Of a DNA stretch of 60,574 nucleotides, positions 1 to 60,574 are shown piece by piece (position 1 is the first letter of the stretch; each line of letters begins with the position of its first letter). The DNA comes from Patescibacteria group bacterium (GTDB lineage Bacteria > Patescibacteriota > Minisyncoccia > Phycocordibacterales > UBA12445). The position numbers and the translations under genes were made by a program. The stretch spans positions 1,496 to 62,069 of the forward strand of contig DOAO01000006.1 in the NCBI GenBank assembly GCA_003504275.1. Direction: 5' to 3'. Under the pieces are notes generated by a model. The model was not told where the DNA came from and ran no database searches. It worked only from the letters and a program-made list of their open reading frames with translations.

Positions 1-1
1 C

Positions 2-1015
2 ACTCCTAACTCAGGTGCTATCGCCTTTGGAAGTACCGTTACAATAACTTCGGGAGGAGCAGATGCTATTTATTACACAACAAACGGATCAGATCCTACA
101 ATTGCAAGTACACTATACACAGGCCCTGTAACAATCTCCTCAGCTCTTACCCTAAAAGCTTTGGCGGTAAAAGCTGGGTATGAAAATAGCGCAATAGGAA
201 GTGCAGCATATACACAAGCCCAATCAGCCAATCTTTCAGCCCTCGCTCTTCTTGATGTAACCCTTTCCCCGGTATTCGCAGCTGGAACACGCACATATAC
301 ATCTCCTGTGGTATTTTATTCTGTATCTACAACCAGAGTCACAGCCACAGGCGCAGGAGTACTCCAGATGTCAATTAATGGAGGAGCTTCAACGACTATC
401 TCAAGCGGTGTTCAATCAGGAACTCTCTCGTTAACAGCAGGAGCTACTTCAACAGTACTTGTATCTCTAACAGAAACAGGAAAGGCGACAACGACTTATC
501 GTGTTGGGGTGTACAGAAATAGTTCTTTGGTTTCTGGAGAAACTTATCAGGGTGGTTTTATTGCCTATGTTTTACAATCGGGCGATCCCGGTTATGTTGC
601 CGGACAAACTCACGGTTTAATCATAGCACCAAGCGATCAGGCGGATGGTATCACTGGTATTATTTGGCATTCTTCAATGTATGATCCTGCTGTTGGTGGA
701 ACTTCTCAAAATTTTGGCACTGGAAATGCAAACACAAATGCTATTGTGACTGCTTATGGATCGGAGAGTAATGCCGCCAAGTTATGCTACGACCTATCTC
801 TGAATAGTTATACTGATTGGTATTTGCCAAGCAAAGAAGAATTAAATAAAATCTATTTAAATAAAGATGTCTTAAATTTTAGTTCCGGTGGATATTGGAG
901 CTCTTCTGAACATGAGGTTGCCTCTGACGCTTATTTCCGATATATGGATCACGACGAACAAGCTAATGGATATAAAACAAGCTACGCAGTCGTTCGTTGT
1001 ACTAGATCTTTCTAA
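2..1015 (+). CDS. 5'-truncated surface protein: Fn3-associated (CHB_HEX_C-like) domain, cadherin-like beta-sandwich, C-terminal DUF1566/Lcl (C-type lectin fold) domain
   Basis: The frame of the 161..1015 ORF is open from base 2 (TPNSGAIAFGSTVTITSGGADAIYYTTNGSDPT...LKALAVKAG). The C-terminus has AAKLC..L..NSYTDWYLPSKEELNKIY...GYWSSSE...VRCTRSF. Confidence 0.75.
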   Translation, partial: TPNSGAIAFGSTVTITSGGADAIYYTTNGSDPTIASTLYTGPVTISSALTLKALAVKAGYENSAIGSAAYTQAQSANLSALALLDVTLSPVFAAGTRTYTSPVVFYSVSTTRVTATGAGVLQMSINGGASTTISSGVQSGTLSLTAGATSTVLVSLTETGKATTTYRVGVYRNSSLVSGETYQGGFIAYVLQSGDPGYVAGQTHGLIIAPSDQADGITGIIWHSSMYDPAVGGTSQNFGTGNANTNAIVTAYGSESNAAKLCYDLSLNSYTDWYLPSKEELNKIYLNKDVLNFSSGGYWSSSEHEVASDAYFRYMDHDEQANGYKTSYAVVRCTRSF

Positions 1016-1110
1016 ATATTTGATCATTGGTTAATTAAGTGGACGTGCTGTTCCATTATTATTGGGCTTTATCTTTAGCCTTTTTTGAAATATAATAAGA
1101 GGGCTTATAT

Positions 1111-1253
1111 TTCACCCTGTTAAGTAAAATCTTTTTTAAAAAGATTTAAAATTTGTTTATTATGGTAAGATTTGTCAGGGCAATATAAGAGTCGAAAATA
1201 TTAAGAATTTTGGATAATATTAAGTAAAAACAAATTTTTACTTAACAGGGTAA
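1111..1253 (+). repeat. AT-rich element with terminal inverted repeats (TTCACCC...GGGTAAA family)
   Basis: ACCCTGTTAAGTAAAA at 1114-1129 is the exact reverse complement of 1236-1251. The element abuts the ATG at 1254. Confidence 0.75.
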
Positions 1254-3236
1254 ATGGCTGAAAATAATAAAGATATCACGTATTTTGCAGAAACTGATTA
1301 CAGAAACAAGAAGACACCTTTTGGAATAAAGGCTCTTGATAGAACAAAACACGTTTATGTTATCGGAAAGACGGGAATGGGAAAATCAACCATGCTCGAG
1401 AATTTGGCTGTTCAGGATATTCAGAATGGCAACGGAATGACATTTATTGATCCCCACGGAGGGACAGCAGAGAAGTTGCTCGATTATGTTCCAAAAGAGA
1501 GAATAAAAGATGTTATTTATTTCGCCCCGCATGACATCGACTACCCGGTCTCTTTCAACGTAATGGAGGACGTTGGCAAAGATCAAAGACACCTTGTTGC
1601 GAATGGACTCATGGCATCTTTTAAAAAGATATGGCCGGACGTCTGGTCTGCAAGAATGGAATATATTTCTATGAACATTATTTTAGCGCTTCTTGAATAT
1701 CCCGGTTCCACACTTCTTGGTATAAACAGAATGCTTTCAGATAAAGATTACAGAAAGAAGGTTGTAGATAATGTTACGGATCCTTCAGTAAAAGGTTTTT
1801 GGGTAAATGAATTCGCAAAGTATAGCGATAAAATTATGGTGGAGGCTGGTGCATCTATTCAAAATAAATTTGGACAATTTTCTTCTAATCCGCTTATCAG
1901 AAATATTATCGGTCAACCTACATCGTCATTCAACCTCCGTGAAGTAATGGATAATAAAAAGATATTTATTGCGAATCTTTCTAAGGGAAGAATGGGGGAG
2001 ATAAACACCAATCTTATTGGAGGAATGCTCATTACGAAAATATATTTGGCGGCGATGAGTCGTGCGAATATGGCCCCCGAGGAACTTAAGGAGCTTCCAA
2101 ATTTCTATGTATATGTAGATGAGTTCCAGTCATTCGTGAACGATTCTTTTGCCGATATTCTTTCTGAGGCGAGAAAATATAAATTAAATTTAACGATTGC
2201 TCATCAGTATATAGAGCAAATGCCGGAAACTGTCAGAAATGCGGTTTTCGGAAATGTTGGTACGACTATTGCTTTTAGGGTAGGACCATTTGATGCTGAA
2301 GTTCTGGAGAAAATATTTGCTCCCAAGTTTACTGCTGAAGATATTGTTAATCTCGGTTTTGCTCAGATATATTTGACTCTTATGATAGATGGGGTGGGCT
2401 CTCAACCTTTTTCTGCTAAAACTCTTCCGCCGGTTAAGATGCCTGAAATAAAATACACACAAGATATCATAGATAACTCCAGAGCTATTTATGCTAAACC
2501 GCGAGATGTCGTGGAGGCGGAGATAAGTAAGTGGCATGAAGCAATCCCTGTGGAGAGTAAAGGCGAAAAGTTTGACAAGGGAGCCGTTAAACAGGAATTA
2601 GAATTTATTAAAAAAGAGCATAATATAAAAGATTTTCCACCGAAGAAAACTTATGAGGCAAGGACATATCCACCAGTCCAGACAGTTACTTCTGCTAGGC
2701 CATTATCTACTGTTCCTGCAAAACCGACAACAACTCAATCTGTTACTCCATTAAGGAATACCGAGATAAGGCCTATTTTAAAAACTGTTTCTCAGCCAAT
2801 CGCAAGGCCTATTTCACCGTCTGTAGCAGTAAAACAGACACTGATACAACCTCCCGCAAAGTCACCTGAGAAGGTTTCTTTGAGTTCTCTTAATAAAGCC
2901 CCCCAAGACAACAAACATGCCACAGGAGAGAACATGAATGATCTTAAAAATATATTAGCAAAGGCGATGGGGGCAAAGAGTAAAGATTTTAATTTAGGAA
3001 AAATAGATAACAAAAAAGACACTTCAGCTCCTGAGACTACAAAAAAGATAACAGAGGAGCCTTTAGTTAAAAAAGGTGAGTCGGTAAATGATACAGAAGA
3101 AGTGTCTGAAAATGTTAAAAAAGACCTGCCTACCATGCCTGCGTATGCAGGGCAGACGGGAGAAAAAACAATTAAAGAAATTCCTGAGGACGTGTTAAAA
3201 AAAATTCTGGAAGAAAAACAAAATGGAGAAAAATAA
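1254..3236 (+). CDS. VirD4/TraG-like coupling-protein ATPase (CPR type) with a long low-complexity C-terminal tail
   Basis: Walker A GKTGMGKS, FIDPHG, Walker B YVYVDEFQ, SEARKY, AHQY..Q, FGNVGT.I.FRVG. Confidence 0.85.
   Translation: MAENNKDITYFAETDYRNKKTPFGIKALDRTKHVYVIGKTGMGKSTMLENLAVQDIQNGNGMTFIDPHGGTAEKLLDYVPKERIKDVIYFAPHDIDYPVSFNVMEDVGKDQRHLVANGLMASFKKIWPDVWSARMEYISMNIILALLEYPGSTLLGINRMLSDKDYRKKVVDNVTDPSVKGFWVNEFAKYSDKIMVEAGASIQNKFGQFSSNPLIRNIIGQPTSSFNLREVMDNKKIFIANLSKGRMGEINTNLIGGMLITKIYLAAMSRANMAPEELKELPNFYVYVDEFQSFVNDSFADILSEARKYKLNLTIAHQYIEQMPETVRNAVFGNVGTTIAFRVGPFDAEVLEKIFAPKFTAEDIVNLGFAQIYLTLMIDGVGSQPFSAKTLPPVKMPEIKYTQDIIDNSRAIYAKPRDVVEAEISKWHEAIPVESKGEKFDKGAVKQELEFIKKEHNIKDFPPKKTYEARTYPPVQTVTSARPLSTVPAKPTTTQSVTPLRNTEIRPILKTVSQPIARPISPSVAVKQTLIQPPAKSPEKVSLSSLNKAPQDNKHATGENMNDLKNILAKAMGAKSKDFNLGKIDNKKDTSAPETTKKITEEPLVKKGESVNDTEEVSENVKKDLPTMPAYAGQTGEKTIKEIPEDVLKKILEEKQNGEK
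3125..3160. repeat. Nested in-frame 18+18 nt palindromic insertion in a CDS
   Basis: The outer CCTGCCTAC...GCAGACGGG matches the 18-nt insert at 22978-22995 at 17 of 18 positions. The inner unit is CATGCCTGCGTATGCAGG. Confidence 0.65.
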
Positions 3237-4785
3237 AAAAACAATACTAATCACCGGTGGCGCCGGATTTATCGGTTCACATTTATGTAAAAAATACCTA
3301 GACGAAGGACACAATGTTATTTGTGTTGATAATTTACAGACAACGATAGATCCTAAAAATATTAAGGACTTTTTTGATAATGAAAATTTTACTTTTATAA
3401 AACACGACATAATTAAACCGATAAAATTTAATCAAAAAATAGATTGGATATTTAACCTAGCTTGTTCTGGTTCTTATACTGTTTATCAATATGATCCAGT
3501 CCATACAGTAGAGACTAATACCGTTGGGGTTATAAATATGCTCGAATTAGCCAGGAATAATAAAGCCAGAATAATGCAGTTTTCAACTTCCGAAATATAC
3601 GGCGACCCCCTTGAGTCTCCCCAAAAAGAAACATACAAAGGAAACGTTAATACTCTCGGTCCTCGTGCTTGTTATGATGAGGGAAAAAGATGTGCTGAAA
3701 CTTTGTTTATGGATTATTACAGGGAATTCGATTTAGATATTAAGATAATAAGAATATTCAATACTTATGGTCCAAATATGGACATGAATGACGGACGAGC
3801 TGTAAGTAACTTCGTCTCTAATGCCCTGGCGGGTAAAGATCTTGCTATCTATGGTGATGGTACTTATACAAGAAGTTTTCAATACATAGATGATCTTGTT
3901 TCGGGAATAGATAAAATGATGGTAAAAGATGGTTTTATCGGCCCTGTTAATTTGGGTAATCCGGGAGAGGTTACAATGAAAGATATCGCGGGGATTATAA
4001 TAAAAAAAATCGGCTCTAATTCTAAAATTATTTTTGAAAGGGGTGTTTCAGATGATCCGAAGAGAAGGTGTCCCGATATTTCTTTGGCAAACAAAGAGCT
4101 TGATTGGGAACCAAAAATTTCGTTAAGCGAGGGTCTTGATAAAACCATAGAGTATTTTAGGGGTGTAGCAAGACCGGAAAATAAAATAGTTGTTTTTGCT
4201 AATACTTTTTATCCCGATTGTGGCCCAGCTGAGGACTCTCTGCTTTCTTTGGCCAGAGAAATGAAAGATACTGAATTTCATGTAATTACTACGAGGTTTA
4301 AGAAAGACAGAAAAAATTTCGAAAGTATGGGCAATGTTTCCATTTATAGAATTGGTTTCGGTTTTAAATTAGATAAATATCTTCTTCCTGTTTTGGGTGC
4401 AATAAAGGCTTATTATCTTGATAAGAAATATGATTTTAAATTTGCTTGGTCTGTTATGGCAAGTTATTCTGGTTTGGCGGTGCTTTTTACTAAAATGCTG
4501 ATTGGTAACAAGATAAATTTCTTAATATCTCTAGAACCAAAAGAGACTGAAAATGTAAACATTATTAAGAGAACTGTATTCAAACCACTATTAAGGGCAA
4601 TATTAAAAAATGCGGAGTCTGTTCACATCTTGGATAAGGATGAGGAAAAATATTTTAAAAAAATAGATTCTAGCATTAATATATCACATCGTTCTGCTGA
4701 TACGGGAACTTTTGTAAAACAGTTAAGAAGTGCTCATTCCGACATATTGAACAAAAAGCAGAAAAAACTTTCAAGACCAAAATAA
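3223..4785 (+). CDS. UDP-glucuronate decarboxylase (UDP-xylose synthase)-like SDR fused to a GT4 N-terminal-like domain
   Basis: ITGGAGFIGSHL, STSEIYGDP, GPRACYDEGKRCAET, RIFNTYGP, DDPKRRCPDI. The added C-terminal part (from about residue 320; VVFANTFYP...HVITTRF...IYRIGFG) resembles the N-terminus of the next GT4. Confidence 0.85.
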   Translation: MEKNKKTILITGGAGFIGSHLCKKYLDEGHNVICVDNLQTTIDPKNIKDFFDNENFTFIKHDIIKPIKFNQKIDWIFNLACSGSYTVYQYDPVHTVETNTVGVINMLELARNNKARIMQFSTSEIYGDPLESPQKETYKGNVNTLGPRACYDEGKRCAETLFMDYYREFDLDIKIIRIFNTYGPNMDMNDGRAVSNFVSNALAGKDLAIYGDGTYTRSFQYIDDLVSGIDKMMVKDGFIGPVNLGNPGEVTMKDIAGIIIKKIGSNSKIIFERGVSDDPKRRCPDISLANKELDWEPKISLSEGLDKTIEYFRGVARPENKIVVFANTFYPDCGPAEDSLLSLAREMKDTEFHVITTRFKKDRKNFESMGNVSIYRIGFGFKLDKYLLPVLGAIKAYYLDKKYDFKFAWSVMASYSGLAVLFTKMLIGNKINFLISLEPKETENVNIIKRTVFKPLLRAILKNAESVHILDKDEEKYFKKIDSSINISHRSADTGTFVKQLRSAHSDILNKKQKKLSRPK

Positions 4786-4787
4786 AA

Positions 4788-5990
4788 ATGAAGAAGAGAA
4801 TTTTAATTTTTTCACTTGCTTATTATCCGAATTTTGTTGGGGGGGCTGAAGTGGCCATTAAGGAAATTACTGACAGAATTTCCCCCGTCGATTTTGAGTT
4901 TGATATGATCACGCCTCGTTTTGATAGAAAACTTCCGAAGTTTGAAAAGATTGGAAATGTGAACGTGCACAGGATTGGTTTTACCGCTAAGTCTCCAAAA
5001 ATTGCGGATCTAGTAAAATTCCCTCTAAATTTAAATAAATACTTATTTCCCTTTACCTCTTGTATAAAGGCGAGTCAGCTTCATAGGGAGAGAAAATATG
5101 ATTCTGTCTGGGCCATGATGGCTAATTATGCAGGTTTTGGTGCTATGTTTTTTAAGACCTTTCACCCTTCGATAAAATATTTACTGACTCTTCAAGAAGG
5201 AGACCCTATTGATTATATAAAAAAGAGAGTGAGATTTGTATATCCTTTGTTTGTGAAAATTTTTGCAAAAGCCGATCGAATTCAAGCTATTTCTACTTAT
5301 TTGGCATGGTTTGCCAGGGATATGGGGTATAAGGGAAAACTAGACGTTGTATCAAATGGTGTGGACATATCTCTCTTTACTAAAAAATACAGTGATAAGG
5401 AACTTGGCGATTTAAAAATAAAATTAGGTAAAAAAGAGGGTGATAAATATATAATTACCACATCTCGTTTAGTATTAAAAAATGCAGTAGATGATGTTAT
5501 AAAGTCCCTTGTATTTTTGCCTTCCAATTTTAAATTTATAATCTTGGGCATGGGACCAGATCAGGAGATTCTTCAGCGACTCGCCAAACAAGAAGGTGTC
5601 TCTGATAGGGTTATTTTCTTGGGTCAAATTAATTATTCGGAAATACCAAAATATTTAAAAATTTCGGATGTATTTATAAGGCCGTCTCTTTCAGAGGGTA
5701 TGGGTAATTCTTTTATAGAGGCAATGGCAGCTGAAATTCCCGTTATAGCGACTGCGGTTGGTGGTATTACTGATTTTTTGTTTGATCCTATTAAAAATAT
5801 AGACAAGGAACCAACTGGATTATTTTGTGATGTTAGAGACCCTCAGAACATTGCTGAACAAATAAAAATGATTGAAGAAAATCATGAACTTCGTAAAAGG
5901 ATAACAAAAAATGGGAAAGAATTGGCGGTGACAAAATATGACTGGAATCTTATTGCGGATAATATGAGAGAAATATTCAATAAAATATGA
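4788..5990 (+). CDS. Glycosyltransferase family 4
   Basis: GGAEVA, TTSRLVLKNAVD, SEGMGNSFIEAMAAEIPVIATAVGG. Confidence 0.9.
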   Translation: MKKRILIFSLAYYPNFVGGAEVAIKEITDRISPVDFEFDMITPRFDRKLPKFEKIGNVNVHRIGFTAKSPKIADLVKFPLNLNKYLFPFTSCIKASQLHRERKYDSVWAMMANYAGFGAMFFKTFHPSIKYLLTLQEGDPIDYIKKRVRFVYPLFVKIFAKADRIQAISTYLAWFARDMGYKGKLDVVSNGVDISLFTKKYSDKELGDLKIKLGKKEGDKYIITTSRLVLKNAVDDVIKSLVFLPSNFKFIILGMGPDQEILQRLAKQEGVSDRVIFLGQINYSEIPKYLKISDVFIRPSLSEGMGNSFIEAMAAEIPVIATAVGGITDFLFDPIKNIDKEPTGLFCDVRDPQNIAEQIKMIEENHELRKRITKNGKELAVTKYDWNLIADNMREIFNKI

Positions 5991-7585
5991 TAAAGAGAGT
6001 TTATAAAAAAATAAACGAAAAAGCAGAAGAAAAATTTCCTATAGCATATAAGTCACTTTTTAAGAATAGAATTTTTATTAAATATATTTTGGTGGGATTT
6101 ATTGCTGCAATTGTTGATCTGGGGTCTCTTTATGTTTTTGTTGAATACATTTTTTATCACAGATATTTAATAGCTACAGCCTCGGCTTTTATTTTTGCTT
6201 TTGTTTTTGGTGCCACACTCCAAAAATTTTGGACATTTCAAGACAAGAATACTTCTGGTATGGGATTTCAAATTTTTATCTACACAATTCTAGCTGTTGT
6301 TAATCTTTTCTTAAATTTATTTTTAGTATTCTTTTTTGTTGAAGCACTCGATGTTTGGTATCTTTTAGCCCAATTGATCGCCATGGCTATTTTAGCCAAC
6401 ATGAATTTTGTTTTATACAGTCGCTTTGTTTTTAAAAGTTCAATGATGATACCTGGAAGCGTTTTGTTGTCTGCCGGTATATTTCCTCCTGATATTGGTG
6501 GTCCCGCAACTCATGCTTTTAGGTTCTTAAAGAGTTTTAAAGAGAAGGGAATAAAGACCGGGGTTATCGCTTACTCAGATGTAAAAAGCGACTTAATAAT
6601 TGACGATGGTTTTGAGATTGAGAGGGTATCTAGAAAATTACCTTTTGGGATTAGGCATTTTGTGTATTTAATAAAGCTTTTTGCTGCTTCACTCAGATAT
6701 GAAATAATTTATGCTCAAGATATATCAGCTGCAGGCTTACCGGCGGCCTTTATTGCCAGATTGGTGGGAAGAAGATTTATGGTTAGGGTTGGGGGAGACC
6801 TTCTTTGGGAGAGGTTGGCAGAGAAAGGAAAGATAAAAATTTCTGTAATAAATTTTTATAATTTGGAAAAATATAAGAAATATTTTTTGTATCATGTTGG
6901 CCAGACAGTATTAATGAGTGCAGAAAAGATAATTGTACCGACAGATTTACTTGCGAATATTTATAAAAATTATTATGGAATATCAAAAGATAATATTGTA
7001 GTTTTACCAAACCCGATTCCATCTGCATGTGAGGCAGGTCTTCAGGATAGACCAGCAAAGATAGGAAAAAATATTTTATTTGCAGGAAGGTTTGTTAAAT
7101 ACAAAAATCTTGAACGACTTATTATTGCTTTCGCTAATATTTATACAGAGATATCACCCGCTAAATTGATATTAATAGGTGATGGTCCGGAAAAAAGAGA
7201 ACTTGTTAGATTGATAAAGAGGTTAAATATTAGGAATCAAGTTATTTTTAAGGCAAAAGTTCCACACGATGAGTTAATGAGAGAGATAAAAGAGTGTTCT
7301 GTTTGCGTTGCCCCAGCTCTTACGGAATTTAATCCTAATTTTATTTTAGAGTGTCTTTCCTGCGCTAGGCCGGTTATAATAACGAAGGAAAATGGTCTTT
7401 CTATTAAGTTACCTGAACGTTTTACTTGGAATGCGATAGATATAAAAGATATAGAAAATAAATTAATAGATATTATAAATTCCGGCATCGTCGCAGAGGA
7501 AGAAATTTTAGATGTGATACAAAAAAACAAAAACACGACGTGGAATGATATAATAAATGAACATTTAAATATTTTTAAAAAATAA
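5987..7585 (+). CDS. GtrA-like membrane domain fused to glycosyltransferase family 4
   Basis: N-terminal four-TM GtrA pattern (KYILVG...VDLGSL...LQKFWTF...AQLIA), then FPPDIGGPATH, FAGRFVKYKN, EFNPNFILECLS. Confidence 0.85.
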   Translation: MIKRVYKKINEKAEEKFPIAYKSLFKNRIFIKYILVGFIAAIVDLGSLYVFVEYIFYHRYLIATASAFIFAFVFGATLQKFWTFQDKNTSGMGFQIFIYTILAVVNLFLNLFLVFFFVEALDVWYLLAQLIAMAILANMNFVLYSRFVFKSSMMIPGSVLLSAGIFPPDIGGPATHAFRFLKSFKEKGIKTGVIAYSDVKSDLIIDDGFEIERVSRKLPFGIRHFVYLIKLFAASLRYEIIYAQDISAAGLPAAFIARLVGRRFMVRVGGDLLWERLAEKGKIKISVINFYNLEKYKKYFLYHVGQTVLMSAEKIIVPTDLLANIYKNYYGISKDNIVVLPNPIPSACEAGLQDRPAKIGKNILFAGRFVKYKNLERLIIAFANIYTEISPAKLILIGDGPEKRELVRLIKRLNIRNQVIFKAKVPHDELMREIKECSVCVAPALTEFNPNFILECLSCARPVIITKENGLSIKLPERFTWNAIDIKDIENKLIDIINSGIVAEEEILDVIQKNKNTTWNDIINEHLNIFKK

Positions 7586-7595
7586 TTAAAAAAGG

Positions 7596-8744
7596 ATGGA
7601 TAAAATAACCAAAGGCATAAATGTTTTAATGATAGGCAGTGATATGGAAATATTGCACCCTAATAGTGACTCCTGGAAAAGAATGAAAGAATACGGTTCT
7701 CTTGTTAATCGACTAGACATCGTTATTTTTAATGGCAATTTTAGAGGTGGAAACGAAGATGATGTATATCAAGTGTCTGACAATGTTTTTGCTCACCCTA
7801 GGTCATTTTTGGGTCTGTTGGGTCTGTTTAAAGTTAGCCCAAGAAAACTTTCTTTTGTTCTCAATCACAAGATAGATCTTGTGACCACACAAGACCCCTT
7901 TGTTTTGGGTCTTATTGGTAGAAGACTTGCAAAGTGGCTTAGGGCCGGTTTTCAGGTTCAAATTCACACTGATTTTATGAGTCCTTATTTTAGGAAAGAA
8001 TCATTTTATAATAGAATCAAGGTTTATATTGCCAAGTCCGTTTTAAAGAGCGCGACGGGAATACGAGTCGTATCTTCTAGGATCTTTGACTCTATTAAGG
8101 GGCTCAGACTAAAAGTTAAACCAATAATTCTTCCCATCTGGACAGATGTTTCGGCAATAAAAAATTCTCCGATAAGTGTTGATCTGAAGAAAAAATACCC
8201 ACAATTTAAAAAAATATTTTTAATGGCCTCAAGGATAACAATTGAGAAAAACATATTTTTGGCAATACACGCAATGAGACATGTTTTGAAAGATCGTTCG
8301 GAGATTGGTCTTATTATTGTGGGTAGCGGTCCGTTTAGAAAATTAGCAGAAGGACTTGTTCGAGGAGAAGGTTTGCAGAAAAGTATTATATTTGAAGATT
8401 GGTCCGATCATTTGTCTTCTTATTATAAAACCTGTGATGTCTTTTTAAATACTTCTAACTACGAGGGTTATGGTAGGACAATTGTTGAAGCTCTATCTGT
8501 GGGTACTCCTGTTATAACGACAGATGTCGGGGTTTCTGAACAATTAATAAAAAATGATCAGAATGGGATCGTTGTTCCTGTCGGTTCAAAGAAGGAGTTA
8601 GAGATAGCCATGCTGAAGATTGCTAATGATGATTCTTATCTCTCTGAATTGAAAGATGGCGCAAAAAATATCATTTTTGAAATGGGAAATAGAGATGAAT
8701 ATCTAGAGAAGTACGCTAGAAGCTGGGAGGAATCTATAAAATAA
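7596..8744 (+). CDS. Glycosyltransferase family 4
   Basis: MASRITIEKN, YEGYGRTIVEALSVGTPVITTDVG. Confidence 0.9.
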   Translation: MDKITKGINVLMIGSDMEILHPNSDSWKRMKEYGSLVNRLDIVIFNGNFRGGNEDDVYQVSDNVFAHPRSFLGLLGLFKVSPRKLSFVLNHKIDLVTTQDPFVLGLIGRRLAKWLRAGFQVQIHTDFMSPYFRKESFYNRIKVYIAKSVLKSATGIRVVSSRIFDSIKGLRLKVKPIILPIWTDVSAIKNSPISVDLKKKYPQFKKIFLMASRITIEKNIFLAIHAMRHVLKDRSEIGLIIVGSGPFRKLAEGLVRGEGLQKSIIFEDWSDHLSSYYKTCDVFLNTSNYEGYGRTIVEALSVGTPVITTDVGVSEQLIKNDQNGIVVPVGSKKELEIAMLKIANDDSYLSELKDGAKNIIFEMGNRDEYLEKYARSWEESIK

Positions 8745-8831
8745 TTCAGATAAAAAATATATTTAAGGAATGTTTTTAATATATTAAAAATCCGCTCTAT
8801 TGAAAGGGCGGATAATTTTTTGAAAGGAAGA

Positions 8832-9065
8832 TTAAACTTCTGCGAAGAATTTTTCGATAACGGCTTTAATGGCATCGATGATCGGTTGACCAAAGAGACC
8901 GAATACGACGATGTTGGAAAGCTTGTGAAGCGTGAGACCAAGGGGCACGGAAATACCGTAGCCGATAAGGATCATGAATAAGATCGCTATCTTAACGATG
9001 AAGGGCAGGGCCTTCAGGATAAAATCGAGACCGTTGTTGATAACCTCAAGAAGCTGTTTTAACAT
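8832..9065 (-). CDS. Small hypothetical membrane protein
   Basis: 77 aa with hydrophobic segments. Strong SD AGGAGGT at 9074-9080. Confidence 0.65.
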   Translation of the reverse strand: MLKQLLEVINNGLDFILKALPFIVKIAILFMILIGYGISVPLGLTLHKLSNIVVFGLFGQPIIDAIKAVIEKFFAEV

Positions 9066-9255
9066 AATAGAGCACCTCCTTTCTGTTTAAATTGTTAATG
9101 TACCATTAACCTAATATAATTATACCACTTCCATTATCATGAAAATTGGTGTGTGTGGATAACTTTTTATAAGATACATAAGCCGGTTTTATGTCAAAAA
9201 CAGTTGGACTTAATTGTTCTTTTCGGTTATATTGTTTTTACGTTATCGTATACAA

Positions 9256-9342
9256 GGAGGGTTCGCATAGTGGTCTAGTGCGCGTCCCTGGAAAGGACGT
9301 AGGTCTTAACGGGCCTCGAGAGTTCAAATCTCTCACCCTCCG
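9256..9342 (+). tRNA. tRNA-Ser(GGA)
   Basis: Acceptor GGAGGGT/ACCCTCC, anticodon arm CGTCC-CTGGAAA-GGACG, long variable arm, T-arm GAGAG-TTCAAAT-CTCTC. Confidence 0.95.
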
Positions 9343-9345
9343 CAA

Positions 9346-9735
9346 ACGACCCGCCAAAATGTGAAAACATTTTGGCGGTTTGTCGTTTCGCGAGGGTGAG
9401 AGATTTGAAGGCCACAGTCGGGCCCCTTGCTGAAAGCAAGGGAGACGAGGCGGGGTCGCGACCTTTTGCGAAGCAAAAGAGTTGTGACCAAATCTCTCCT
9501 TACGACCCGCCAAAATGTGAAAACATTTTGGCGGTTTGTCGTTTCGCGAGGGTGAGAGATTTGAAGGCCACAGTCCGTCTACAGGTGTCGCCTATATCTC
9601 GGCGACCGGTAACCCTTGTTGAAAACAAGGGAGAAGAGGCGGGGTTGCACAAAATTTTCAAAGAAAATTTATGTGTGACCAAATCTCTCCTTATGACCCA
9701 CCCAGACGCGTAAGCGTCTGGGTGGTTTGTCGTTT
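9346..9735 (+). repeat. tRNA-anchored antisense/hairpin cassette array (two full units plus a terminal hairpin)
   Basis: Units start at 9346, 9502 and 9693. 9392-9409 is the reverse complement of tRNA positions 9323-9340. GTGACC+AAATCTCTC occurs at 9484 and 9675. Confidence 0.85.
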
Positions 9736-9783
9736 TGCAAAAACAAGAGCTCTAAAATCTATTTTATTGTATAATTTCATTAT

Positions 9784-10290
9784 ATGAAAAAAGTTATTGT
9801 AAACGACTTAATGCAAAATGGGTATACGTACGAACTTACGGAGCCTGTTGGTAAAAATTTTGCAAAAGATTTTAAGCCTCAGCTCACACCCAAAGAGATG
9901 CTTTCTCTTGGGGTTTTCGGTGGTAAGTATATGACCGACTGTAAAAAAGAATTTCCTGATGATTGGTATAAAAAGGCGAAGTTGTGTCACAAAAAGCACG
10001 ACCCGGAATTGAATTATTTTGGCGTTAATGCAAGTCAGCCACTTTCTGTTTGGCGTGAAAAAGGCTGGATAAACGAAAAGCATGACCCGCGAGGATGGTT
10101 TCAGTGGTACTGTAGATATTACATGGGGAGGCGTTTGCCGGAGGAGGATCTGAAACAAATAAAGAGATGGAAAGCTATTGCCCGTCATATCGCACAAGTA
10201 AAGAAAAATTGCAGAGCGGGGGATCTTAATTGCAGACGTAAACAAAGGCAGTCGCTTTTGCACTGGGCTGTAGATGGCAGAAAATTATAA
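9784..10290 (+). CDS. Conserved hypothetical protein (GVFGGKY...DPRGWFQWYCRYY family)
   Basis: Clean 168-aa ORF rich in Trp/Cys/His motifs. TATAAT lies 8 nt upstream of the ATG. Confidence 0.75.
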   Translation: MKKVIVNDLMQNGYTYELTEPVGKNFAKDFKPQLTPKEMLSLGVFGGKYMTDCKKEFPDDWYKKAKLCHKKHDPELNYFGVNASQPLSVWREKGWINEKHDPRGWFQWYCRYYMGRRLPEEDLKQIKRWKAIARHIAQVKKNCRAGDLNCRRKQRQSLLHWAVDGRKL

Positions 10291-10310
10291 TAATAATAAA
10301 TTAAATTAAT

Positions 10311-10718
10311 ATGAAAAATATCATTTGGATAAAAGAATACAGTGTTGAAATAAAAGAAATAGATGAACAGCATCAGCATTTTTTCAGCGTATTAAATGAA
10401 TTGAATACTGCTATTTATGCAGGAAAAGAAAAAGAGTGGATGGGACACGTTTTTGACCAGTTGGATGGATATGCTAGATTTCATTTTGCAACAGAAGAGA
10501 AGCTTTTTGATTCTGTTAAGTATGAATATACCGATGCTCACATAGAGAAACATGATGAATTTAGAAAAAAACTCGAAGAATTTAGGAGGGGTTTTGAAAT
10601 TAGCAAAGAAGGTATCAGTGGGGAACTTGTTAAGTTTTTGGAAGAGTGGTTTGTGGAGCATATTATGAAAGTTGATAAAATGTACACAAAAACTTTCCAC
10701 GATCACGGAATATTCTAG
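10311..10718 (+). CDS. Bacteriohemerythrin
   Basis: IDEQH, HFATEE, HIEKH, WFVEHIMKVD di-iron ligand pattern. Confidence 0.9.
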   Translation: MKNIIWIKEYSVEIKEIDEQHQHFFSVLNELNTAIYAGKEKEWMGHVFDQLDGYARFHFATEEKLFDSVKYEYTDAHIEKHDEFRKKLEEFRRGFEISKEGISGELVKFLEEWFVEHIMKVDKMYTKTFHDHGIF

Positions 10719-10802
10719 CTAGATTTTTTGGGGATATATAAAAGGGGAGCGTTGTGGCACTCCCCAATGAGACATGTTTATTGTCTTGTCTCGAAGACTA
10801 AG

Positions 10803-10853
10803 TTATCTACCTTGGCAACAATGCGCTATTCTCGGAATCAGAAATCTCTTCAT
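10803..10853 (-). CDS. Candidate 16-aa microprotein MKRFLIPRIAHCCQGR
   Basis: SD AAAGGAGGTG at 10861-10870 and a downstream GC hairpin at 10744-10765. Too short for the ORF track. Confidence 0.3.
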   Translation of the reverse strand: MKRFLIPRIAHCCQGR

Positions 10854-10928
10854 CTTTCATCACCTCCTTTTTACTTTTGCTTTTCTGGTCACAAGCTACT
10901 ACTTCTCATAAAAAAAGCAAGATATTTT

Positions 10929-11405
10929 TTATTTTTTCGAAACCACAGCCATCCACCGGAGTTGCATATCGGAACTTTTTGTCGGATATTTGAAATCCTT
11001 ATAATTGTGCCACATCTTTAAGAAAAAATGTTTTTTTGCCCAATCTATCTTACCAAGGTAAGGATCGGCGTAATATATTCTCTTCTCTGTAACTTTTTCT
11101 AATACACTATAGTGCTCGATATATCCGTTATACATCCATAGTAAAATAATCACGTTTTCAGGTGTGTTCTTATTGTTAAGATTATCCCAGGAATTTCCGT
11201 GCTTGGCTTGTACCCTAAGCCCCATTTTTTCTATTGTTCGTATCATTTTGTCTGTAGTCATGCCTTCTTCTCTCGTATAATTGGACATTTTGGCTAGTTC
11301 TTTATAAGAATAGCCAAGGTTAAAATAGTCCGAGAGCATTTTTAGGGAAGTCGGTCCACAGTCGGCACAATTCTTTTGTTTGGCTGTCTTTATTTTCATT
11401 CGCAC
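10929..11405 (-). CDS. Cysteine peptidase, C39-like family
   Basis: Q...DCGPTSL, EHYSV and YADP catalytic pattern. Confidence 0.8.
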   Translation of the reverse strand: MRMKIKTAKQKNCADCGPTSLKMLSDYFNLGYSYKELAKMSNYTREEGMTTDKMIRTIEKMGLRVQAKHGNSWDNLNNKNTPENVIILLWMYNGYIEHYSVLEKVTEKRIYYADPYLGKIDWAKKHFFLKMWHNYKDFKYPTKSSDMQLRWMAVVSKK

Positions 11406-11493
11406 CTTATAACATACTTTATAAATATAGTAAAGCCTGACAATGCTATTTCCCTTTATTTTTAACTCAAGAATGGGGTATAATTAAAAGACG

Positions 11494-12144
11494 ATGAAAA
11501 TATTTGATAATAAAAAGCTGTTTATATTTATTTTAACCCTTATTTCAGTTGGTTTTGTGTATGGGAATTTTGTTTACCAGCTAGATTTTGGTTTTGATAA
11601 TTTGTTGAGCGGTATCAGAACACCCGCCCTTTTGAGCTTTTTTGGCTACATTACGCTTCTTGGAGATAAATATTTTATAGTTATTCTGGGTGTTATCTTG
11701 TCGTATCTTATTTATAGGTTTTGGACTAAAGATACATTTTTATTGAAAATATTTTGGGTCGCACTCATCTTGAATATGATTTCCGGATTTTTGATTAAAT
11801 ATTTTGTTGGTAGGGACAGGCCATTAGGTGCGGAGATCTACGAAGGATATACTTATTCTTTTCCAAGTGGACACTCTTTGGCAGCCTTATTTGTTTATGG
11901 TTTTATCGCTGTTCTTGTTTTAAAGACACGGGAGATTAACATTAAGAAAAGGTATGCGTCTGCTATTTTTTCTGCATTGATAATTTTATTGATTGGATTT
12001 AGTCGTCTTTACTTGGGAGTTCATTATTTGAGTGATGTTGTGGGGGGGTATTTTGTTGGTTGGTTTTGGTTAAATTTTCTAGTCTCTTTTCTAAAAGATA
12101 TTGAAAGGGAGAAAGACTTAAATACAGTCAAAGTTGCCTCTTAG
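11494..12144 (+). CDS. PAP2-family membrane phosphatase
   Basis: K...GRDRP, SFPSGHS, SRLYLGVHYLSDV. Confidence 0.9.
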   Translation: MKIFDNKKLFIFILTLISVGFVYGNFVYQLDFGFDNLLSGIRTPALLSFFGYITLLGDKYFIVILGVILSYLIYRFWTKDTFLLKIFWVALILNMISGFLIKYFVGRDRPLGAEIYEGYTYSFPSGHSLAALFVYGFIAVLVLKTREINIKKRYASAIFSALIILLIGFSRLYLGVHYLSDVVGGYFVGWFWLNFLVSFLKDIEREKDLNTVKVAS

Positions 12145-12410
12145 TTTTTTATCATCATTTAATCCTTTAAATACTTGATATTCTAACACCCTCTTTTACT
12201 CAAAAAAAAATTTGTTTTACAACGGTTATCCACACCGTTGTTTTTATTTTTTTGGAATAAAATGAAACTATTATTAGTAGTTTTATTTTTATCCGCCAAA
12301 ATTTTTCGCCCAGCAAAAAAGGAAAAGGTCGGGCGAATTGTAATTAAATATAATCGAGTTGATTATATTTTAATTAACAAGAAAACTTAAGAGAATATCT
12401 AAAAAATAAA

Positions 12411-14723
12411 ATGCCAGAAGAAAAGAAAATCAATAAAAAGAAGCCGACTAAGATGCCAACGAAGATGGTTAAAAGAGACGGAACCGTCGTCGAATTTGAT
12501 ATAAATAGAATTACTAATGCTGTTTCAAAAGCGATGGAGGTTGCTAAGGAGGGCAAAGAGGAAGACGCTCGTTTTGTGGCTCATTCAGTGGTAAAAGAGC
12601 TTGCTACCATGATAGCTGACGATAGGAGCTATATACCAACCGTTGAAGACACCCAAGATATAATAGAGAACGAACTCATTATGATGAGTTATCCGAAGAC
12701 AGCTAAAGCATTCATTATATACAGAGAGAAAAGGGCAGAGTTAAGAAGACAGACCGGGGCTGTTGTGCATGAGGAGGTTCGTAGACTAGTAAATGAAAGC
12801 AAAAAATATTTTAGAAATCCTTTGTCTGAGTTTGTCTTTTACAGCTCATATTCCAAATGGATACCAGAAAAAGGAAGGAGGGAGACTTGGCTTGAGACTG
12901 TGGGTAGATATGTCGATTTTATGAAAGAAAATCTCGGCAAGAAAATGTCAGAAGAAGAATATGAAGAAGTAAGGTCTTATATGTTGTCAATGAAGACCTT
13001 GGGTTCTATGAGATTACTGTGGGCTGCTGGTAAGGCGACAAGATCTACTAATGTTGCTGCTTATAACTGTGCATTTGTCGCTCCCAAATGTTGGCAGGAT
13101 TTTGGCGAGATAATGTATGTTTTGATGTGTGGTACTGGTATTGGTTTTTCTGTTGAGAGACAAAACGTTGAAATGTTGCCAATAATAAAAAGACAGACTG
13201 GAAAGAAATTACCAAAGCATTTTGTAGAAGATAGCAAAGAGGGTTGGGCTAATGCGTTCGTATTAGGACTAAATACGTGGGCCGAAGGAGGTGATGTAGA
13301 ATTTGATTATTCTAAAGTAAGGCCACAGGGTGCGAGACTTGCTACTATGGGAGGTAGAGCATCCGGTCCCGAGCCACTCAAGGCGTTGCTTGATTTTTCT
13401 CGAAGTAAAATTATGTCTAGGCAAGGGAGGCATCTAACGACCCTTGATGTTCACGATATTGTATGTAAAACAGGAGAAGTTGTAGTTATGGGTGGGGTTA
13501 GGAGAAGTGCCCTTATATCTCTTTCTGAGTTAGATGATCCCGAAATGCGCGATGCAAAAAGTGGACAATTTTATTTGGCTCACCCAGAGAGAAGCATGGC
13601 CAATAATTCAGTTGTATACAACGAAAAGCCCACCGTGGTTCAATTTTTGGAGGAGTGGATAAGCTTAATGAAGTCCGGTTCTGGTGAGAGGGGTATATTT
13701 AACAGAGGAAGCCTTTTTAAGCAAATGCCAGAGAGAAGGTGGAAATTATTCGAGAAAGATTCTTATGATAGTGGTATAAATCCATGCGGAGAGATAATTT
13801 TAAGATCAAAACAATTTTGTAATCTCAGTGAGATCGTTGCTAGAAAAGAGGACACAGAAAAAACGCTTATCGAAAAAGCCAGAATCGCTGCCATTTTGGG
13901 AACTTATCAGGCAACACTGACTAAATTCCCCTACCTCTCTAAAGAGTGGAAGAGGAATTGTGAAGAAGAAGCGCTTCTCGGAGTATCAATAACTGGACAG
14001 TGGGACTGTAAAGCTGTGCGTGATCCAAAGACACTTGAAAAAATGAAGACTATGGTTATTGAAACAAATAAAAAATATGCAAAGAAGTTTGGTATTAATC
14101 CTGCGACCGCGGCCACTTGTGTTAAGCCGTCTGGAAATGGTTCTCAATTATTTGATTCCTCGTCCGGTTGTCATCCAAGACATTCTAAATATTATTTAAG
14201 AAGAGTTAGGGTAGAGAATCACAATCCGTTATTTATGATGCTTAAAGATATGGGCGTTCCATATTCTCCCGAGGTTGGACAGGATGAAAATAATGCCAAA
14301 ACATATGTTTTAGAATTTCCAATAAAATCTCCCGATGGCGCAATTGTTAAAAATGATCTTTCTGCAATCGACCAGCTTGAATATTGGAAAATTCTGAAAT
14401 TGAATTTTACAGAGCATAATCCTTCTGTAACAATATCCGTAAGTAATGGAGAATGGTTGAAGGTTGGAAGTGCTGTTTATGACAATTGGGATATTGTTGG
14501 TGGTTTATCTTTCTTACCTAGAGATGAGCATGTGTACAGATTGGCGCCATATGAAACCATTACTGAAGAGGAATATAAAAAAAGGGCAGCAGTATTTCCA
14601 GAGATAGATTTTTCTAAGTTGGTTCTGTATGAATATGATGATCAGACCAAAGGTTCTAAAGAGTTAGCCTGTACCGCCGGTCTTTGTGAAATAGAACCAT
14701 TGCCGGACGGAAATAAAAAATAA
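12411..14723 (+). CDS. nrdJ: Class II (adenosylcobalamin-dependent) ribonucleotide reductase with N-terminal ATP-cone
   Basis: ATP-cone VKRDG...FDINRITNAV, then YNCAF, GGVRRSALI, NPCGEI, CVKPSG and C-terminal ACTAGLCEI. Confidence 0.9.
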   Translation: MPEEKKINKKKPTKMPTKMVKRDGTVVEFDINRITNAVSKAMEVAKEGKEEDARFVAHSVVKELATMIADDRSYIPTVEDTQDIIENELIMMSYPKTAKAFIIYREKRAELRRQTGAVVHEEVRRLVNESKKYFRNPLSEFVFYSSYSKWIPEKGRRETWLETVGRYVDFMKENLGKKMSEEEYEEVRSYMLSMKTLGSMRLLWAAGKATRSTNVAAYNCAFVAPKCWQDFGEIMYVLMCGTGIGFSVERQNVEMLPIIKRQTGKKLPKHFVEDSKEGWANAFVLGLNTWAEGGDVEFDYSKVRPQGARLATMGGRASGPEPLKALLDFSRSKIMSRQGRHLTTLDVHDIVCKTGEVVVMGGVRRSALISLSELDDPEMRDAKSGQFYLAHPERSMANNSVVYNEKPTVVQFLEEWISLMKSGSGERGIFNRGSLFKQMPERRWKLFEKDSYDSGINPCGEIILRSKQFCNLSEIVARKEDTEKTLIEKARIAAILGTYQATLTKFPYLSKEWKRNCEEEALLGVSITGQWDCKAVRDPKTLEKMKTMVIETNKKYAKKFGINPATAATCVKPSGNGSQLFDSSSGCHPRHSKYYLRRVRVENHNPLFMMLKDMGVPYSPEVGQDENNAKTYVLEFPIKSPDGAIVKNDLSAIDQLEYWKILKLNFTEHNPSVTISVSNGEWLKVGSAVYDNWDIVGGLSFLPRDEHVYRLAPYETITEEEYKKRAAVFPEIDFSKLVLYEYDDQTKGSKELACTAGLCEIEPLPDGNKK

Positions 14724-14768
14724 TAAATTAATCGGCGTTATATCAAATAAAATTTAAAAAAGTGCAGA

Positions 14769-14798
14769 GAAAAACCCGCAGTTTAGTGCGGGTTTTTC
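14769..14798. terminator. Bidirectional intrinsic terminator between nrdJ and rnpB
   Basis: GAAAAACCCGCA-gtttag-TGCGGGTTTTTC. Confidence 0.75.
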
Positions 14799-14800
14799 AT

Positions 14801-15223
14801 TTGTCTGTGCCTATAAGCCGAATTCTGTTTAGATAATTATTTATCTGGTCCTGATATTACTATCAGGATCTAGCGGCACTTCCCCTATCAGTTCTTTGAA
14901 CTGATGGGGGATACGGCCTTGCACTCTGGTAAGGATTTTGCCGTTTCACTTCCTCTGTCTCTAGAGGATTGCACCTCCGAAAATTACTCGCGTAACCTTT
15001 GGGGTGGATATTGATTTTCATCAAGATCCGTCACTGTTCGCACCTCGGCGATTACTCGCGGTGGGGATTACCCACTACCATTAAATGAGCGTTCGGACTT
15101 TCCTACCCGCTCCAGTTTTTTCTGATTTTCGAGCAAAGGAGGCTCAACCTCTTTTTCAGGAGGTTGAGCCTCCACGAAAATAAGAAAGAACTGGAGCGGA
15201 TCAATTATCCGGCACAGGCGAAC
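14801..15223 (-). ncRNA. rnpB: RNase P RNA
   Basis: The minus strand has the P4 signatures AGGAAAGTCC and ACAGAATTCGGCTTA. P1 pairs 15211-15223 with 14801-14811. Confidence 0.93.
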
Positions 15224-15322
15224 ATATATTAACAACAAAAATACGGTCTGTCTAGTTTGTGTTAGTGTCTTTAAATATTAAAATTAAGTTTGTTAGTTTT
15301 AAATTATTAATTTTTTTAAAAA

Positions 15323-17764
15323 ATGATGGACAAAAATATCATAGACGGTACCCCTTCTTCTTCTGGTGAACAGGGAATGAAAGTAGATTCTCATTATGGA
15401 GATCAGATTACTCCCAGGGTTTTGTCCTTAATGGAAAAAATTTCTTTTTGGTTATTGATGGCCACTTGTTTTTTGCTACCAATTTTTATTTATAATCCAT
15501 TTCCCGGTTTTTCTATGGATTTTGGTAAAAAGGCCATATTATTTTCTGGGGCTATTATTTCTTTAATGTTTTGGCTTCTTGCAAGATTTGAAGATGGAAA
15601 GTTGTCTATTCCTGGGGGAATGTTTGCTAAGAGTTCAACCTTATTACTTTTTTCTTTTATTTTATCTTCTTTTTTGTCTCCAGGAATCGGTAAAAATTTT
15701 TATAATTCGTTGTTTGGAATGGGGCTTGATACAGACACCCTTTCTGTTTTTATAGCGGTTTTTATCTTGATGTTTTTGTCGTCCATATATTTTCAAAATA
15801 TGAAGAGGTTGTCTTATTTTTACACAAGTTTATTCTTATCTTTTGTAATAGTTTTTGTTGCTGAAGTTGTTCAGTTTTATTACGCCGGAAGTTTTATGCC
15901 TGGGTCAGGGGTTACCTCAAATATGATTGGCAAGTGGAATGATCTTGGAATATTTTTTGGTCTTTGCGTTGTGATGTCTTTGGCTACTATTGAGTTAATG
16001 CACTTAAATTTTTATTCGAGAATGTTTATTTGGTCTGTCCTTGTATTATCTGTCTTTTCTGTCGCTGTGGTTAACTATTCAGCTGTTTGGGTTACTGTTG
16101 GTGCTGTTTCTCTTTTGGTATTTGTTTATGTTATGTTTTTTAACATAGACAAGACTCATTCTGGACATTCAAAAATAAAAATACTTTATCGTCCTTCTTT
16201 TGTTGTTATTCTGCTTTGCGTTATTATGTTTTTTGCTCAGACAAAGATTGGTGAGATACTCGCTAAGTACAGTGTAGTCAACCTAGATGTTAGACCATCC
16301 TTGTCTGCAACTCTTAATATCGCCCAAAATACCTACAGAGAAGGATGGAGAAGTATGTTGTTTGGGTCGGGGCCAAATAATTTTTCTGGACAGTGGCTTA
16401 AATTTAAACCTAACGTTGTTAACGATACTATTTTTTGGAATGTTGATTTTAATATGGGGGTGGGGAAAATACCTTCTTATTTTGTTACGCTTGGGTTAGT
16501 GGGGGTATTAGCTTGGATATTATTTTTGTGTACTATTTTATATTATGGATTTAGAACTGTTTTATACTCTAATATCCCAAGATCTTCCAGGTTTATGGTA
16601 TTTCTTTCTTTAGTGTCGGCTGTTTATCTCTGGTTGTTTTCTTTTGTTTATGTTTCTGAAGTCGTTGTATTCACTCTGACTTTTTTGGCAACCGGTGTCC
16701 TTGTTGCTTCGCTTATATATGTAGGAACCATAAAAAGCTTTGAATTTTCTTTCTTAAAAGACCCAAGATTAGGTTTTGTTTCTGTTTTGATATTGGTTGT
16801 TCTTGTGGTGTTTGGAATATCTAGTGGTTATTCTATTTATAATAAGTTTGCGTCCAACTATTTGTTCCAAAAGAGTATGTATTCTTTAAATTCATCCGGT
16901 GACTTTGATGCCGCATTAGAAAATATTAAATCAGCTGTTTCTTATAATGAACAGGATGTTTATTATAGAACAATATCTGAAATAAATTTAAATAAATTGA
17001 GTAAATTTATTTCTAATAACAAAATGGACAAAGATGACGTTTCTCTGATTAGGCAAATGATAACTGATGCTTATGCTGCGGCCAATACCGCGATAAAATT
17101 AGACAGTTTAAATTATTTGAATTGGGTCGCACTTGGTAGGGTTGGCGAGGCGGTTGTTCCTTTGGGGGTCGTTGATGGTTCTTATGGTCGTGCATCTGAT
17201 TCTTATAAAAAAGCATTAGAACTTAACCCAAAAAATCCTACTATATTGTTAGATATGGCTCGTCTAGAAATAGCAAGTAATAATATTCCTAAGGCAAAAG
17301 AATATTTAACATCAGCCATATCTCTTAAGAGTAATTTTACAGCTGCGATATATCTTCTTTCTCAAATAGAGGCTAGTGAGGGTAATCTCGTTGGTGCTAT
17401 AGCTAAGGCTGAACAGGCATATTTGTTTGCTCCAGATGATTTGGGGATCCTCTTTCAACTCGGATTCTTAAAATTTTCAAATCGTGACTATGAGGGGGCC
17501 ATTATTGCACTAGAAAGAGCGGAGTCTATAAATCCTCAATACTCTAATGCGAAATATTTTTTGGGATTAAGCTATTCTAAGATTGGGAAAAATAGTCAAG
17601 CGATAAAGCAGTTTAGAGATATTAGTGCGCTGAATCCTGATAATCAGGAGATTAAGAACATTATTAATAATCTTTTACAAGGCAAGGAACCTTTTGCCAC
17701 TGCGATATCTGCGGAAATCAATCCGATTAAAAAAGGAAAATTACCTATTAAAGAAACTGAGTAA
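15323..17764 (+). CDS. Multi-pass membrane protein (O-antigen-ligase-like) with C-terminal TPR repeats
   Basis: Many TM segments, FGSGPNNF loop, TPR motifs (YKKALELNPKNP, AESINPQYSNAKYFLG). Confidence 0.75.
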   Translation: MMDKNIIDGTPSSSGEQGMKVDSHYGDQITPRVLSLMEKISFWLLMATCFLLPIFIYNPFPGFSMDFGKKAILFSGAIISLMFWLLARFEDGKLSIPGGMFAKSSTLLLFSFILSSFLSPGIGKNFYNSLFGMGLDTDTLSVFIAVFILMFLSSIYFQNMKRLSYFYTSLFLSFVIVFVAEVVQFYYAGSFMPGSGVTSNMIGKWNDLGIFFGLCVVMSLATIELMHLNFYSRMFIWSVLVLSVFSVAVVNYSAVWVTVGAVSLLVFVYVMFFNIDKTHSGHSKIKILYRPSFVVILLCVIMFFAQTKIGEILAKYSVVNLDVRPSLSATLNIAQNTYREGWRSMLFGSGPNNFSGQWLKFKPNVVNDTIFWNVDFNMGVGKIPSYFVTLGLVGVLAWILFLCTILYYGFRTVLYSNIPRSSRFMVFLSLVSAVYLWLFSFVYVSEVVVFTLTFLATGVLVASLIYVGTIKSFEFSFLKDPRLGFVSVLILVVLVVFGISSGYSIYNKFASNYLFQKSMYSLNSSGDFDAALENIKSAVSYNEQDVYYRTISEINLNKLSKFISNNKMDKDDVSLIRQMITDAYAAANTAIKLDSLNYLNWVALGRVGEAVVPLGVVDGSYGRASDSYKKALELNPKNPTILLDMARLEIASNNIPKAKEYLTSAISLKSNFTAAIYLLSQIEASEGNLVGAIAKAEQAYLFAPDDLGILFQLGFLKFSNRDYEGAIIALERAESINPQYSNAKYFLGLSYSKIGKNSQAIKQFRDISALNPDNQEIKNIINNLLQGKEPFATAISAEINPIKKGKLPIKETE

Positions 17765-17778
17765 AAGATTACAGGTAG

Positions 17779-19467
17779 ATGGTCAAAAAAATATTAAAAA
17801 TTCTTAATTGGGAAGTCAGCGGTCTCCATGAGGCCGCTTTTCTTCTTGGGGTATCCGCTCTTTCTTCTCAGTTTTTAGCTTTATTTAGAGACAGGCTTTT
17901 GGCTAGTAATTTTGGTGCAAGTCGCTCGTTGGATATTTATTATGCATCATTTAGAGTGCCGGACCTTCTTTTTATATCCGTTGGTTCTTTTTTGGCTGTA
18001 ACGGTTATGATACCGATGATAATTTCCAAAATAGAAACAGGAGGAGATGAGGGGCTTTGTAAAGCTCAGGGTTTTTTGAGTCAAATTCTCACAGTTTTCT
18101 CAGTAACGATGGTGTTTTTTAGTTTTATCGCATTTATTTTTATGCCTCAAATATCATCAATAATAACACCGGGGTTTGATGTTGAATCTAAAGAGATGGT
18201 TGTTTTGTTGAGTCGTATTCTGCTCCTGTCCCCATTTTTCCTGGGCTTATCAAATCTACTCGGAAGCGTTACCCAGTCTTTTAAAAAGTTTTTAGTTTAT
18301 GCGTTAAGTCCAATTTTTTATAATCTAGGTATAATTTTTGGTATTTTATTTTTGTACCCAATGTTTGGATTATCGGGGTTGGCGATGGGAGTAGTATTGG
18401 GTGCTTTTGTGCATTTTGCTATTCAGATACCTATTGTATTCAAGATGGGAATGCTTCCGTCTCTAACTTTTAATATTGATTTTAAAGAAATAAAAAAGGT
18501 TTCCGTTCTGTCTTTTCCTCGAACTTTAGCCCTGGGAATAAATCAACTCGCCATAATGTTTCTTATCGCCGAGGGGTCATTTATGAAAGATGGTTCCATT
18601 TCTATTTTTAATTTTTCATATAATTTACAATCAGTTCCTCTGGCTGTTATCGGTGTAAGCTATTCCGTAGCTGCGCTTCCGGAATTGAGTCGTATTTTTT
18701 CTAAAAATAATGTATCAGAATTTGTAAAATATATTGAGGGAGCTTTTAATCATATAGTTTTTTGGTCTATTCCGATAACTGTTCTTTTTATTGTACTTCG
18801 AGCTCAGATAGTGAGAACTATTTTGGGGGCAGGAATGTTTAGCTGGAATGATACAAAGCTGACTATCGCCGCACTCGCTATTTTTTCCGTTTCAGTGATC
18901 GCACAAAATCTTATTCAGCTTTTGGACCGTGTTTATTATGCTACTGGGCATACAACCAAACCTGTTTTGACCAAGATAGCATCATCGGTACTAATAGTTG
19001 TTTTGGCATATTTTTTTGTTGATGTATTTTCTTCTAATAATTTTTTTAGAAAAACATTGGAGTTTGTTTTAAGGGTTGATGATGTTCCCGGTACTGAAAT
19101 ATTAATGTTGCCATTGGCCTTTTCTCTTGGAACCATGTTTAATCTTGTATCTCTCTTTATTATGTTTACTTTTGATTTTGATTCATTTTCAAAAAGGTTC
19201 AGAACAACAATTCTACAGGTGGGAAGTGCTTCTTTATCCATGGGCGCGGTCTCTTATTGGATACTTGGTCACATGTCTCTTGTTTTTGAGATAGATACTC
19301 TTTGGGAAATATTCTTGCAAGGGTTTGTTGCCGGTATTACTGGTATTTTAGTTAATATAATAATACTTAAGTTGATAAAGAGCTCAGAGTATCTAGAAAT
19401 AGAAAATTCCCTGGGAAAGAAGTTCTGGAAATCAGAAACGGTTTTGCCAAGCCCGGAGGAAATATAG
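17779..19467 (+). CDS. murJ: Lipid II flippase MurJ/MviN
   Basis: LALFRDRLLASNFGA, DIYYASFRVPD, YNLQSVPLAVIGVS. Confidence 0.9.
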   Translation: MVKKILKILNWEVSGLHEAAFLLGVSALSSQFLALFRDRLLASNFGASRSLDIYYASFRVPDLLFISVGSFLAVTVMIPMIISKIETGGDEGLCKAQGFLSQILTVFSVTMVFFSFIAFIFMPQISSIITPGFDVESKEMVVLLSRILLLSPFFLGLSNLLGSVTQSFKKFLVYALSPIFYNLGIIFGILFLYPMFGLSGLAMGVVLGAFVHFAIQIPIVFKMGMLPSLTFNIDFKEIKKVSVLSFPRTLALGINQLAIMFLIAEGSFMKDGSISIFNFSYNLQSVPLAVIGVSYSVAALPELSRIFSKNNVSEFVKYIEGAFNHIVFWSIPITVLFIVLRAQIVRTILGAGMFSWNDTKLTIAALAIFSVSVIAQNLIQLLDRVYYATGHTTKPVLTKIASSVLIVVLAYFFVDVFSSNNFFRKTLEFVLRVDDVPGTEILMLPLAFSLGTMFNLVSLFIMFTFDFDSFSKRFRTTILQVGSASLSMGAVSYWILGHMSLVFEIDTLWEIFLQGFVAGITGILVNIIILKLIKSSEYLEIENSLGKKFWKSETVLPSPEEI

Positions 19468-19585
19468 GGAATAATTAAGAACCCCAGGAGGAAAGTTCGC
19501 ATAACTTATTGCTTTATATTACCAATACTACTCAGTAGTCGCCTACGGCTACTTCCTCTATAATATTAACTTTATCTATAAACTT

Positions 19586-19800
19586 CCTACGGGGCAGGTT
19601 AGGAATTAAGAATTACGAATTAAAACCCCACTACCGTTATCCGCCAATTGAACGTCTTTGCGAAGGCTTTAGTCCGTGGCAATCCAGTTTTTGTGTGTTA
19701 TTCCGATCTTATCGAGGGTCGCCGAGACATAGGCGACATCTGTAGACGAAATCCCTTATGCTCTCGCCGTCTTTGCGAGAGCGAAGCTCGCGGTAATCCG
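19586..19800. repeat. Intergenic cluster of short palindromic units
   Basis: CCTACGGGGCAGG (19586-19598), CGTCTTTGCG...GCAATCCAG (19653-19687), a 32-nt unit (19717-19748), CGTCTTTGCG...GTAATCCG (19768-19800). Confidence 0.7.
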
Positions 19801-19863
19801 GAGTGAATATTCTTCGGGAGCTTGTCCTTCCGCCTTTTAACATATATATTATATGGACAATAC

Positions 19864-21699
19864 ATGCAAAATAATTCGTCAAAAAACAATATAATTGTGG
19901 AAATGAGAAATATAAGAAATTTCTCTATTATTGCTCATATCGATCATGGCAAAAGCACCCTGGCTGATAGAATACTTGAAGTTACAAATACCATAGAAAA
20001 GCGAAAAATGATGGCTCAGGTGCTAGATAGTATGGAGCTTGAAAGAGAGAGGGGTATCACTATAAAGATGCAACCTGTACGCATAAATTACGCTTTAGAA
20101 GGGGTTGATTATACTTTGAACCTAATAGACACCCCAGGGCACATAGACTTCTCCTACGAGGTTTCTAGGGCTTTAAAGGCTGTAGAAGGGGCATTACTTC
20201 TCGTTGATGCCACACAGGGAGTTCAGGCACAGACTCTTTCTACTCTTGAAATAGCCAGGGAGTCTGGACTTAAAATAATACCCGTTATTAATAAAGTAGA
20301 TCTTCCGTCGGCAAATGTTGAGGAGGTAACGGATGAAATAATACAGATACTTGGGTGTAATGAAGAAGATATAATCAAGGTTTCAGGAAAAACAGGCGAA
20401 GGGGTTGCCGGATTACTTGAAGAAATAATAAAAAAAGTTCCACCTCCAAAAGAATTACATGAAAATAGTGGAAGTGCCAGTGCTCTTATTTTTGACTTCG
20501 AATATTCTAATCATCAGGGAATAATTGTTTACGTTAGAGTTTTTGACGGCTCACTAAAGGCTGGAGATGATTTAGTTTTTTCTTTTAGCGAAGAGAGATT
20601 TACTGCAAATGAAGTCGGGTTTTTTATTCCAGGCAAAAAGGCTTCTGATGAAATAAAAGCGGGGGAGATCGGCTATGTGGTTACCGGAATAAAGAGTTTA
20701 AGCAGGGCAACCGTTGGAGACACAATAACGAAGTTTAATAAAAAACTCCCTGCACTAACTGGCTATATGCAACCAAGGTCTGTTGTTTGGGCTTCTATCT
20801 ATCCTGAGAGCCAAGATGATTTCGGCCTATTAAAGCATTCTTTGGAAAAATTGAAACTCTCAGACTCTTCTCTTGATTTCGAAGAAGAATCATCAATGTC
20901 GTTGGGTAGGGGATTTAAGTGTGGTTTTCTCGGAATGCTTCACCTGGAGATTATAACCGAGAGATTAAAGAGGGAATATGGAATAAATATCATAATTGCC
21001 GCACCTACTGTGGGATACGAAGTTCAAATGAAGGGATCAGATAAAAGGGAGCTTATATATTCTGCTGCACGTTTTCCGGAAAGAGATAAAATGGATAAAG
21101 TTTTTGAGCCTTGGATAGAAGCGAGAATAATTATGCCTCCCAAATATGTCGGAGATATTATGCAAATGCTTTATGATCATGAAGCAATTGTCGGTAATAC
21201 AGAAATTTTTGGAGACAATAGAAATGATTTAATTGTTGAGATGCCGCTACGAGAGCTCATGCGCAATTTCTTTGATGAGCTCAAGAGCGTGTCTTCCGGC
21301 TTTGCTTCGCTTTCTTACAAGATGATTGGTATGAGAGAGGCAGATGTAGCTAGGATGGATGTACTACTCGCGGACGAGCCTGTTACCGCTTTCTCTAGGA
21401 TCATCTCGCGCAGAAAGATAGAAACCGAGGCAAACGATATTGTTGAAAGACTTAAAGAAATTCTCCCCAGACAGATGTTTGATTTTAAGATACAGGCAAA
21501 AATAGATGGAAGAATAGTTGCGTCTCGTTCAATGTCTGGTATGAAGAAGGACGTCGCCGGATACTTGTATGGAGGAGATATCACCAGAAAAATGAAGCTG
21601 AGAGAGAAGCAGAAAAAAGGAAAGAAGAAAATGAAAAAGCATGGATCTGTTAATATCCCGCCCGATGTCTTCCTAAGGGTAATGAAAGGTAAGGAATAG
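19864..21699 (+). CDS. lepA: Elongation factor 4 (start may be 19864 or 19903)
   Basis: IRNFSIIAHIDHGKSTL, DTPGHIDFSYEVSR, GFKCGFLGMLH, YGGDITRKMKL. Confidence 0.95.
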   Translation: MQNNSSKNNIIVEMRNIRNFSIIAHIDHGKSTLADRILEVTNTIEKRKMMAQVLDSMELERERGITIKMQPVRINYALEGVDYTLNLIDTPGHIDFSYEVSRALKAVEGALLLVDATQGVQAQTLSTLEIARESGLKIIPVINKVDLPSANVEEVTDEIIQILGCNEEDIIKVSGKTGEGVAGLLEEIIKKVPPPKELHENSGSASALIFDFEYSNHQGIIVYVRVFDGSLKAGDDLVFSFSEERFTANEVGFFIPGKKASDEIKAGEIGYVVTGIKSLSRATVGDTITKFNKKLPALTGYMQPRSVVWASIYPESQDDFGLLKHSLEKLKLSDSSLDFEEESSMSLGRGFKCGFLGMLHLEIITERLKREYGINIIIAAPTVGYEVQMKGSDKRELIYSAARFPERDKMDKVFEPWIEARIIMPPKYVGDIMQMLYDHEAIVGNTEIFGDNRNDLIVEMPLRELMRNFFDELKSVSSGFASLSYKMIGMREADVARMDVLLADEPVTAFSRIISRRKIETEANDIVERLKEILPRQMFDFKIQAKIDGRIVASRSMSGMKKDVAGYLYGGDITRKMKLREKQKKGKKKMKKHGSVNIPPDVFLRVMKGKE

Positions 21700-21834
21700 T
21701 TAGTAGTTAAAAAAGCCTGGTAGATACATTAATACCATGCTTACTATAACCGCTAAACAGATAAATGCCCAAATGACGCTAACTGCTTTTTTGTTCTTTT
21801 TCATCAACATAATATATGTAATAATAGTATGTAA

Positions 21835-22230
21835 ATGAGAGATTTTCAAGGGAGAAAAAAATGGCACAAAATATTTAGGTCAGATGTATTTTCATTTATC
21901 CTTCTTGTTGCCACGATACTTTTATTAAAAAGTGTTTGGGGCGTTTACAAAAAGGATTCTATGGCTAGAATAAACATGAAAGAAGCCGAGATAACGTTGG
22001 CCAATTTAGAGAAAAAGAAGGTTGGTTTGGAAAAAGAAATAGCTAAATTAAATACAGAGAGGGGAATTGAAGAAGAGCTTAGAAGGAGGTTTCAAGTAGT
22101 TAAACCCGGGGAGCAGGTATTGGTAGTTGTAGATAAGGCCGAAGGAAATATTCCTGTTATTAAAGCAAAGGAGGGCCCTATGTCGTCTATGTGGAATAAG
22201 TTGGTGGGTCTAGTTTTGTTTTGGAAATAA
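21835..22230 (+). CDS. Septum formation initiator family (FtsB/DivIC-like)
   Basis: Single N-terminal TM, coiled coil, GIEEELRRRFQVVKPGEQV. Confidence 0.75.
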   Translation: MRDFQGRKKWHKIFRSDVFSFILLVATILLLKSVWGVYKKDSMARINMKEAEITLANLEKKKVGLEKEIAKLNTERGIEEELRRRFQVVKPGEQVLVVVDKAEGNIPVIKAKEGPMSSMWNKLVGLVLFWK

Positions 22231-22236
22231 AATATC

Positions 22237-22307
22237 GCGGGTATGGTTTAGTGGTAGAATGCGACCTTCCCAAGGTTGAGACGCGGTTTCGATTACCGCT
22301 ACCCGCA
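22237..22307 (+). tRNA. tRNA-Gly(CCC)
   Basis: GCGGGTA/TACCCGC, anticodon loop TTCCCAA, T-arm GCGGT-TTCGATT-ACCGC. Confidence 0.93.
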
Positions 22308-22317
22308 CAATAAAAAC

Positions 22318-22602
22318 ATGTCACAAACATTTCAAAAAAGAAAAGAAGATTTTACATGTGAGAAGTGTGGTAATTTTGTTATTGGTACAGGATATACAAA
22401 TCACTGCCCAAAATGTCTTTGGGGAAAGCACGTTGATATTTTTCCTGGAGATAGGATAAATAAATGTCAGGGAATGATGAAGCCGATATCTATCATAAAT
22501 GAAAAAGGAGAGTTCGTGTTAATTCATAAATGTGAAAAATGCGGGGTGGAAAAGAGAAACAGAACATCAACGAACGATGATTTATCTTGTATTTTACACT
22601 AG
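22318..22602 (+). CDS. RNHCP domain protein (Zn-binding)
   Basis: FTCEKCG, YTNHCPKCLWGKHVDIFPGDR, HKCEKCG. Confidence 0.85.
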   Translation: MSQTFQKRKEDFTCEKCGNFVIGTGYTNHCPKCLWGKHVDIFPGDRINKCQGMMKPISIINEKGEFVLIHKCEKCGVEKRNRTSTNDDLSCILH

Positions 22603-22639
22603 ATTTTGAGCTGAAAGTGTGGTACTTTTTACACGTTAC

Positions 22640-22711
22640 GCCTCCATAGCTCAACGGATAGAGCAATCCCGTCCTAAGGGAGAGATATGGGTTCAATTCC
22701 TGTTGGAGGCA
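22640..22711 (+). tRNA. tRNA-Arg(CCT)
   Basis: GCCTCCA/TGGAGGC, D-arm GCTC/GAGC, loop GTCCTAA, T-loop TTCAATT. Confidence 0.88.
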
Positions 22712-22918
22712 CAAAATAAACACTCCAAATGCGAAAGCGCTTGGGTGTTTTTTATTTTATGCCTCCAACAGGAATTGAAAGACGGAGTCGGGCCCCTTGC
22801 CGAAAGCAAGGGAGACGAGTCGGGGTAGCGCAAAATTTTTGAAGAAAATTTATGCGTGACCTATTCCTGTTGGATTTTTTATAGAAAATTATTTGTGGCC
22901 TATTCCTGTTGGAGGCAC
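22712..22918 (+). repeat. tRNA-anchored cassette of tRNA-Arg
   Basis: 22760-22779 is the perfect reverse complement of 22692-22711. GTGACC+TATTCCTGTTGGA at 22857 and GTGGCC+TATTCCTGTTGGAGGCAC at 22895. Confidence 0.85.
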
Positions 22919-22929
22919 TAAGTTTTTTT

Positions 22930-23439
22930 AGTGGGGCGGCTCGGCCACGAGTTACTAAGTCTACTCATGTTGCTTCGCCTGCCTACGCAGGCGGGCAACA
23001 TTGCGTGGACTAAGTACTCTCGGCCCCAGCTCGTTTGTTCCTCGCTCCACTCGGAACATGACTGCGCTTTTCGGGGCGGCTCGGTCACAAGTTACTAAGC
23101 TTTTTAAAAAATGAGGGCTCGGCCACGAGTTACTAAGTCTACTCATGTTGCTTCGCAACATTGCGTGGACTAAGTACTCTCGGCCCCAGCTCGTCTGTTC
23201 CTCGCTCTGCTCGGAACATGACTGCGCTTTTCGGGGCGGCTCGGTCACTAATCTAAATGAGGGCTCGGTCACGAATAAATTTGCTGACGCAAATTTTTCT
23301 CGACCCCAGCTCGCCATTTTTGCCTTTGCTTCGCAAAACAAAAATAAGGCTGCGCTTTTCGAGCCCGCACGAAAGCCAAGCAGTTGGCTTTCTCCCTCGG
23401 CACCAATAAAAAAGACGCACTATAAAGTGCGCTTTTTTC
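22930..23439 (-). repeat. tRNA-anchored cassette array of tRNA-Phe (three units)
   Basis: 160-nt period (23061 vs 23221). Antisense tRNA copy at 23358-23405 with a 25-nt hairpin insert. Repeated GTGACC/GTGGCC+GAGCC. Confidence 0.85.
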
Positions 23440-23515
23440 TGGTGCCGAGGGGCGGGCTCGAACCGCCGACCCCATCCTCTTCAGGGATATGCTCTACCAA
23501 CTGAGCTACCTCGGC
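23440..23515 (-). tRNA. tRNA-Phe(GAA)
   Basis: GCCGAGG/CCTCGGC, TATCC-CTGAAGA-GGATG, encoded CCA. Confidence 0.96.
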
Positions 23516-23567
23516 ATAATTTCTGTGTAGTATAAATCTACCAGAAATTATATAAAAATCAATATTA

Positions 23568-23855
23568 TTAGAGATTAAGCGTTTTTTTAACCTGATTCAG
23601 CATTTCAGGGGAGACATTGATATCTTTTATACCATTAGCACCGCCTTGAACCCCGGACATTATACTTTGATACGATTGTAATGCTGTATCTATATAGGGT
23701 TGTAGGTAGTAATAAGATCCAACCACCGAACCAATAATTAAGAAATAATAAACAAAATTAAAAAAACTATTCCATCTCTGAGAACTTCTCATTCCCCTAA
23801 GAATCTTATTATTTTCTTTTGTTAGTTCAAGTATTTCCTTTAGTTCTCCTTCCAT
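23568..23855 (-). CDS. Hypothetical single-TM protein
   Basis: 95 aa with one hydrophobic helix. Abuts the hsp20 stop codon. Confidence 0.7.
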   Translation of the reverse strand: MEGELKEILELTKENNKILRGMRSSQRWNSFFNFVYYFLIIGSVVGSYYYLQPYIDTALQSYQSIMSGVQGGANGIKDINVSPEMLNQVKKTLNL

Positions 23856-24313
23856 TAGATTGATTTTATTTTGAGACTCTTGGTTTTGTCTTTTGCTATT
23901 TTAGGCAACTTGATTGTTAGTAGTCCGTGTTTTTCTATTGCTTCTGCGTTATCAGCATCAACTTCGGCTGGTAGCATCATTGTTCTCGTAAAAGAACCCC
24001 AATATAGCTCTCTGGCAAAGAAATCTTTTTCACTTATTTCATGTTGCATACTCCTGGAACCTTTTAACGTAATCATATCTCTCCCTATAGACACCTGTAA
24101 ATCTTCAGGTTTTACTCCAGCCACCATGGTTCTGATAATAATATCTGTCGGGGTCTGGTACATGTCTATCGCAAGTTCCGCTTCGTCGTCTTGTTTTGTG
24201 GCAATTATTTTTTCTTCTTCCAAAAAATCTATAGATTCATCTATTTCTATTTTGTTTCTGGCGTCTGCACTACCTGTTAATCTCTCAAAAAAAGATGATT
24301 TCGTATTTTTCAT
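23855..24313 (-). CDS. Small heat-shock protein Hsp20
   Basis: LAIDMYQT, VAGVKPEDL, RELYWGSFTR, GLLTIKLPK. Confidence 0.9.
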   Translation of the reverse strand: MKNTKSSFFERLTGSADARNKIEIDESIDFLEEEKIIATKQDDEAELAIDMYQTPTDIIIRTMVAGVKPEDLQVSIGRDMITLKGSRSMQHEISEKDFFARELYWGSFTRTMMLPAEVDADNAEAIEKHGLLTIKLPKIAKDKTKSLKIKSI

Positions 24314-24316
24314 AGA

Positions 24317-24462
24317 TTTACCCGGTTAAATAAAATTGACTGATAATATTTTTTTAGATTATTTAAAATATTTATTGTTTATTTTAGTATAAATATTTTT
24401 TAATTCACTTTAGTCAATTTTAATTTTTTATATTTTAAAAAAATTATATTTAACCGGGTGAA
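24317..24462 (-). repeat. AT-rich element with terminal inverted repeats (TTCACCC...GGGTAAA family)
   Basis: TTTACCCGGTTAAATA (24317-24332) pairs with TATTTAACCGGGTGAA (24447-24462) with one mismatch. A nested AAAATTGACT/AGTCAATTTT pair is also present. Confidence 0.75.
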
Positions 24463-25146
24463 TTATTTTTTTAAACTTTTAACCTTCTCACACAAAACTA
24501 GCAACGCGATGGTCAACATCCAGAGAATGGAGAAAACTAAAAAGATATTTTCACCACTACCTTTAATTATAAAAATATTAAAGAGACTATGCAATACGGT
24601 GGCTGTGAGTAAACCCAAAATAACAGCTATTTTCCTGTGTGTTTTGTCTTTATAAAAATTCAATGCAATGAATGAACCGATTGTGGCAGAAGTAAGCAGA
24701 TGAAGTAGTGTTGCGCCAATGAATCTCATGTTTGCTGTAATGAGTGATAATACAGAAAAAGTTGGTTTTACTAAAAAGAAGAAATTTTCAGCAGCCGCAA
24801 AACCGAGGGCAGCTGTTATGAGATAGATTATTGCATCGATTGGTTCATCAAAGTATTTAGTACGAAGTGCGATAAAATAAGCAGTAAGGTATTTTGCTAT
24901 TTCCTCGGTAAACGGCCAGACGAATATTAGTAAATATTCGTAGTCTATATTTCCTGTGACCGCTTGTTGTGCTATATAGGTAGGGAACACAGAAAACATA
25001 CCCGCAAGGAAGGTGGCAAGAATAATTCCACGTGGTTCAGGGCTTCTTTTATCTTCACGTAACCAAAACCATAACCAGAACAATGCCGGTAAAATACCCG
25101 CGAGCAGAGACCAAAAAACGTTGTCGGCTGTTATACTTCCGGCCAT
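24463..25146 (-). CDS. PrsW-family intramembrane metalloprotease
   Basis: PEP, TEEIAK, ALGFAAAEN, ATLLH, LHSLFN. Confidence 0.9.
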   Translation of the reverse strand: MAGSITADNVFWSLLAGILPALFWLWFWLREDKRSPEPRGIILATFLAGMFSVFPTYIAQQAVTGNIDYEYLLIFVWPFTEEIAKYLTAYFIALRTKYFDEPIDAIIYLITAALGFAAAENFFFLVKPTFSVLSLITANMRFIGATLLHLLTSATIGSFIALNFYKDKTHRKIAVILGLLTATVLHSLFNIFIIKGSGENIFLVFSILWMLTIALLVLCEKVKSLKK

Positions 25147-27368
25147 TCACTTACCATTATAAGATTTTTTGTCTTATTTCCAAAATGGTTATTCACAATC
25201 CCCCAAACTTCCTCGGTAACAAAAGGCATAAATGGGTGTATTAATTTAAGAGAAGTTTCCAAGATGGTTTTAATTACCCATCTTCTCTCTACTCCCATTT
25301 CATTGTTACCGTTTAATTTTTCTTTAGAATCTTCTATTATTTTGTCGGCAAAGACATGCCAGAAATATTGATATATTTCTTCTGCCGCAATATGAAGTCT
25401 ATCATTCTCAATATTCGCGGTAGCTTGTTTAACTACTTCTTTAAGTTCATTTAAAAGCGCTTCGTTCTCGGGAGAATATTTTTTCGGTTGAGTGCCGAGA
25501 TTATCATTGTTTACATTTGTGAGTATGAAACGAGTGACATTCCAGATCTTGTTTGCAAAGTGTTTTTGTCCTTTTATTTTGTCCTCGTAAATTCTTGTAT
25601 CTGTACCCGGCCCTGCGCCAATAACGAGAGATATTCTCGCTGCGTCTGCTCCATATTTTTGTGCAATGTCTATGGGGTCAATGCCATTTCCGAGAGACTT
25701 ACTCATTTTTCTCCCCTGAGAATCTCTAACTGTTCCATGAAGATAAACTTTTTTGAAAGGAATATCCCCTAAAATATAGCCAGTCATTAAAATCATCCTG
25801 GCTACCCAGAAGAAAAGTATTTCGTATCCTGTCTCGAGTATGTTCGTAGGATGATATATTTTTAGGTCTTCAGTCTTTTCTGGCCAACCAAGAACGCTAA
25901 AAGTCCAGAGTCCGGAAGAGAACCATGTGTCTAGCGTGTCTGGATCTTGTACCCAGCCTTCTCCTTCAGGCGCATTAATTCCGCAATATATTTCGTCTTC
26001 TTTATACCAGACAGGTATTCTGTGACCAAACCATATTTGTCTACTTATACACCAGTCACGTAAATTTTCTATCCAGTGAAAATATGTTTTTTTGAAGTGG
26101 TCCGGAACAATGTTTATTTGTCCGTTTTCAACCGTCTTCTTCATTATCTCTTTAAGTGTCGTATCAGAACCGGAAGGTATTCCATCAATTTTGGAATCAA
26201 CCAGAGTGAATTCTTTGTTTACATTCAAAAACCACTGAAGTTTTGGTAATGGTTCTATTATTCCACCTGTTCTCTCTGCTGTGGAAATATTTTGAGAAAC
26301 CTCCTCTTCTTTTTCCAAGAGTCCTTCTTTCTTAAGCCATTCAACTATTATTTCCCTAGCTTCGGTTGTTTTCTTGCCCTTTAGCTCCGGAGTATCAACC
26401 ATCATCTTTGCATACTCATTTATGACCTGTGGGCGGGGGAGATTGTGTCTTTCGGCTATATCCCAGTCTGCAATACTGTGCGCAGGAGTTACCCCAAGTG
26501 CTCCAGTACCAAATTCTTTATCGACTGATTCATCTGCAACTATTTTTATATGAATGGGAACTCCGGCAAAATTTGCGTCAAATTCTTTTCCTACAAAATT
26601 TTTATATCTTGGATCATCGGGGTGTACCGCGACAGCTGTATCACCAACTTTTGTCTCGGGCCTGGTAGTGGATATGGAAATAGGGAAATCTTTTGAATAT
26701 TTGAAAGTATAAAATTTTGCTTTTCTCTCTTCGTACACCACCTCATCATCAGAAACAGTAGTCTGTCCTTTTGGGTCCCAATTAACTATTCTGTGCCCTC
26801 TGTAAATCAAACCTTCGTCATACATTTTTTTGAAAGCGGTTTTAACGGCTAGATTTCTTTTTTCATCCAGAGTATAAGCTTCGCGACTCCAGTCAACAGA
26901 AACACCCATAGTTTTCATTTGATTGACTATGGTGTCGTGGCTGTCTTGTGCGAATTTTTTAACACGATTTAAAAATTCCTCTCGTCCAAGGTCATGTCTA
27001 TTCTTACCTTCTTCTTTGTATATTATTTTTTCTACCTTTGATTGCGTTGCAATAGCTGCGTGGTCTGTACCCGGTACCCATAAGGTTCTCTTGCCTCTCA
27101 TTCTATTGAATCTGACCATTATGTCTTCGATAGTGAGCATAAGAGCGTGTCCCATGTGTAGTGTTCCTGTGACGTTGGGTGGGGGGAGGACCATGGAGAA
27201 AACAGGAGCATCAGCTTTTGTGACACCATTTTTAATACACACATCAGGATTAAAAAGTCCGCTTTCTTCCCAGACTTTATATATTTTGGATTCGGTATTG
27301 TTTGGCTCGTACGGCTTTAAAAGTCGTTCGTCGATGTTTGGTTGATTGTTTTGATTTTGAGATTGCAT
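25131..27368 (-). CDS. valS: Valyl-tRNA synthetase (short form without the C-terminal coiled coil)
   Basis: PPPNVTGTLHMGHA, DWCISRQIWFGH, DTWFSS, KMSKS. Confidence 0.96.
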   Translation of the reverse strand: MQSQNQNNQPNIDERLLKPYEPNNTESKIYKVWEESGLFNPDVCIKNGVTKADAPVFSMVLPPPNVTGTLHMGHALMLTIEDIMVRFNRMRGKRTLWVPGTDHAAIATQSKVEKIIYKEEGKNRHDLGREEFLNRVKKFAQDSHDTIVNQMKTMGVSVDWSREAYTLDEKRNLAVKTAFKKMYDEGLIYRGHRIVNWDPKGQTTVSDDEVVYEERKAKFYTFKYSKDFPISISTTRPETKVGDTAVAVHPDDPRYKNFVGKEFDANFAGVPIHIKIVADESVDKEFGTGALGVTPAHSIADWDIAERHNLPRPQVINEYAKMMVDTPELKGKKTTEAREIIVEWLKKEGLLEKEEEVSQNISTAERTGGIIEPLPKLQWFLNVNKEFTLVDSKIDGIPSGSDTTLKEIMKKTVENGQINIVPDHFKKTYFHWIENLRDWCISRQIWFGHRIPVWYKEDEIYCGINAPEGEGWVQDPDTLDTWFSSGLWTFSVLGWPEKTEDLKIYHPTNILETGYEILFFWVARMILMTGYILGDIPFKKVYLHGTVRDSQGRKMSKSLGNGIDPIDIAQKYGADAARISLVIGAGPGTDTRIYEDKIKGQKHFANKIWNVTRFILTNVNNDNLGTQPKKYSPENEALLNELKEVVKQATANIENDRLHIAAEEIYQYFWHVFADKIIEDSKEKLNGNNEMGVERRWVIKTILETSLKLIHPFMPFVTEEVWGIVNNHFGNKTKNLIMVSEWPEV

Positions 27369-27393
27369 GGGTTAAATAATATCAAAAATGACT

Positions 27394-28572
27394 CTACTTA
27401 AGAAGCAGGTTACCCTCCGCTTTTATTTTTTTAATAGCTGATAGGCTGAAGACAGGCTTTTTCTTGATGGACCTGAAGTATCCTGCGACCCCTATCATTC
27501 CCGCATTATCTGCAGACAGTGAGATTTCTGGTATCAATAATTCTGTTTCTGGAAAATATTTCTGTACTATTTCTGTTGTGGAAATTCTCAGTTTCTTATT
27601 GGCAGAAACACCACCTCCTAAAATAAGAGACTTAGCTTTAAATTTAATTAAAGCTTTTTTTGTTTTTGAGACGAGGGTATCAACGACAGCTTGTTCAAAC
27701 TCATAAGCAATCTCTTTTTTTAATTCTTCTGTAAGTTGACCGAGCTCCTTTGCTTTATATAGAACAGCCGTTTTAAGTCCGGAAAAAGAGAAATCAAAAT
27801 CATCAGAATTTATCATCGGGCGAGGGAATTTTATTCCCGTTCCATTTTTGGGGTCAAAAGATTCCGCGAGTTTAGATATCTGTGGACCTCCCGGATAGGT
27901 AAGCCCAATTATTCTTGCAACCTTATCAAATGCTTCTCCCGATGCGTCGTCTCTAGTACTGCCTATAATTTTATATTTTAGCCAATCTTTCATTAAGACA
28001 AGTTCGGTGTGTCCGCCACTTACAAGTAATGCTATGGCAGGGAACTTTATAACTTTATAACTTTTAACTTTTGACTTGCTTTCGAGTAAGCTCGAAAGTG
28101 CATGTCCCTCCATATGATTTACAGGAATGATCGGTTTTTTCCAACAGATAGAAAGTGCTTTAGCCAAACTTACGCCAACCCAAAGTGCAGGTTCGAGGCC
28201 TGGGCCATATGTTACGGCAATAGCATCTATTTTGGGTGTTTTTATTTTAGGTAAAAGTATTTCAAGATTTTCTAGTAGTTCAGGTTCTCTCTCTAGTATG
28301 GTTTTTAATTCCTCTGGTATGGGCGCCTTGCTTTTTGTCTCTTTCAAAAGACCCGCTTTTTGCAAAGAAGTCTCAAGCAGGGGGGTTAGATTTATAGAAT
28401 GTTCTCTTTTTGCGAGAGAGGGGACAACTCCTTGCCATTTCGCATGAAGTTCTATTTGGGAGTGGGTAAGACTTGATAGTACTTTGAAAGAAGGCTTCTT
28501 AAAGCCTCCCTTGGCCTCTATTATAGCTATGGCGGTGTCGTCACAGCTTGTTTCGATAGATAGTATTATCAT
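27394..28572 (-). CDS. tsaD: tRNA t6A threonylcarbamoyltransferase
   Basis: IETSCDDT, GPGL, NHMEGH, VSGGHT, DDASGEAFDK, DNAGMI. Carries an N-terminal insertion of about 35 aa. Confidence 0.95.
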   Translation of the reverse strand: MIILSIETSCDDTAIAIIEAKGGFKKPSFKVLSSLTHSQIELHAKWQGVVPSLAKREHSINLTPLLETSLQKAGLLKETKSKAPIPEELKTILEREPELLENLEILLPKIKTPKIDAIAVTYGPGLEPALWVGVSLAKALSICWKKPIIPVNHMEGHALSSLLESKSKVKSYKVIKFPAIALLVSGGHTELVLMKDWLKYKIIGSTRDDASGEAFDKVARIIGLTYPGGPQISKLAESFDPKNGTGIKFPRPMINSDDFDFSFSGLKTAVLYKAKELGQLTEELKKEIAYEFEQAVVDTLVSKTKKALIKFKAKSLILGGGVSANKKLRISTTEIVQKYFPETELLIPEISLSADNAGMIGVAGYFRSIKKKPVFSLSAIKKIKAEGNLLLK

Positions 28573-28690
28573 TTTACCCTCCTAAATTTTTACCCCCTTA
28601 AAATAATGGAATAAAGTAAACACCATATTATATTAAATGTTTATATTTTTCCACTATAATTAGTATTTAATAAAAATTTTGGCGGGTACA
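28573..28690 (-). repeat. AT-rich element with imperfect terminal inverted repeats
   Basis: TTTACCCTCCTAAATTTT (28573-28590) ... AAAATTTTGGCGGGTACA (28673-28690). Abuts the tsaD ATG. Confidence 0.7.
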
Positions 28691-28743
28691 ATAAGGCTGT
28701 TGGTGGCAATGAAAAACCCACCATATTGGTGGGTTAATAACGA

Positions 28744-28989
28744 TCACAATTCTTCTTTTGTTTTTTCTAGTTTCTTCTTTAATTCTTCCAATTCTTCAAA
28801 CTCGTTTGTTACATAAATTACTCCCGGGCGGAGGATTATCTTGTATAAGGCTATTAAAGCCAAATAAAGAGAAGCAGATATTCTCAATAGTTTTTTTTCA
28901 ATCACTGTTTTAGGTTTATCTTTTTCTAACTCATCCAAAAAATCTTTAACCTCGGAAATGAGTTTTGCGAGATCGGTATTTCCTGACAT
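28744..28989 (-). CDS. Hypothetical protein
   Basis: 81 aa, SD GGAGGT at 28995-29000. Confidence 0.65.
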   Translation of the reverse strand: MSGNTDLAKLISEVKDFLDELEKDKPKTVIEKKLLRISASLYLALIALYKIILRPGVIYVTNEFEELEELKKKLEKTKEEL

Positions 28990-29021
28990 ATTTTACCTCC
29001 TTTTTGGGTTGCGTAGTTTTA

Positions 29022-29237
29022 TTATTTTAATTCAAACATATAAGCGACTCTAGGTTTTCTGGCCTGTTCGCAGCCACCCTCAATGATTCGCCATATTTCT
29101 TTTGCTTCCGATCTTGCCCGTTTTTCATTCCTAGCCTTGAGTTTACGTTCTCGAAGTACCGTGTTGCTCCATCCCGGAGTGCCGTCTTCGTTGCATGGGT
29201 TCTCGAGCCATATCAGATACCAACCCTTTTTTATCAT
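29022..29237 (-). CDS. Hypothetical protein (start moved to the SD-led ATG)
   Basis: MIKKGWY... is preceded by GGGAGGG. Confidence 0.6.
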   Translation of the reverse strand: MIKKGWYLIWLENPCNEDGTPGWSNTVLRERKLKARNEKRARSEAKEIWRIIEGGCEQARKPRVAYMFELK

Positions 29238-29345
29238 TAAATATCCCTCCCTTTTGTAAATGAACTTTTTCAAGGTAAAACTAACATTTAAAGGCGGGGT
29301 TGTAAAGGGTAAAAGAAAACCCACCGAAGTGGGTTTGTTTGGGGA

Positions 29346-37507: not shown

Positions 37508-38704
37508 TTAAGGCAAGAATTGTTGAAGCCAAGATTTGAGGCTGTTTTTTGTTTGTTTTACAAAACGACTTCCGAGAGATTCTTCAATTTCTGTGTCATT
37601 AAAAATAGTACATAGCCCATAAGACACCGCCCAGGACGAGTCTATGACTTTTTTGTTAACTATTCCGTCGTTGGGTGCTCCCGGAGCATAAGAGATCATT
37701 GGAACAACTAAAGAAGATGCTTTAGCAGAGAGTCCCAAATATTCTTTTGCGAAATGGTCTATCGTTTCAAGATTAGCACCTCCTCCTATTATTATTGCTC
37801 CAGCCGGAAGTAAGCCATTCTTGCCTAGTTTTTTTAAGTGGTTTTGTACTAGTTCAAAGATATCGGAAAGTCTAGCATTTATTATCTCATCAAGTTTCTT
37901 TTTTGTTGTTCCTATGTCTCTTCTTTGTACTTTTAGTATTTCCGCTTCTTCAATCGGGATTTTAAAACCCAGAGCAATATCGTTTGTGATATCTGTTGAT
38001 CCGATAGAAAATACCTCAAGAGATATTGGTATACCGTCTTCAAAGACCGCAATAGATACTGTCTCTGCTCCAATGTCTACAAGTACACAACCGGCGGTTT
38101 TTTGTATTTTTGTTAGTGTTACAAAACTGGCAGCAATAGGGGATGCGACAATATCCTCAAGGATGATTCCCGCGTTTTCTACGGAGGTTACAAGTGACCG
38201 AAGGTGCTGTTCAAGGCAGGTTATAAATAGAGTTTTAACCTCAAGGGTGGAACCCTTCATCCCGAGTGGCCTACCAAGAGTTTTTTTGCCATCTATTTTG
38301 TAATTTATTGGAAATGTTTGCAGGACATGTCTGTTAACGGTTCTTCTGAGATTTGTTTCGCTTACTTCAGATGCTTTTTTAATATCATCTGCACGTATCT
38401 CCTTATCTTCGTGCTCAATATCTACGGAGCCATTCGCCATAGAAGACTCAAGACTTATTCCACCAATACCGGCATACGCATATTCTATTTTTACTTTAGC
38501 GACTTTTTCAGCTTCCGCCACAGCTTCTTTGATAGATTTGGTGGCTTCTTCAATGTTTGTTATATAACCATGTCTGACTCCTCTTGAGCCCTTGTTTATC
38601 ATAGCTAAAATCCTTGGAAGTTCTTCTCCCTTAATATGTTCAGAAACAGTAATTCTAACAGATGATGTTCCGACGTCGATGCCGGTGGTGATTATTTTTT
38701 TCAC
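37508..38704 (-). CDS. ftsA: Cell division protein FtsA
   Basis: GIDVGTSSV, VDIGAETVS, ITNDIALG, adjacent to ftsZ. Confidence 0.93.
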   Translation of the reverse strand: MKKIITTGIDVGTSSVRITVSEHIKGEELPRILAMINKGSRGVRHGYITNIEEATKSIKEAVAEAEKVAKVKIEYAYAGIGGISLESSMANGSVDIEHEDKEIRADDIKKASEVSETNLRRTVNRHVLQTFPINYKIDGKKTLGRPLGMKGSTLEVKTLFITCLEQHLRSLVTSVENAGIILEDIVASPIAASFVTLTKIQKTAGCVLVDIGAETVSIAVFEDGIPISLEVFSIGSTDITNDIALGFKIPIEEAEILKVQRRDIGTTKKKLDEIINARLSDIFELVQNHLKKLGKNGLLPAGAIIIGGGANLETIDHFAKEYLGLSAKASSLVVPMISYAPGAPNDGIVNKKVIDSSWAVSYGLCTIFNDTEIEESLGSRFVKQTKNSLKSWLQQFLP

Positions 38705-38740
38705 GCTCCGGTTATTTGATAATTAATAAAAGAGAGGGCT

Positions 38741-39133
38741 TTATAAAGAGAATCTTTTTTTTAAAAATTTTCTTCTTATTTTTTCCTCTTCTCTCTCCAT
38801 TTTACTACCATGATCAAAACCTTTCAAATGAGTTATCCCATGTATGAATAAATACTTGATATATTCATCGAGCGGTTTTTCTACTATCTTAATTTCTTTT
38901 TTTGCTACGGCAGGACAAATGAAAATTTCTCCTTCATTTTTAGATAATGGAAAAGATAGAATATTTGTCGGTTTATCCTTTTGTCTGAATTTTAAATTAA
39001 GATCATGTATTTTCTTTTTTCCAACAAACACAAGACTTAATTCAAAATTTTTCCCCAAAGCAAAATCGGCTATTTTTTCATAGCCGATTTTTGATATCTT
39101 TATTTTGGTTTTAAAATCTCTTACGAGGAGCAT
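38741..39133 (-). CDS. ybeY: rRNA maturation endoribonuclease YbeY
   Basis: LNLKFRQKDKPTNILSF, HGITHLKGFDH. Confidence 0.92.
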   Translation of the reverse strand: MLLVRDFKTKIKISKIGYEKIADFALGKNFELSLVFVGKKKIHDLNLKFRQKDKPTNILSFPLSKNEGEIFICPAVAKKEIKIVEKPLDEYIKYLFIHGITHLKGFDHGSKMEREEEKIRRKFLKKRFSL

Positions 39134-39353
39134 CTTTTAATTTGCCAAGCTTCTTCAGCTTCTCTGTTTTTTGTCTATTATCCAATCTTTTTAGAGCTGC
39201 TACTTTTCTTTTATATTCGGAAAGTTTTCTCTGGTTATATCGAAGACTTTTGGCTTTTCTAATAACACCAGATTCCTGCACTCTCTTACTGAACCTTCTA
39301 ATGAGGCCAGTTGGGCTTTCGCTACCACTTTTTGTTACTTGGATTAGAATCAT
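39111..39353 (-). CDS. rpsU: Ribosomal protein bS21 (CPR type)
   Basis: ES...LIRRFSKRVQESGV, basic, 80 aa. Confidence 0.75.
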   Translation of the reverse strand: MILIQVTKSGSESPTGLIRRFSKRVQESGVIRKAKSLRYNQRKLSEYKRKVAALKRLDNRQKTEKLKKLGKLKDAPRKRF

Positions 39354-39395
39354 ATAAAAATTAGACTAACATAAATCCTTTTTTGCTTCAAGTCC

Positions 39396-40748
39396 CTATT
39401 TAAGTTTCTTTATATAATCTCCAAGTTTTTCGACTTTTATCTCCTCTTGTGATCTGTTGTCCATGTTTCTAACAATAACTGTTCCGTCCATAACTTCTCT
39501 CTGTCCAAGAATTATGGCATAAGGAATTTTCATTTTTTCGGCTATAGCAAGTTGCGCAGAGAGGCTGTCTTTTGATAAGGAATGCATTACTCCTATTTTG
39601 GCCTTTCTTAATACCTCTATAATAGATAAACTTTTTAATTTGGCGCTAAATCCAAGTTGTATGAAGTAGAACTTCGGTTTTTTAATAATTCTGGGCATTG
39701 TAGATTCAAATCCTTTTGACATCGTAACCCTGTCTACACCGATTGCTAGACCAACAGCAGGAACATCTTTTTTATTTCCGAGCGATTTTGCCAAATAATC
39801 ATACCTACCACCTCCGCAAACAGTTAGCCCGATTTCTTTTACTTCCCCTTCCTCTGTATTTTCCTCCATTGTTTTTTTCTCCTCATCTTTTCTCGCTTCC
39901 GGTTTAGATATTATTTCAAAAACAGTTCTCGTATAATAGTCGAGACCACGAACAAGATTGTTGTTGATTGTGTATTCAATCCCCAAGATTTCAAGATACT
40001 CTAAAACCTCTTTGAAGTGTTGTTTACATGGGTCACAAAGATAACTAACGGCTTGGGGTACCTTTTCTTTTGTTGCCTGACATTTTGGATCTTTACAATC
40101 TAAGAGGCGAAGGGGGTTGGTTTTTATTCTTTGTTTACAGTCTTTACAAACCTCATTGATGTGTTTCTTATAATAAGAAACAAGGTCTCTTTTGTATGCA
40201 CCCCTACAGGATTTGTCGCCTATGCTATTTATCTGTACCGAAAGATTTTTTAACCCAGCTTCTTCCAGAGCTGTCATTGCGGTTTTAATTATTATGGCAT
40301 CAGCAATACTCTTTTCTGTTCCAAGTATTTCAAGACCAAATTGTCTCATTTCTCGTAAGCGCCCTCTTTGTGGTTTTTCGTGTCTAAACATCGGGCCATA
40401 GTAATAAAGCATTACCGGTTGAGGCATACTTTGCATACCATGTTCAATATAAGCTCGCATTACAGGCGCTGTGCCCTCTGGTCTCAATGTCAAAGAATCT
40501 CCCCCTTTAGTTTTTAAAGAAAACATTTCTTTTTCTACAATATCAGTACCTTCTCCTACACCTGAAGTAAAAAGGTCTGTGTCTTCAAGTATCGGTGTTT
40601 CTATTGGTTTAAAACCATAATATTCTGCTATCTCGGCAGACTTTTCAAAGAAACCCAAATAGTTGTAAAAATCTTCTCCCATAAGGTCTCTCATTCCTTT
40701 TGGTGCTTGCGGAGCAACTTTCTTTATGGTTGATTTTTTCTTTTCCAT
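39396..40748 (-). CDS. hisS: Histidyl-tRNA synthetase
   Basis: PKGMRD, LRPEGTA, FRHEKPQRGRLRE, LVRGLDYY, GGGRYD. Confidence 0.96.
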   Translation of the reverse strand: MEKKKSTIKKVAPQAPKGMRDLMGEDFYNYLGFFEKSAEIAEYYGFKPIETPILEDTDLFTSGVGEGTDIVEKEMFSLKTKGGDSLTLRPEGTAPVMRAYIEHGMQSMPQPVMLYYYGPMFRHEKPQRGRLREMRQFGLEILGTEKSIADAIIIKTAMTALEEAGLKNLSVQINSIGDKSCRGAYKRDLVSYYKKHINEVCKDCKQRIKTNPLRLLDCKDPKCQATKEKVPQAVSYLCDPCKQHFKEVLEYLEILGIEYTINNNLVRGLDYYTRTVFEIISKPEARKDEEKKTMEENTEEGEVKEIGLTVCGGGRYDYLAKSLGNKKDVPAVGLAIGVDRVTMSKGFESTMPRIIKKPKFYFIQLGFSAKLKSLSIIEVLRKAKIGVMHSLSKDSLSAQLAIAEKMKIPYAIILGQREVMDGTVIVRNMDNRSQEEIKVEKLGDYIKKLK

Positions 40749-40758
40749 TTTTTATTTA

Positions 40759-40868
40759 TTTACCCTCCTAAATTTTTTTAATAATTTCGATATATCTAAA
40801 TAAATTGATCTATCGTAATTGTTTATATTTTGACTAAAAATATTTTTTGAAAAATTTTGGTGGGCGAA
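40759..40868 (-). repeat. AT-rich element with imperfect terminal inverted repeats
   Basis: TTTACCCTCCTAAATTTT (40759-40776) ... AAAATTTTGGTGGGCGAA (40851-40868). Confidence 0.7.
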
Positions 40869-40898
40869 CTTCTAATTTTTTATTAATTTTTTTTAAAA

Positions 40899-41546
40899 TT
40901 ATTCTGTAACTTTTTCAGGATACAGGGAGACTTTATTAAAGGGGAGTAGCCTTACAAAAACATGCCCGGTAATAAGTTTTTTATCTAAAGGACCCCAGTC
41001 GCGCGAGTCAGAACTTGCAGCACGATTGTCTCCCATTACAAAATATTGTTCACCAGAAAGCTTCATCTCGATACTCCTCTCTTGAAAGTCTTGATTTTTA
41101 ACGTATATTTCGTTTAATTTTAAACCAGTTGGATTGTCTTTGTTTTTTATTGTAACCTCATTATTTTTTATAATTATGGTTTCCCCAGGAAGTCCGATGA
41201 TTCTTTTTATAAAATACTTAGAGGGGTTGTTTGGGTATCTAAAAACGATAACCTCGTTTCTTTGTGGGTTGTTGAAATAATATGAAAGCTCGTCAATGAT
41301 TAGGTATTGACCGTCTGCAAAGGTGGGGTCCATAGAACCACCGCTTACTAAAAATGGTTGAGCAATAAAGAATCTTACAGGTAGAACGATTATTAAAGAA
41401 AGAATTGTAAAACGGACAATTTCTTTTATAAAATCCCACCAAGACTCTTGCTTCTCAACACATACGATTGGAGGCGTAACTTCAGGGGTAGAGCAAGGCT
41501 CATTACAGGACACAACCTCCTTTTCAGCGTTATTTTCCAATATCAT
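40899..41546 (-). CDS. lepB: Signal peptidase I
   Basis: VSGGSMDPT, FIKRIIGLPGE, MGDNR..SSDSR. Confidence 0.95.
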   Translation of the reverse strand: MILENNAEKEVVSCNEPCSTPEVTPPIVCVEKQESWWDFIKEIVRFTILSLIIVLPVRFFIAQPFLVSGGSMDPTFADGQYLIIDELSYYFNNPQRNEVIVFRYPNNPSKYFIKRIIGLPGETIIIKNNEVTIKNKDNPTGLKLNEIYVKNQDFQERSIEMKLSGEQYFVMGDNRAASSDSRDWGPLDKKLITGHVFVRLLPFNKVSLYPEKVTE

Positions 41547-41596
41547 TTTGCAATTATACTACAAAATCAAAGCATTTGCAACATAAAAGAATAAAG

Positions 41597-41757
41597 CCCG
41601 CCCGACCGAATGATTTCGGTCATTCGGGCGGGAAGCAAGAATTAGGAATCGACGCTTTTGCGTCGTTGCGAGACGAGACCTTGTCGAGACATGGCAATCT
41701 GTGAGGATAATCTAAAATTAAATCTGGATTACCACGGGCTTCGCCCTCGTAATGACG
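41597..41757. repeat. Intergenic palindrome cluster
   Basis: 36-nt CCCGCCCGA...TCGGGCGGG (41597-41632) and an inverted pair of CGTC.TTRCGAG...ATGG/GTGG.AATC units (41661-41700 and 41725-41757). Confidence 0.75.
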
Positions 41758-41919
41758 TGATGATGGGGTAATGTTGACATATTTGAATTAATCTTGTAAT
41801 ATCAATCGAAGTTATTTGTTTTTTGAAAATTGCCGTGGCGAAAGCACGTTGCTTAGCCCTACAGCAAGGGTGTTCTGTAAAAACGGTCATATCTGCAAAT
41901 AGCAGAAAAGGAGGAAATT

Positions 41920-42540
41920 ATGACTGAATCACAGATTCCCAAATTACTCGCGGTTCTCGTAGAACATCAGAAGCAATTCGGGGGACTTTCCGCAGAAGAA
42001 GCCCAGTGGATTATTAAGAATCCAAAGGAAGCTATCGGTCTTTTGACGGAGGTTGTAAAAAAAAGATTTCATCATGCTAGGTATTTTTTTCCGATTATTT
42101 TTACTTACGAAACCGACAAGCGTCGCGACATGAATAAGATACTTACGAATCTTGGCCGCAAGATCTGTGATCGGGCTATCGATATCATGAAGCAAAAAGA
42201 CTACAAAGAATCAATCAAAACTAAGACAGAAAAGGTTGAGATCTGTGCGGCCACTATTTATGATCTTACTGGAAAAAATGTTGCCACAACAAAAGAAATT
42301 TATGCCGCGATCTTGGCAAAAGATCACACTCTTTGTAAGCCAGAGGATGGTCCTTATATTTGTGAAGTCTATAGTGGCGATAACACGGTATTTTTAGCCA
42401 TGAAGCCCATTCACGATTCCAGTGGCGAACCACTTGGTTTCTTTGTGTGTCGTCATCACGATATTATTTGCCTTTCTGCGGATCATCTTGACCCTGAGGG
42501 CCAGTGGGATGGTTATCATTATATTGTTTTTCGCCGTTAA
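41920..42540 (+). CDS. Hypothetical protein
   Basis: 206 aa, strong SD. C-terminal LCKPEDGP...FLAMKPIHDSSG...W....VFRR. Confidence 0.75.
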   Translation: MTESQIPKLLAVLVEHQKQFGGLSAEEAQWIIKNPKEAIGLLTEVVKKRFHHARYFFPIIFTYETDKRRDMNKILTNLGRKICDRAIDIMKQKDYKESIKTKTEKVEICAATIYDLTGKNVATTKEIYAAILAKDHTLCKPEDGPYICEVYSGDNTVFLAMKPIHDSSGEPLGFFVCRHHDIICLSADHLDPEGQWDGYHYIVFRR

Positions 42541-42646
42541 GTATGAATAAACTTTTAAAATATCCTAAGTAGTAATATCTGCCCCGTTCCTTTTTGGAAT
42601 CGGGGCTTTTTTATTTCTCTAAATAATTGTAAACTTATTCTTAATT

Positions 42647-42682
42647 CCCGCCCGAACAATAGAAATCGTTCATTCGGGCAGG
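42647..42682. repeat. 36-nt CCCGCCCGA-family palindrome
   Basis: CCCGCCCGAA...TTCGGGCAGG. Confidence 0.65.
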
Positions 42683-42715
42683 TATTATTCATTATTCTTA
42701 ATTCATTTTTTATTT

Positions 42716-43321
42716 ATGTCATATATTATCGTCGGTTTAGGTAACCCGGGGGAGGAATACGAAGATACAAGACACAATATGGGACGCATCGTTCTTGAGA
42801 ATATGAGGAAGATATTTTCTAAGGATGCGGATTTTTCAGATTGGGAGTTTGATAAAAAACTCCGCGCACTTTTCAGCGAAGGAAAAGTTGCTAAGCAAAA
42901 AATAATGTTGATTGAACCGGACAACTATATGAATAATTCCGGAGGAAGCGTGAAGCCTCTCATTACAAGCAAGAAAAAAGCCGAGGAGCTTATTGTAATT
43001 CACGACGATCTCGACCTGCCCATCGGTAAATATAAAATAACTTTCAATCGTGGTTCCGGGGGTCACAAGGGGGTGGAATCAATAATCAAAAATATTAAGA
43101 CAGAGGGGTTTGTCAGATTCCGAATGGGGATCAGCCCAGTAACTCCTAGCGGTAAATTAAAAAAGCCGAGTGGGGAAGAGGCTGTTACAAAAATGATAAT
43201 GGGTAAGTTCAAGGAGTCTGAAATGGCAGAGATAAAGAAGATGTCCAAGAGACTTGCCGAAGCCACAGAGATGATGATTGCTGAGGGGCGCGACAAAGCA
43301 ATGAGTTTGTTTAGTTGCTAA
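42716..43321 (+). CDS. pth: Peptidyl-tRNA hydrolase
   Basis: IVGLGNPG..Y..TRHN.G, YMNNSG, IHDDLD, SGGHKG. Confidence 0.95.
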   Translation: MSYIIVGLGNPGEEYEDTRHNMGRIVLENMRKIFSKDADFSDWEFDKKLRALFSEGKVAKQKIMLIEPDNYMNNSGGSVKPLITSKKKAEELIVIHDDLDLPIGKYKITFNRGSGGHKGVESIIKNIKTEGFVRFRMGISPVTPSGKLKKPSGEEAVTKMIMGKFKESEMAEIKKMSKRLAEATEMMIAEGRDKAMSLFSC

Positions 43322-43388
43322 ACTCTGACATTAAATGGGATAAAATAAAAAACACCCCACGAATGAGGTGTTTTTTATTTTATTTAAA

Positions 43389-43565
43389 TTATAGACTTGC
43401 TGGTACTTCAGCTGATGTTGTAGCTGTTGTTTCAACTGTAGTTGTAGCAACAACATTCTCAGCAACCGGAGTTTCAACAGCAGGAGTAGCTGTCTTTGTC
43501 ATCATAAGGTAACCACCATAGATAGCCAAGGCAACAATAACTGTCCAAACTAATTTAGAGTTCAT
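43389..43565 (-). CDS. 58-aa single-TM protein with a Thr/Ala/Val-rich tail (not in the ORF track)
   Basis: Translated by hand: MNSKLVWTVIVALAIYGGYLMMTKTATPAVETPVAENVVATTTVETTATTSAEVPASL. A terminator hairpin lies downstream. Confidence 0.75.
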   Translation of the reverse strand: MNSKLVWTVIVALAIYGGYLMMTKTATPAVETPVAENVVATTTVETTATTSAEVPASL

Positions 43566-43682
43566 TTTTTGTATTTAAATTTAAAAATTCTTTCCTCGAC
43601 CTTTGTCTTGAGACATCGATATTAGCACCTTTCTTTAAAAAAGCAATCCCATTCTAGTGATTTTATGAAATATGCCCTTACT

Positions 43683-44045
43683 TTATAATCCCGGGCAATT
43701 TGTTGCTTTTGTATAACCGGCCGATTCGGCTTCTTCTCTGGATGTAAATTCCACTATATTTTTGGGGCTTATTTTCTTAACTCCCTCACACCAAGGGGAG
43801 TAGTAGCGAGTACCGTTCTTAGAGGCAACATAAATTTCGGTGGAAGTGCTTGTGTTTATATTAGAAAGGCCTATTTCTTTACCTATTTTGGGCATTTCTA
43901 TTGTTATTGGGGTCTTTTTATCAGCTATTTTTGATAATCTACCTAGCCCAAATCCTATTAATAAACAGAGGGTTATAATAAGCACAATAAATATCTCTTC
44001 CTTGTAGCCCTTGATTTTTTCTTTAATATCATTTAATATCGTCAT
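43683..44045 (-). CDS. Membrane-anchored protein with C-terminal Ada-like metal-binding motif
   Basis: TM, then YVASKNGTRYYSPWC...F.S...AE.AGY..ATNC. The start is uncertain. Confidence 0.7.
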   Translation of the reverse strand: MTILNDIKEKIKGYKEEIFIVLIITLCLLIGFGLGRLSKIADKKTPITIEMPKIGKEIGLSNINTSTSTEIYVASKNGTRYYSPWCEGVKKISPKNIVEFTSREEAESAGYTKATNCPGL

Positions 44046-44126
44046 ATCATTGTTTGGAAATAATATACTATATATATTTTTCAAGCAATTCTTAATTCAT
44101 TATTCTTTATTCTTAATTAATAAGTT

Positions 44127-44399
44127 ATGGCACATACAAAAGCTGGTGGAACCGCGAAAAACCTGAGAGACTCACAACCAAAGTATTTGGGAACAAAGCT
44201 TTATGGTGGAGAGACTGCCAAGGCCGGTTCAATAATCATAAGACAAAGAGGAACAGTTATCTTGCCTGGAGCGAATGTTAAGCTCGGTAAGGACCACACA
44301 ATTTTTGCTCTTAAGGCAGGAAAAGTTAAATTCGGCAAAAAGAGAAAAGTTCATTTTGACGGAACTACTAAGAACAAGGTTACTGTCTCCGTAGAGTAA
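44127..44399 (+). CDS. rpmA: Ribosomal protein bL27
   Basis: MAHTKAGG...[21 protein letters not shown]. Confidence 0.96.
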
Positions 44400-44526
44400 A
44401 TACTAAAATAAAAAAACAGCATCCACTCGGATGCTGTTTTTGTTTATCTTTGAAATAAATTTTTTAAAACATGCGGTCAATAGAAAGGGTAGTGATATTT
44501 TGTCTATAAAATATTATTTTACATAC

Positions 44527-44548
44527 CATCTACGCCATGGCGTAGATG
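44527..44548. repeat. 22-bp perfect palindrome
   Basis: CATCTACGCCATGGCGTAGATG. Confidence 0.9.
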
Positions 44549-44574
44549 AGGGAAAGGTGTATAATACAAAACAA

Positions 44575-44970
44575 ATGTCCCAACAAAGAAAAATCTATTA
44601 TAAAGGCGTTAAGGTTAATTCGTTTGGTGTGCCCTTTTTAAATCCAAATGATGAAATAAAAGATAAAAAACATTTTCAGAATAAAGCCCATTATCATGCT
44701 TCTTTTATATCTTCGTTTAAATATGATTCCCCAAAGAACTTAATCGTTATGTACGATATTCCACATGAGAAGAAAAGGGAGCGTGATTGGTTTCGTCGGC
44801 ATTTAAAGAAATTTGATTATATAATGATTCAAAAAAGTGTTTGGGTTGGCCCTTCCCCATTACCCATAAGCTTTCTCGAATATGTGAAATCAATTGGTCT
44901 GAAAGATCAGCTTAAAGTTTTTAAACTCGCAAAACCATACACAGGGAAGGATAATGATTTATATCTATAA
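44575..44970 (+). CDS. Solitary Cas2-like / PaaX C-terminal-like protein
   Basis: LIVMYDIP..K..ERDWFR..L..F....IQKSVWV. No cas genes or array nearby. Start set at MSQQRK, 9 nt after TATAAT. Confidence 0.75.
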   Translation: MSQQRKIYYKGVKVNSFGVPFLNPNDEIKDKKHFQNKAHYHASFISSFKYDSPKNLIVMYDIPHEKKRERDWFRRHLKKFDYIMIQKSVWVGPSPLPISFLEYVKSIGLKDQLKVFKLAKPYTGKDNDLYL

Positions 44971-44987
44971 CACAGACTCCAGAAAAT

Positions 44988-45021
44988 TAACTCAATCTAC
45001 GCCATGGCGTAGATTGAGTTA
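44988..45021. repeat. 34-bp perfect palindrome
   Basis: TAACTCAATCTACGCCATGGCGTAGATTGAGTTA. The 20-bp core is identical to that of 44527-44548. Confidence 0.9.
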
Positions 45022-45043
45022 GTTAAGGAGATTATCAGATCTA

Positions 45044-45487
45044 TTATTTTTTTGCCGTTACCTCAAGTCTTATTTTTGCAGTTTTGCCACTTATTTTTAT
45101 TGTGACCTCGTGTGACCCAGTCTCTTTTATCGGTTTATCCATCTCAAGCTCTTCTGGTTTTATATCAGCTCCTTTGTTTTTGATTAGTTTTAATATTTCT
45201 TCTTTTTTAATACCCGCAAAAAGGTGTCCCTCCTCATTTGCTTTTGAATATACGATAATTGGTTCCTTCGAAATATTGGTAATTTGCTCATTTATTTTTG
45301 CCTCTCTGTTTGCCTTGTCGGCATTCATTTTCTTTTTTTCATCTTCCGCTTTTTTTATGACGGCATCTGTCGCTATTTCTCCTAGCTTATTTTTTATCAA
45401 AAAATTTCTTGCATAACCGTCAGATACCTCTTTAATCTCATACCTTCTTCCGATTTTTGGTACGTCTTTAAGTAATATTATCTTCAT
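45044..45487 (-). CDS. rplI: Ribosomal protein bL9
   Basis: MKIILLKDV..IG...EVSDGYARNFL, GHLFAGI. Confidence 0.95.
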   Translation of the reverse strand: MKIILLKDVPKIGRRYEIKEVSDGYARNFLIKNKLGEIATDAVIKKAEDEKKKMNADKANREAKINEQITNISKEPIIVYSKANEEGHLFAGIKKEEILKLIKNKGADIKPEELEMDKPIKETGSHEVTIKISGKTAKIRLEVTAKK

Positions 45488-45625
45488 GGTGTTTATACAG
45501 CAGAACTAGTAATTAATTTTAATATACTTGTTTTTAAATATTAAAGCGAAAAACGTAAAATGAAAAGCGTAAAATAACAACTTAACCTGAGTTTTACACT
45601 TTGCGTTTAAAGTTTTACGCTCTCG

Positions 45626-46942
45626 CTATTTACCATCAATTAATAATTTAGCGGCTCTATCTAATTGAGGATCTTTTCCTGCGATTACATCCTCTTTGGT
45701 TATCGGGATTACAATGTCTGGCGTAAGTCCAAAATCAGAAATAGAGTGTCCATTCGGGGTCATCCATTTCGCAACTGTGATTTTAAGGAAGGTGTCTCCT
45801 GTTACTGGAACGAGTTCTTGAACAGAACCTTTTCCAAAAGATTTTTCTCCGACAAGTTTAGCAACACCATGTTCACTTAGTGCACCAGCTAGAATTTCTG
45901 ATGCTGATGCTGAACCCCTATCAATAAGAATCGCCATTTTTAAAACTTTTGGATCAAAAATATCATACCCCTTACTTCTGTGAACGTTGCTTATTTTATT
46001 GCTATTTTTTCCAAATTCTTCTGAGACCACCACTTTTCCTGATGGAAGGAACCAGCTTGCCATATCTACAGAGGCCTCTAAATATCCGCCGGGATTTCCC
46101 CGAAGGTCCAAAATCAATTTATCTGATCCGGATAATATAAATTTTCTAAGGGCATCTCGGAACAGATCTGCTGATGGGGCCGAGAAGTTAAAGAGTCTAA
46201 TTACAAATACTCCGTCGTTACGAAGTCCATCGCCGGCATTATTTCCCCGAAGCAAATCACCGTTTTTGGTTTTTCCGGTACCAAGTTGAATAGTAGGAAT
46301 ATCTATCGTGGCTCTTGTTATTTTAATTTCTATTGGCTCAGGCTCTCCATCTCTTACGAATGTTAATTTGACCTCGGTTCCTTTCTTGCCCCTGATAAGA
46401 GAAACTGCCTCCTCTACACTCATTCCGAAGGTTGTTTTATCCTCAATAGATACTACCTTATCTCCAGATTTAACACCTGCTTTTTTGGCAGGAGTACCTT
46501 CTAGTGGTGCCACCACAGTTATAACTCCTTCTTTAATTCCAAGCTCCATACCGACTCCTTCAAAAGTGCCACTTATTTCATTTTGAAAATTTTTTGCTTG
46601 TTCTGGTGCCATGAAAACTGAGTATGGATCACCTAAAGAACTGACAAGTCCTGATATTGCTCCGTAAACTTTTTCTTCGTCGGTCGGAATCTTTTTTGTT
46701 GTTGTGCTACTACCACTTTCTATATGGCCATTAACATATTTTTCATTTATTAGGTTCCACGTGACCCAGAAGGGGGTAAAGTCAGTTTGTGCGACATGTT
46801 GCGGTTGTTCTTTGTTTTTTAATTCAGATACTTTTTCTATTTGAGGACGCGAGTCAAAACCAACCCCCATTCCAAGAATAAAAGAGACACCTATTGTTAA
46901 AACATAGAGTGCTATGGAACTAATTTTTTTATCTTTAGTCAT
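45626..46942 (-). CDS. S41 C-terminal processing peptidase (CtpA-like)
   Basis: LGDPYS, PDZ domain GVGMEL, LDLRGNPGG, SASASEI, KSFGKGSVQ. Confidence 0.92.
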   Translation of the reverse strand: MTKDKKISSIALYVLTIGVSFILGMGVGFDSRPQIEKVSELKNKEQPQHVAQTDFTPFWVTWNLINEKYVNGHIESGSSTTTKKIPTDEEKVYGAISGLVSSLGDPYSVFMAPEQAKNFQNEISGTFEGVGMELGIKEGVITVVAPLEGTPAKKAGVKSGDKVVSIEDKTTFGMSVEEAVSLIRGKKGTEVKLTFVRDGEPEPIEIKITRATIDIPTIQLGTGKTKNGDLLRGNNAGDGLRNDGVFVIRLFNFSAPSADLFRDALRKFILSGSDKLILDLRGNPGGYLEASVDMASWFLPSGKVVVSEEFGKNSNKISNVHRSKGYDIFDPKVLKMAILIDRGSASASEILAGALSEHGVAKLVGEKSFGKGSVQELVPVTGDTFLKITVAKWMTPNGHSISDFGLTPDIVIPITKEDVIAGKDPQLDRAAKLLIDGK

Positions 46943-47106
46943 TTACGGGTAATTATGACAAATTTTCTTTTTACTTTCAAACTGAGTTATTCAGTTTTTT
47001 AAATTAAAAAATAGCCCCATGCATTGTGTGCATGGGGTAATTATTTTAAAACCTTACTCAGCATGATTATTTAATTGTTCTTTTATGTTCTTTGTCTTGC
47101 ATTAAC

Positions 47107-47613
47107 TCAGCAAATAAAAGTCAAGAAACCTAAGGCGGCTTCTGTTCTCCAAAGGTTTATTTTAGAGACCCAGTCTTGTGGAAAAGGTAGTATCTCTATT
47201 CTTTCATGAATAGACACCATTCTTTCCCAGATAGCTCCACGAGACCCCCACCATTTAGGAAGAAAAAATGTCTTTTTTATTAGGCCAGATCTCAAGATTT
47301 TTCCGTAAAATATCTCAAGTAGCTCACGGCAATAAACTGGAGGGTAGTCTGATTTTACTATTCGATGCATTGCTTCCTCAAAGGCAATCTGATTAAAGAC
47401 ACTAAAGCCTTTTATGCGAAGAAATTTTATGGAGTTCTCAAAAAATTCCATATTTTCTTTGAAGCTTTTTCCGCCGGTTGTCATTGGCCCACAAACCTGA
47501 ACTACTGGTTGAGGCATACGCTTGATAACCCTTATAGCTATATCGGCGAGCTCCTCAAAGGTTTTGGCTTTTTCTAGATCCTCTAAGTCTGAGCTTTTCC
47601 AGTATTTTTCCAT
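47107..47613 (-). CDS. Hypothetical protein, DUF4406/NDT-like fold
   Basis: VCGPMTTG...F......L...G..VFNQ...FLP.W..SRGA.WE. Strong SD. Confidence 0.55.
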   Translation of the reverse strand: MEKYWKSSDLEDLEKAKTFEELADIAIRVIKRMPQPVVQVCGPMTTGGKSFKENMEFFENSIKFLRIKGFSVFNQIAFEEAMHRIVKSDYPPVYCRELLEIFYGKILRSGLIKKTFFLPKWWGSRGAIWERMVSIHERIEILPFPQDWVSKINLWRTEAALGFLTFIC

Positions 47614-47876
47614 AAAAACCTCCTTTTTGTATTTTTATTGAATTAAATAATATTTTAAATTTTCAAAGAATTTTTTAAAACAATAGCAGTAAATAGATTA
47701 TCTATCAAGTCAATCTTATTTTTTTTAATTTTTTTGAGTGAATTTTAAAAAACAGCTTTACAAATAATCATTTTTCGTTATACTGTGCCCTATTATAAGT
47801 AACACCGTTTGGAGAGAGGAATCGAACCGACGGGAACCCCCGAACCCATGTAGAAGGGGTAAAATTGGGAATAAAA

Positions 47877-49019
47877 ATGACAACAATAGAAAAAACAGTA
47901 TTGTCCAAAACCGTGTTGATGGACAAGGTGATGAAAGATTCACCACTTCCACCTCAGGAAGGACAGCTCGTAGAAGGTAAGGTTATAGGTCACGATAAAC
48001 TCAGACTCTATATAGATGTTAAGCCATTTGGTACAGCTCTTATTTACGGAAGAGAATACCTTAACGCAAGAGATGTAATTAAAAATATTCACGACGGTGA
48101 TAGCGTTACCGCTAAGGTAGTTGAGCCCGAGACAGAAGAAGGATACATCGGACTTTCTCTAAAGGAAGCCAGACAGGCAGCCACATGGAGCGATGCAGAA
48201 GAGGCTATTAAGAATAAGACAATATTTGAACTCTTGGTTAAAGATGCCAACAAGGGCGGTCTTATTATTGACTGGCAGAATGTATCAGGATTCCTTCCCG
48301 CTTCACAGCTCAAGGAGGAACACTATCCTAGGGTTACGGATGGTAACAAGGACAGAATAATGGAGGAACTGAAGAAACTCATTGGAAAGAAAATTGCAGT
48401 TACAATTATCGGTGCCACACCAAAGGAGGACAAACTTATTTTCTCCGAGAAGACAGTTGGAGAGAAAGACAGAACAGAATTGGTTGAGAAGTACAAGGTG
48501 GGGGATGTCCTCGACGGAGAGGTTACGGGCGCAGTTGACTTCGGTATCTTCGTTAAGGTTGAGAGTGGTCTCGAGGGACTCGTTCACATTTCCGAGCTTG
48601 ATTGGTCACTCGTTGAAAATCCAAGAAAATTGTTCAATGTTGGCGATAAAGTAAAGGCTAAGGTTATTGAGATAAAGGACGGAAAGGTTTCACTTTCCAT
48701 AAAAGCTCTCAAGGATAACCCATGGAAATCTGCTGAGGCTAAATACAAGAAAGGAATGAAAGTAAGCGGTGTTCCTATCAAATACAACAAGCACGGTGTG
48801 CTCGTAAGTATTGAAGAGGGAGTAGCCGGTTTGGTTCACATTTCTAACTACGGCACAGAGGATAAGATGAAACAGGCACTTGAGCTCGGAAAGAATTATG
48901 ACTTCGTTATGAATCTATTTGAGCCTAAAGAGCAGAAAATGACTCTTGTCCCGGCTGATATTGCCGAGAAGAAAGCCGCAGAAGCTGCTACAGCTCCCGC
49001 AACAGAAGAGAAGAAATAA
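47877..49019 (+). CDS. rpsA: Ribosomal protein bS1 (four S1 domains)
   Basis: GYIGLSLK, ANKGGL, GFLPASQL, GLVHISELDW, SLSIKAL. Confidence 0.93.
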   Translation: MTTIEKTVLSKTVLMDKVMKDSPLPPQEGQLVEGKVIGHDKLRLYIDVKPFGTALIYGREYLNARDVIKNIHDGDSVTAKVVEPETEEGYIGLSLKEARQAATWSDAEEAIKNKTIFELLVKDANKGGLIIDWQNVSGFLPASQLKEEHYPRVTDGNKDRIMEELKKLIGKKIAVTIIGATPKEDKLIFSEKTVGEKDRTELVEKYKVGDVLDGEVTGAVDFGIFVKVESGLEGLVHISELDWSLVENPRKLFNVGDKVKAKVIEIKDGKVSLSIKALKDNPWKSAEAKYKKGMKVSGVPIKYNKHGVLVSIEEGVAGLVHISNYGTEDKMKQALELGKNYDFVMNLFEPKEQKMTLVPADIAEKKAAEAATAPATEEKK

Positions 49020-49132
49020 TTCACCCGCCAAAATTTTTCAATTTAAGTTAATTAAATCAGAAAATAAAATTTTTTGATTAAAAAATAATTGAAAGAGAAA
49101 TCTTAACTTTATAAAAAAATTAGGAGGGTAAA
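49020..49132 (+). repeat. AT-rich element with imperfect terminal inverted repeats
   Basis: TTCACCCGCCAAAATTTT (49020-49037) ... AAAAATTAGGAGGGTAAA (49115-49132). Starts directly after the rpsA TAA. Confidence 0.7.
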
Positions 49133-49201
49133 TTTTAAAAACAAAAACCACTTCGACATTAATCGAGGTGGTTTTTGACAATATTTATGATGGGTTGTAG
49201 T

Positions 49202-51238
49202 ATGTCTCGGTCCATGTTAGAAAAGAAATTCAAACTAAAAAGCGAATTTAAGCCAGAAGGCGACCAGCCTGAGGCTATAAAAAAGCTCATGGAAGGTATT
49301 AAAAAAGGTATGCCACACCAGACGCTTCTTGGAGTAACCGGCTCGGGTAAGACCTTCACAGCGGCAAATATCATAAAACAGGTTAATAAGCCTGTCCTTG
49401 TCATTGCGCACAATAAGACTCTCGCAGCACAACTTGCCGAGGAGTATCGCCAATTTTTCCCCGAGAATGCTGTTCACTACTTCGTTTCTTACTACGACTA
49501 CTACCAGCCGGAGGCATATATGCCGATAACTGATACATATATAGAGAAAGATGCGAAAATAAATGAGGAGATAGACAGATTGCGACATGCTTCTACTCAG
49601 GCGCTTCTTTCGAGACGCGATGTTATTATCGTCGCTTCCGTTTCTTGTATTTATGGTCTTGGTAATCCGAAAGAATATCAGGAAGAGAATTTGAAACTCA
49701 ATAAAGGAATGGAAATAGACAGAACGGAACTTCTCAAGAAACTTATTCATATTCACTTCGAGCGAACGAATGCTGATTTAACGCCGGGTACTTTTAGAGC
49801 GATTGGTAACACTGTCGAGATAATGCCGTCATCCGAGAAGAATATTTGGACGCTACATCTCTCTGGTGGTACGAAACAGAAAATAGAAAAAATACATCTA
49901 GTCGACGCAATATCAAGAAAGATGATGGGGGAGGAGGAAACTATTTTTATTTTCCCCGCCAAACACTTCCTTATTCCACAAGAAGAGAGAGAACGAGCGA
50001 TAAAAGATATCGCAGATGAGCTTGTTGTCGCTCTCAAGAATTTAAAAAAGGAGGGAAAAAATCTTGAAGCGGAGAGACTAAAAAGAAGGACTAATTATGA
50101 TCTCGCCATGATAAAAGAGGTCGGCTATTGTAGTGGTATCGAAAATTATTCGAGACATTTGTCGGGAAGAAAGCCTGGCGAAGCCCCCGACACACTTCTT
50201 TCTTATTTTCCAAAAGATAAAGACGGTAAACCTGATTTTCTTACAATAGTTGATGAATCGCACGTTACTATTCCACAGATAGGTGGTATGTGTGCAGGTG
50301 ATCAGTCCAGAAAAAAGACCCTAGTGGAATTTGGTTTTCGTCTTCCTTCTGCGAAGGACAATAGACCGCTTAGATTTAATGAATTTTCTGAGAGGGTTGG
50401 ACAGATAATATATACAACGGCGACTCCCGCTGACTATGAAAGAGAGGTTTCGGGACAAATTGTGGAACAGATAATCAGACCGACGGGACTTATCGATCCA
50501 CAGATAGATGTGCGACCGATAATAGAGGGAGAGGGTTATAAGGGACAGGTTTTTGACCTCATTCAAGAAGCCGAAAAAACTATAAAGAGTGGTGAACGAG
50601 TGCTCGTTACGACACTTACAAAAAAGATGGCCGAAGAATTTAGCGAATATTTAAAAGAAAAAGGTATTAAGGCTGAGTATCTCCATAGTGATGTGAAGAC
50701 GATAGAGAGAATAAAAATATTGACTGAATTTAGAAGGGGTAAATTTGATTGTATTGTCGGAGTAAACTTACTTAGAGAGGGGCTCGACCTGCCGGAAGTA
50801 TCTCTTATTGGAATCCTCGATGCCGACAAGGAGGGATTTTTGAGGTCCGAAACTGCACTCATACAGACAATAGGAAGAGCTGCTAGAAATGTCAACGGAA
50901 GAGTTATCCTTTATGCCGATAATATTACAGGCTCAATGAAAAGGGCTATAGACGAGACAAATAGAAGAAGAGGAATCCAGCTTGAATATAATAAAAAGCA
51001 CGGTATCACTCCTAAAACTATTTTGAAAAATATTAGCGACATCACTGACACTCTCGAGATGAAACACAAGAAAGCTGTCGGTAAATTGCTCGTGATAGAT
51101 AGAGAGCTTTTTATGAAGAATCCTAAGGCACTTATAAAAGAGAAGGAGAGACAAATGAGTGAGGCGGTAAAGATACTTGATTTTGAAACGGCTGCAATAT
51201 TAAGAGATGAGATCAAGGAGCTCAGGTCTGAGTTTTAA
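49202..51238 (+). CDS. uvrB: Excinuclease ABC subunit B
   Basis: GVTGSGKTFT, YYDYYQPEAY, DESHVT, NLLREGLDLPEV, QTIGRAARN, FETAAILRD. Confidence 0.97.
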   Translation: MSRSMLEKKFKLKSEFKPEGDQPEAIKKLMEGIKKGMPHQTLLGVTGSGKTFTAANIIKQVNKPVLVIAHNKTLAAQLAEEYRQFFPENAVHYFVSYYDYYQPEAYMPITDTYIEKDAKINEEIDRLRHASTQALLSRRDVIIVASVSCIYGLGNPKEYQEENLKLNKGMEIDRTELLKKLIHIHFERTNADLTPGTFRAIGNTVEIMPSSEKNIWTLHLSGGTKQKIEKIHLVDAISRKMMGEEETIFIFPAKHFLIPQEERERAIKDIADELVVALKNLKKEGKNLEAERLKRRTNYDLAMIKEVGYCSGIENYSRHLSGRKPGEAPDTLLSYFPKDKDGKPDFLTIVDESHVTIPQIGGMCAGDQSRKKTLVEFGFRLPSAKDNRPLRFNEFSERVGQIIYTTATPADYEREVSGQIVEQIIRPTGLIDPQIDVRPIIEGEGYKGQVFDLIQEAEKTIKSGERVLVTTLTKKMAEEFSEYLKEKGIKAEYLHSDVKTIERIKILTEFRRGKFDCIVGVNLLREGLDLPEVSLIGILDADKEGFLRSETALIQTIGRAARNVNGRVILYADNITGSMKRAIDETNRRRGIQLEYNKKHGITPKTILKNISDITDTLEMKHKKAVGKLLVIDRELFMKNPKALIKEKERQMSEAVKILDFETAAILRDEIKELRSEF

Positions 51239-51297
51239 AAAATAAATGAAAAGGCCGTCCAATTAAGGACGGCTTTTTACTTGTAATATAGAGAGAC

Positions 51298-51474
51298 CTA
51301 CTTTTCCGAATGGCGGAGCTTCTTTGCTCTTCCGGAGAATGATTTTTCGCATACTTTTTTAAGAGCGAATTTCAGTCTCTTCAACGATAGCTTAATATCT
51401 AGCCTGAGAAAGTCCATGACTTTTTTTACTATTTCGGTGGAGTCATATTTTTCTCTTTCAAGCCTTTCTATCAT
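51298..51474 (-). CDS. Small basic hypothetical protein
   Basis: MIERLEREKY..., overlapping the upstream ORF end by 17 nt. Confidence 0.4.
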   Translation of the reverse strand: MIERLEREKYDSTEIVKKVMDFLRLDIKLSLKRLKFALKKVCEKSFSGRAKKLRHSEK

Positions 51475-51907
51475 GATCGACGACAGCAATGATTGGTAGG
51501 GGTGGAACAGGAGTTTTTTTAACAATCTGTTTTGTTTTTTTGCCATTCTTTGTTACCCCCTTTTTATTTTCGGCTTTTTCTGTTTCGGATTCGCTTTCGT
51601 TCGTCTTTTTGTGTTCAAAGGTTCGCCATTTTTTTCTTTCTTTACGGCCGATAATCATTTTGTTTCCGGAAAGAAGCCCTTTAACTTTTTCATATACAAA
51701 TGATTTAAGTTCGGGAGGAACTTTGTTCAATTTAATCAAAATTTGTCCTCCGACCTCATTTCGCTGAAGAGAATCATCTGAAACAATACTTTCTATGAGC
51801 GAAAGCCTTTTTTCTGTTGTTCCGAACAAGGCCATTCTATAAGTGAAGAGGAGATAATTTGCTACGGCCTTAATTAGGTGAACGGTTTTTCTCTTTCTTG
51901 TTCTCAC
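51458..51907 (-). CDS. Basic hypothetical protein
   Basis: 149 aa, GAGAGGAG SD-like site upstream of the GTG. Confidence 0.55.
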   Translation of the reverse strand: MRTRKRKTVHLIKAVANYLLFTYRMALFGTTEKRLSLIESIVSDDSLQRNEVGGQILIKLNKVPPELKSFVYEKVKGLLSGNKMIIGRKERKKWRTFEHKKTNESESETEKAENKKGVTKNGKKTKQIVKKTPVPPLPIIAVVDHDRKA

Positions 51908-52073
51908 ACAACCAACTCCTCTCTATATTAATTTTTGAAGTACTAATTTCTCTAGTAAGTGTATCATAATTAAGTAATTTTGTCAATTACCTTGTCTTTT
52001 ATTTTAAAAATGGTACTATCTTGTGACATTAGTTCTTTCAAAAAATAAAGAAAAAAGGAGGGGGGTAGTTCTG

Positions 52074-52250
52074 ATGAATGAACACAAAGAAGTTTATTTT
52101 CCTGGAATATTTCCGGAAATACCGACAAAAAAAGAAATGGAAGATTTTCTGAATGAAGACGCAAAAGAGGAAAAAAATAACCCTAAAGAGAAAATCATAG
52201 AGATTTTCCTCGAAAGGCTTCACAATGTCCCCTTTAAATTGGGGTTCTAA
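52074..52250 (+). CDS. Small hypothetical protein
   Basis: SD AAGGAGGGGG, 58 aa, terminator AAAACCCGAACT/AGTTCGGGTTTT downstream. Confidence 0.55.
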   Translation: MNEHKEVYFPGIFPEIPTKKEMEDFLNEDAKEEKNNPKEKIIEIFLERLHNVPFKLGF

Positions 52251-52440
52251 AAAATAAAACCCGAACTTTAAGTTCGGGTTTTAATCTTAATGTGATTAAT
52301 TTAATTTACCCCCACCTTCCTGTAATATTAATTTATTATAAATAAGCTTATTGTATGTTGTAATTTTAAAAAATATTGACCTTATTCTATAAATAATGAT
52401 AATTAAAGTATTGTCTCGTTATTAGATTCAAATTATTTTT

Positions 52441-52974
52441 ATGGAAGAAAAAAGAAAGGTGTTTTTGGCCCTTATGGTGCCAGATGAGATTAAGCATGAG
52501 GTAGCAGAATTGAAGAATAAATACCACAATTTTCCTGTAAGATGGATAGGGGACAAAGATTTGCATATTACAGTAATAGCCCCATGGTTAGAGGAAGATT
52601 TACCGGCACTTTTAGAAAAACTTAACAATCTAGAAGGAAAAATAGGACGCATTAACGTACTTTTTGATACTGTCGCTTATGGTCCTAATAATTTTTCCCC
52701 AAGACTTATTTGGACGACAGGGGATGTTCCACAGAAGATTTTAGACCTAAGGGTAATGTTGAAAGATATTCTTGCTATAACAAATTTTAGAAATGATTTC
52801 TTTACTCACCTGACTTTGGCTAGATTCGAACCTGCCGATATAGAGAGAATGCCAATGAGAAGAATAAGGGAAGAGGTTAAGTGGAGAGGGGTAACAGACA
52901 CACTTCTTTTGATTGAATCTAAGCCAGGAACAGGCGGTCCAGACTATGAAGTTCTTAAAGAAATAAAACTCTAA
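52441..52974 (+). CDS. thpR: RNA 2',3'-cyclic phosphodiesterase (2H family)
   Basis: Two HxT motifs, LHITV and HLTLAR. Confidence 0.88.
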   Translation: MEEKRKVFLALMVPDEIKHEVAELKNKYHNFPVRWIGDKDLHITVIAPWLEEDLPALLEKLNNLEGKIGRINVLFDTVAYGPNNFSPRLIWTTGDVPQKILDLRVMLKDILAITNFRNDFFTHLTLARFEPADIERMPMRRIREEVKWRGVTDTLLLIESKPGTGGPDYEVLKEIKL

Positions 52975-52993
52975 ATAGTGCATTCTCCTTATT

Positions 52994-53041
52994 CGTCATT
53001 GCGAGGGCGAGGCGTCCTAGCCGAAGCACGTGGCAATCCAG
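52994..53041. repeat. CGTCATTGCGAG...GTGGCAATC palindromic unit
   Basis: Same ends as the units at 19653, 19768, 41661 and 41725. Confidence 0.7.
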
Positions 53042-53110
53042 AAATAAGAATAAAGAATAAGAAATAAAAAAAGCTCTGGCAGATACCAGAGCTTTTTGTT
53101 TTATATACTT

Positions 53111-53425
53111 TTAGTGACTTGTCAATTTATCTTTTTCTGTTCGTAGCTTTTCTAACGCTAAGTCTTTGGCCTTATCCATGGAAGACATCAGACTGTCACC
53201 ATAAGCCTTTACTCTCGAGTCTATTCCTCTAACTGTGAAATTTATTTCAGTAAAAAATATTTCCCCATTTTTTTGTTTGTTTGTCGTTTTTCCTATCTCT
53301 ACATTTGCACAAGCACCAGTATCATCATCTGTAACAAATTTCCCAAGGGCAGATAACTTCTTGCTTAAATAATTGTAGATCTCGGGAATGAGTTCTATGC
53401 CAGTTCCTTTAATATTTATGTTCAT
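53111..53425 (-). CDS. Ribosome hibernation factor HPF/RaiA family
   Basis: MNINIKGTGIEL...YLSKKL..L.K, AEIN-like EINF, DLMSSMD-like DSLMSSMDKAKD. Confidence 0.8.
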   Translation of the reverse strand: MNINIKGTGIELIPEIYNYLSKKLSALGKFVTDDDTGACANVEIGKTTNKQKNGEIFFTEINFTVRGIDSRVKAYGDSLMSSMDKAKDLALEKLRTEKDKLTSH

Positions 53426-53483
53426 AAAAAATATTATCTGATAACAGATAAATTTTAACAGATTTTGCTATAATTTAACAATC

Positions 53484-55319
53484 ATGAAATTTTTACAAAT
53501 TCCGCAGAGAAGTTATCTTCTGGGAGCCACACTAACCCTGTTGTTATTTTTATCTCTTTTTGGTTTTGAGGTAACACTTCCTTTATTGTTTTTTGCCATT
53601 GTAGGTTCTCTTCCTGTTTTAATAAAGGCAACAAAAGATGTTTTTAGTTTTAAAATAAGCATAGAAGTATTTAATACGTTTGTGCTTATTGTTGCTTTTT
53701 TAATAGCTGATTCAGATTCGGCAGCCTTTATTGTGTTAATGCTCACGTTTGCGGATTACCTTGATTTTATAACAGCAACTCGCGCCCATGGTGCAGTGGA
53801 AGAGCTTTTGAAATTGAATCCCGTTAAGGCTACGATAGAAAAGGGTGGAATTTTAAAAGAAATAGATATCAATAAAATTATTGAAGGAGATATTATTTTT
53901 GTAAAAAAGGGGGATAGGGTGCCTGTGGACGGTGTGGTTATTTCTGGTAAGGCGTTCTTGAATGAAGCCTCTGTTAGTGGAGAATCGATGCCTGTCGAAA
54001 AGATCACTGGAGATACTGTTTTTAGTTCTACTTTAAATGAGGTCGGGTTTATAAAAATCAAAGCCACGGGTGTTGGAAAAAATTCCACGATAGAAAGAAT
54101 TGCGGGGCTTATACAAAAAGCATCACTCCATAAATCTAAGCAGGAAAAGATGGCGGATAGTTTTGCTGAAATATTTTTACCGTCACTCTTAATATTGGGT
54201 GGAGTTACTTATTATTTTACCCAAGATCTTAGCGTTGTCGTTTCTCTCTTTCTGGTTGCTTGTGCCGATGATATGGCTGTTGCAATACCTTTAGCCATGA
54301 CAGCCTCGCTTGGTAGAGCTGCTAGGAGGGGTGTCATAATAAAGGGTGGAGAATGGCTTGATGCTTTGGCAAATACAAAAACCATTGTTTTTGACAAGAC
54401 AGGGACTCTTACCTACGGTACTTTGGCTATACAGAGCGTACACGTTGAGTCTGGTTTTGAAGAGTCGTTTTTTTGGGAGAGGGTTGGGGTGGCCGAAAAA
54501 TACTCAGAACATTCCATCGGTAGGGCGATTTTTAGAGAGGCCAATAAAAGGATAAAAGAAATAAATGATCCTGATTTTTTTGAGAGTTATAATAGTAAGG
54601 GGGTAATGGTTTCTTATAAAGGGGATGTCGTGGCTGTTGGTAATGAAGATCTCTTCGCCGACATCAGTATAACTTTAAATGAAAATGCACTTTCTGTTTT
54701 AGAAAGAGAAAGAAAAGAACACAAAAATACAACTTCGCTTGTCTATATAAACAAAAAATTTGCCGGAGTTATAACCGTTGCAGATGTTGTGCACCCTGAA
54801 GCAAAGAAAAGCATAGAATCGTTGCGTATTTTAGGGATTGAAACTATAAAAATGTTTACAGGAGATAGTGGAGAAATCGCTAGAACTGTATCAGGTAATC
54901 TGGGCATAACGGATATTAATTTTAAAATGACACCAGAAACTAAATTACTGGAGTTGGAAAAAATAAGTAAAGAAAATGTTGTGGCTATGGTGGGGGATGG
55001 TATAAATGACGCTCCTTCTTTGGCGAGGGCTGATGTCGGTATCGTTATGGGTAATGGGTCTTCGGCCGTAGCAGTGGAGGCCGCGGATGTAATCGTATTA
55101 ACAAATAATCTAAATAGAATTCCCGAAATGATAGAGTTAGGAAGAAAAACGCAGTCGATTATAAAGGTGGACATAATTATTTGGGTGGTTACCAATTTAG
55201 TTGGTTTTGCTCTGGTTTTTACTGGGGTAATCGGTCCGGTTCTTGCTGCATTTTATAATTTTGCGACCGACTTTTTCCCGCTCATAAATTCCTCTAGGCT
55301 ATTTAGGGAAAAGATATAA
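53484..55319 (+). CDS. P1B-type heavy-metal ATPase
   Basis: SGES, DKTGTLT, MFTGD, VGDGINDAP. The TM motif is ACADD and the HP locus reads SEHSIG. Confidence 0.92.
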   Translation: MKFLQIPQRSYLLGATLTLLLFLSLFGFEVTLPLLFFAIVGSLPVLIKATKDVFSFKISIEVFNTFVLIVAFLIADSDSAAFIVLMLTFADYLDFITATRAHGAVEELLKLNPVKATIEKGGILKEIDINKIIEGDIIFVKKGDRVPVDGVVISGKAFLNEASVSGESMPVEKITGDTVFSSTLNEVGFIKIKATGVGKNSTIERIAGLIQKASLHKSKQEKMADSFAEIFLPSLLILGGVTYYFTQDLSVVVSLFLVACADDMAVAIPLAMTASLGRAARRGVIIKGGEWLDALANTKTIVFDKTGTLTYGTLAIQSVHVESGFEESFFWERVGVAEKYSEHSIGRAIFREANKRIKEINDPDFFESYNSKGVMVSYKGDVVAVGNEDLFADISITLNENALSVLERERKEHKNTTSLVYINKKFAGVITVADVVHPEAKKSIESLRILGIETIKMFTGDSGEIARTVSGNLGITDINFKMTPETKLLELEKISKENVVAMVGDGINDAPSLARADVGIVMGNGSSAVAVEAADVIVLTNNLNRIPEMIELGRKTQSIIKVDIIIWVVTNLVGFALVFTGVIGPVLAAFYNFATDFFPLINSSRLFREKI

Positions 55320-55514
55320 TAGGATTTATACAATAATCTATTTTTTAAAAATTACTACCACTGAAGATAGGAAGAGGAACTTATGTTTGAATATATTATA
55401 TAATCCGCCACCCCCATCTGAGTCCGATTTTATTTCAGTATTAATTATTTTTTATTGGCTATTAAAACACACCCCCGTGGGGTGTGTTTCTAATTTGTTT
55501 ATCTTTGCTAGACT

Positions 55515-56096
55515 TTATTTGGCAATTTCTTCGATGTTTCCATGAAGGTTTGTGGCGTCTCCTTCTATACCATTTACATTTCCAAATATGTTACTGACGT
55601 TTCCTTTTAGATTTGTTGCATTTCCAAATATGTTACCGACGTTTCCAGATATGTTTGTTATATTTCCCGACAATTTACTAACGTCTCCTGATATATCTGA
55701 TACGTCTCCGATTATTCTACTTACGTCTCCAGATAGCTTACTTACATCTCCACGAATATTTGTAACATTACCCCTTATGTTATTAATGTTGCCTATTATA
55801 CCGCTCACATCTCCTCTAATATTAGTAACTTCTCCTGACAGATTCGATACATCCCCTATAATACTAGTAACATCTCCAGAGATATTGCTAACGTCTCCTT
55901 GTACTCCACCCACATCACCTTTTATATTTGATACATCTCCTTTTATTTTGTGTATACGAAGATCTCCGTAAATATTTTTTACATTTCCCTTTATTTCGCT
56001 GAAATCCCCCCATATGTTGTTATGCAGATCGGTTACACTATCTGTTCCGGTTTGCTCCCTGTTTACAATTCTTTTTAGCATAATATTTATATTCAA
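55515..56096 (-). CDS. Heptad-repeat (G[DN]V[ST]N[IL]x) beta-solenoid-like protein
   Basis: About 23 consecutive 7-aa repeats, one of them 9 aa. Confidence 0.75.
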   Translation of the reverse strand: MNINIMLKRIVNREQTGTDSVTDLHNNIWGDFSEIKGNVKNIYGDLRIHKIKGDVSNIKGDVGGVQGDVSNISGDVTSIIGDVSNLSGEVTNIRGDVSGIIGNINNIRGNVTNIRGDVSKLSGDVSRIIGDVSDISGDVSKLSGNITNISGNVGNIFGNATNLKGNVSNIFGNVNGIEGDATNLHGNIEEIAK

Positions 56097-56226
56097 CTAA
56101 TTATTAAAAATTATGTTTATAAATATATCACAATGCCAAAAACCATTCAAAGTGGGGATTATAAGATGGAAACTATCTAGTGATGGGGATATAATATATA
56201 GGTATAACTTTATAAAATTAAAAATT

Positions 56227-57765
56227 ATGAATAAAAAAATAATTTACGCTGTTTTGGTCGCTATAACAATGTTTCTTTTGGTTTATTTTTATTTTTTTGG
56301 ACAAGGAAATGATGTTTATGAGTACGTGGTTGTTGATGTTAGAGATATCGTTCAAGAGGTTAGTGTAACGGGTAAGGTTAAACCTATTTCTAGTGCCTCC
56401 CTCGCGTTTGATAGGGTGGGTAGAATATCTAAGTTTAATGTCGAAGTTGGAAGTCGTGTGTCAGTAGGAGAAACCCTTGCTTCTCTGGATAGCGCCGAAC
56501 TTGTCGCAAGTCTTCTGCAGTCAGAGGCGAATGTGAGGGTGCAGGAAGCAAAATTAGATGAATTGAAAAGAGGAACCCGGGTTGAGGATATTCAAGTTAG
56601 CCAAGCACAGGTGGATAGTGCAACGGTCGCACTTGCAGATGCAAAAAGGGGGCTTATTGAAAAAATAAACGATGCTTATACAAAATCTGATGATGCGATA
56701 AGAAGCAGAATAGACAGAATGTTTAGCAACCCCAAAAGCTCACATCCGGAGTTGATTTTTGTTGCTAGTGATACTTCTTTATCAGATCAAATTGAGTTCG
56801 AAAGATTTATCATAGAGGGTCTTTTGAACGACTGGGGAAAATCTCTGATCTCCCTCTCCGTTTCCAGTGATCTTGATAAATATGTTTTGGGGGTCAGTGA
56901 AAATCTTGAAAAGATTAAATATTTTCTGGATAAAGTTTCCACGGCAGTTAGTGGTTTGGTTGCTAATTCATCTTTGACCCAAACAACACTAGATACTTAT
57001 AAGACAGAGACAGCAACAGCCAGAACTAATATTAATTCTTCTATTTCAGCTGTTAATACTGCAAATGAAAAATTAAGAACTGAAAGATCTGATTTAAATA
57101 TAGCAGAGCAACAGTTGACTCTTAAAAAATCGGGAACCCCTGAAGAGCAGTTAAGAGCACAGGAAGCTGTTCTCGAAGAAGCACGTGCCAATGTAAGCAA
57201 TATAAGGGCACAGCTTGGTAAAACGGTTTTAAAATCTCCTATTGCGGGAATTGTTACTAAAAAGGATTTTGAGGTTGGGGAAATTGTTTCCGCGAATACC
57301 CCGGTGCTTTATATAATCTCTGATAATAAGTTTGAGATAGAGGCCAATGTTTCTGAGGCTGATATTGCGAAGGTTAATATTGGAGATAGTGCTAGAGTTA
57401 CGCTCGATGCTTATGGATCGGATATCATTTTTCCCTCTATCGTTACAAAAATAGATCCAGCTGAAACGATGATAGAAGGTGTAGCCACCTACAAGACCAC
57501 TTTTAATTTTTTAGATAATGATAATCGTATAAAGTCTGGTATGACAGCAAACATAGACATAATGACAGATAAAAAGGAGGGGGTTTTGGCTGTTCCACAA
57601 AGAGCCGTTAGCTCAAGGAATGGTGATCGTTTTGTGATGTTATATGTTGGAAAAGATGTTCCAGAGGAGAAGAAAATAACAACAGGTCTTAGAGGGTCAG
57701 ATGGTTTTATCGAGGTGCTTTCTGGACTTGTTATTCGTGATAAAATAATTAGTTTAGCCGAGTAA
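56227..57765 (+). CDS. Efflux periplasmic adaptor (MacA/HlyD-like)
   Basis: N-terminal TM, VSVTGKVKP, long coiled coil, LKSPIAG, KSGMTAN, VPQRAV. Confidence 0.9.
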   Translation: MNKKIIYAVLVAITMFLLVYFYFFGQGNDVYEYVVVDVRDIVQEVSVTGKVKPISSASLAFDRVGRISKFNVEVGSRVSVGETLASLDSAELVASLLQSEANVRVQEAKLDELKRGTRVEDIQVSQAQVDSATVALADAKRGLIEKINDAYTKSDDAIRSRIDRMFSNPKSSHPELIFVASDTSLSDQIEFERFIIEGLLNDWGKSLISLSVSSDLDKYVLGVSENLEKIKYFLDKVSTAVSGLVANSSLTQTTLDTYKTETATARTNINSSISAVNTANEKLRTERSDLNIAEQQLTLKKSGTPEEQLRAQEAVLEEARANVSNIRAQLGKTVLKSPIAGIVTKKDFEVGEIVSANTPVLYIISDNKFEIEANVSEADIAKVNIGDSARVTLDAYGSDIIFPSIVTKIDPAETMIEGVATYKTTFNFLDNDNRIKSGMTANIDIMTDKKEGVLAVPQRAVSSRNGDRFVMLYVGKDVPEEKKITTGLRGSDGFIEVLSGLVIRDKIISLAE

Positions 57766-57770
57766 TACAA

Positions 57771-58514
57771 ATGAAAATATTTGATGATAATAATATCCTG
57801 ATCAAGGCAGAAGATCTTGTGAAGATATATAGGGATGACGGTTCAGAGACTACAGCTCTTCAGGGTGTTTCTGTTGATATAAAAAGGGGGGAATTTGTGG
57901 CGATTATGGGACCTTCTGGCTCCGGTAAATCTACGCTTTTACACATTCTTGGTTTTTTGGATAGGCAATCGGGAGGAAAATATTATTTTGACGGAAAATC
58001 AATGGATGAACTTTCTGATGACGAAATCGCCAGAATTAGAAATAAAAAAATGGGATTTATTTTTCAGGCATTCAATCTTTTGCCCAGGACTTCTGTTTTG
58101 GAAAACGTTAAACTTCCCTTATTGTATTCTGGAATAAAAGAATCAGAGTGGGACAGGTTGGCCTTGAAAGCAATAGAAGGTGTCGGTCTTTCACATAGAA
58201 TACATCATGAATCTTCACAACTTTCCGGAGGAGAGAAACAACGTGTCGCTATTGCAAGGGCGCTTGTATTAGAACCACAAGTCATCTTTGCAGATGAGCC
58301 GACAGGAAATCTTGACTCTAAATCTGGGCAGATGGTAATGGAAATAATTCAGCGCTTACATGAGGAGGAAGGTCATACGATTGTCTTGATAACCCACGAA
58401 ACTTATACAGCCGAACATGCAGAGAGAATACTACATTTACTTGATGGTAGATTAGCGACAGATCGCGCTGTAGAAAACAGAAAGAGGGCCAATAATGGCG
58501 ATTTTAAAAAATAA
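57771..58514 (+). CDS. ABC transporter ATP-binding subunit (MacB/LolD type)
   Basis: [38 protein letters not shown]. Confidence 0.95.
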
Positions 58515-58515
58515 A

Positions 58516-59751
58516 ATGGTTTTTTCTCATTTGGTTAAAACCGCAGCTCATGGGGTTGCTAGAAATAAAAGCCGTTCCTTCTTAACTATTTTGGGTATAG
58601 TGATAGGAATTACATCAATAATGATGGTAATGTCTCTTGGGGAAGGAGCACAAAACCTGATCTTAGGACAGATACAGTCACTGGGTTCTAAAACTATTGC
58701 GATTCTTCCAGGAAGAGAACCAACTGGACCAGCCTCAGCCGCTCAGATGATGAGCGACTCACTAAAATTAAAAGATGTTAATCTTTTGAAAAATAAATCT
58801 AATCTACCTTTTGCTAAGGCAGTTGAGCCTATAATTGTAGGCGGAGGAACAGCTTCTTTGGGCAATGAAACTTATCAAGTAGGTATATTTGGTTCTTCTC
58901 AATTTATTCAGGGGATTTGGGACATGACTTTAGATGAGGGTCGTTTTATTGACGATTATGACGTGTCTAATAATTTATTTTCAGTTGTAATAGGATCTAG
59001 GGTAAAAGAGGAGCTTTTTGGTAATGAAAATGCAATAGGTCAAAAAATAAAATTAAAAGGGATTAGTTTTAAGGTGATCGGAGTTCTTTCAAAAGAGGGC
59101 CAAGGAATAATTAATTTTGACGAGGCAGCTGTTGTTCCATGGACAACAGCACAACAATATGTTTTTGGTATTAAACATTTCCACAGGGTAATAGTAGAGG
59201 TTAATGATGAATCTCATATTAATGCGACAGTAAAAGATATCGAAGAAACCTTAAGAAATTCTCATAACATTTCCGGAGATGATAAAGATGATTTTTATAC
59301 TGTAACTCAAGAAGGCGCCAAAGAACAAGTGGAAACAATTTTGAATATATTTACCTTATTCCTTGCCGCAATCGCAGCAATCTCTCTTGTGGTGGGTGGT
59401 GTAGGTATTATGAATATTATGTTGGTATCTGTTACAGAAAGAACAAGAGAGATAGGTTTGAGAAAAGCACTTGGAGCAACAGGGGAAGATATAATGACGC
59501 AGTTTTTGCTTGAGGCTGTTATGTTAACTGCTCTTGGAGGGATTATCGGAATTATTCTCGGTACGGGCCTATCATTTGTTGCATCTTTTATCTTAAGTAA
59601 CTATGCCGGACTTGAATGGGCTTTTTCTTTTCCAGTTACTGCAGCTCTTATGGGAATAGGGGTATCTGCAGCTGTTGGTTTGGTTTTTGGTCTTTATCCT
59701 GCAAGACAGGCTTCGCTTAAGAGTCCTATTGAGGCGCTTAGGTATGAGTAG
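58516..59751 (+). CDS. ABC transporter permease (MacB type)
   Basis: RSFLTILGIVIG, GGVGIMNIMLVSVTERTREIGLRKALGA, SPIEALRYE. Confidence 0.95.
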   Translation: MVFSHLVKTAAHGVARNKSRSFLTILGIVIGITSIMMVMSLGEGAQNLILGQIQSLGSKTIAILPGREPTGPASAAQMMSDSLKLKDVNLLKNKSNLPFAKAVEPIIVGGGTASLGNETYQVGIFGSSQFIQGIWDMTLDEGRFIDDYDVSNNLFSVVIGSRVKEELFGNENAIGQKIKLKGISFKVIGVLSKEGQGIINFDEAAVVPWTTAQQYVFGIKHFHRVIVEVNDESHINATVKDIEETLRNSHNISGDDKDDFYTVTQEGAKEQVETILNIFTLFLAAIAAISLVVGGVGIMNIMLVSVTERTREIGLRKALGATGEDIMTQFLLEAVMLTALGGIIGIILGTGLSFVASFILSNYAGLEWAFSFPVTAALMGIGVSAAVGLVFGLYPARQASLKSPIEALRYE

Positions 59752-59761
59752 CAATTAATAT

Positions 59762-60574
59762 ATGGTTTTTACACATCTTACAAAAACTGCTTTAAATGGA
59801 ATTCTTAGAAATAAGGTACGTTCCTCCCTTACCATTCTCGGTGTGGTCATAGGGATTACGTCGATAATGATGGTAATGTCTCTTGGGGAAGGAGCACAAA
59901 ATTTAATATTGGGGCAGATACAATCTATGGGTGCAAAAACGATAGTCGTGGAACCTGGTAGAGAGCCAACTGGTCCGGCTTCTTTCGCACAAATGATGGG
60001 GGATTCTTTGACACACAAAGATTTGGATGCCCTCAAGAATAAATTTAATGTTCCTTATGCAGTTAACATTGAACCTCTTAATGTTAGCGGGGGAGTTGCT
60101 TCTTATAGAAATGAAACCTATCAGGCAAGTATCTTTGGATCTTCTGGATTGATTCAAGATATGTACGACATGAAGCTACAAGACGGCCGTTTTATTGATG
60201 ATTATGATATACAGAACAAGTCCTACGTCACCGTTATCGGTTCTAAGGTAAAAGAAGAGCTTTTTGGGAGCGATGAAGCCGTTGGTCAAAAGATAAAATT
60301 AAAAGGTATTAATTTTAAGGTTATTGGGGTTTTGTCTAAAAAAGGACAGGGTTTTATTAATTTTGATGAAGTGATTGTTGTCCCTTGGTCAGTTGCCCAA
60401 CAATATATTTTTGGCATAAAGTATTTTCATCATATTATTATAGAAGCTGATACAGAAAAAAATGTAAATTCTACGGTGCGTGATGTTGTTGCAACTTTGC
60501 GCAACTCACACGACATTACAGATCCCGATAAAGATGATTTTAGGGTTACGACTCAAGAAGGCGCCAAAGAACAA
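59762..60574 (+). CDS. Second MacB-type permease, 3'-truncated (not in the ORF track)
   Basis: MVFTHLTKTALNGILRNKVRSSLTILGVVIGITSIMMVMSLGEGAQNL, open to the window end. Confidence 0.9.
   Translation, partial: MVFTHLTKTALNGILRNKVRSSLTILGVVIGITSIMMVMSLGEGAQNLILGQIQSMGAKTIVVEPGREPTGPASFAQMMGDSLTHKDLDALKNKFNVPYAVNIEPLNVSGGVASYRNETYQASIFGSSGLIQDMYDMKLQDGRFIDDYDIQNKSYVTVIGSKVKEELFGSDEAVGQKIKLKGINFKVIGVLSKKGQGFINFDEVIVVPWSVAQQYIFGIKYFHHIIIEADTEKNVNSTVRDVVATLRNSHDITDPDKDDFRVTTQEGAKEQ

Follow-up and report, generated by a model that had tools for sequence, protein, structure and literature searches.

What are the five AT-rich spacers that recur, bounded by TTCRCCC and GGGTAAA, along a 60,574-nt stretch (the window) of contig DOAO01000006.1 from a Patescibacteria group bacterium? 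A preliminary description took them for a family of five polarized elements, either MITE-like with decayed interiors or serving as an RNA leader. Our analysis revealed that the five spacers are members of a larger family of palindromic DNA insertions, apparently undescribed, in Parcubacteria, which are very small bacteria of groundwater; the literature searched contained no description of one-way elements that fit from stop to start codon and bear their own ribosome-binding site.

All five copies were located at the positions and on the strands first reported. Two belong to subtype A. The first, c1 (1111..1254, + strand, 144 nt), precedes a TraG/VirD4-like gene (1254-3236), with arms at 1111-1129 (5', TTCACCCTGTTAAGTAAAA) and 1236-1254 (3', TTTTACTTAACAGGGTAAA), and its final A is the A of that gene's ATG. 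The second, c2 (24317..24462, - strand, 146 nt), lies between prsW and hsp20, with its 5' arm (24448-24462, TTCACCCGGTTAAAT) adjoining the prsW TAA and its 3' arm (24317-24331, ATTTAACCGGGTAAA) ending 3 nt ahead of the hsp20 ATG. Subtype B comprises c3 (28573..28691, - strand, 119 nt; 5' arm 28672-28691, TTGTACCCGCCAAAATTTTT; 3' arm 28573-28592, ending in AGGAGGGTAAA), which ends 0 nt before the tsaD ATG and whose 3' arm is tandemly duplicated (second GGGGGTAAAAA at 28589-28599); c4 (40759..40868, - strand, 110 nt; 5' arm 40850-40868, TTCGCCCACCAAAATTTTT; 3' arm 40759-40777, AAAAATTTAGGAGGGTAAA), between lepB (signal peptidase) and hisS; and c5 (49020..49132, + strand, 113 nt; 5' arm 49020-49038, TTCACCCGCCAAAATTTTT; 3' arm 49114-49132, AAAAAATTAGGAGGGTAAA), directly after the rpsA TAA. 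Four copies start with TTCRCCC and c3 with T(T)GTACCC, and all five end in GGGTAAA. The earlier observations that two copies begin right after a TAA (c2 and c5) and that three lie within 0–4 nt of an ATG (c1 and c3 at 0, c2 at 3 nt) were borne out, with two corrections: the hisS ATG stands 14 nt past the GGG of c4, and c5 is followed not by a start codon but by the rpsA terminator hairpin (CCACTTCGA...TCGAGGTGG then TTTTT; 49148..49176, + strand), which is outside the element. Since the position of this terminator is conserved in relatives without c5, c5 lies within the rpsA 3' UTR.

Reading of the sequence, with no statistics applied, pointed to a probable decayed subtype-B copy at approximately 12289..12400 (+ strand; ATCCGCCAAAATTTT ... 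AAAACTTAAGAGAAT), with a nested short hairpin (TTCGCCCAGC...GTCGGGCGAA) at 12305-12337, upstream of a ribonucleotide reductase gene (12411). Another short hairpin, GACCCGCCAAAATGT-GAAA-ACATTTTGGCGG, is present at 9346..9383 (+ strand) and again at 9502-9539, in both cases within tRNA-trailer modules; the one at 9346 has the word CCCGCCAAAAT in common with the subtype-B 5' arm, and the two possibly come from the same palindrome stock as subtype B. Rfam matches in the window were confined to seven tRNAs, and the element hit no family. GC skew tracked gene direction only and therefore did not locate the direction of replication.

The pairing of the end motifs is far more frequent than in shuffled sequence. 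The strict pattern TTCRCCC-N90-140-GGGTAAA had 4 occurrences, where 300 dinucleotide shuffles gave a mean of 0.037 and never more than 1, and a looser pattern had 5, with 0.44 expected; since neither heptamer taken singly was enriched in the window, the non-randomness resides in their pairing. A metagenome scan with the subtype B arms as its only query, and hence with a count that covers subtype B, revealed 62 distinct elements on 41 contigs, so that a family of five was too small an estimate. The arms of these elements are near-invariant (TTCACCCGCCAAAATTTT...AAAATTTAGGAGGGTAAA) and conserved over several metagenomes. Of 66 occurrences of the 5' core in 368 kb of related contigs, 53 were paired with a 3' core, and most of the others partner variant arms; by contrast, none of 39 chance matches to 5' arms in viral control contigs had a partner arm. 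The shuffles and these partnerless matches rule out a chance origin of the five copies. No viral contig carried a match with both arms, no GenBank phage matched the element, and no further copy of subtype A was found in any of the loci retrieved. The elements are non-coding and 105–146 bp long (110–146 bp in the window), and short hairpin members of 35–44 nt are also present.

Each element consists of imperfect 16–20-bp terminal inverted repeats flanking an interior, and folding gave a closing helix of 14–20 bp in every window copy. The outer heptamers TTCACCC and GGGTAAA are common to both subtypes. The ends had been described as complementary apart from one mismatch at position 3; the complementarity stands, but subtype B has three recurring mismatches, every one with A on the 3' arm, and only ~7+2+3 contiguous pairs between them. 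Arm duplex energies were -20 to -23 kcal/mol in subtype A (c1, c2) and -11 to -16 kcal/mol in subtype B (c3–c5), the latter to be compared with -10.7 for Shine-Dalgarno (SD):anti-SD pairing. Pair 19-30, at the inner end of the stem, covaries (UA 25, CG 10, AU 3), and the covariation observed was above that of all 500 shuffles and of slid controls; the helix is maintained. G.U pairs were not favored over A.C pairs (23 vs 61, or 23 vs 31 without position 3), and no RNA-specific wobble signature was detected.

Comparison of orthologous intergenic regions, as proposed at the outset, revealed empty sites. In relatives with 80–97% protein identity the junctions at the c2 and c5 sites are 2–13 nt long; the prsW-hsp20 spacer without c2 measures 2–7 nt, and alignment of c5 with L040 indicates a precise insertion between the rpsA stop codon and the terminator. 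These sites rule out an old conserved leader for c2 and c5. A Ryanbacteria-like contig (L097) carries seven copies in the junctions of its ribosomal-protein operon (S10/spc), where L123, L124 and L125 have junctions of 1–12 nt. The elements are thus inserted DNA, placed in the few bases that separate a stop codon from the next start or from a terminator. Amplification also takes place within genomes, in bursts in which copies with shared interiors stand ahead of different genes; a single tandem pair was seen, in L082. The region upstream of tsaD, where c3 lies, is non-syntenic in relatives. No target-site duplication was consistent, and c5 against L040 fits none; TAA on both sides is a possible duplication, but TAA is also the stop codon and part of the A-rich spacer. 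No 5'-arm/3'-arm pair 200–4000 nt apart, as a parent element with a transposase would have, occurred in the ~370 kb searched.

The same comparisons bear on whether each palindrome could instead be a non-mobile hairpin, made at its own spacer when template switching duplicated the nearby ribosome-binding-site region in inverted form. The relative L037 keeps the c4 3' arm and part of the interior as a hisS leader without the 5' arm, which in c4 lies in an extra 70-nt block; this arrangement and the tandem duplication of the c3 3' arm speak for local duplication. It is nevertheless very hard to reconcile with identical 18-nt arms and the same three mismatches, which recur at over 60 unrelated sites from several metagenomes, with empty c2, c5 and L097 sites that contain neither arm, with shared-interior copies preceding different genes, and with arms that fail to match each local pre-insertion sequence; we regard it as highly improbable.

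The interiors of the window copies are 14–24% GC with no detectable mutual similarity, as first noted. Subtype B interiors, rich in A (41%, with T at 33%), are ~65–70 nt long, and despite their unrelated sequences their lengths are nearly constant (core ~102–107 nt). No conserved interior position or motif was found among the elements, and the interiors were no more folded than shuffled sequence (z = -0.17), so that a conserved interior RNA is unsupported. The suggestion of a MITE-like family with decayed interiors therefore holds for insertion, given the empty sites and bursts, but less well for decay, since the interiors are unrelated and of near-constant length. Could the interior be a promoter for the downstream gene, with the arms as mere transposon ends? 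Several copies stand directly behind terminator-like hairpins (c1, after a hairpin at 1064-1081; c3, with one upstream at 28715-28735; L088, L092, L096 and L098), so that a promoter must be nearby, and c1 contains weak sigma-70-like matches. However, c2–c5 have no promoter-like site on the sense strand, the best scores across 53 elements match those obtained after shuffling the interiors (7.9–8.3 vs 8.1), intercistronic and first-gene copies score alike, no interior position is conserved, and most copies are operon-internal. The promoter reading is thus largely refuted and has very little probability left. In copies behind terminators transcription may begin within the element; the RNA would then be without the 5' arm, which weighs against a role of the stem in translation.

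The polarity described for the five window copies extends to the family: in 49/62 elements an ORF start is found no more than 25 nt from the G-rich arm, compared with 4/61 in the antisense reading. The start lies 3–5 nt from the GGG in 38/62, usually as GGGTAA|ATG, and 17 of the 62 elements directly adjoin the stop codon of the gene before them. The subtype B 3' arm reads AGGAGG-GTAA-ATG and is a ready-made SD, in a genome that is SD-poor (SD-like sequence in 8/54 window genes). Fixed polarity had been taken to favor an RNA role; the polarity is confirmed and very strong, but it is accounted for no less well by the ribosome-binding site that the 3' arm carries. Among distinct downstream genes, 28/48 are ribosomal-protein genes (27) or EF-G, classes that by our own estimate make up ~6% of a genome of such size. 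This bias suggests that the elements are beneficial or targeted and not just neutral junk. It raises the possibility of a host-selected translation module, kept and perhaps spread by recombination for better expression, that would offer a strong SD, an unstructured A/U-rich waiting platform of ~70 nt and a weak anti-SD clamp to upstream translation. The A-rich, unfolded interiors, the scarcity of SDs in the window, the occupation of the rpsL, rpsS, rplF and rplW junctions in several genomes alike, and the SD arm retained as the hisS leader in L037 all point this way. Against it, no gene starts after c5, which is in a 3' UTR, an SD is missing from subtype A, AGGAGGG is replaced in the L097 burst by AGGCGGG and hence by a poor SD, close relatives thrive with 1–12-nt junctions, and the enrichment could equally arise from insertion bias to highly transcribed DNA or from survivorship. 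Although it overlaps with the explanation that we prefer, such a module is on balance unlikely.

Three metatranscriptome-labelled runs contain a relative at ~95% identity. One contig from these RNA runs covers hsp20 and 111 nt of c2, and another has 65 other letters in place of c5, both at a depth of 3–5x and with DNA carry-over possible; the L097 operon was in no RNA run searched. The alternative of an RNA leader is possible but received no direct support, given the three conserved mismatches in the helix, the unstructured interiors, the lack of a G.U excess and the L037 leader without a 5' arm. If the stem were cut by RNase III, the element would separate cistrons or set mRNA half-lives. The stem length of 16–20 bp and co-transcription by position (c5 between stop and terminator; c2 and the L097 copies within operons) are compatible with this. 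Phage T7 sites are cut in this way, and Correia elements are too, at the inverted repeats (PMC10969869). A cut within the 3' arm would, however, take away the SD. Moreover, the three mismatches break the subtype-B stem, and a stem with such short contiguous pairing is a weak RNase III substrate, so that a processing site is improbable.

The explanation that we favor, at a probability of roughly 0.55, is a mobile MITE/REP-like palindrome with a built-in SD, whose stem sets stop and start codons face to face and could preserve translational coupling. An enzyme acting in trans would move the elements, and copies in the SD-supplying orientation would be either the only ones made or the only ones to survive where operons are tight and essential. 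Within the mRNA the arms would pair and the interior loop out, with the upstream UAA opposite the downstream AUG where the stem closes; the three A-mismatches would turn the 3' strand into an SD and hold the subtype-B helix about as weak as SD:anti-SD. A ribosome that comes to the end of the upstream gene would open the 5' arm and expose the SD, and the insertion would thereby leave coupling unbroken. This working resembles the masking of ribosome-binding sites in rpmI-rplT of E. coli and in MS2 coat-replicase, where the downstream SD and start codon are paired with a stretch further upstream until translation of the upstream cistron opens the pairing (biophysical model, PMC4538824); there the masking sequence is a native, gene-specific part of the mRNA, whereas here both partners of the putative effect would come jointly on an inserted, repeated cassette. 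Interiors of constant length and unrelated sequence count against the favored explanation, as simple MITE decay does not predict them; so do the want of a consistent target-site duplication, the lack of a parent element in the ~370 kb searched and the bias to ribosomal-protein genes and EF-G. Its RNA part is weakened by the missing G.U excess, by the poor SD of the L097 burst and by the L037 leader that has no 5' arm. Near-identical arms occur in the window organism and the Ryanbacteria-like contig, which are distant lineages, and this identity requires horizontal spread or functional constraint. A more tentative possibility, to which we give about half as much weight, is a junction-specialized mobile element with strand-specific stop-to-start insertion in highly transcribed operons, perhaps into DNA left single-stranded by transcription, that carries a complete translation-restart device: the stem with UAA opposite AUG, an SD created by three invariant A-mismatches and a loop of set length on which ribosomes would land. 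If true, the elements would be a main source of SD-led genes in SD-poor Parcubacteria, as the hisS leader remnant in L037 suggests.

Like MITEs, the elements are small and non-coding, have terminal inverted repeats, are present in many copies (62 in 368 kb) and are absent from some sites (c2, c5 and the seven L097 copies). REP/REPIN elements (RAYT, IS200/IS605-like Y1 transposases) are also numerous extragenic imperfect palindromes in transcribed spacers, with short hairpins as well as long members with two inverted arms, conserved mismatches, a conserved flanking tetranucleotide and no clear duplication; but REPs stand mostly after genes and lack ribosome-binding sites, and in our elements the arms are not themselves palindromic REPs and no GTAG adjoins the palindrome (flanks TTCA/TAAA, TGAA). 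Palindrome elements derived from IS200/IS605 insert strand-specifically and make no duplication, with which the strict strandedness and the want of a consistent duplication here would agree (the right end abuts the ATG in 38/62), but they have separate subterminal hairpins instead of inverted terminal repeats and insert 3' of a fixed 4–5-nt target, whereas here the ends pair with each other and left flanks vary. Mycobacterial interspersed repetitive units (MIRUs) are likewise small, placed at operon junctions and oriented with transcription. Their ends reportedly overlap neighboring stop and start codons with operon translation kept, as Supply et al. are said to have described in 1997. MIRUs are direct tandem repeats with small reading frames, not palindromes with an SD arm, and identity with them was rejected, as these are single palindromic units with one tandem pair. 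An integron attC origin for subtype A was rejected, since GTTAAG ... CTTAAC, as read from the sequence, is the reverse order of RYYYAAC ... GTTRRRY. Correia elements (CREE/NEMIS, Neisseria) are similar as gene-adjacent, non-coding palindromes of ~100–150 bp with terminal inverted repeats, and they are co-transcribed, form long mRNA hairpins and influence expression (in part PMC10969869). They belong to another phylum, have 26-bp inverted repeats of Neisseria type, a TA duplication and conserved interiors, occur in either orientation and are sources of promoters and of IHF and RNase III sites, whereas in our elements the interiors are unrelated, the polarity is close to absolute, the gene-proximal arm bears an SD and the fit runs precisely from stop to start; with differing termini and no TA duplication seen, identity was rejected. 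ERIC, RUP, BOX and SPRITE of enterobacteria and pneumococcus (PMC3049150) are also small transcribed intergenic hairpin repeats, similar in size and without a transposase of their own, but with family-conserved interiors, no strict polarity at gene starts and no SD.

Small palindromic repeats are known in many bacteria, and the exact stop-to-start fit, in one direction and with its own ribosome-binding site, appears from the literature searched to be the new part. In reduced genomes the elements have penetrated the most conserved and compact operons, with seven copies in the S10/spc operon of L097 alone. Their arms provide a simple annotation marker for such spacers in candidate phyla radiation (CPR) genomes, and in groundwater metagenomes they point to a kind of polymorphism between strains. 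If the stem preserves coupling, the family would show how selfish DNA is made harmless inside essential polycistronic mRNAs, and how new ribosome-binding sites originate in lineages mostly without them.

All five elements claimed in the preliminary description were found in the window sequence: c1 at 1111–1254 (+), c2 at 24317–24462 (−), c3 at 28573–28691 (−), c4 at 40759–40868 (−) and c5 at 49020–49132 (+), with two copies on the plus and three on the minus strand, each running along the local transcription. The window has a GC content of 37% and derives from uncultivated Parcubacteria/Paceibacteria (Patescibacteria) in groundwater metagenomes of the Rifle aquifer; evidence from outside it comprised related loci plus a single metagenome scan. 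The strict motif pair TTCRCCC-N90–140-GGGTAAA occurred four times, against 0.037 expected from dinucleotide shuffles; heptamers taken singly showed no enrichment in the window. Folds of all five copies contained a closing stem of 14–20 bp. The arms of subtype A (c1 and c2) were nearly perfect (TTCACCCKGTTAAR.../...YTTAACMGGGTAAA; duplex −20 to −23 kcal/mol), and those of subtype B (c3–c5; YRCCCRCCAAAATTTTT.../...AAAAATTWAGGAGGGTAAA) formed a duplex of moderate strength (−11 to −16 kcal/mol). The neighboring genes were as originally named (prsW, hsp20, tsaD, the S1 gene rpsA and a TraG/VirD4-like ATPase gene), and signal peptidase, hisS and uvrB genes also flank the copies. One correction concerns c5: no start codon follows it, and it is located after the stop codon of rpsA and ahead of that gene's terminator hairpin.

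Comparison of orthologous junctions, a check proposed at the outset, revealed empty sites for c2, c5 and the copies of one further locus, L097, demonstrating insertion. The prsW–hsp20 gap was 2–7 nt in three relatives (L003, L004 and L007; TsaD identity 80%, 70% and 54%), reading TAA-TCATTCT-ATG and similar, and the same junction in the window reads TAA-[146 nt]-TCT-ATG, the insert being c2. In one relative (L040; 97% S1 identity), TTTTAAAAA and the terminator directly follow the rpsA stop codon; these flanks recur in the window, separated by the 113-nt c5, and c5 was missing from five more relatives. The 42-nt lepB–hisS spacer of L037 (91% S1 identity) contains ATTATAAAAATTTAGGAAGGTAAATAA, which is the c4 3′ arm, and a 14-nt word of the c4 interior, and lacks the 5′ arm; the spacers of more distant relatives are short and have no Shine-Dalgarno (SD) site. 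The simplest reading of these sequences would be that the common ancestor had the c4 element and that L037 lost the 5′ part, retaining the SD arm as a hisS leader. For c3, the region upstream of tsaD is non-syntenic in relatives. The c1 region is strain-variable: a strain 100% identical downstream (L034:1–410 compared with window 1–2600) has neither c1 nor the initial ~448 codons of the TraG/VirD4-like gene, their place being taken by unrelated DNA. In a metatranscriptome-labelled run (X8), a contig from a relative (~95% identity) carries 65 different letters where c5 would be (window 49020–49126) and rejoins the window at GGTAAA; that strain may have another, shorter member of the family at this site.

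Amplification was evident in L097, whose closest named relative belongs to Candidatus Ryanbacteria. Seven junctions of its essential S10/spc ribosomal-protein operon are filled by 108–114-nt copies, each between a stop codon and GGGTAA-ATG, and the equivalent junctions in relatives (82% and 76% L2 identity) measure 1–12 nt. The junctions were precise, with the right boundary fixed directly before ATG and 0–5 leftover spacer bases on the left; this comparison revealed no consistent target duplication. At L097:6059–7159, rpsS is directly followed by rpsC, and rplV (L22) was found neither at its usual place nor by tblastn in the 12.5-kb locus. Identical arms recur at unrelated sites, and the empty sites have neither arm, which contradicts an origin of the elements by local inverted duplication.

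When JGI/ENA metagenome contigs were scanned for both subtype-B arms 70–100 nt apart, 52 matches were found in 41 loci from Rifle, Hainich groundwater, marine sediment and other sites. The 5′ core CCCNCCAAAAT occurred 66 times in the 368 kb of these loci, and in 53 cases the 3′ core AGGAGGGTAA lay 60–160 nt downstream; most of the unpaired cores had variant 3′ arms (AGGCGGG, GGGTAC) or belonged to short hairpins of 35–44 nt, in which the same arms enclose a tetraloop-sized loop. None of 39 chance matches to 5′ arms in viral contigs, used as a control, had a complementary partner. Looser arm patterns yielded 62 distinct elements, whose core-to-core length peaks sharply at 102–107 nt. Two tandem copies with one TAAA common to both were present at L082:1298–1514 and nested copies at L098:6134–6215; at L085:117–403, three successive short hairpin members closely precede the 5′ end of a 23S rRNA gene. 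The window contains a probable decayed B-like copy (ATCCGCCAAAATTTT ... AAAACTTAAGAGAAT) at about 12289–12400, upstream of a class II ribonucleotide reductase gene, with a short hairpin (TTCGCCC...GGGCGAA; 12305–12337) nested in its 5′ arm; short hairpins are similarly nested in 5′ arms in L093, L096, L108 and L112.

The polarity seen in the window held across the family. With orientation set solely by the base changing TTTTGG to TTTAGG, an ORF of ≥50 codons started within 25 nt of the G-rich arm in 49 of the 62 elements, compared with 4 of 61 in the opposite reading. The start was 3–5 nt from GGG in 38 of 62, of which 27 read GGGTAA-ATG, and an upstream stop codon adjoined the TTCA preceding CCC in 17. 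In the few elements with no start codon next to them, the orientation still matched that of neighboring genes.

Pair counts in 48 arm pairs revealed that the stem is maintained, with covariation at its inner end (pair 19–30: UA 25, CG 10, AU 3) exceeding every shuffle and slid control. Three positions were mismatched in 41–46 of the 48 copies (C.A, G.A and A.A), with A always on the 3′ arm; restoring them gives a perfect palindrome, TTCACCCGCCAAAATTTT/AAAATTTTGGCGGGTGAA, of −27.8 kcal/mol. As read from the sequence, two of the three A's convert TTGGCGGG into the SD sequence TAGGAGGG on the gene-proximal arm. This AGGAGG is unusual for the genome, since SD sites are rarely used there (SD-like sequence in only 8 of 54 window genes). 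Six window genes have a TATAAT-like box 4–11 nt before the start codon, suggesting frequent leaderless mRNAs. The core hairpins of two tRNA-trailer modules (window 9346–9383 and 9502–9539; GACCCGCCAAAATGT-GAAA-ACATTTTGGCGG) have the word CCCGCCAAAAT in common with the subtype-B 5′ arm, and both may be drawn from the same palindrome. At window 30421–30505 (−), the SD region of an HD-domain gene (AAAAAGGAGGGAAAGATATG) can pair with CCCCACCCTTTACG ~77 nt upstream, which may represent a weak anti-SD arrangement of the B-like kind that lacks the TTCA/GGGTAAA ends.

The interiors lacked mutual similarity, as first described: 42 of 57 were singletons by BLAST, and clusters were confined to single contigs or groups of closely related contigs, in some cases before different genes. 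No interior position was conserved, and a promoter cassette was not supported. Folding of the interiors did not exceed that of shuffled sequence (mean z = −0.17), and their sense strands were A-rich (A 41%, T 33%, G 15%, C 11%). The interiors of the rpsL-leader copies in L096, L098 and L115 contain a second SD with ATG (CTAAGGAGGGGAAAATG), along with a small hairpin; its loop, ACCUCC, resembles the 16S anti-SD; the L088 interior contains CACCUCC. The proposal of a MITE-like family with decayed interiors was borne out for insertion, by empty sites and amplification, and fits less well between the arms, where unrelated sequences have a near-constant length. This constancy is the feature explained least.

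The nearest known systems are Correia elements, REP/REPIN-RAYT repeats, ERIC/RUP/BOX and MIRUs, in none of which do inverted arms, strict polarity, placement from stop to start codon and a built-in SD occur together. A prokaryotic MITE review (PMC10969869) makes no mention of start/stop codons or ribosome-binding sites, and a full-text literature search yielded no description of such elements in CPR bacteria. The elements belong with the small palindromic interspersed repeats.

Ribosomal-protein genes account for 27, and an EF-G gene for one, of the 48 distinct genes lying downstream. This enrichment, together with the A-rich, unstructured loop, would favor a translation enhancer selected by the host, which may coexist with mobility; a putative RNase III site is also possible. 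The alternative first proposed, an RNA leader hiding the translation start, may apply but gained no direct support. Evidence weakening an RNA role includes the unfolded interiors, the absence of an excess of G.U over A.C pairs in the arms, AGGCGGG in place of AGGAGGG in the L097 burst, and the SD arm retained alone at L037 hisS; copies directly behind terminators may also be transcribed from within.

In the most likely model, the element would be mobile DNA moved in trans, and the stem would loop out the insert in mRNA. In the canonical TAA-TTCACCC...GGGTAA-ATG arrangement, it follows from the sequence that the stem can be extended by a pair between the final base of UAA and the U of AUG, which would place stop and start codons face to face at its base. 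Ribosome footprints indicate that a terminating ribosome covers some dozen nucleotides beyond the stop codon; because these are shielded, it would melt the 5′ arm and make the SD accessible. The subtype-B stem is comparable in strength to SD:anti-SD pairing (−10.7 kcal/mol), and so could also open unaided. Through exposure of the SD by the terminating ribosome, the coupling of the original 1–10-nt junction would be retained.

Follow-up and report, generated by a model that had tools for sequence, protein, structure and literature searches.

A solitary Cas2-like gene bracketed by palindromes in Patescibacteria: a probable self-repressor in an apparently relocated module

PaaX repressors are not, to our knowledge, known to read DNA through their Cas2-like domain. 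Likewise, we know of no sequence-specific palindrome recognition as a property of Cas2 itself, and of no transposition chemistry for the Cas2 fold. In the Tus/TerB, RTP and ParB/parS systems, each genome has a few copies of a short site, and the copy at the protein's own promoter serves autoregulation. RAYT genes usually occur as a single copy, are for the most part inherited vertically and have cognate REP sequences on their flanks, with dispersed repeats whose sequence tracks the protein clade (PMC3116915, PMC5581495). Here we describe a gene encoding a Cas2-like protein, which we named Cas2L, in a 60,574-bp stretch of DNA (hereafter the window). The source is a groundwater Parcubacteria genome, and apart from this locus the window consists of housekeeping DNA of the ordinary Parcubacteria kind.

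Within the window, the 20-mer ATCTACGCCATGGCGTAGAT has two exact copies, at 44528-44547 and 44995-45014, and no further match was found there at up to three mismatches (0 expected, from 100 shuffles). The first copy is the core of a perfect 22-bp palindrome (44527..44548, dyad between 44537 and 44538), the proposed operator, and the second is the core of a perfect 34-bp palindrome (44988..45021, dyad between 45004 and 45005); the two dyads are 467 bp apart. Between them lies the Cas2L gene (44575..44970, plus strand), identified from its ORF and profile matches, which encodes a 131-aa protein with a PaaX_M/Cas2 fold. The original prediction had placed the 22-bp palindrome 26 nt before the ATG (44575) and the 34-bp palindrome 17 nt after the end of the stop codon (44970), and both coordinates were confirmed. 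It had also placed the gene between rpmA and rplI, and this was borne out by the ORF, its PaaX_M and Cas2 matches, and the L27 and L9 genes on its flanks. The left neighbour is rpmA (ribosomal protein L27; 44127..44399, plus strand), followed by a terminator of the bidirectional type with an A-tract, stem and T-tract (44412..44441), which corresponds to the one terminator that rpmA and rplI share in relatives that have no cassette. The right neighbour, rplI (ribosomal protein L9; 45044..45487, minus strand), is convergent with the Cas2L gene. A 179-aa reading from the ATG at 44431 would cross the rpmA terminator and the palindrome, and the homologue alignment favors the 131-aa start. Contiguity across the 34-bp palindrome is supported by equal depth on either side and by syntenic flanks. 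Logan contigs end within this palindrome, which is an assembler effect and not biology. Other DNA runs showed only the same organism at low depth; the metatranscriptome runs gave just fragments of a relative with 90-95% identity, and the runs of the source study gave nothing.

We then compared the protein with domain and structure databases. PaaX_M (PF20803) matched residues 57-126 at 49.3 bits (cut-off 24, 5e-13), and CRISPR_Cas2 (PF09827) matched residues 56-92 only, at 30.4 bits (cut-off 23.8, 4e-7). TIGR01573 (cas2, 29.1 bits, cut-off 24.5) and the PADLOC Cas2 models also matched, and DUF2515 was sub-threshold (15.3 bits, cut-off 24.3). There was no Pfam match outside residues 56-126, neither a winged helix-turn-helix nor PaaX_C, which agrees with the original observation that no HTH is evident; nor did Pfam reveal an HUH/Y1 (IS200/IS605-type) or other transposase domain. 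The 55-residue N-terminal extension of Cas2L has a conserved YKG motif, part of an N-terminal motif, YKGxxVNxFGxP, that is invariant in the homologue alignment, where no HTH was seen. D61 is also invariant and aligns with the first-strand (catalytic) Asp of Cas2. Y9, Y60, Y103 and several acidic and basic residues are invariant too, and IQKSVW of Cas2L aligns with IQRSAF/VY of Cas2. An AF2 model of moderate confidence (pLDDT 78, pTM 0.57, residues 28-35 below 50) has a beta-alpha-beta-beta-alpha-beta core at residues 54-122, and its N-terminus forms a beta-hairpin and a low-confidence helix. The best PDB folds for this model are Cas2, which ranks first, and VapD, and they are weak (Foldseek E ~0.03, TM ~0.3-0.5). 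The Cas2-fold match of Cas2L is partial and weak.

These matches bear on whether Cas2L is a relic of CRISPR-Cas adaptation or a VapD-like toxin of a toxin-antitoxin pair, which we regard as hardly credible. The Cas2 models of Pfam, NCBIfam and PADLOC do match, the homologues carry the NCBI name 'CRISPR-associated endonuclease Cas2', and the weak fold matches include VapD structures. However, PaaX_M outscores Cas2, whose Pfam match stops at residue 92, and the family shows tight conservation and always occurs alone, each gene having a promoter and palindromes to itself. As originally predicted, the window has no array and no cas1: the search for CRISPR-like tandem arrays was negative in the 60-kb window, and the Cas1 models matched none of its 60 ORFs, among which the only cas-like matches were Cas2L and weak generic helicase/polymerase matches. 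Nor does the unit contain a partner. Apart from Cas2L, a 48-aa antisense ORF (44747-44893) is the sole ORF of 40 aa or more fully inside the palindrome pair, and the earlier suggestion of an addiction element found no support, for want of a partner gene within the unit. Thousands of genes of this family carry the database label 'CRISPR-associated endonuclease Cas2' or 'PaaX'; the Cas2L family is neither.

Protein searches gave more than 1,890 homologues, with 57-72% identity and the annotation 'Cas2' or 'PaaX'. They belong to Paceibacterota and relatives, with genomes labelled Paceibacterota, Nomurabacteria and Saccharibacteria. Cas2L is one member of a large Patescibacteria family and is among the most conserved small proteins met in these genomes. 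In a limited literature search, we found no paper joining a Cas2-like protein with Patescibacteria, none containing the core sequence, and none that brings together Cas2, CPR and palindrome. The homologues are always solitary, with their own promoter and palindromes, and usually there is one cassette per contig. They have no conserved partner gene nearby, and their neighbours are housekeeping genes.

The first three homologue contexts (NUDIX/polA once and rpsG/fusA twice) each had one palindrome roughly 25 nt upstream of the ATG and another soon after the stop, so that both copies were present in 4/4 first loci, with the same or closely related cores. We then retrieved 80 homologue loci by protein similarity alone and scored palindromes afterwards. 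An upstream dyad with at least 10 of 13 pairs was found in 77/81 homologue loci, versus 4% of control windows, and a downstream site at the same threshold in 62/84 loci, from -14 to +54 relative to the stop. One clade has its downstream site embedded in the final codons (...SAMA and the stop). Most of the 80 loci have their own paired palindromes, as had been anticipated for homologues, and two tandem paralogues in one locus (L021) carry different pairs.

The position of the upstream copy is nearly constant. In the window, its dyad lies 22 nt 5' of a -10 hexamer, TATAAT (44560..44565, plus strand), and 37 nt 5' of the ATG. A consensus scan found no TTGACA-like -35 hexamer for the Cas2L promoter. 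As the hexamer is 9 nt from the ATG and the sequence before the ATG has no Shine-Dalgarno, the Cas2L mRNA would be near-leaderless. The homologues also lack a Shine-Dalgarno, and 6-9 nt separate the end of their -10 box from the ATG. In nearly all homologue loci, the upstream dyad is 22-24 nt 5' of the -10 box and 34-38 nt 5' of the ATG and, given a near-leaderless promoter, it is therefore located at about -35. Among the matches listed from a pattern scan (see below), 22/23 cassette-upstream sites have a -10 box at +22 to +27 from the dyad; the same spacing is seen at 16/66 solitary intergenic sites among these matches, where the background is 9.5%. The fixed distance of the dyad from the -10 box and the ATG thus favors the earlier suggestion that the upstream copy is an operator in the -35 region.

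With the upstream copy about 35 nt before the start, a good -10 and no -35 hexamer, Cas2L should shut off its own promoter. This geometry implies autorepression, in which Cas2L sitting on the upstream copy would block transcription of its own gene. Our preferred reading is that Cas2L is probably a sequence-specific DNA binder of the Cas2 fold that represses its own promoter.

Further evidence comes from the palindrome sequences themselves. There are at least 10 core variants, including CGCCATGGCG, CGCTATAGCG, TTCGCC.., ACACC.., CTCCACC.. and ATGGCCC.., among others. In most loci the upstream and downstream copies are the same variant; the exception is a clade in which an asymmetric conserved downstream variant, TTTACGCTATCGCGCATAT, stands beside a symmetric upstream site. 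Lysine at residue 67 accompanies C at +4 in 67/67 loci, and arginine accompanies T/G at +4 in 7/7 loci, which come from four or more distinct lineages; L147, sister to the protein encoded in the window, carries R67, and its site is ATCTCCACCATGGTGGAGAT. A CATG centre goes with H64 in 34/47 loci and with K87 in 47/47, and a TATA centre goes with E/D64 in 22/25 loci and with R87 in 20/25, all these counts being partly inflated by shared ancestry, with independent origins checked for the K67/R67 switch only. In addition, R or Y in an N-terminal column accompanies G or C at +8. The palindromes of the L021 tandem paralogues differ, and both fit the H/D64 rule.

Residues 64 and 67 come shortly after the invariant YD of strand 1, and residue 87 is in the beta2-beta3 turn; judging from the fold topology, the three probably share one edge of the sheet. 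The co-variation strongly implies that Cas2L binds its own palindrome, and the agreement at K/R67, H/E/D64 and K/R87 supports the claim that the palindrome variant follows the protein residues. The DNA code looks simple and apparently re-programmable, with K/R67 tracking +4 and H/E64 tracking the centre. We propose that Cas2L would bind the ~20-28-bp palindrome, presumably as a dimer on the dyad, with residues 64, 67 and 87 reading the central bases and the N-terminal region reading the outer bases.

A profile search placed the 125-131-aa Cas2L family as a branch of a larger set of ~160-aa proteins, which dominate the wider family and in which only the Cas2-like domain matches, from near residue 70. 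Three of these longer relatives were scanned with Pfam and gave weak to moderate winged-helix matches ahead of PaaX_M (e.g., L122). One longer relative (L046) has its own palindrome with a GCGATCGC centre on both sides of the gene. In another (L007), the palindrome before the gene is perfect, with a GCTATAGC centre, and the match after it is only partial. These palindromes fit a Cas2-like domain that would read the centre, its dimer lying on the dyad with an N-terminal module on the outer bases. Cas2L retains the ferredoxin-like fold of Cas2 and PaaX_M and has the conserved N-terminal YKG...NSFG.P arm where its PaaX-like relatives have a winged helix.

The downstream copy is the weakest step of this proposal. 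We suggest that it may be a second cognate site, acting as an auxiliary operator, a roadblock or an insulating hairpin. In the window, it also resembles a terminator hairpin for the convergent rplI: on the minus strand it is terminator-like, with a 15-bp stem and an ATTTTCT tail, and its predicted folding energy is -27 to -30 kcal/mol. It appears to take the place of the rplI terminator there. This resemblance raises the question of whether the palindromes are ordinary hairpins, that is, terminators or RNA-stability elements with no specific tie to Cas2L, a reading that we consider very doubtful. A recurrent AAAACCAC-core-GTGGTTTT form does resemble a bidirectional terminator, and among the matches listed, about 40% of solitary intergenic sites have a T-run on one side, versus 19% in the background. 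Convergent gene pairs are also modestly enriched, flanking 30% of solitary sites versus 18%, among the matches listed. Yet the upstream copy is outside the gene's own transcript and at a fixed distance from the promoter, the site variants co-vary with protein residues, and the asymmetric conserved variant would weaken a hairpin. The palindromes match no Rfam family. We rejected a terminator-only reading, as a T-run is missing from most sites and there is no preferential tolerance of G:T mismatches; selection for an RNA hairpin on the arms was likewise rejected, there being no excess of such mismatches.

To follow the palindrome beyond the cassettes, we scanned species-representative genomes with the exact 20-mer pattern, which hit at least 119 stretches, at least 116 of them with Patescibacteria-type labels. 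Among the matches listed there were 129 sites, 36 flanking a Cas2L gene and 93 not. The 93 non-flanking sites among these matches comprise 66 intergenic sites and 27 inside ORFs; 15 of the 93 are near a tile edge, so their adjacency to Cas2L is uncertain. The solitary sites are without the promoter geometry of the cassettes. Among the matches listed, in-frame intragenic copies at homologous positions were found in DHFR (3 genomes), ComFC (4), TruB (2) and UvrC (2), and the UvrC genes translate the same palindrome DNA in two different frames. Where an assembly has more than one locus, 2-6 exact copies were counted among the matches listed, taking exact 20-mers only. About half of the sites among the matches listed extend as perfect palindromes of 26-52 bp with arms specific to each copy, and arm complementarity exceeds background to ~19 nt from the dyad. 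A common regulon was rejected: the 117 genes adjoining solitary sites represent over 130 Pfam families, none occurring more than twice.

The palindrome is thus not confined to the flanks of this gene family, as solitary copies occur in related genomes, though not in the window; this is one correction to the original prediction. That prediction had named, as what would count against it, a genome-wide repeat unlinked to this gene family. The palindrome is indeed dispersed, but in 9/11 assemblies with both, among the matches listed, the solitary variant is that of the resident cassette. Because solitary copies usually share this variant, the palindrome is linked to the Cas2L family, and the solitary palindromes may be further targets of Cas2L.

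Alternatively, Cas2L might be mainly architectural and act genome-wide, marking a few chromosomal sites as roadblocks, insulators or landmarks for replication and segregation, much as Tus/Ter, ParB/parS, Noc/NBS or MatP/matS do, with the copies at its own gene setting the dose. We think this decidedly unlikely. It would accommodate the 93 solitary exact sites among the matches listed (66 intergenic, 27 in ORFs) with their unrelated neighbours, the usual agreement of the solitary variant with the resident cassette, and the high conservation of the protein (57-72% identity) across Paceibacterota, Nomurabacteria and Saccharibacteria labels. The intragenic copies at homologous positions and in different frames point to a constraint at the DNA level, and tus is autoregulated through an adjacent TerB site. 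However, the 60-kb window has no solitary copy, the palindromes have no polarity, unlike Ter sites, and the ascertainment of solitary sites is biased, as exact 20-mers only were scanned. Moreover, such a role leaves the two-sided bracketing and the relocation as a unit unaccounted for.

That the unit has relocated is shown by two sequence comparisons. First, we located relatives of the window through L9, four of which are 73-85% identical to it in L9 and L27 and retain the gene order ctpA-rplI/rpmA-orf-orf-pth-S26-hisS. Their rpmA-rplI spacers are 36, 39, 109 and 252 nt long, versus 644 nt in the window, and contain neither a Cas2L gene nor a palindrome, only one bidirectional terminator each. 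The empty sites that the original prediction had wanted to look for in this spacer are thus present in the four nearest relatives. Since two of them (L205 and L208) are nearer to the window than the other two (L206 and L207), the simplest history is insertion of the module into the rpmA-rplI spacer in the window lineage. Second, cassettes in other contexts are homologous to the window unit at the nucleotide level only between 44527/8 and 45014/5. A cassette at rpsG/fusA (L201) and cassettes in another context (L180 and L170) likewise share 88% identity from -51 to +426 and bear no relation to each other beyond that range. The bounding of this homology by the palindromes upholds the idea of a minimal palindrome-gene-palindrome unit. 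From the empty spacers of the relatives and the homology ending at the palindromes, the 495-bp unit is therefore a discrete module that has changed its place. Having its own promoter, operator and end carried along, the module would be movable intact.

Such movement seems to be infrequent. Genomic context clusters on the protein tree, and no shuffle equals the observed clustering; Cas2L inheritance is therefore mostly vertical. The rpsG-fusA context nevertheless requires at least 8 changes on this tree, and the DNA flanking cassettes is hypervariable among related genomes. For example, the distance between rpsG and fusA varies from an empty 197 bp to 2.1 kb with unrelated small ORFs. Searches of IMG/VR, INPHARED and PLSDB found no Cas2L relatives in viral, phage or plasmid records, and carriage by phages or plasmids was rejected on this ground. 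The unit shares with insertion sequences the presence/absence polymorphism at rpmA-rplI and the terminal repeats that bound it. It does not share their multiple copies per genome, target-site duplication or known transposase; in the window, no direct repeat abutting the palindromes was visible.

We also considered that Cas2L may itself be the agent of movement, namely a Cas1-independent nickase, nuclease or recombinase of the Cas2 fold that cuts at or near the dyad and moves the site-gene-site cassette. This is possible but, in our judgment, unlikely. Such an enzyme would also seed or maintain the solitary palindromes, including those in frame in DHFR, ComFC, TruB and UvrC, and snap-back repair would keep the arms complementary. 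By occupying the left end it would still control its own gene, as happens with many insertion sequences, and it would match REP/RAYT or IS200/IS605 in function though built on a different fold. The invariant D61, aligned with the catalytic Asp of Cas2, and the invariant Y9, Y60 and Y103 favor this reading. The absence of the cassette from the same spacer in the nearest relatives, the cassette homology that stops at the outer edges of the palindromes, the at least 8 changes of the rpsG-fusA context and the hypervariable adjoining DNA also speak for it, as do the arms that are perfect yet copy-specific, with no excess of G:T mismatches. RAYTs are likewise single-copy and vertically inherited, with cognate REPs on either side (PMC5581495, PMC3116915).

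Several observations nevertheless argue against such an enzyme. There is usually one cassette per contig, with apparently few exact sites per genome (2-6 among the matches listed) rather than hundreds, and the strong clustering of context on the protein tree indicates that moves are rare. No target-site duplication is visible in the window, and viral contigs, phage and plasmid records hold no relatives. The empty sites have no solitary palindrome, so integration needed no pre-existing site, and the arms pair within each copy but not between copies, which argues against a simple crossover at the dyad. For the same reasons, namely self-complementary arms that differ between copies and empty sites without a palindrome, a dyad crossover between a circle and a solitary site was set aside as unlikely. 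In addition, the conserved asymmetric TTTACGCTATCGCGCATAT suits recognition of a duplex better than hairpin chemistry.

A fuller version, that a stand-alone enzyme of the Cas2 fold reads the palindrome via the loop by its metal-binding Asp and nicks or recombines there, as part of a REP/RAYT-like and largely domesticated mobile system of the CPR, is in our view quite unlikely. If an enzyme were at work, it would have moved the cassette, planted the solitary palindromes between and inside housekeeping genes, and left the arms to be kept perfect by snap-back repair. It would then be the first case of sequence-specific DNA processing by a Cas2 fold outside CRISPR, and possibly a window on the origin of the partnership between Cas2 and palindromic repeats.

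Returning to the self-repressing DNA binder that we prefer, autoregulation does not explain the downstream copy that is commonly present, the solitary copies on housekeeping flanks and in coding regions, or the arms that are copy-specific yet complementary. Nor are the invariant D61 and the acidic and basic residues obviously needed by a pure repressor. If this reading is right, a Cas2-type fold would recognise DNA sequence unaided. The hosts, with genomes labelled Paceibacterota, Nomurabacteria and Saccharibacteria, have very few recognisable regulators. The module would be a clean natural case of a portable promoter-operator-gene-terminator unit and, together with the solitary sites, some of them in essential genes, could offer a handle on genome organisation or DNA mobility in uncultivated ultra-small bacteria.

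Finally, we compared Cas2L with the described systems. CRISPR Cas2 (PF09827, TIGR01573; PDB 5G4D, 6JHZ, 3EXC) has in common with Cas2L the ferredoxin-like core, the YD motif and IQKSVW, whereas Cas2L has no cas1 or array beside it and has the 55-residue N-terminal extension. Like the sites of Tus/TerB, RTP and ParB/parS, the Cas2L site appears to be present in a few copies per genome (among the matches listed), between and inside genes, with one copy at the protein's own promoter. In contrast to these systems, which have unrelated folds, the Cas2L site is a perfect palindrome with copy-specific arms and flanks the gene on either side, and the module moves as a whole.

The REP/RAYT systems are closer in layout, as the Cas2L gene is also flanked by its cognate palindrome with dispersed copies elsewhere, and the variant tracks the protein clade. 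They differ in that the fold of Cas2L is Cas2/PaaX_M and not the HUH/Y1 of IS200/IS605, that exact Cas2L sites appear to be few per genome (among the matches listed) rather than hundreds, and that the upstream copy has a fixed promoter geometry, with sites also inside genes. With the PaaX repressors (E. coli PaaX, PDB 8A39; PaaX, PaaX_M PF20803, PaaX_C), Cas2L shares its best Pfam match, the central Cas2-like domain of PaaX, and both are probably autoregulating binders at palindromic operators. Unlike PaaX, Cas2L has no winged helix and no PaaX_C and is not beside paa genes, its specificity-correlated residues are in the Cas2-like domain itself, and its gene is bracketed on both sides, with solitary sites dispersed. 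Taken together, the closest analogies of Cas2L appear to be the PaaX-type regulators by homology and the REP/RAYT systems by architecture.

The neighbourhoods of the Cas2L cassette, in which the 20-bp palindrome brackets the Cas2L gene, differ in gene content from genome to genome. The spacer between rpsG and fusA is a slot of variable content (loci L003, L004, L029, L065 and L009 from other genomes, plus about 15 further loci). The gap is empty in L009 (197 bp), is filled in L029 and L065 by a solitary palindrome and unrelated ORFs, and is occupied in about 19 loci by the Cas2L cassette, either alone or together with small ORFs that are not homologous. We also compared L170 with L180, two metagenome contigs from one sample that represent related genomes. 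Their outer flanks are in common, but they differ by four additional genes (1.9 kb) directly upstream of the cassette, and carry different ORFs directly downstream of it. The outer junctions are not marked by any palindrome. The DNA flanking the cassettes thus appears to be a hot spot where genes are gained and lost.

Among the matches listed, the same 20-bp palindrome was also found within housekeeping ORFs of different genomes, at homologous positions: in DHFR (loci L011, L071 and L097), a ComFC-type phosphoribosyltransferase (L030, L045, L113 and L043), TruB (L100 and L092) and UvrC (L101 and L111). The usual translation is (N/Y)LRHGVD, and in UvrC the palindrome is translated in two frames (IRHGVY versus STPWRR). 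The homologous positions and the two UvrC frames point either to a constraint at the DNA level or to insertion that was targeted to permissive loops. A 38-nt inverted repeat that can form a hairpin (ACGACCCGCCAAAATGT / ACATTTTGGCGGTTTGT) occurs in two identical copies in the window, at 9346-9383 and 9502-9539. These copies lie 156 nt apart and are unrelated to the Cas2L palindrome.

In run X1 of the source sample, Logan contigs terminate and start within the 34-bp palindrome downstream of Cas2L (44988-45021), which is spanned by a separate 34-nt Logan contig. De Bruijn assemblies are interrupted at perfect palindromes that exceed k in length, and where public contigs end at a site of this kind, the end need not have a biological origin. 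As for the gene itself, a 179-aa ORF (44431-44970) has its start codon within the terminator of rpmA, and its reading frame continues across the upstream palindrome. The 131-aa Cas2L of the window has no entry of its own in the protein collection, and gene callers preferring the 179-aa ORF could be the cause.

In locus L021, two tandem Cas2L paralogues (128-517 and 1620-1994), separated by 1.1 kb, are both encoded on the minus strand. One has H64 with a CATG-centre palindrome, the other D64 with a TATA-centre palindrome, and the last codons of both contain the downstream site. Longer relatives of 182-184 aa, with PaaX_M and weak winged-helix matches, are encoded in L007 and L046, and perfect palindromes of their own sequence accompany these genes. 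In L046, copies of CCGCGATCGCGG lie on both sides of the gene (3500-3550 and 4120-4150); in L007, CTCTGCTATAGCAGAG lies upstream (5540-5610), with only a partial match downstream. A TATAAT directly follows the upstream copy.
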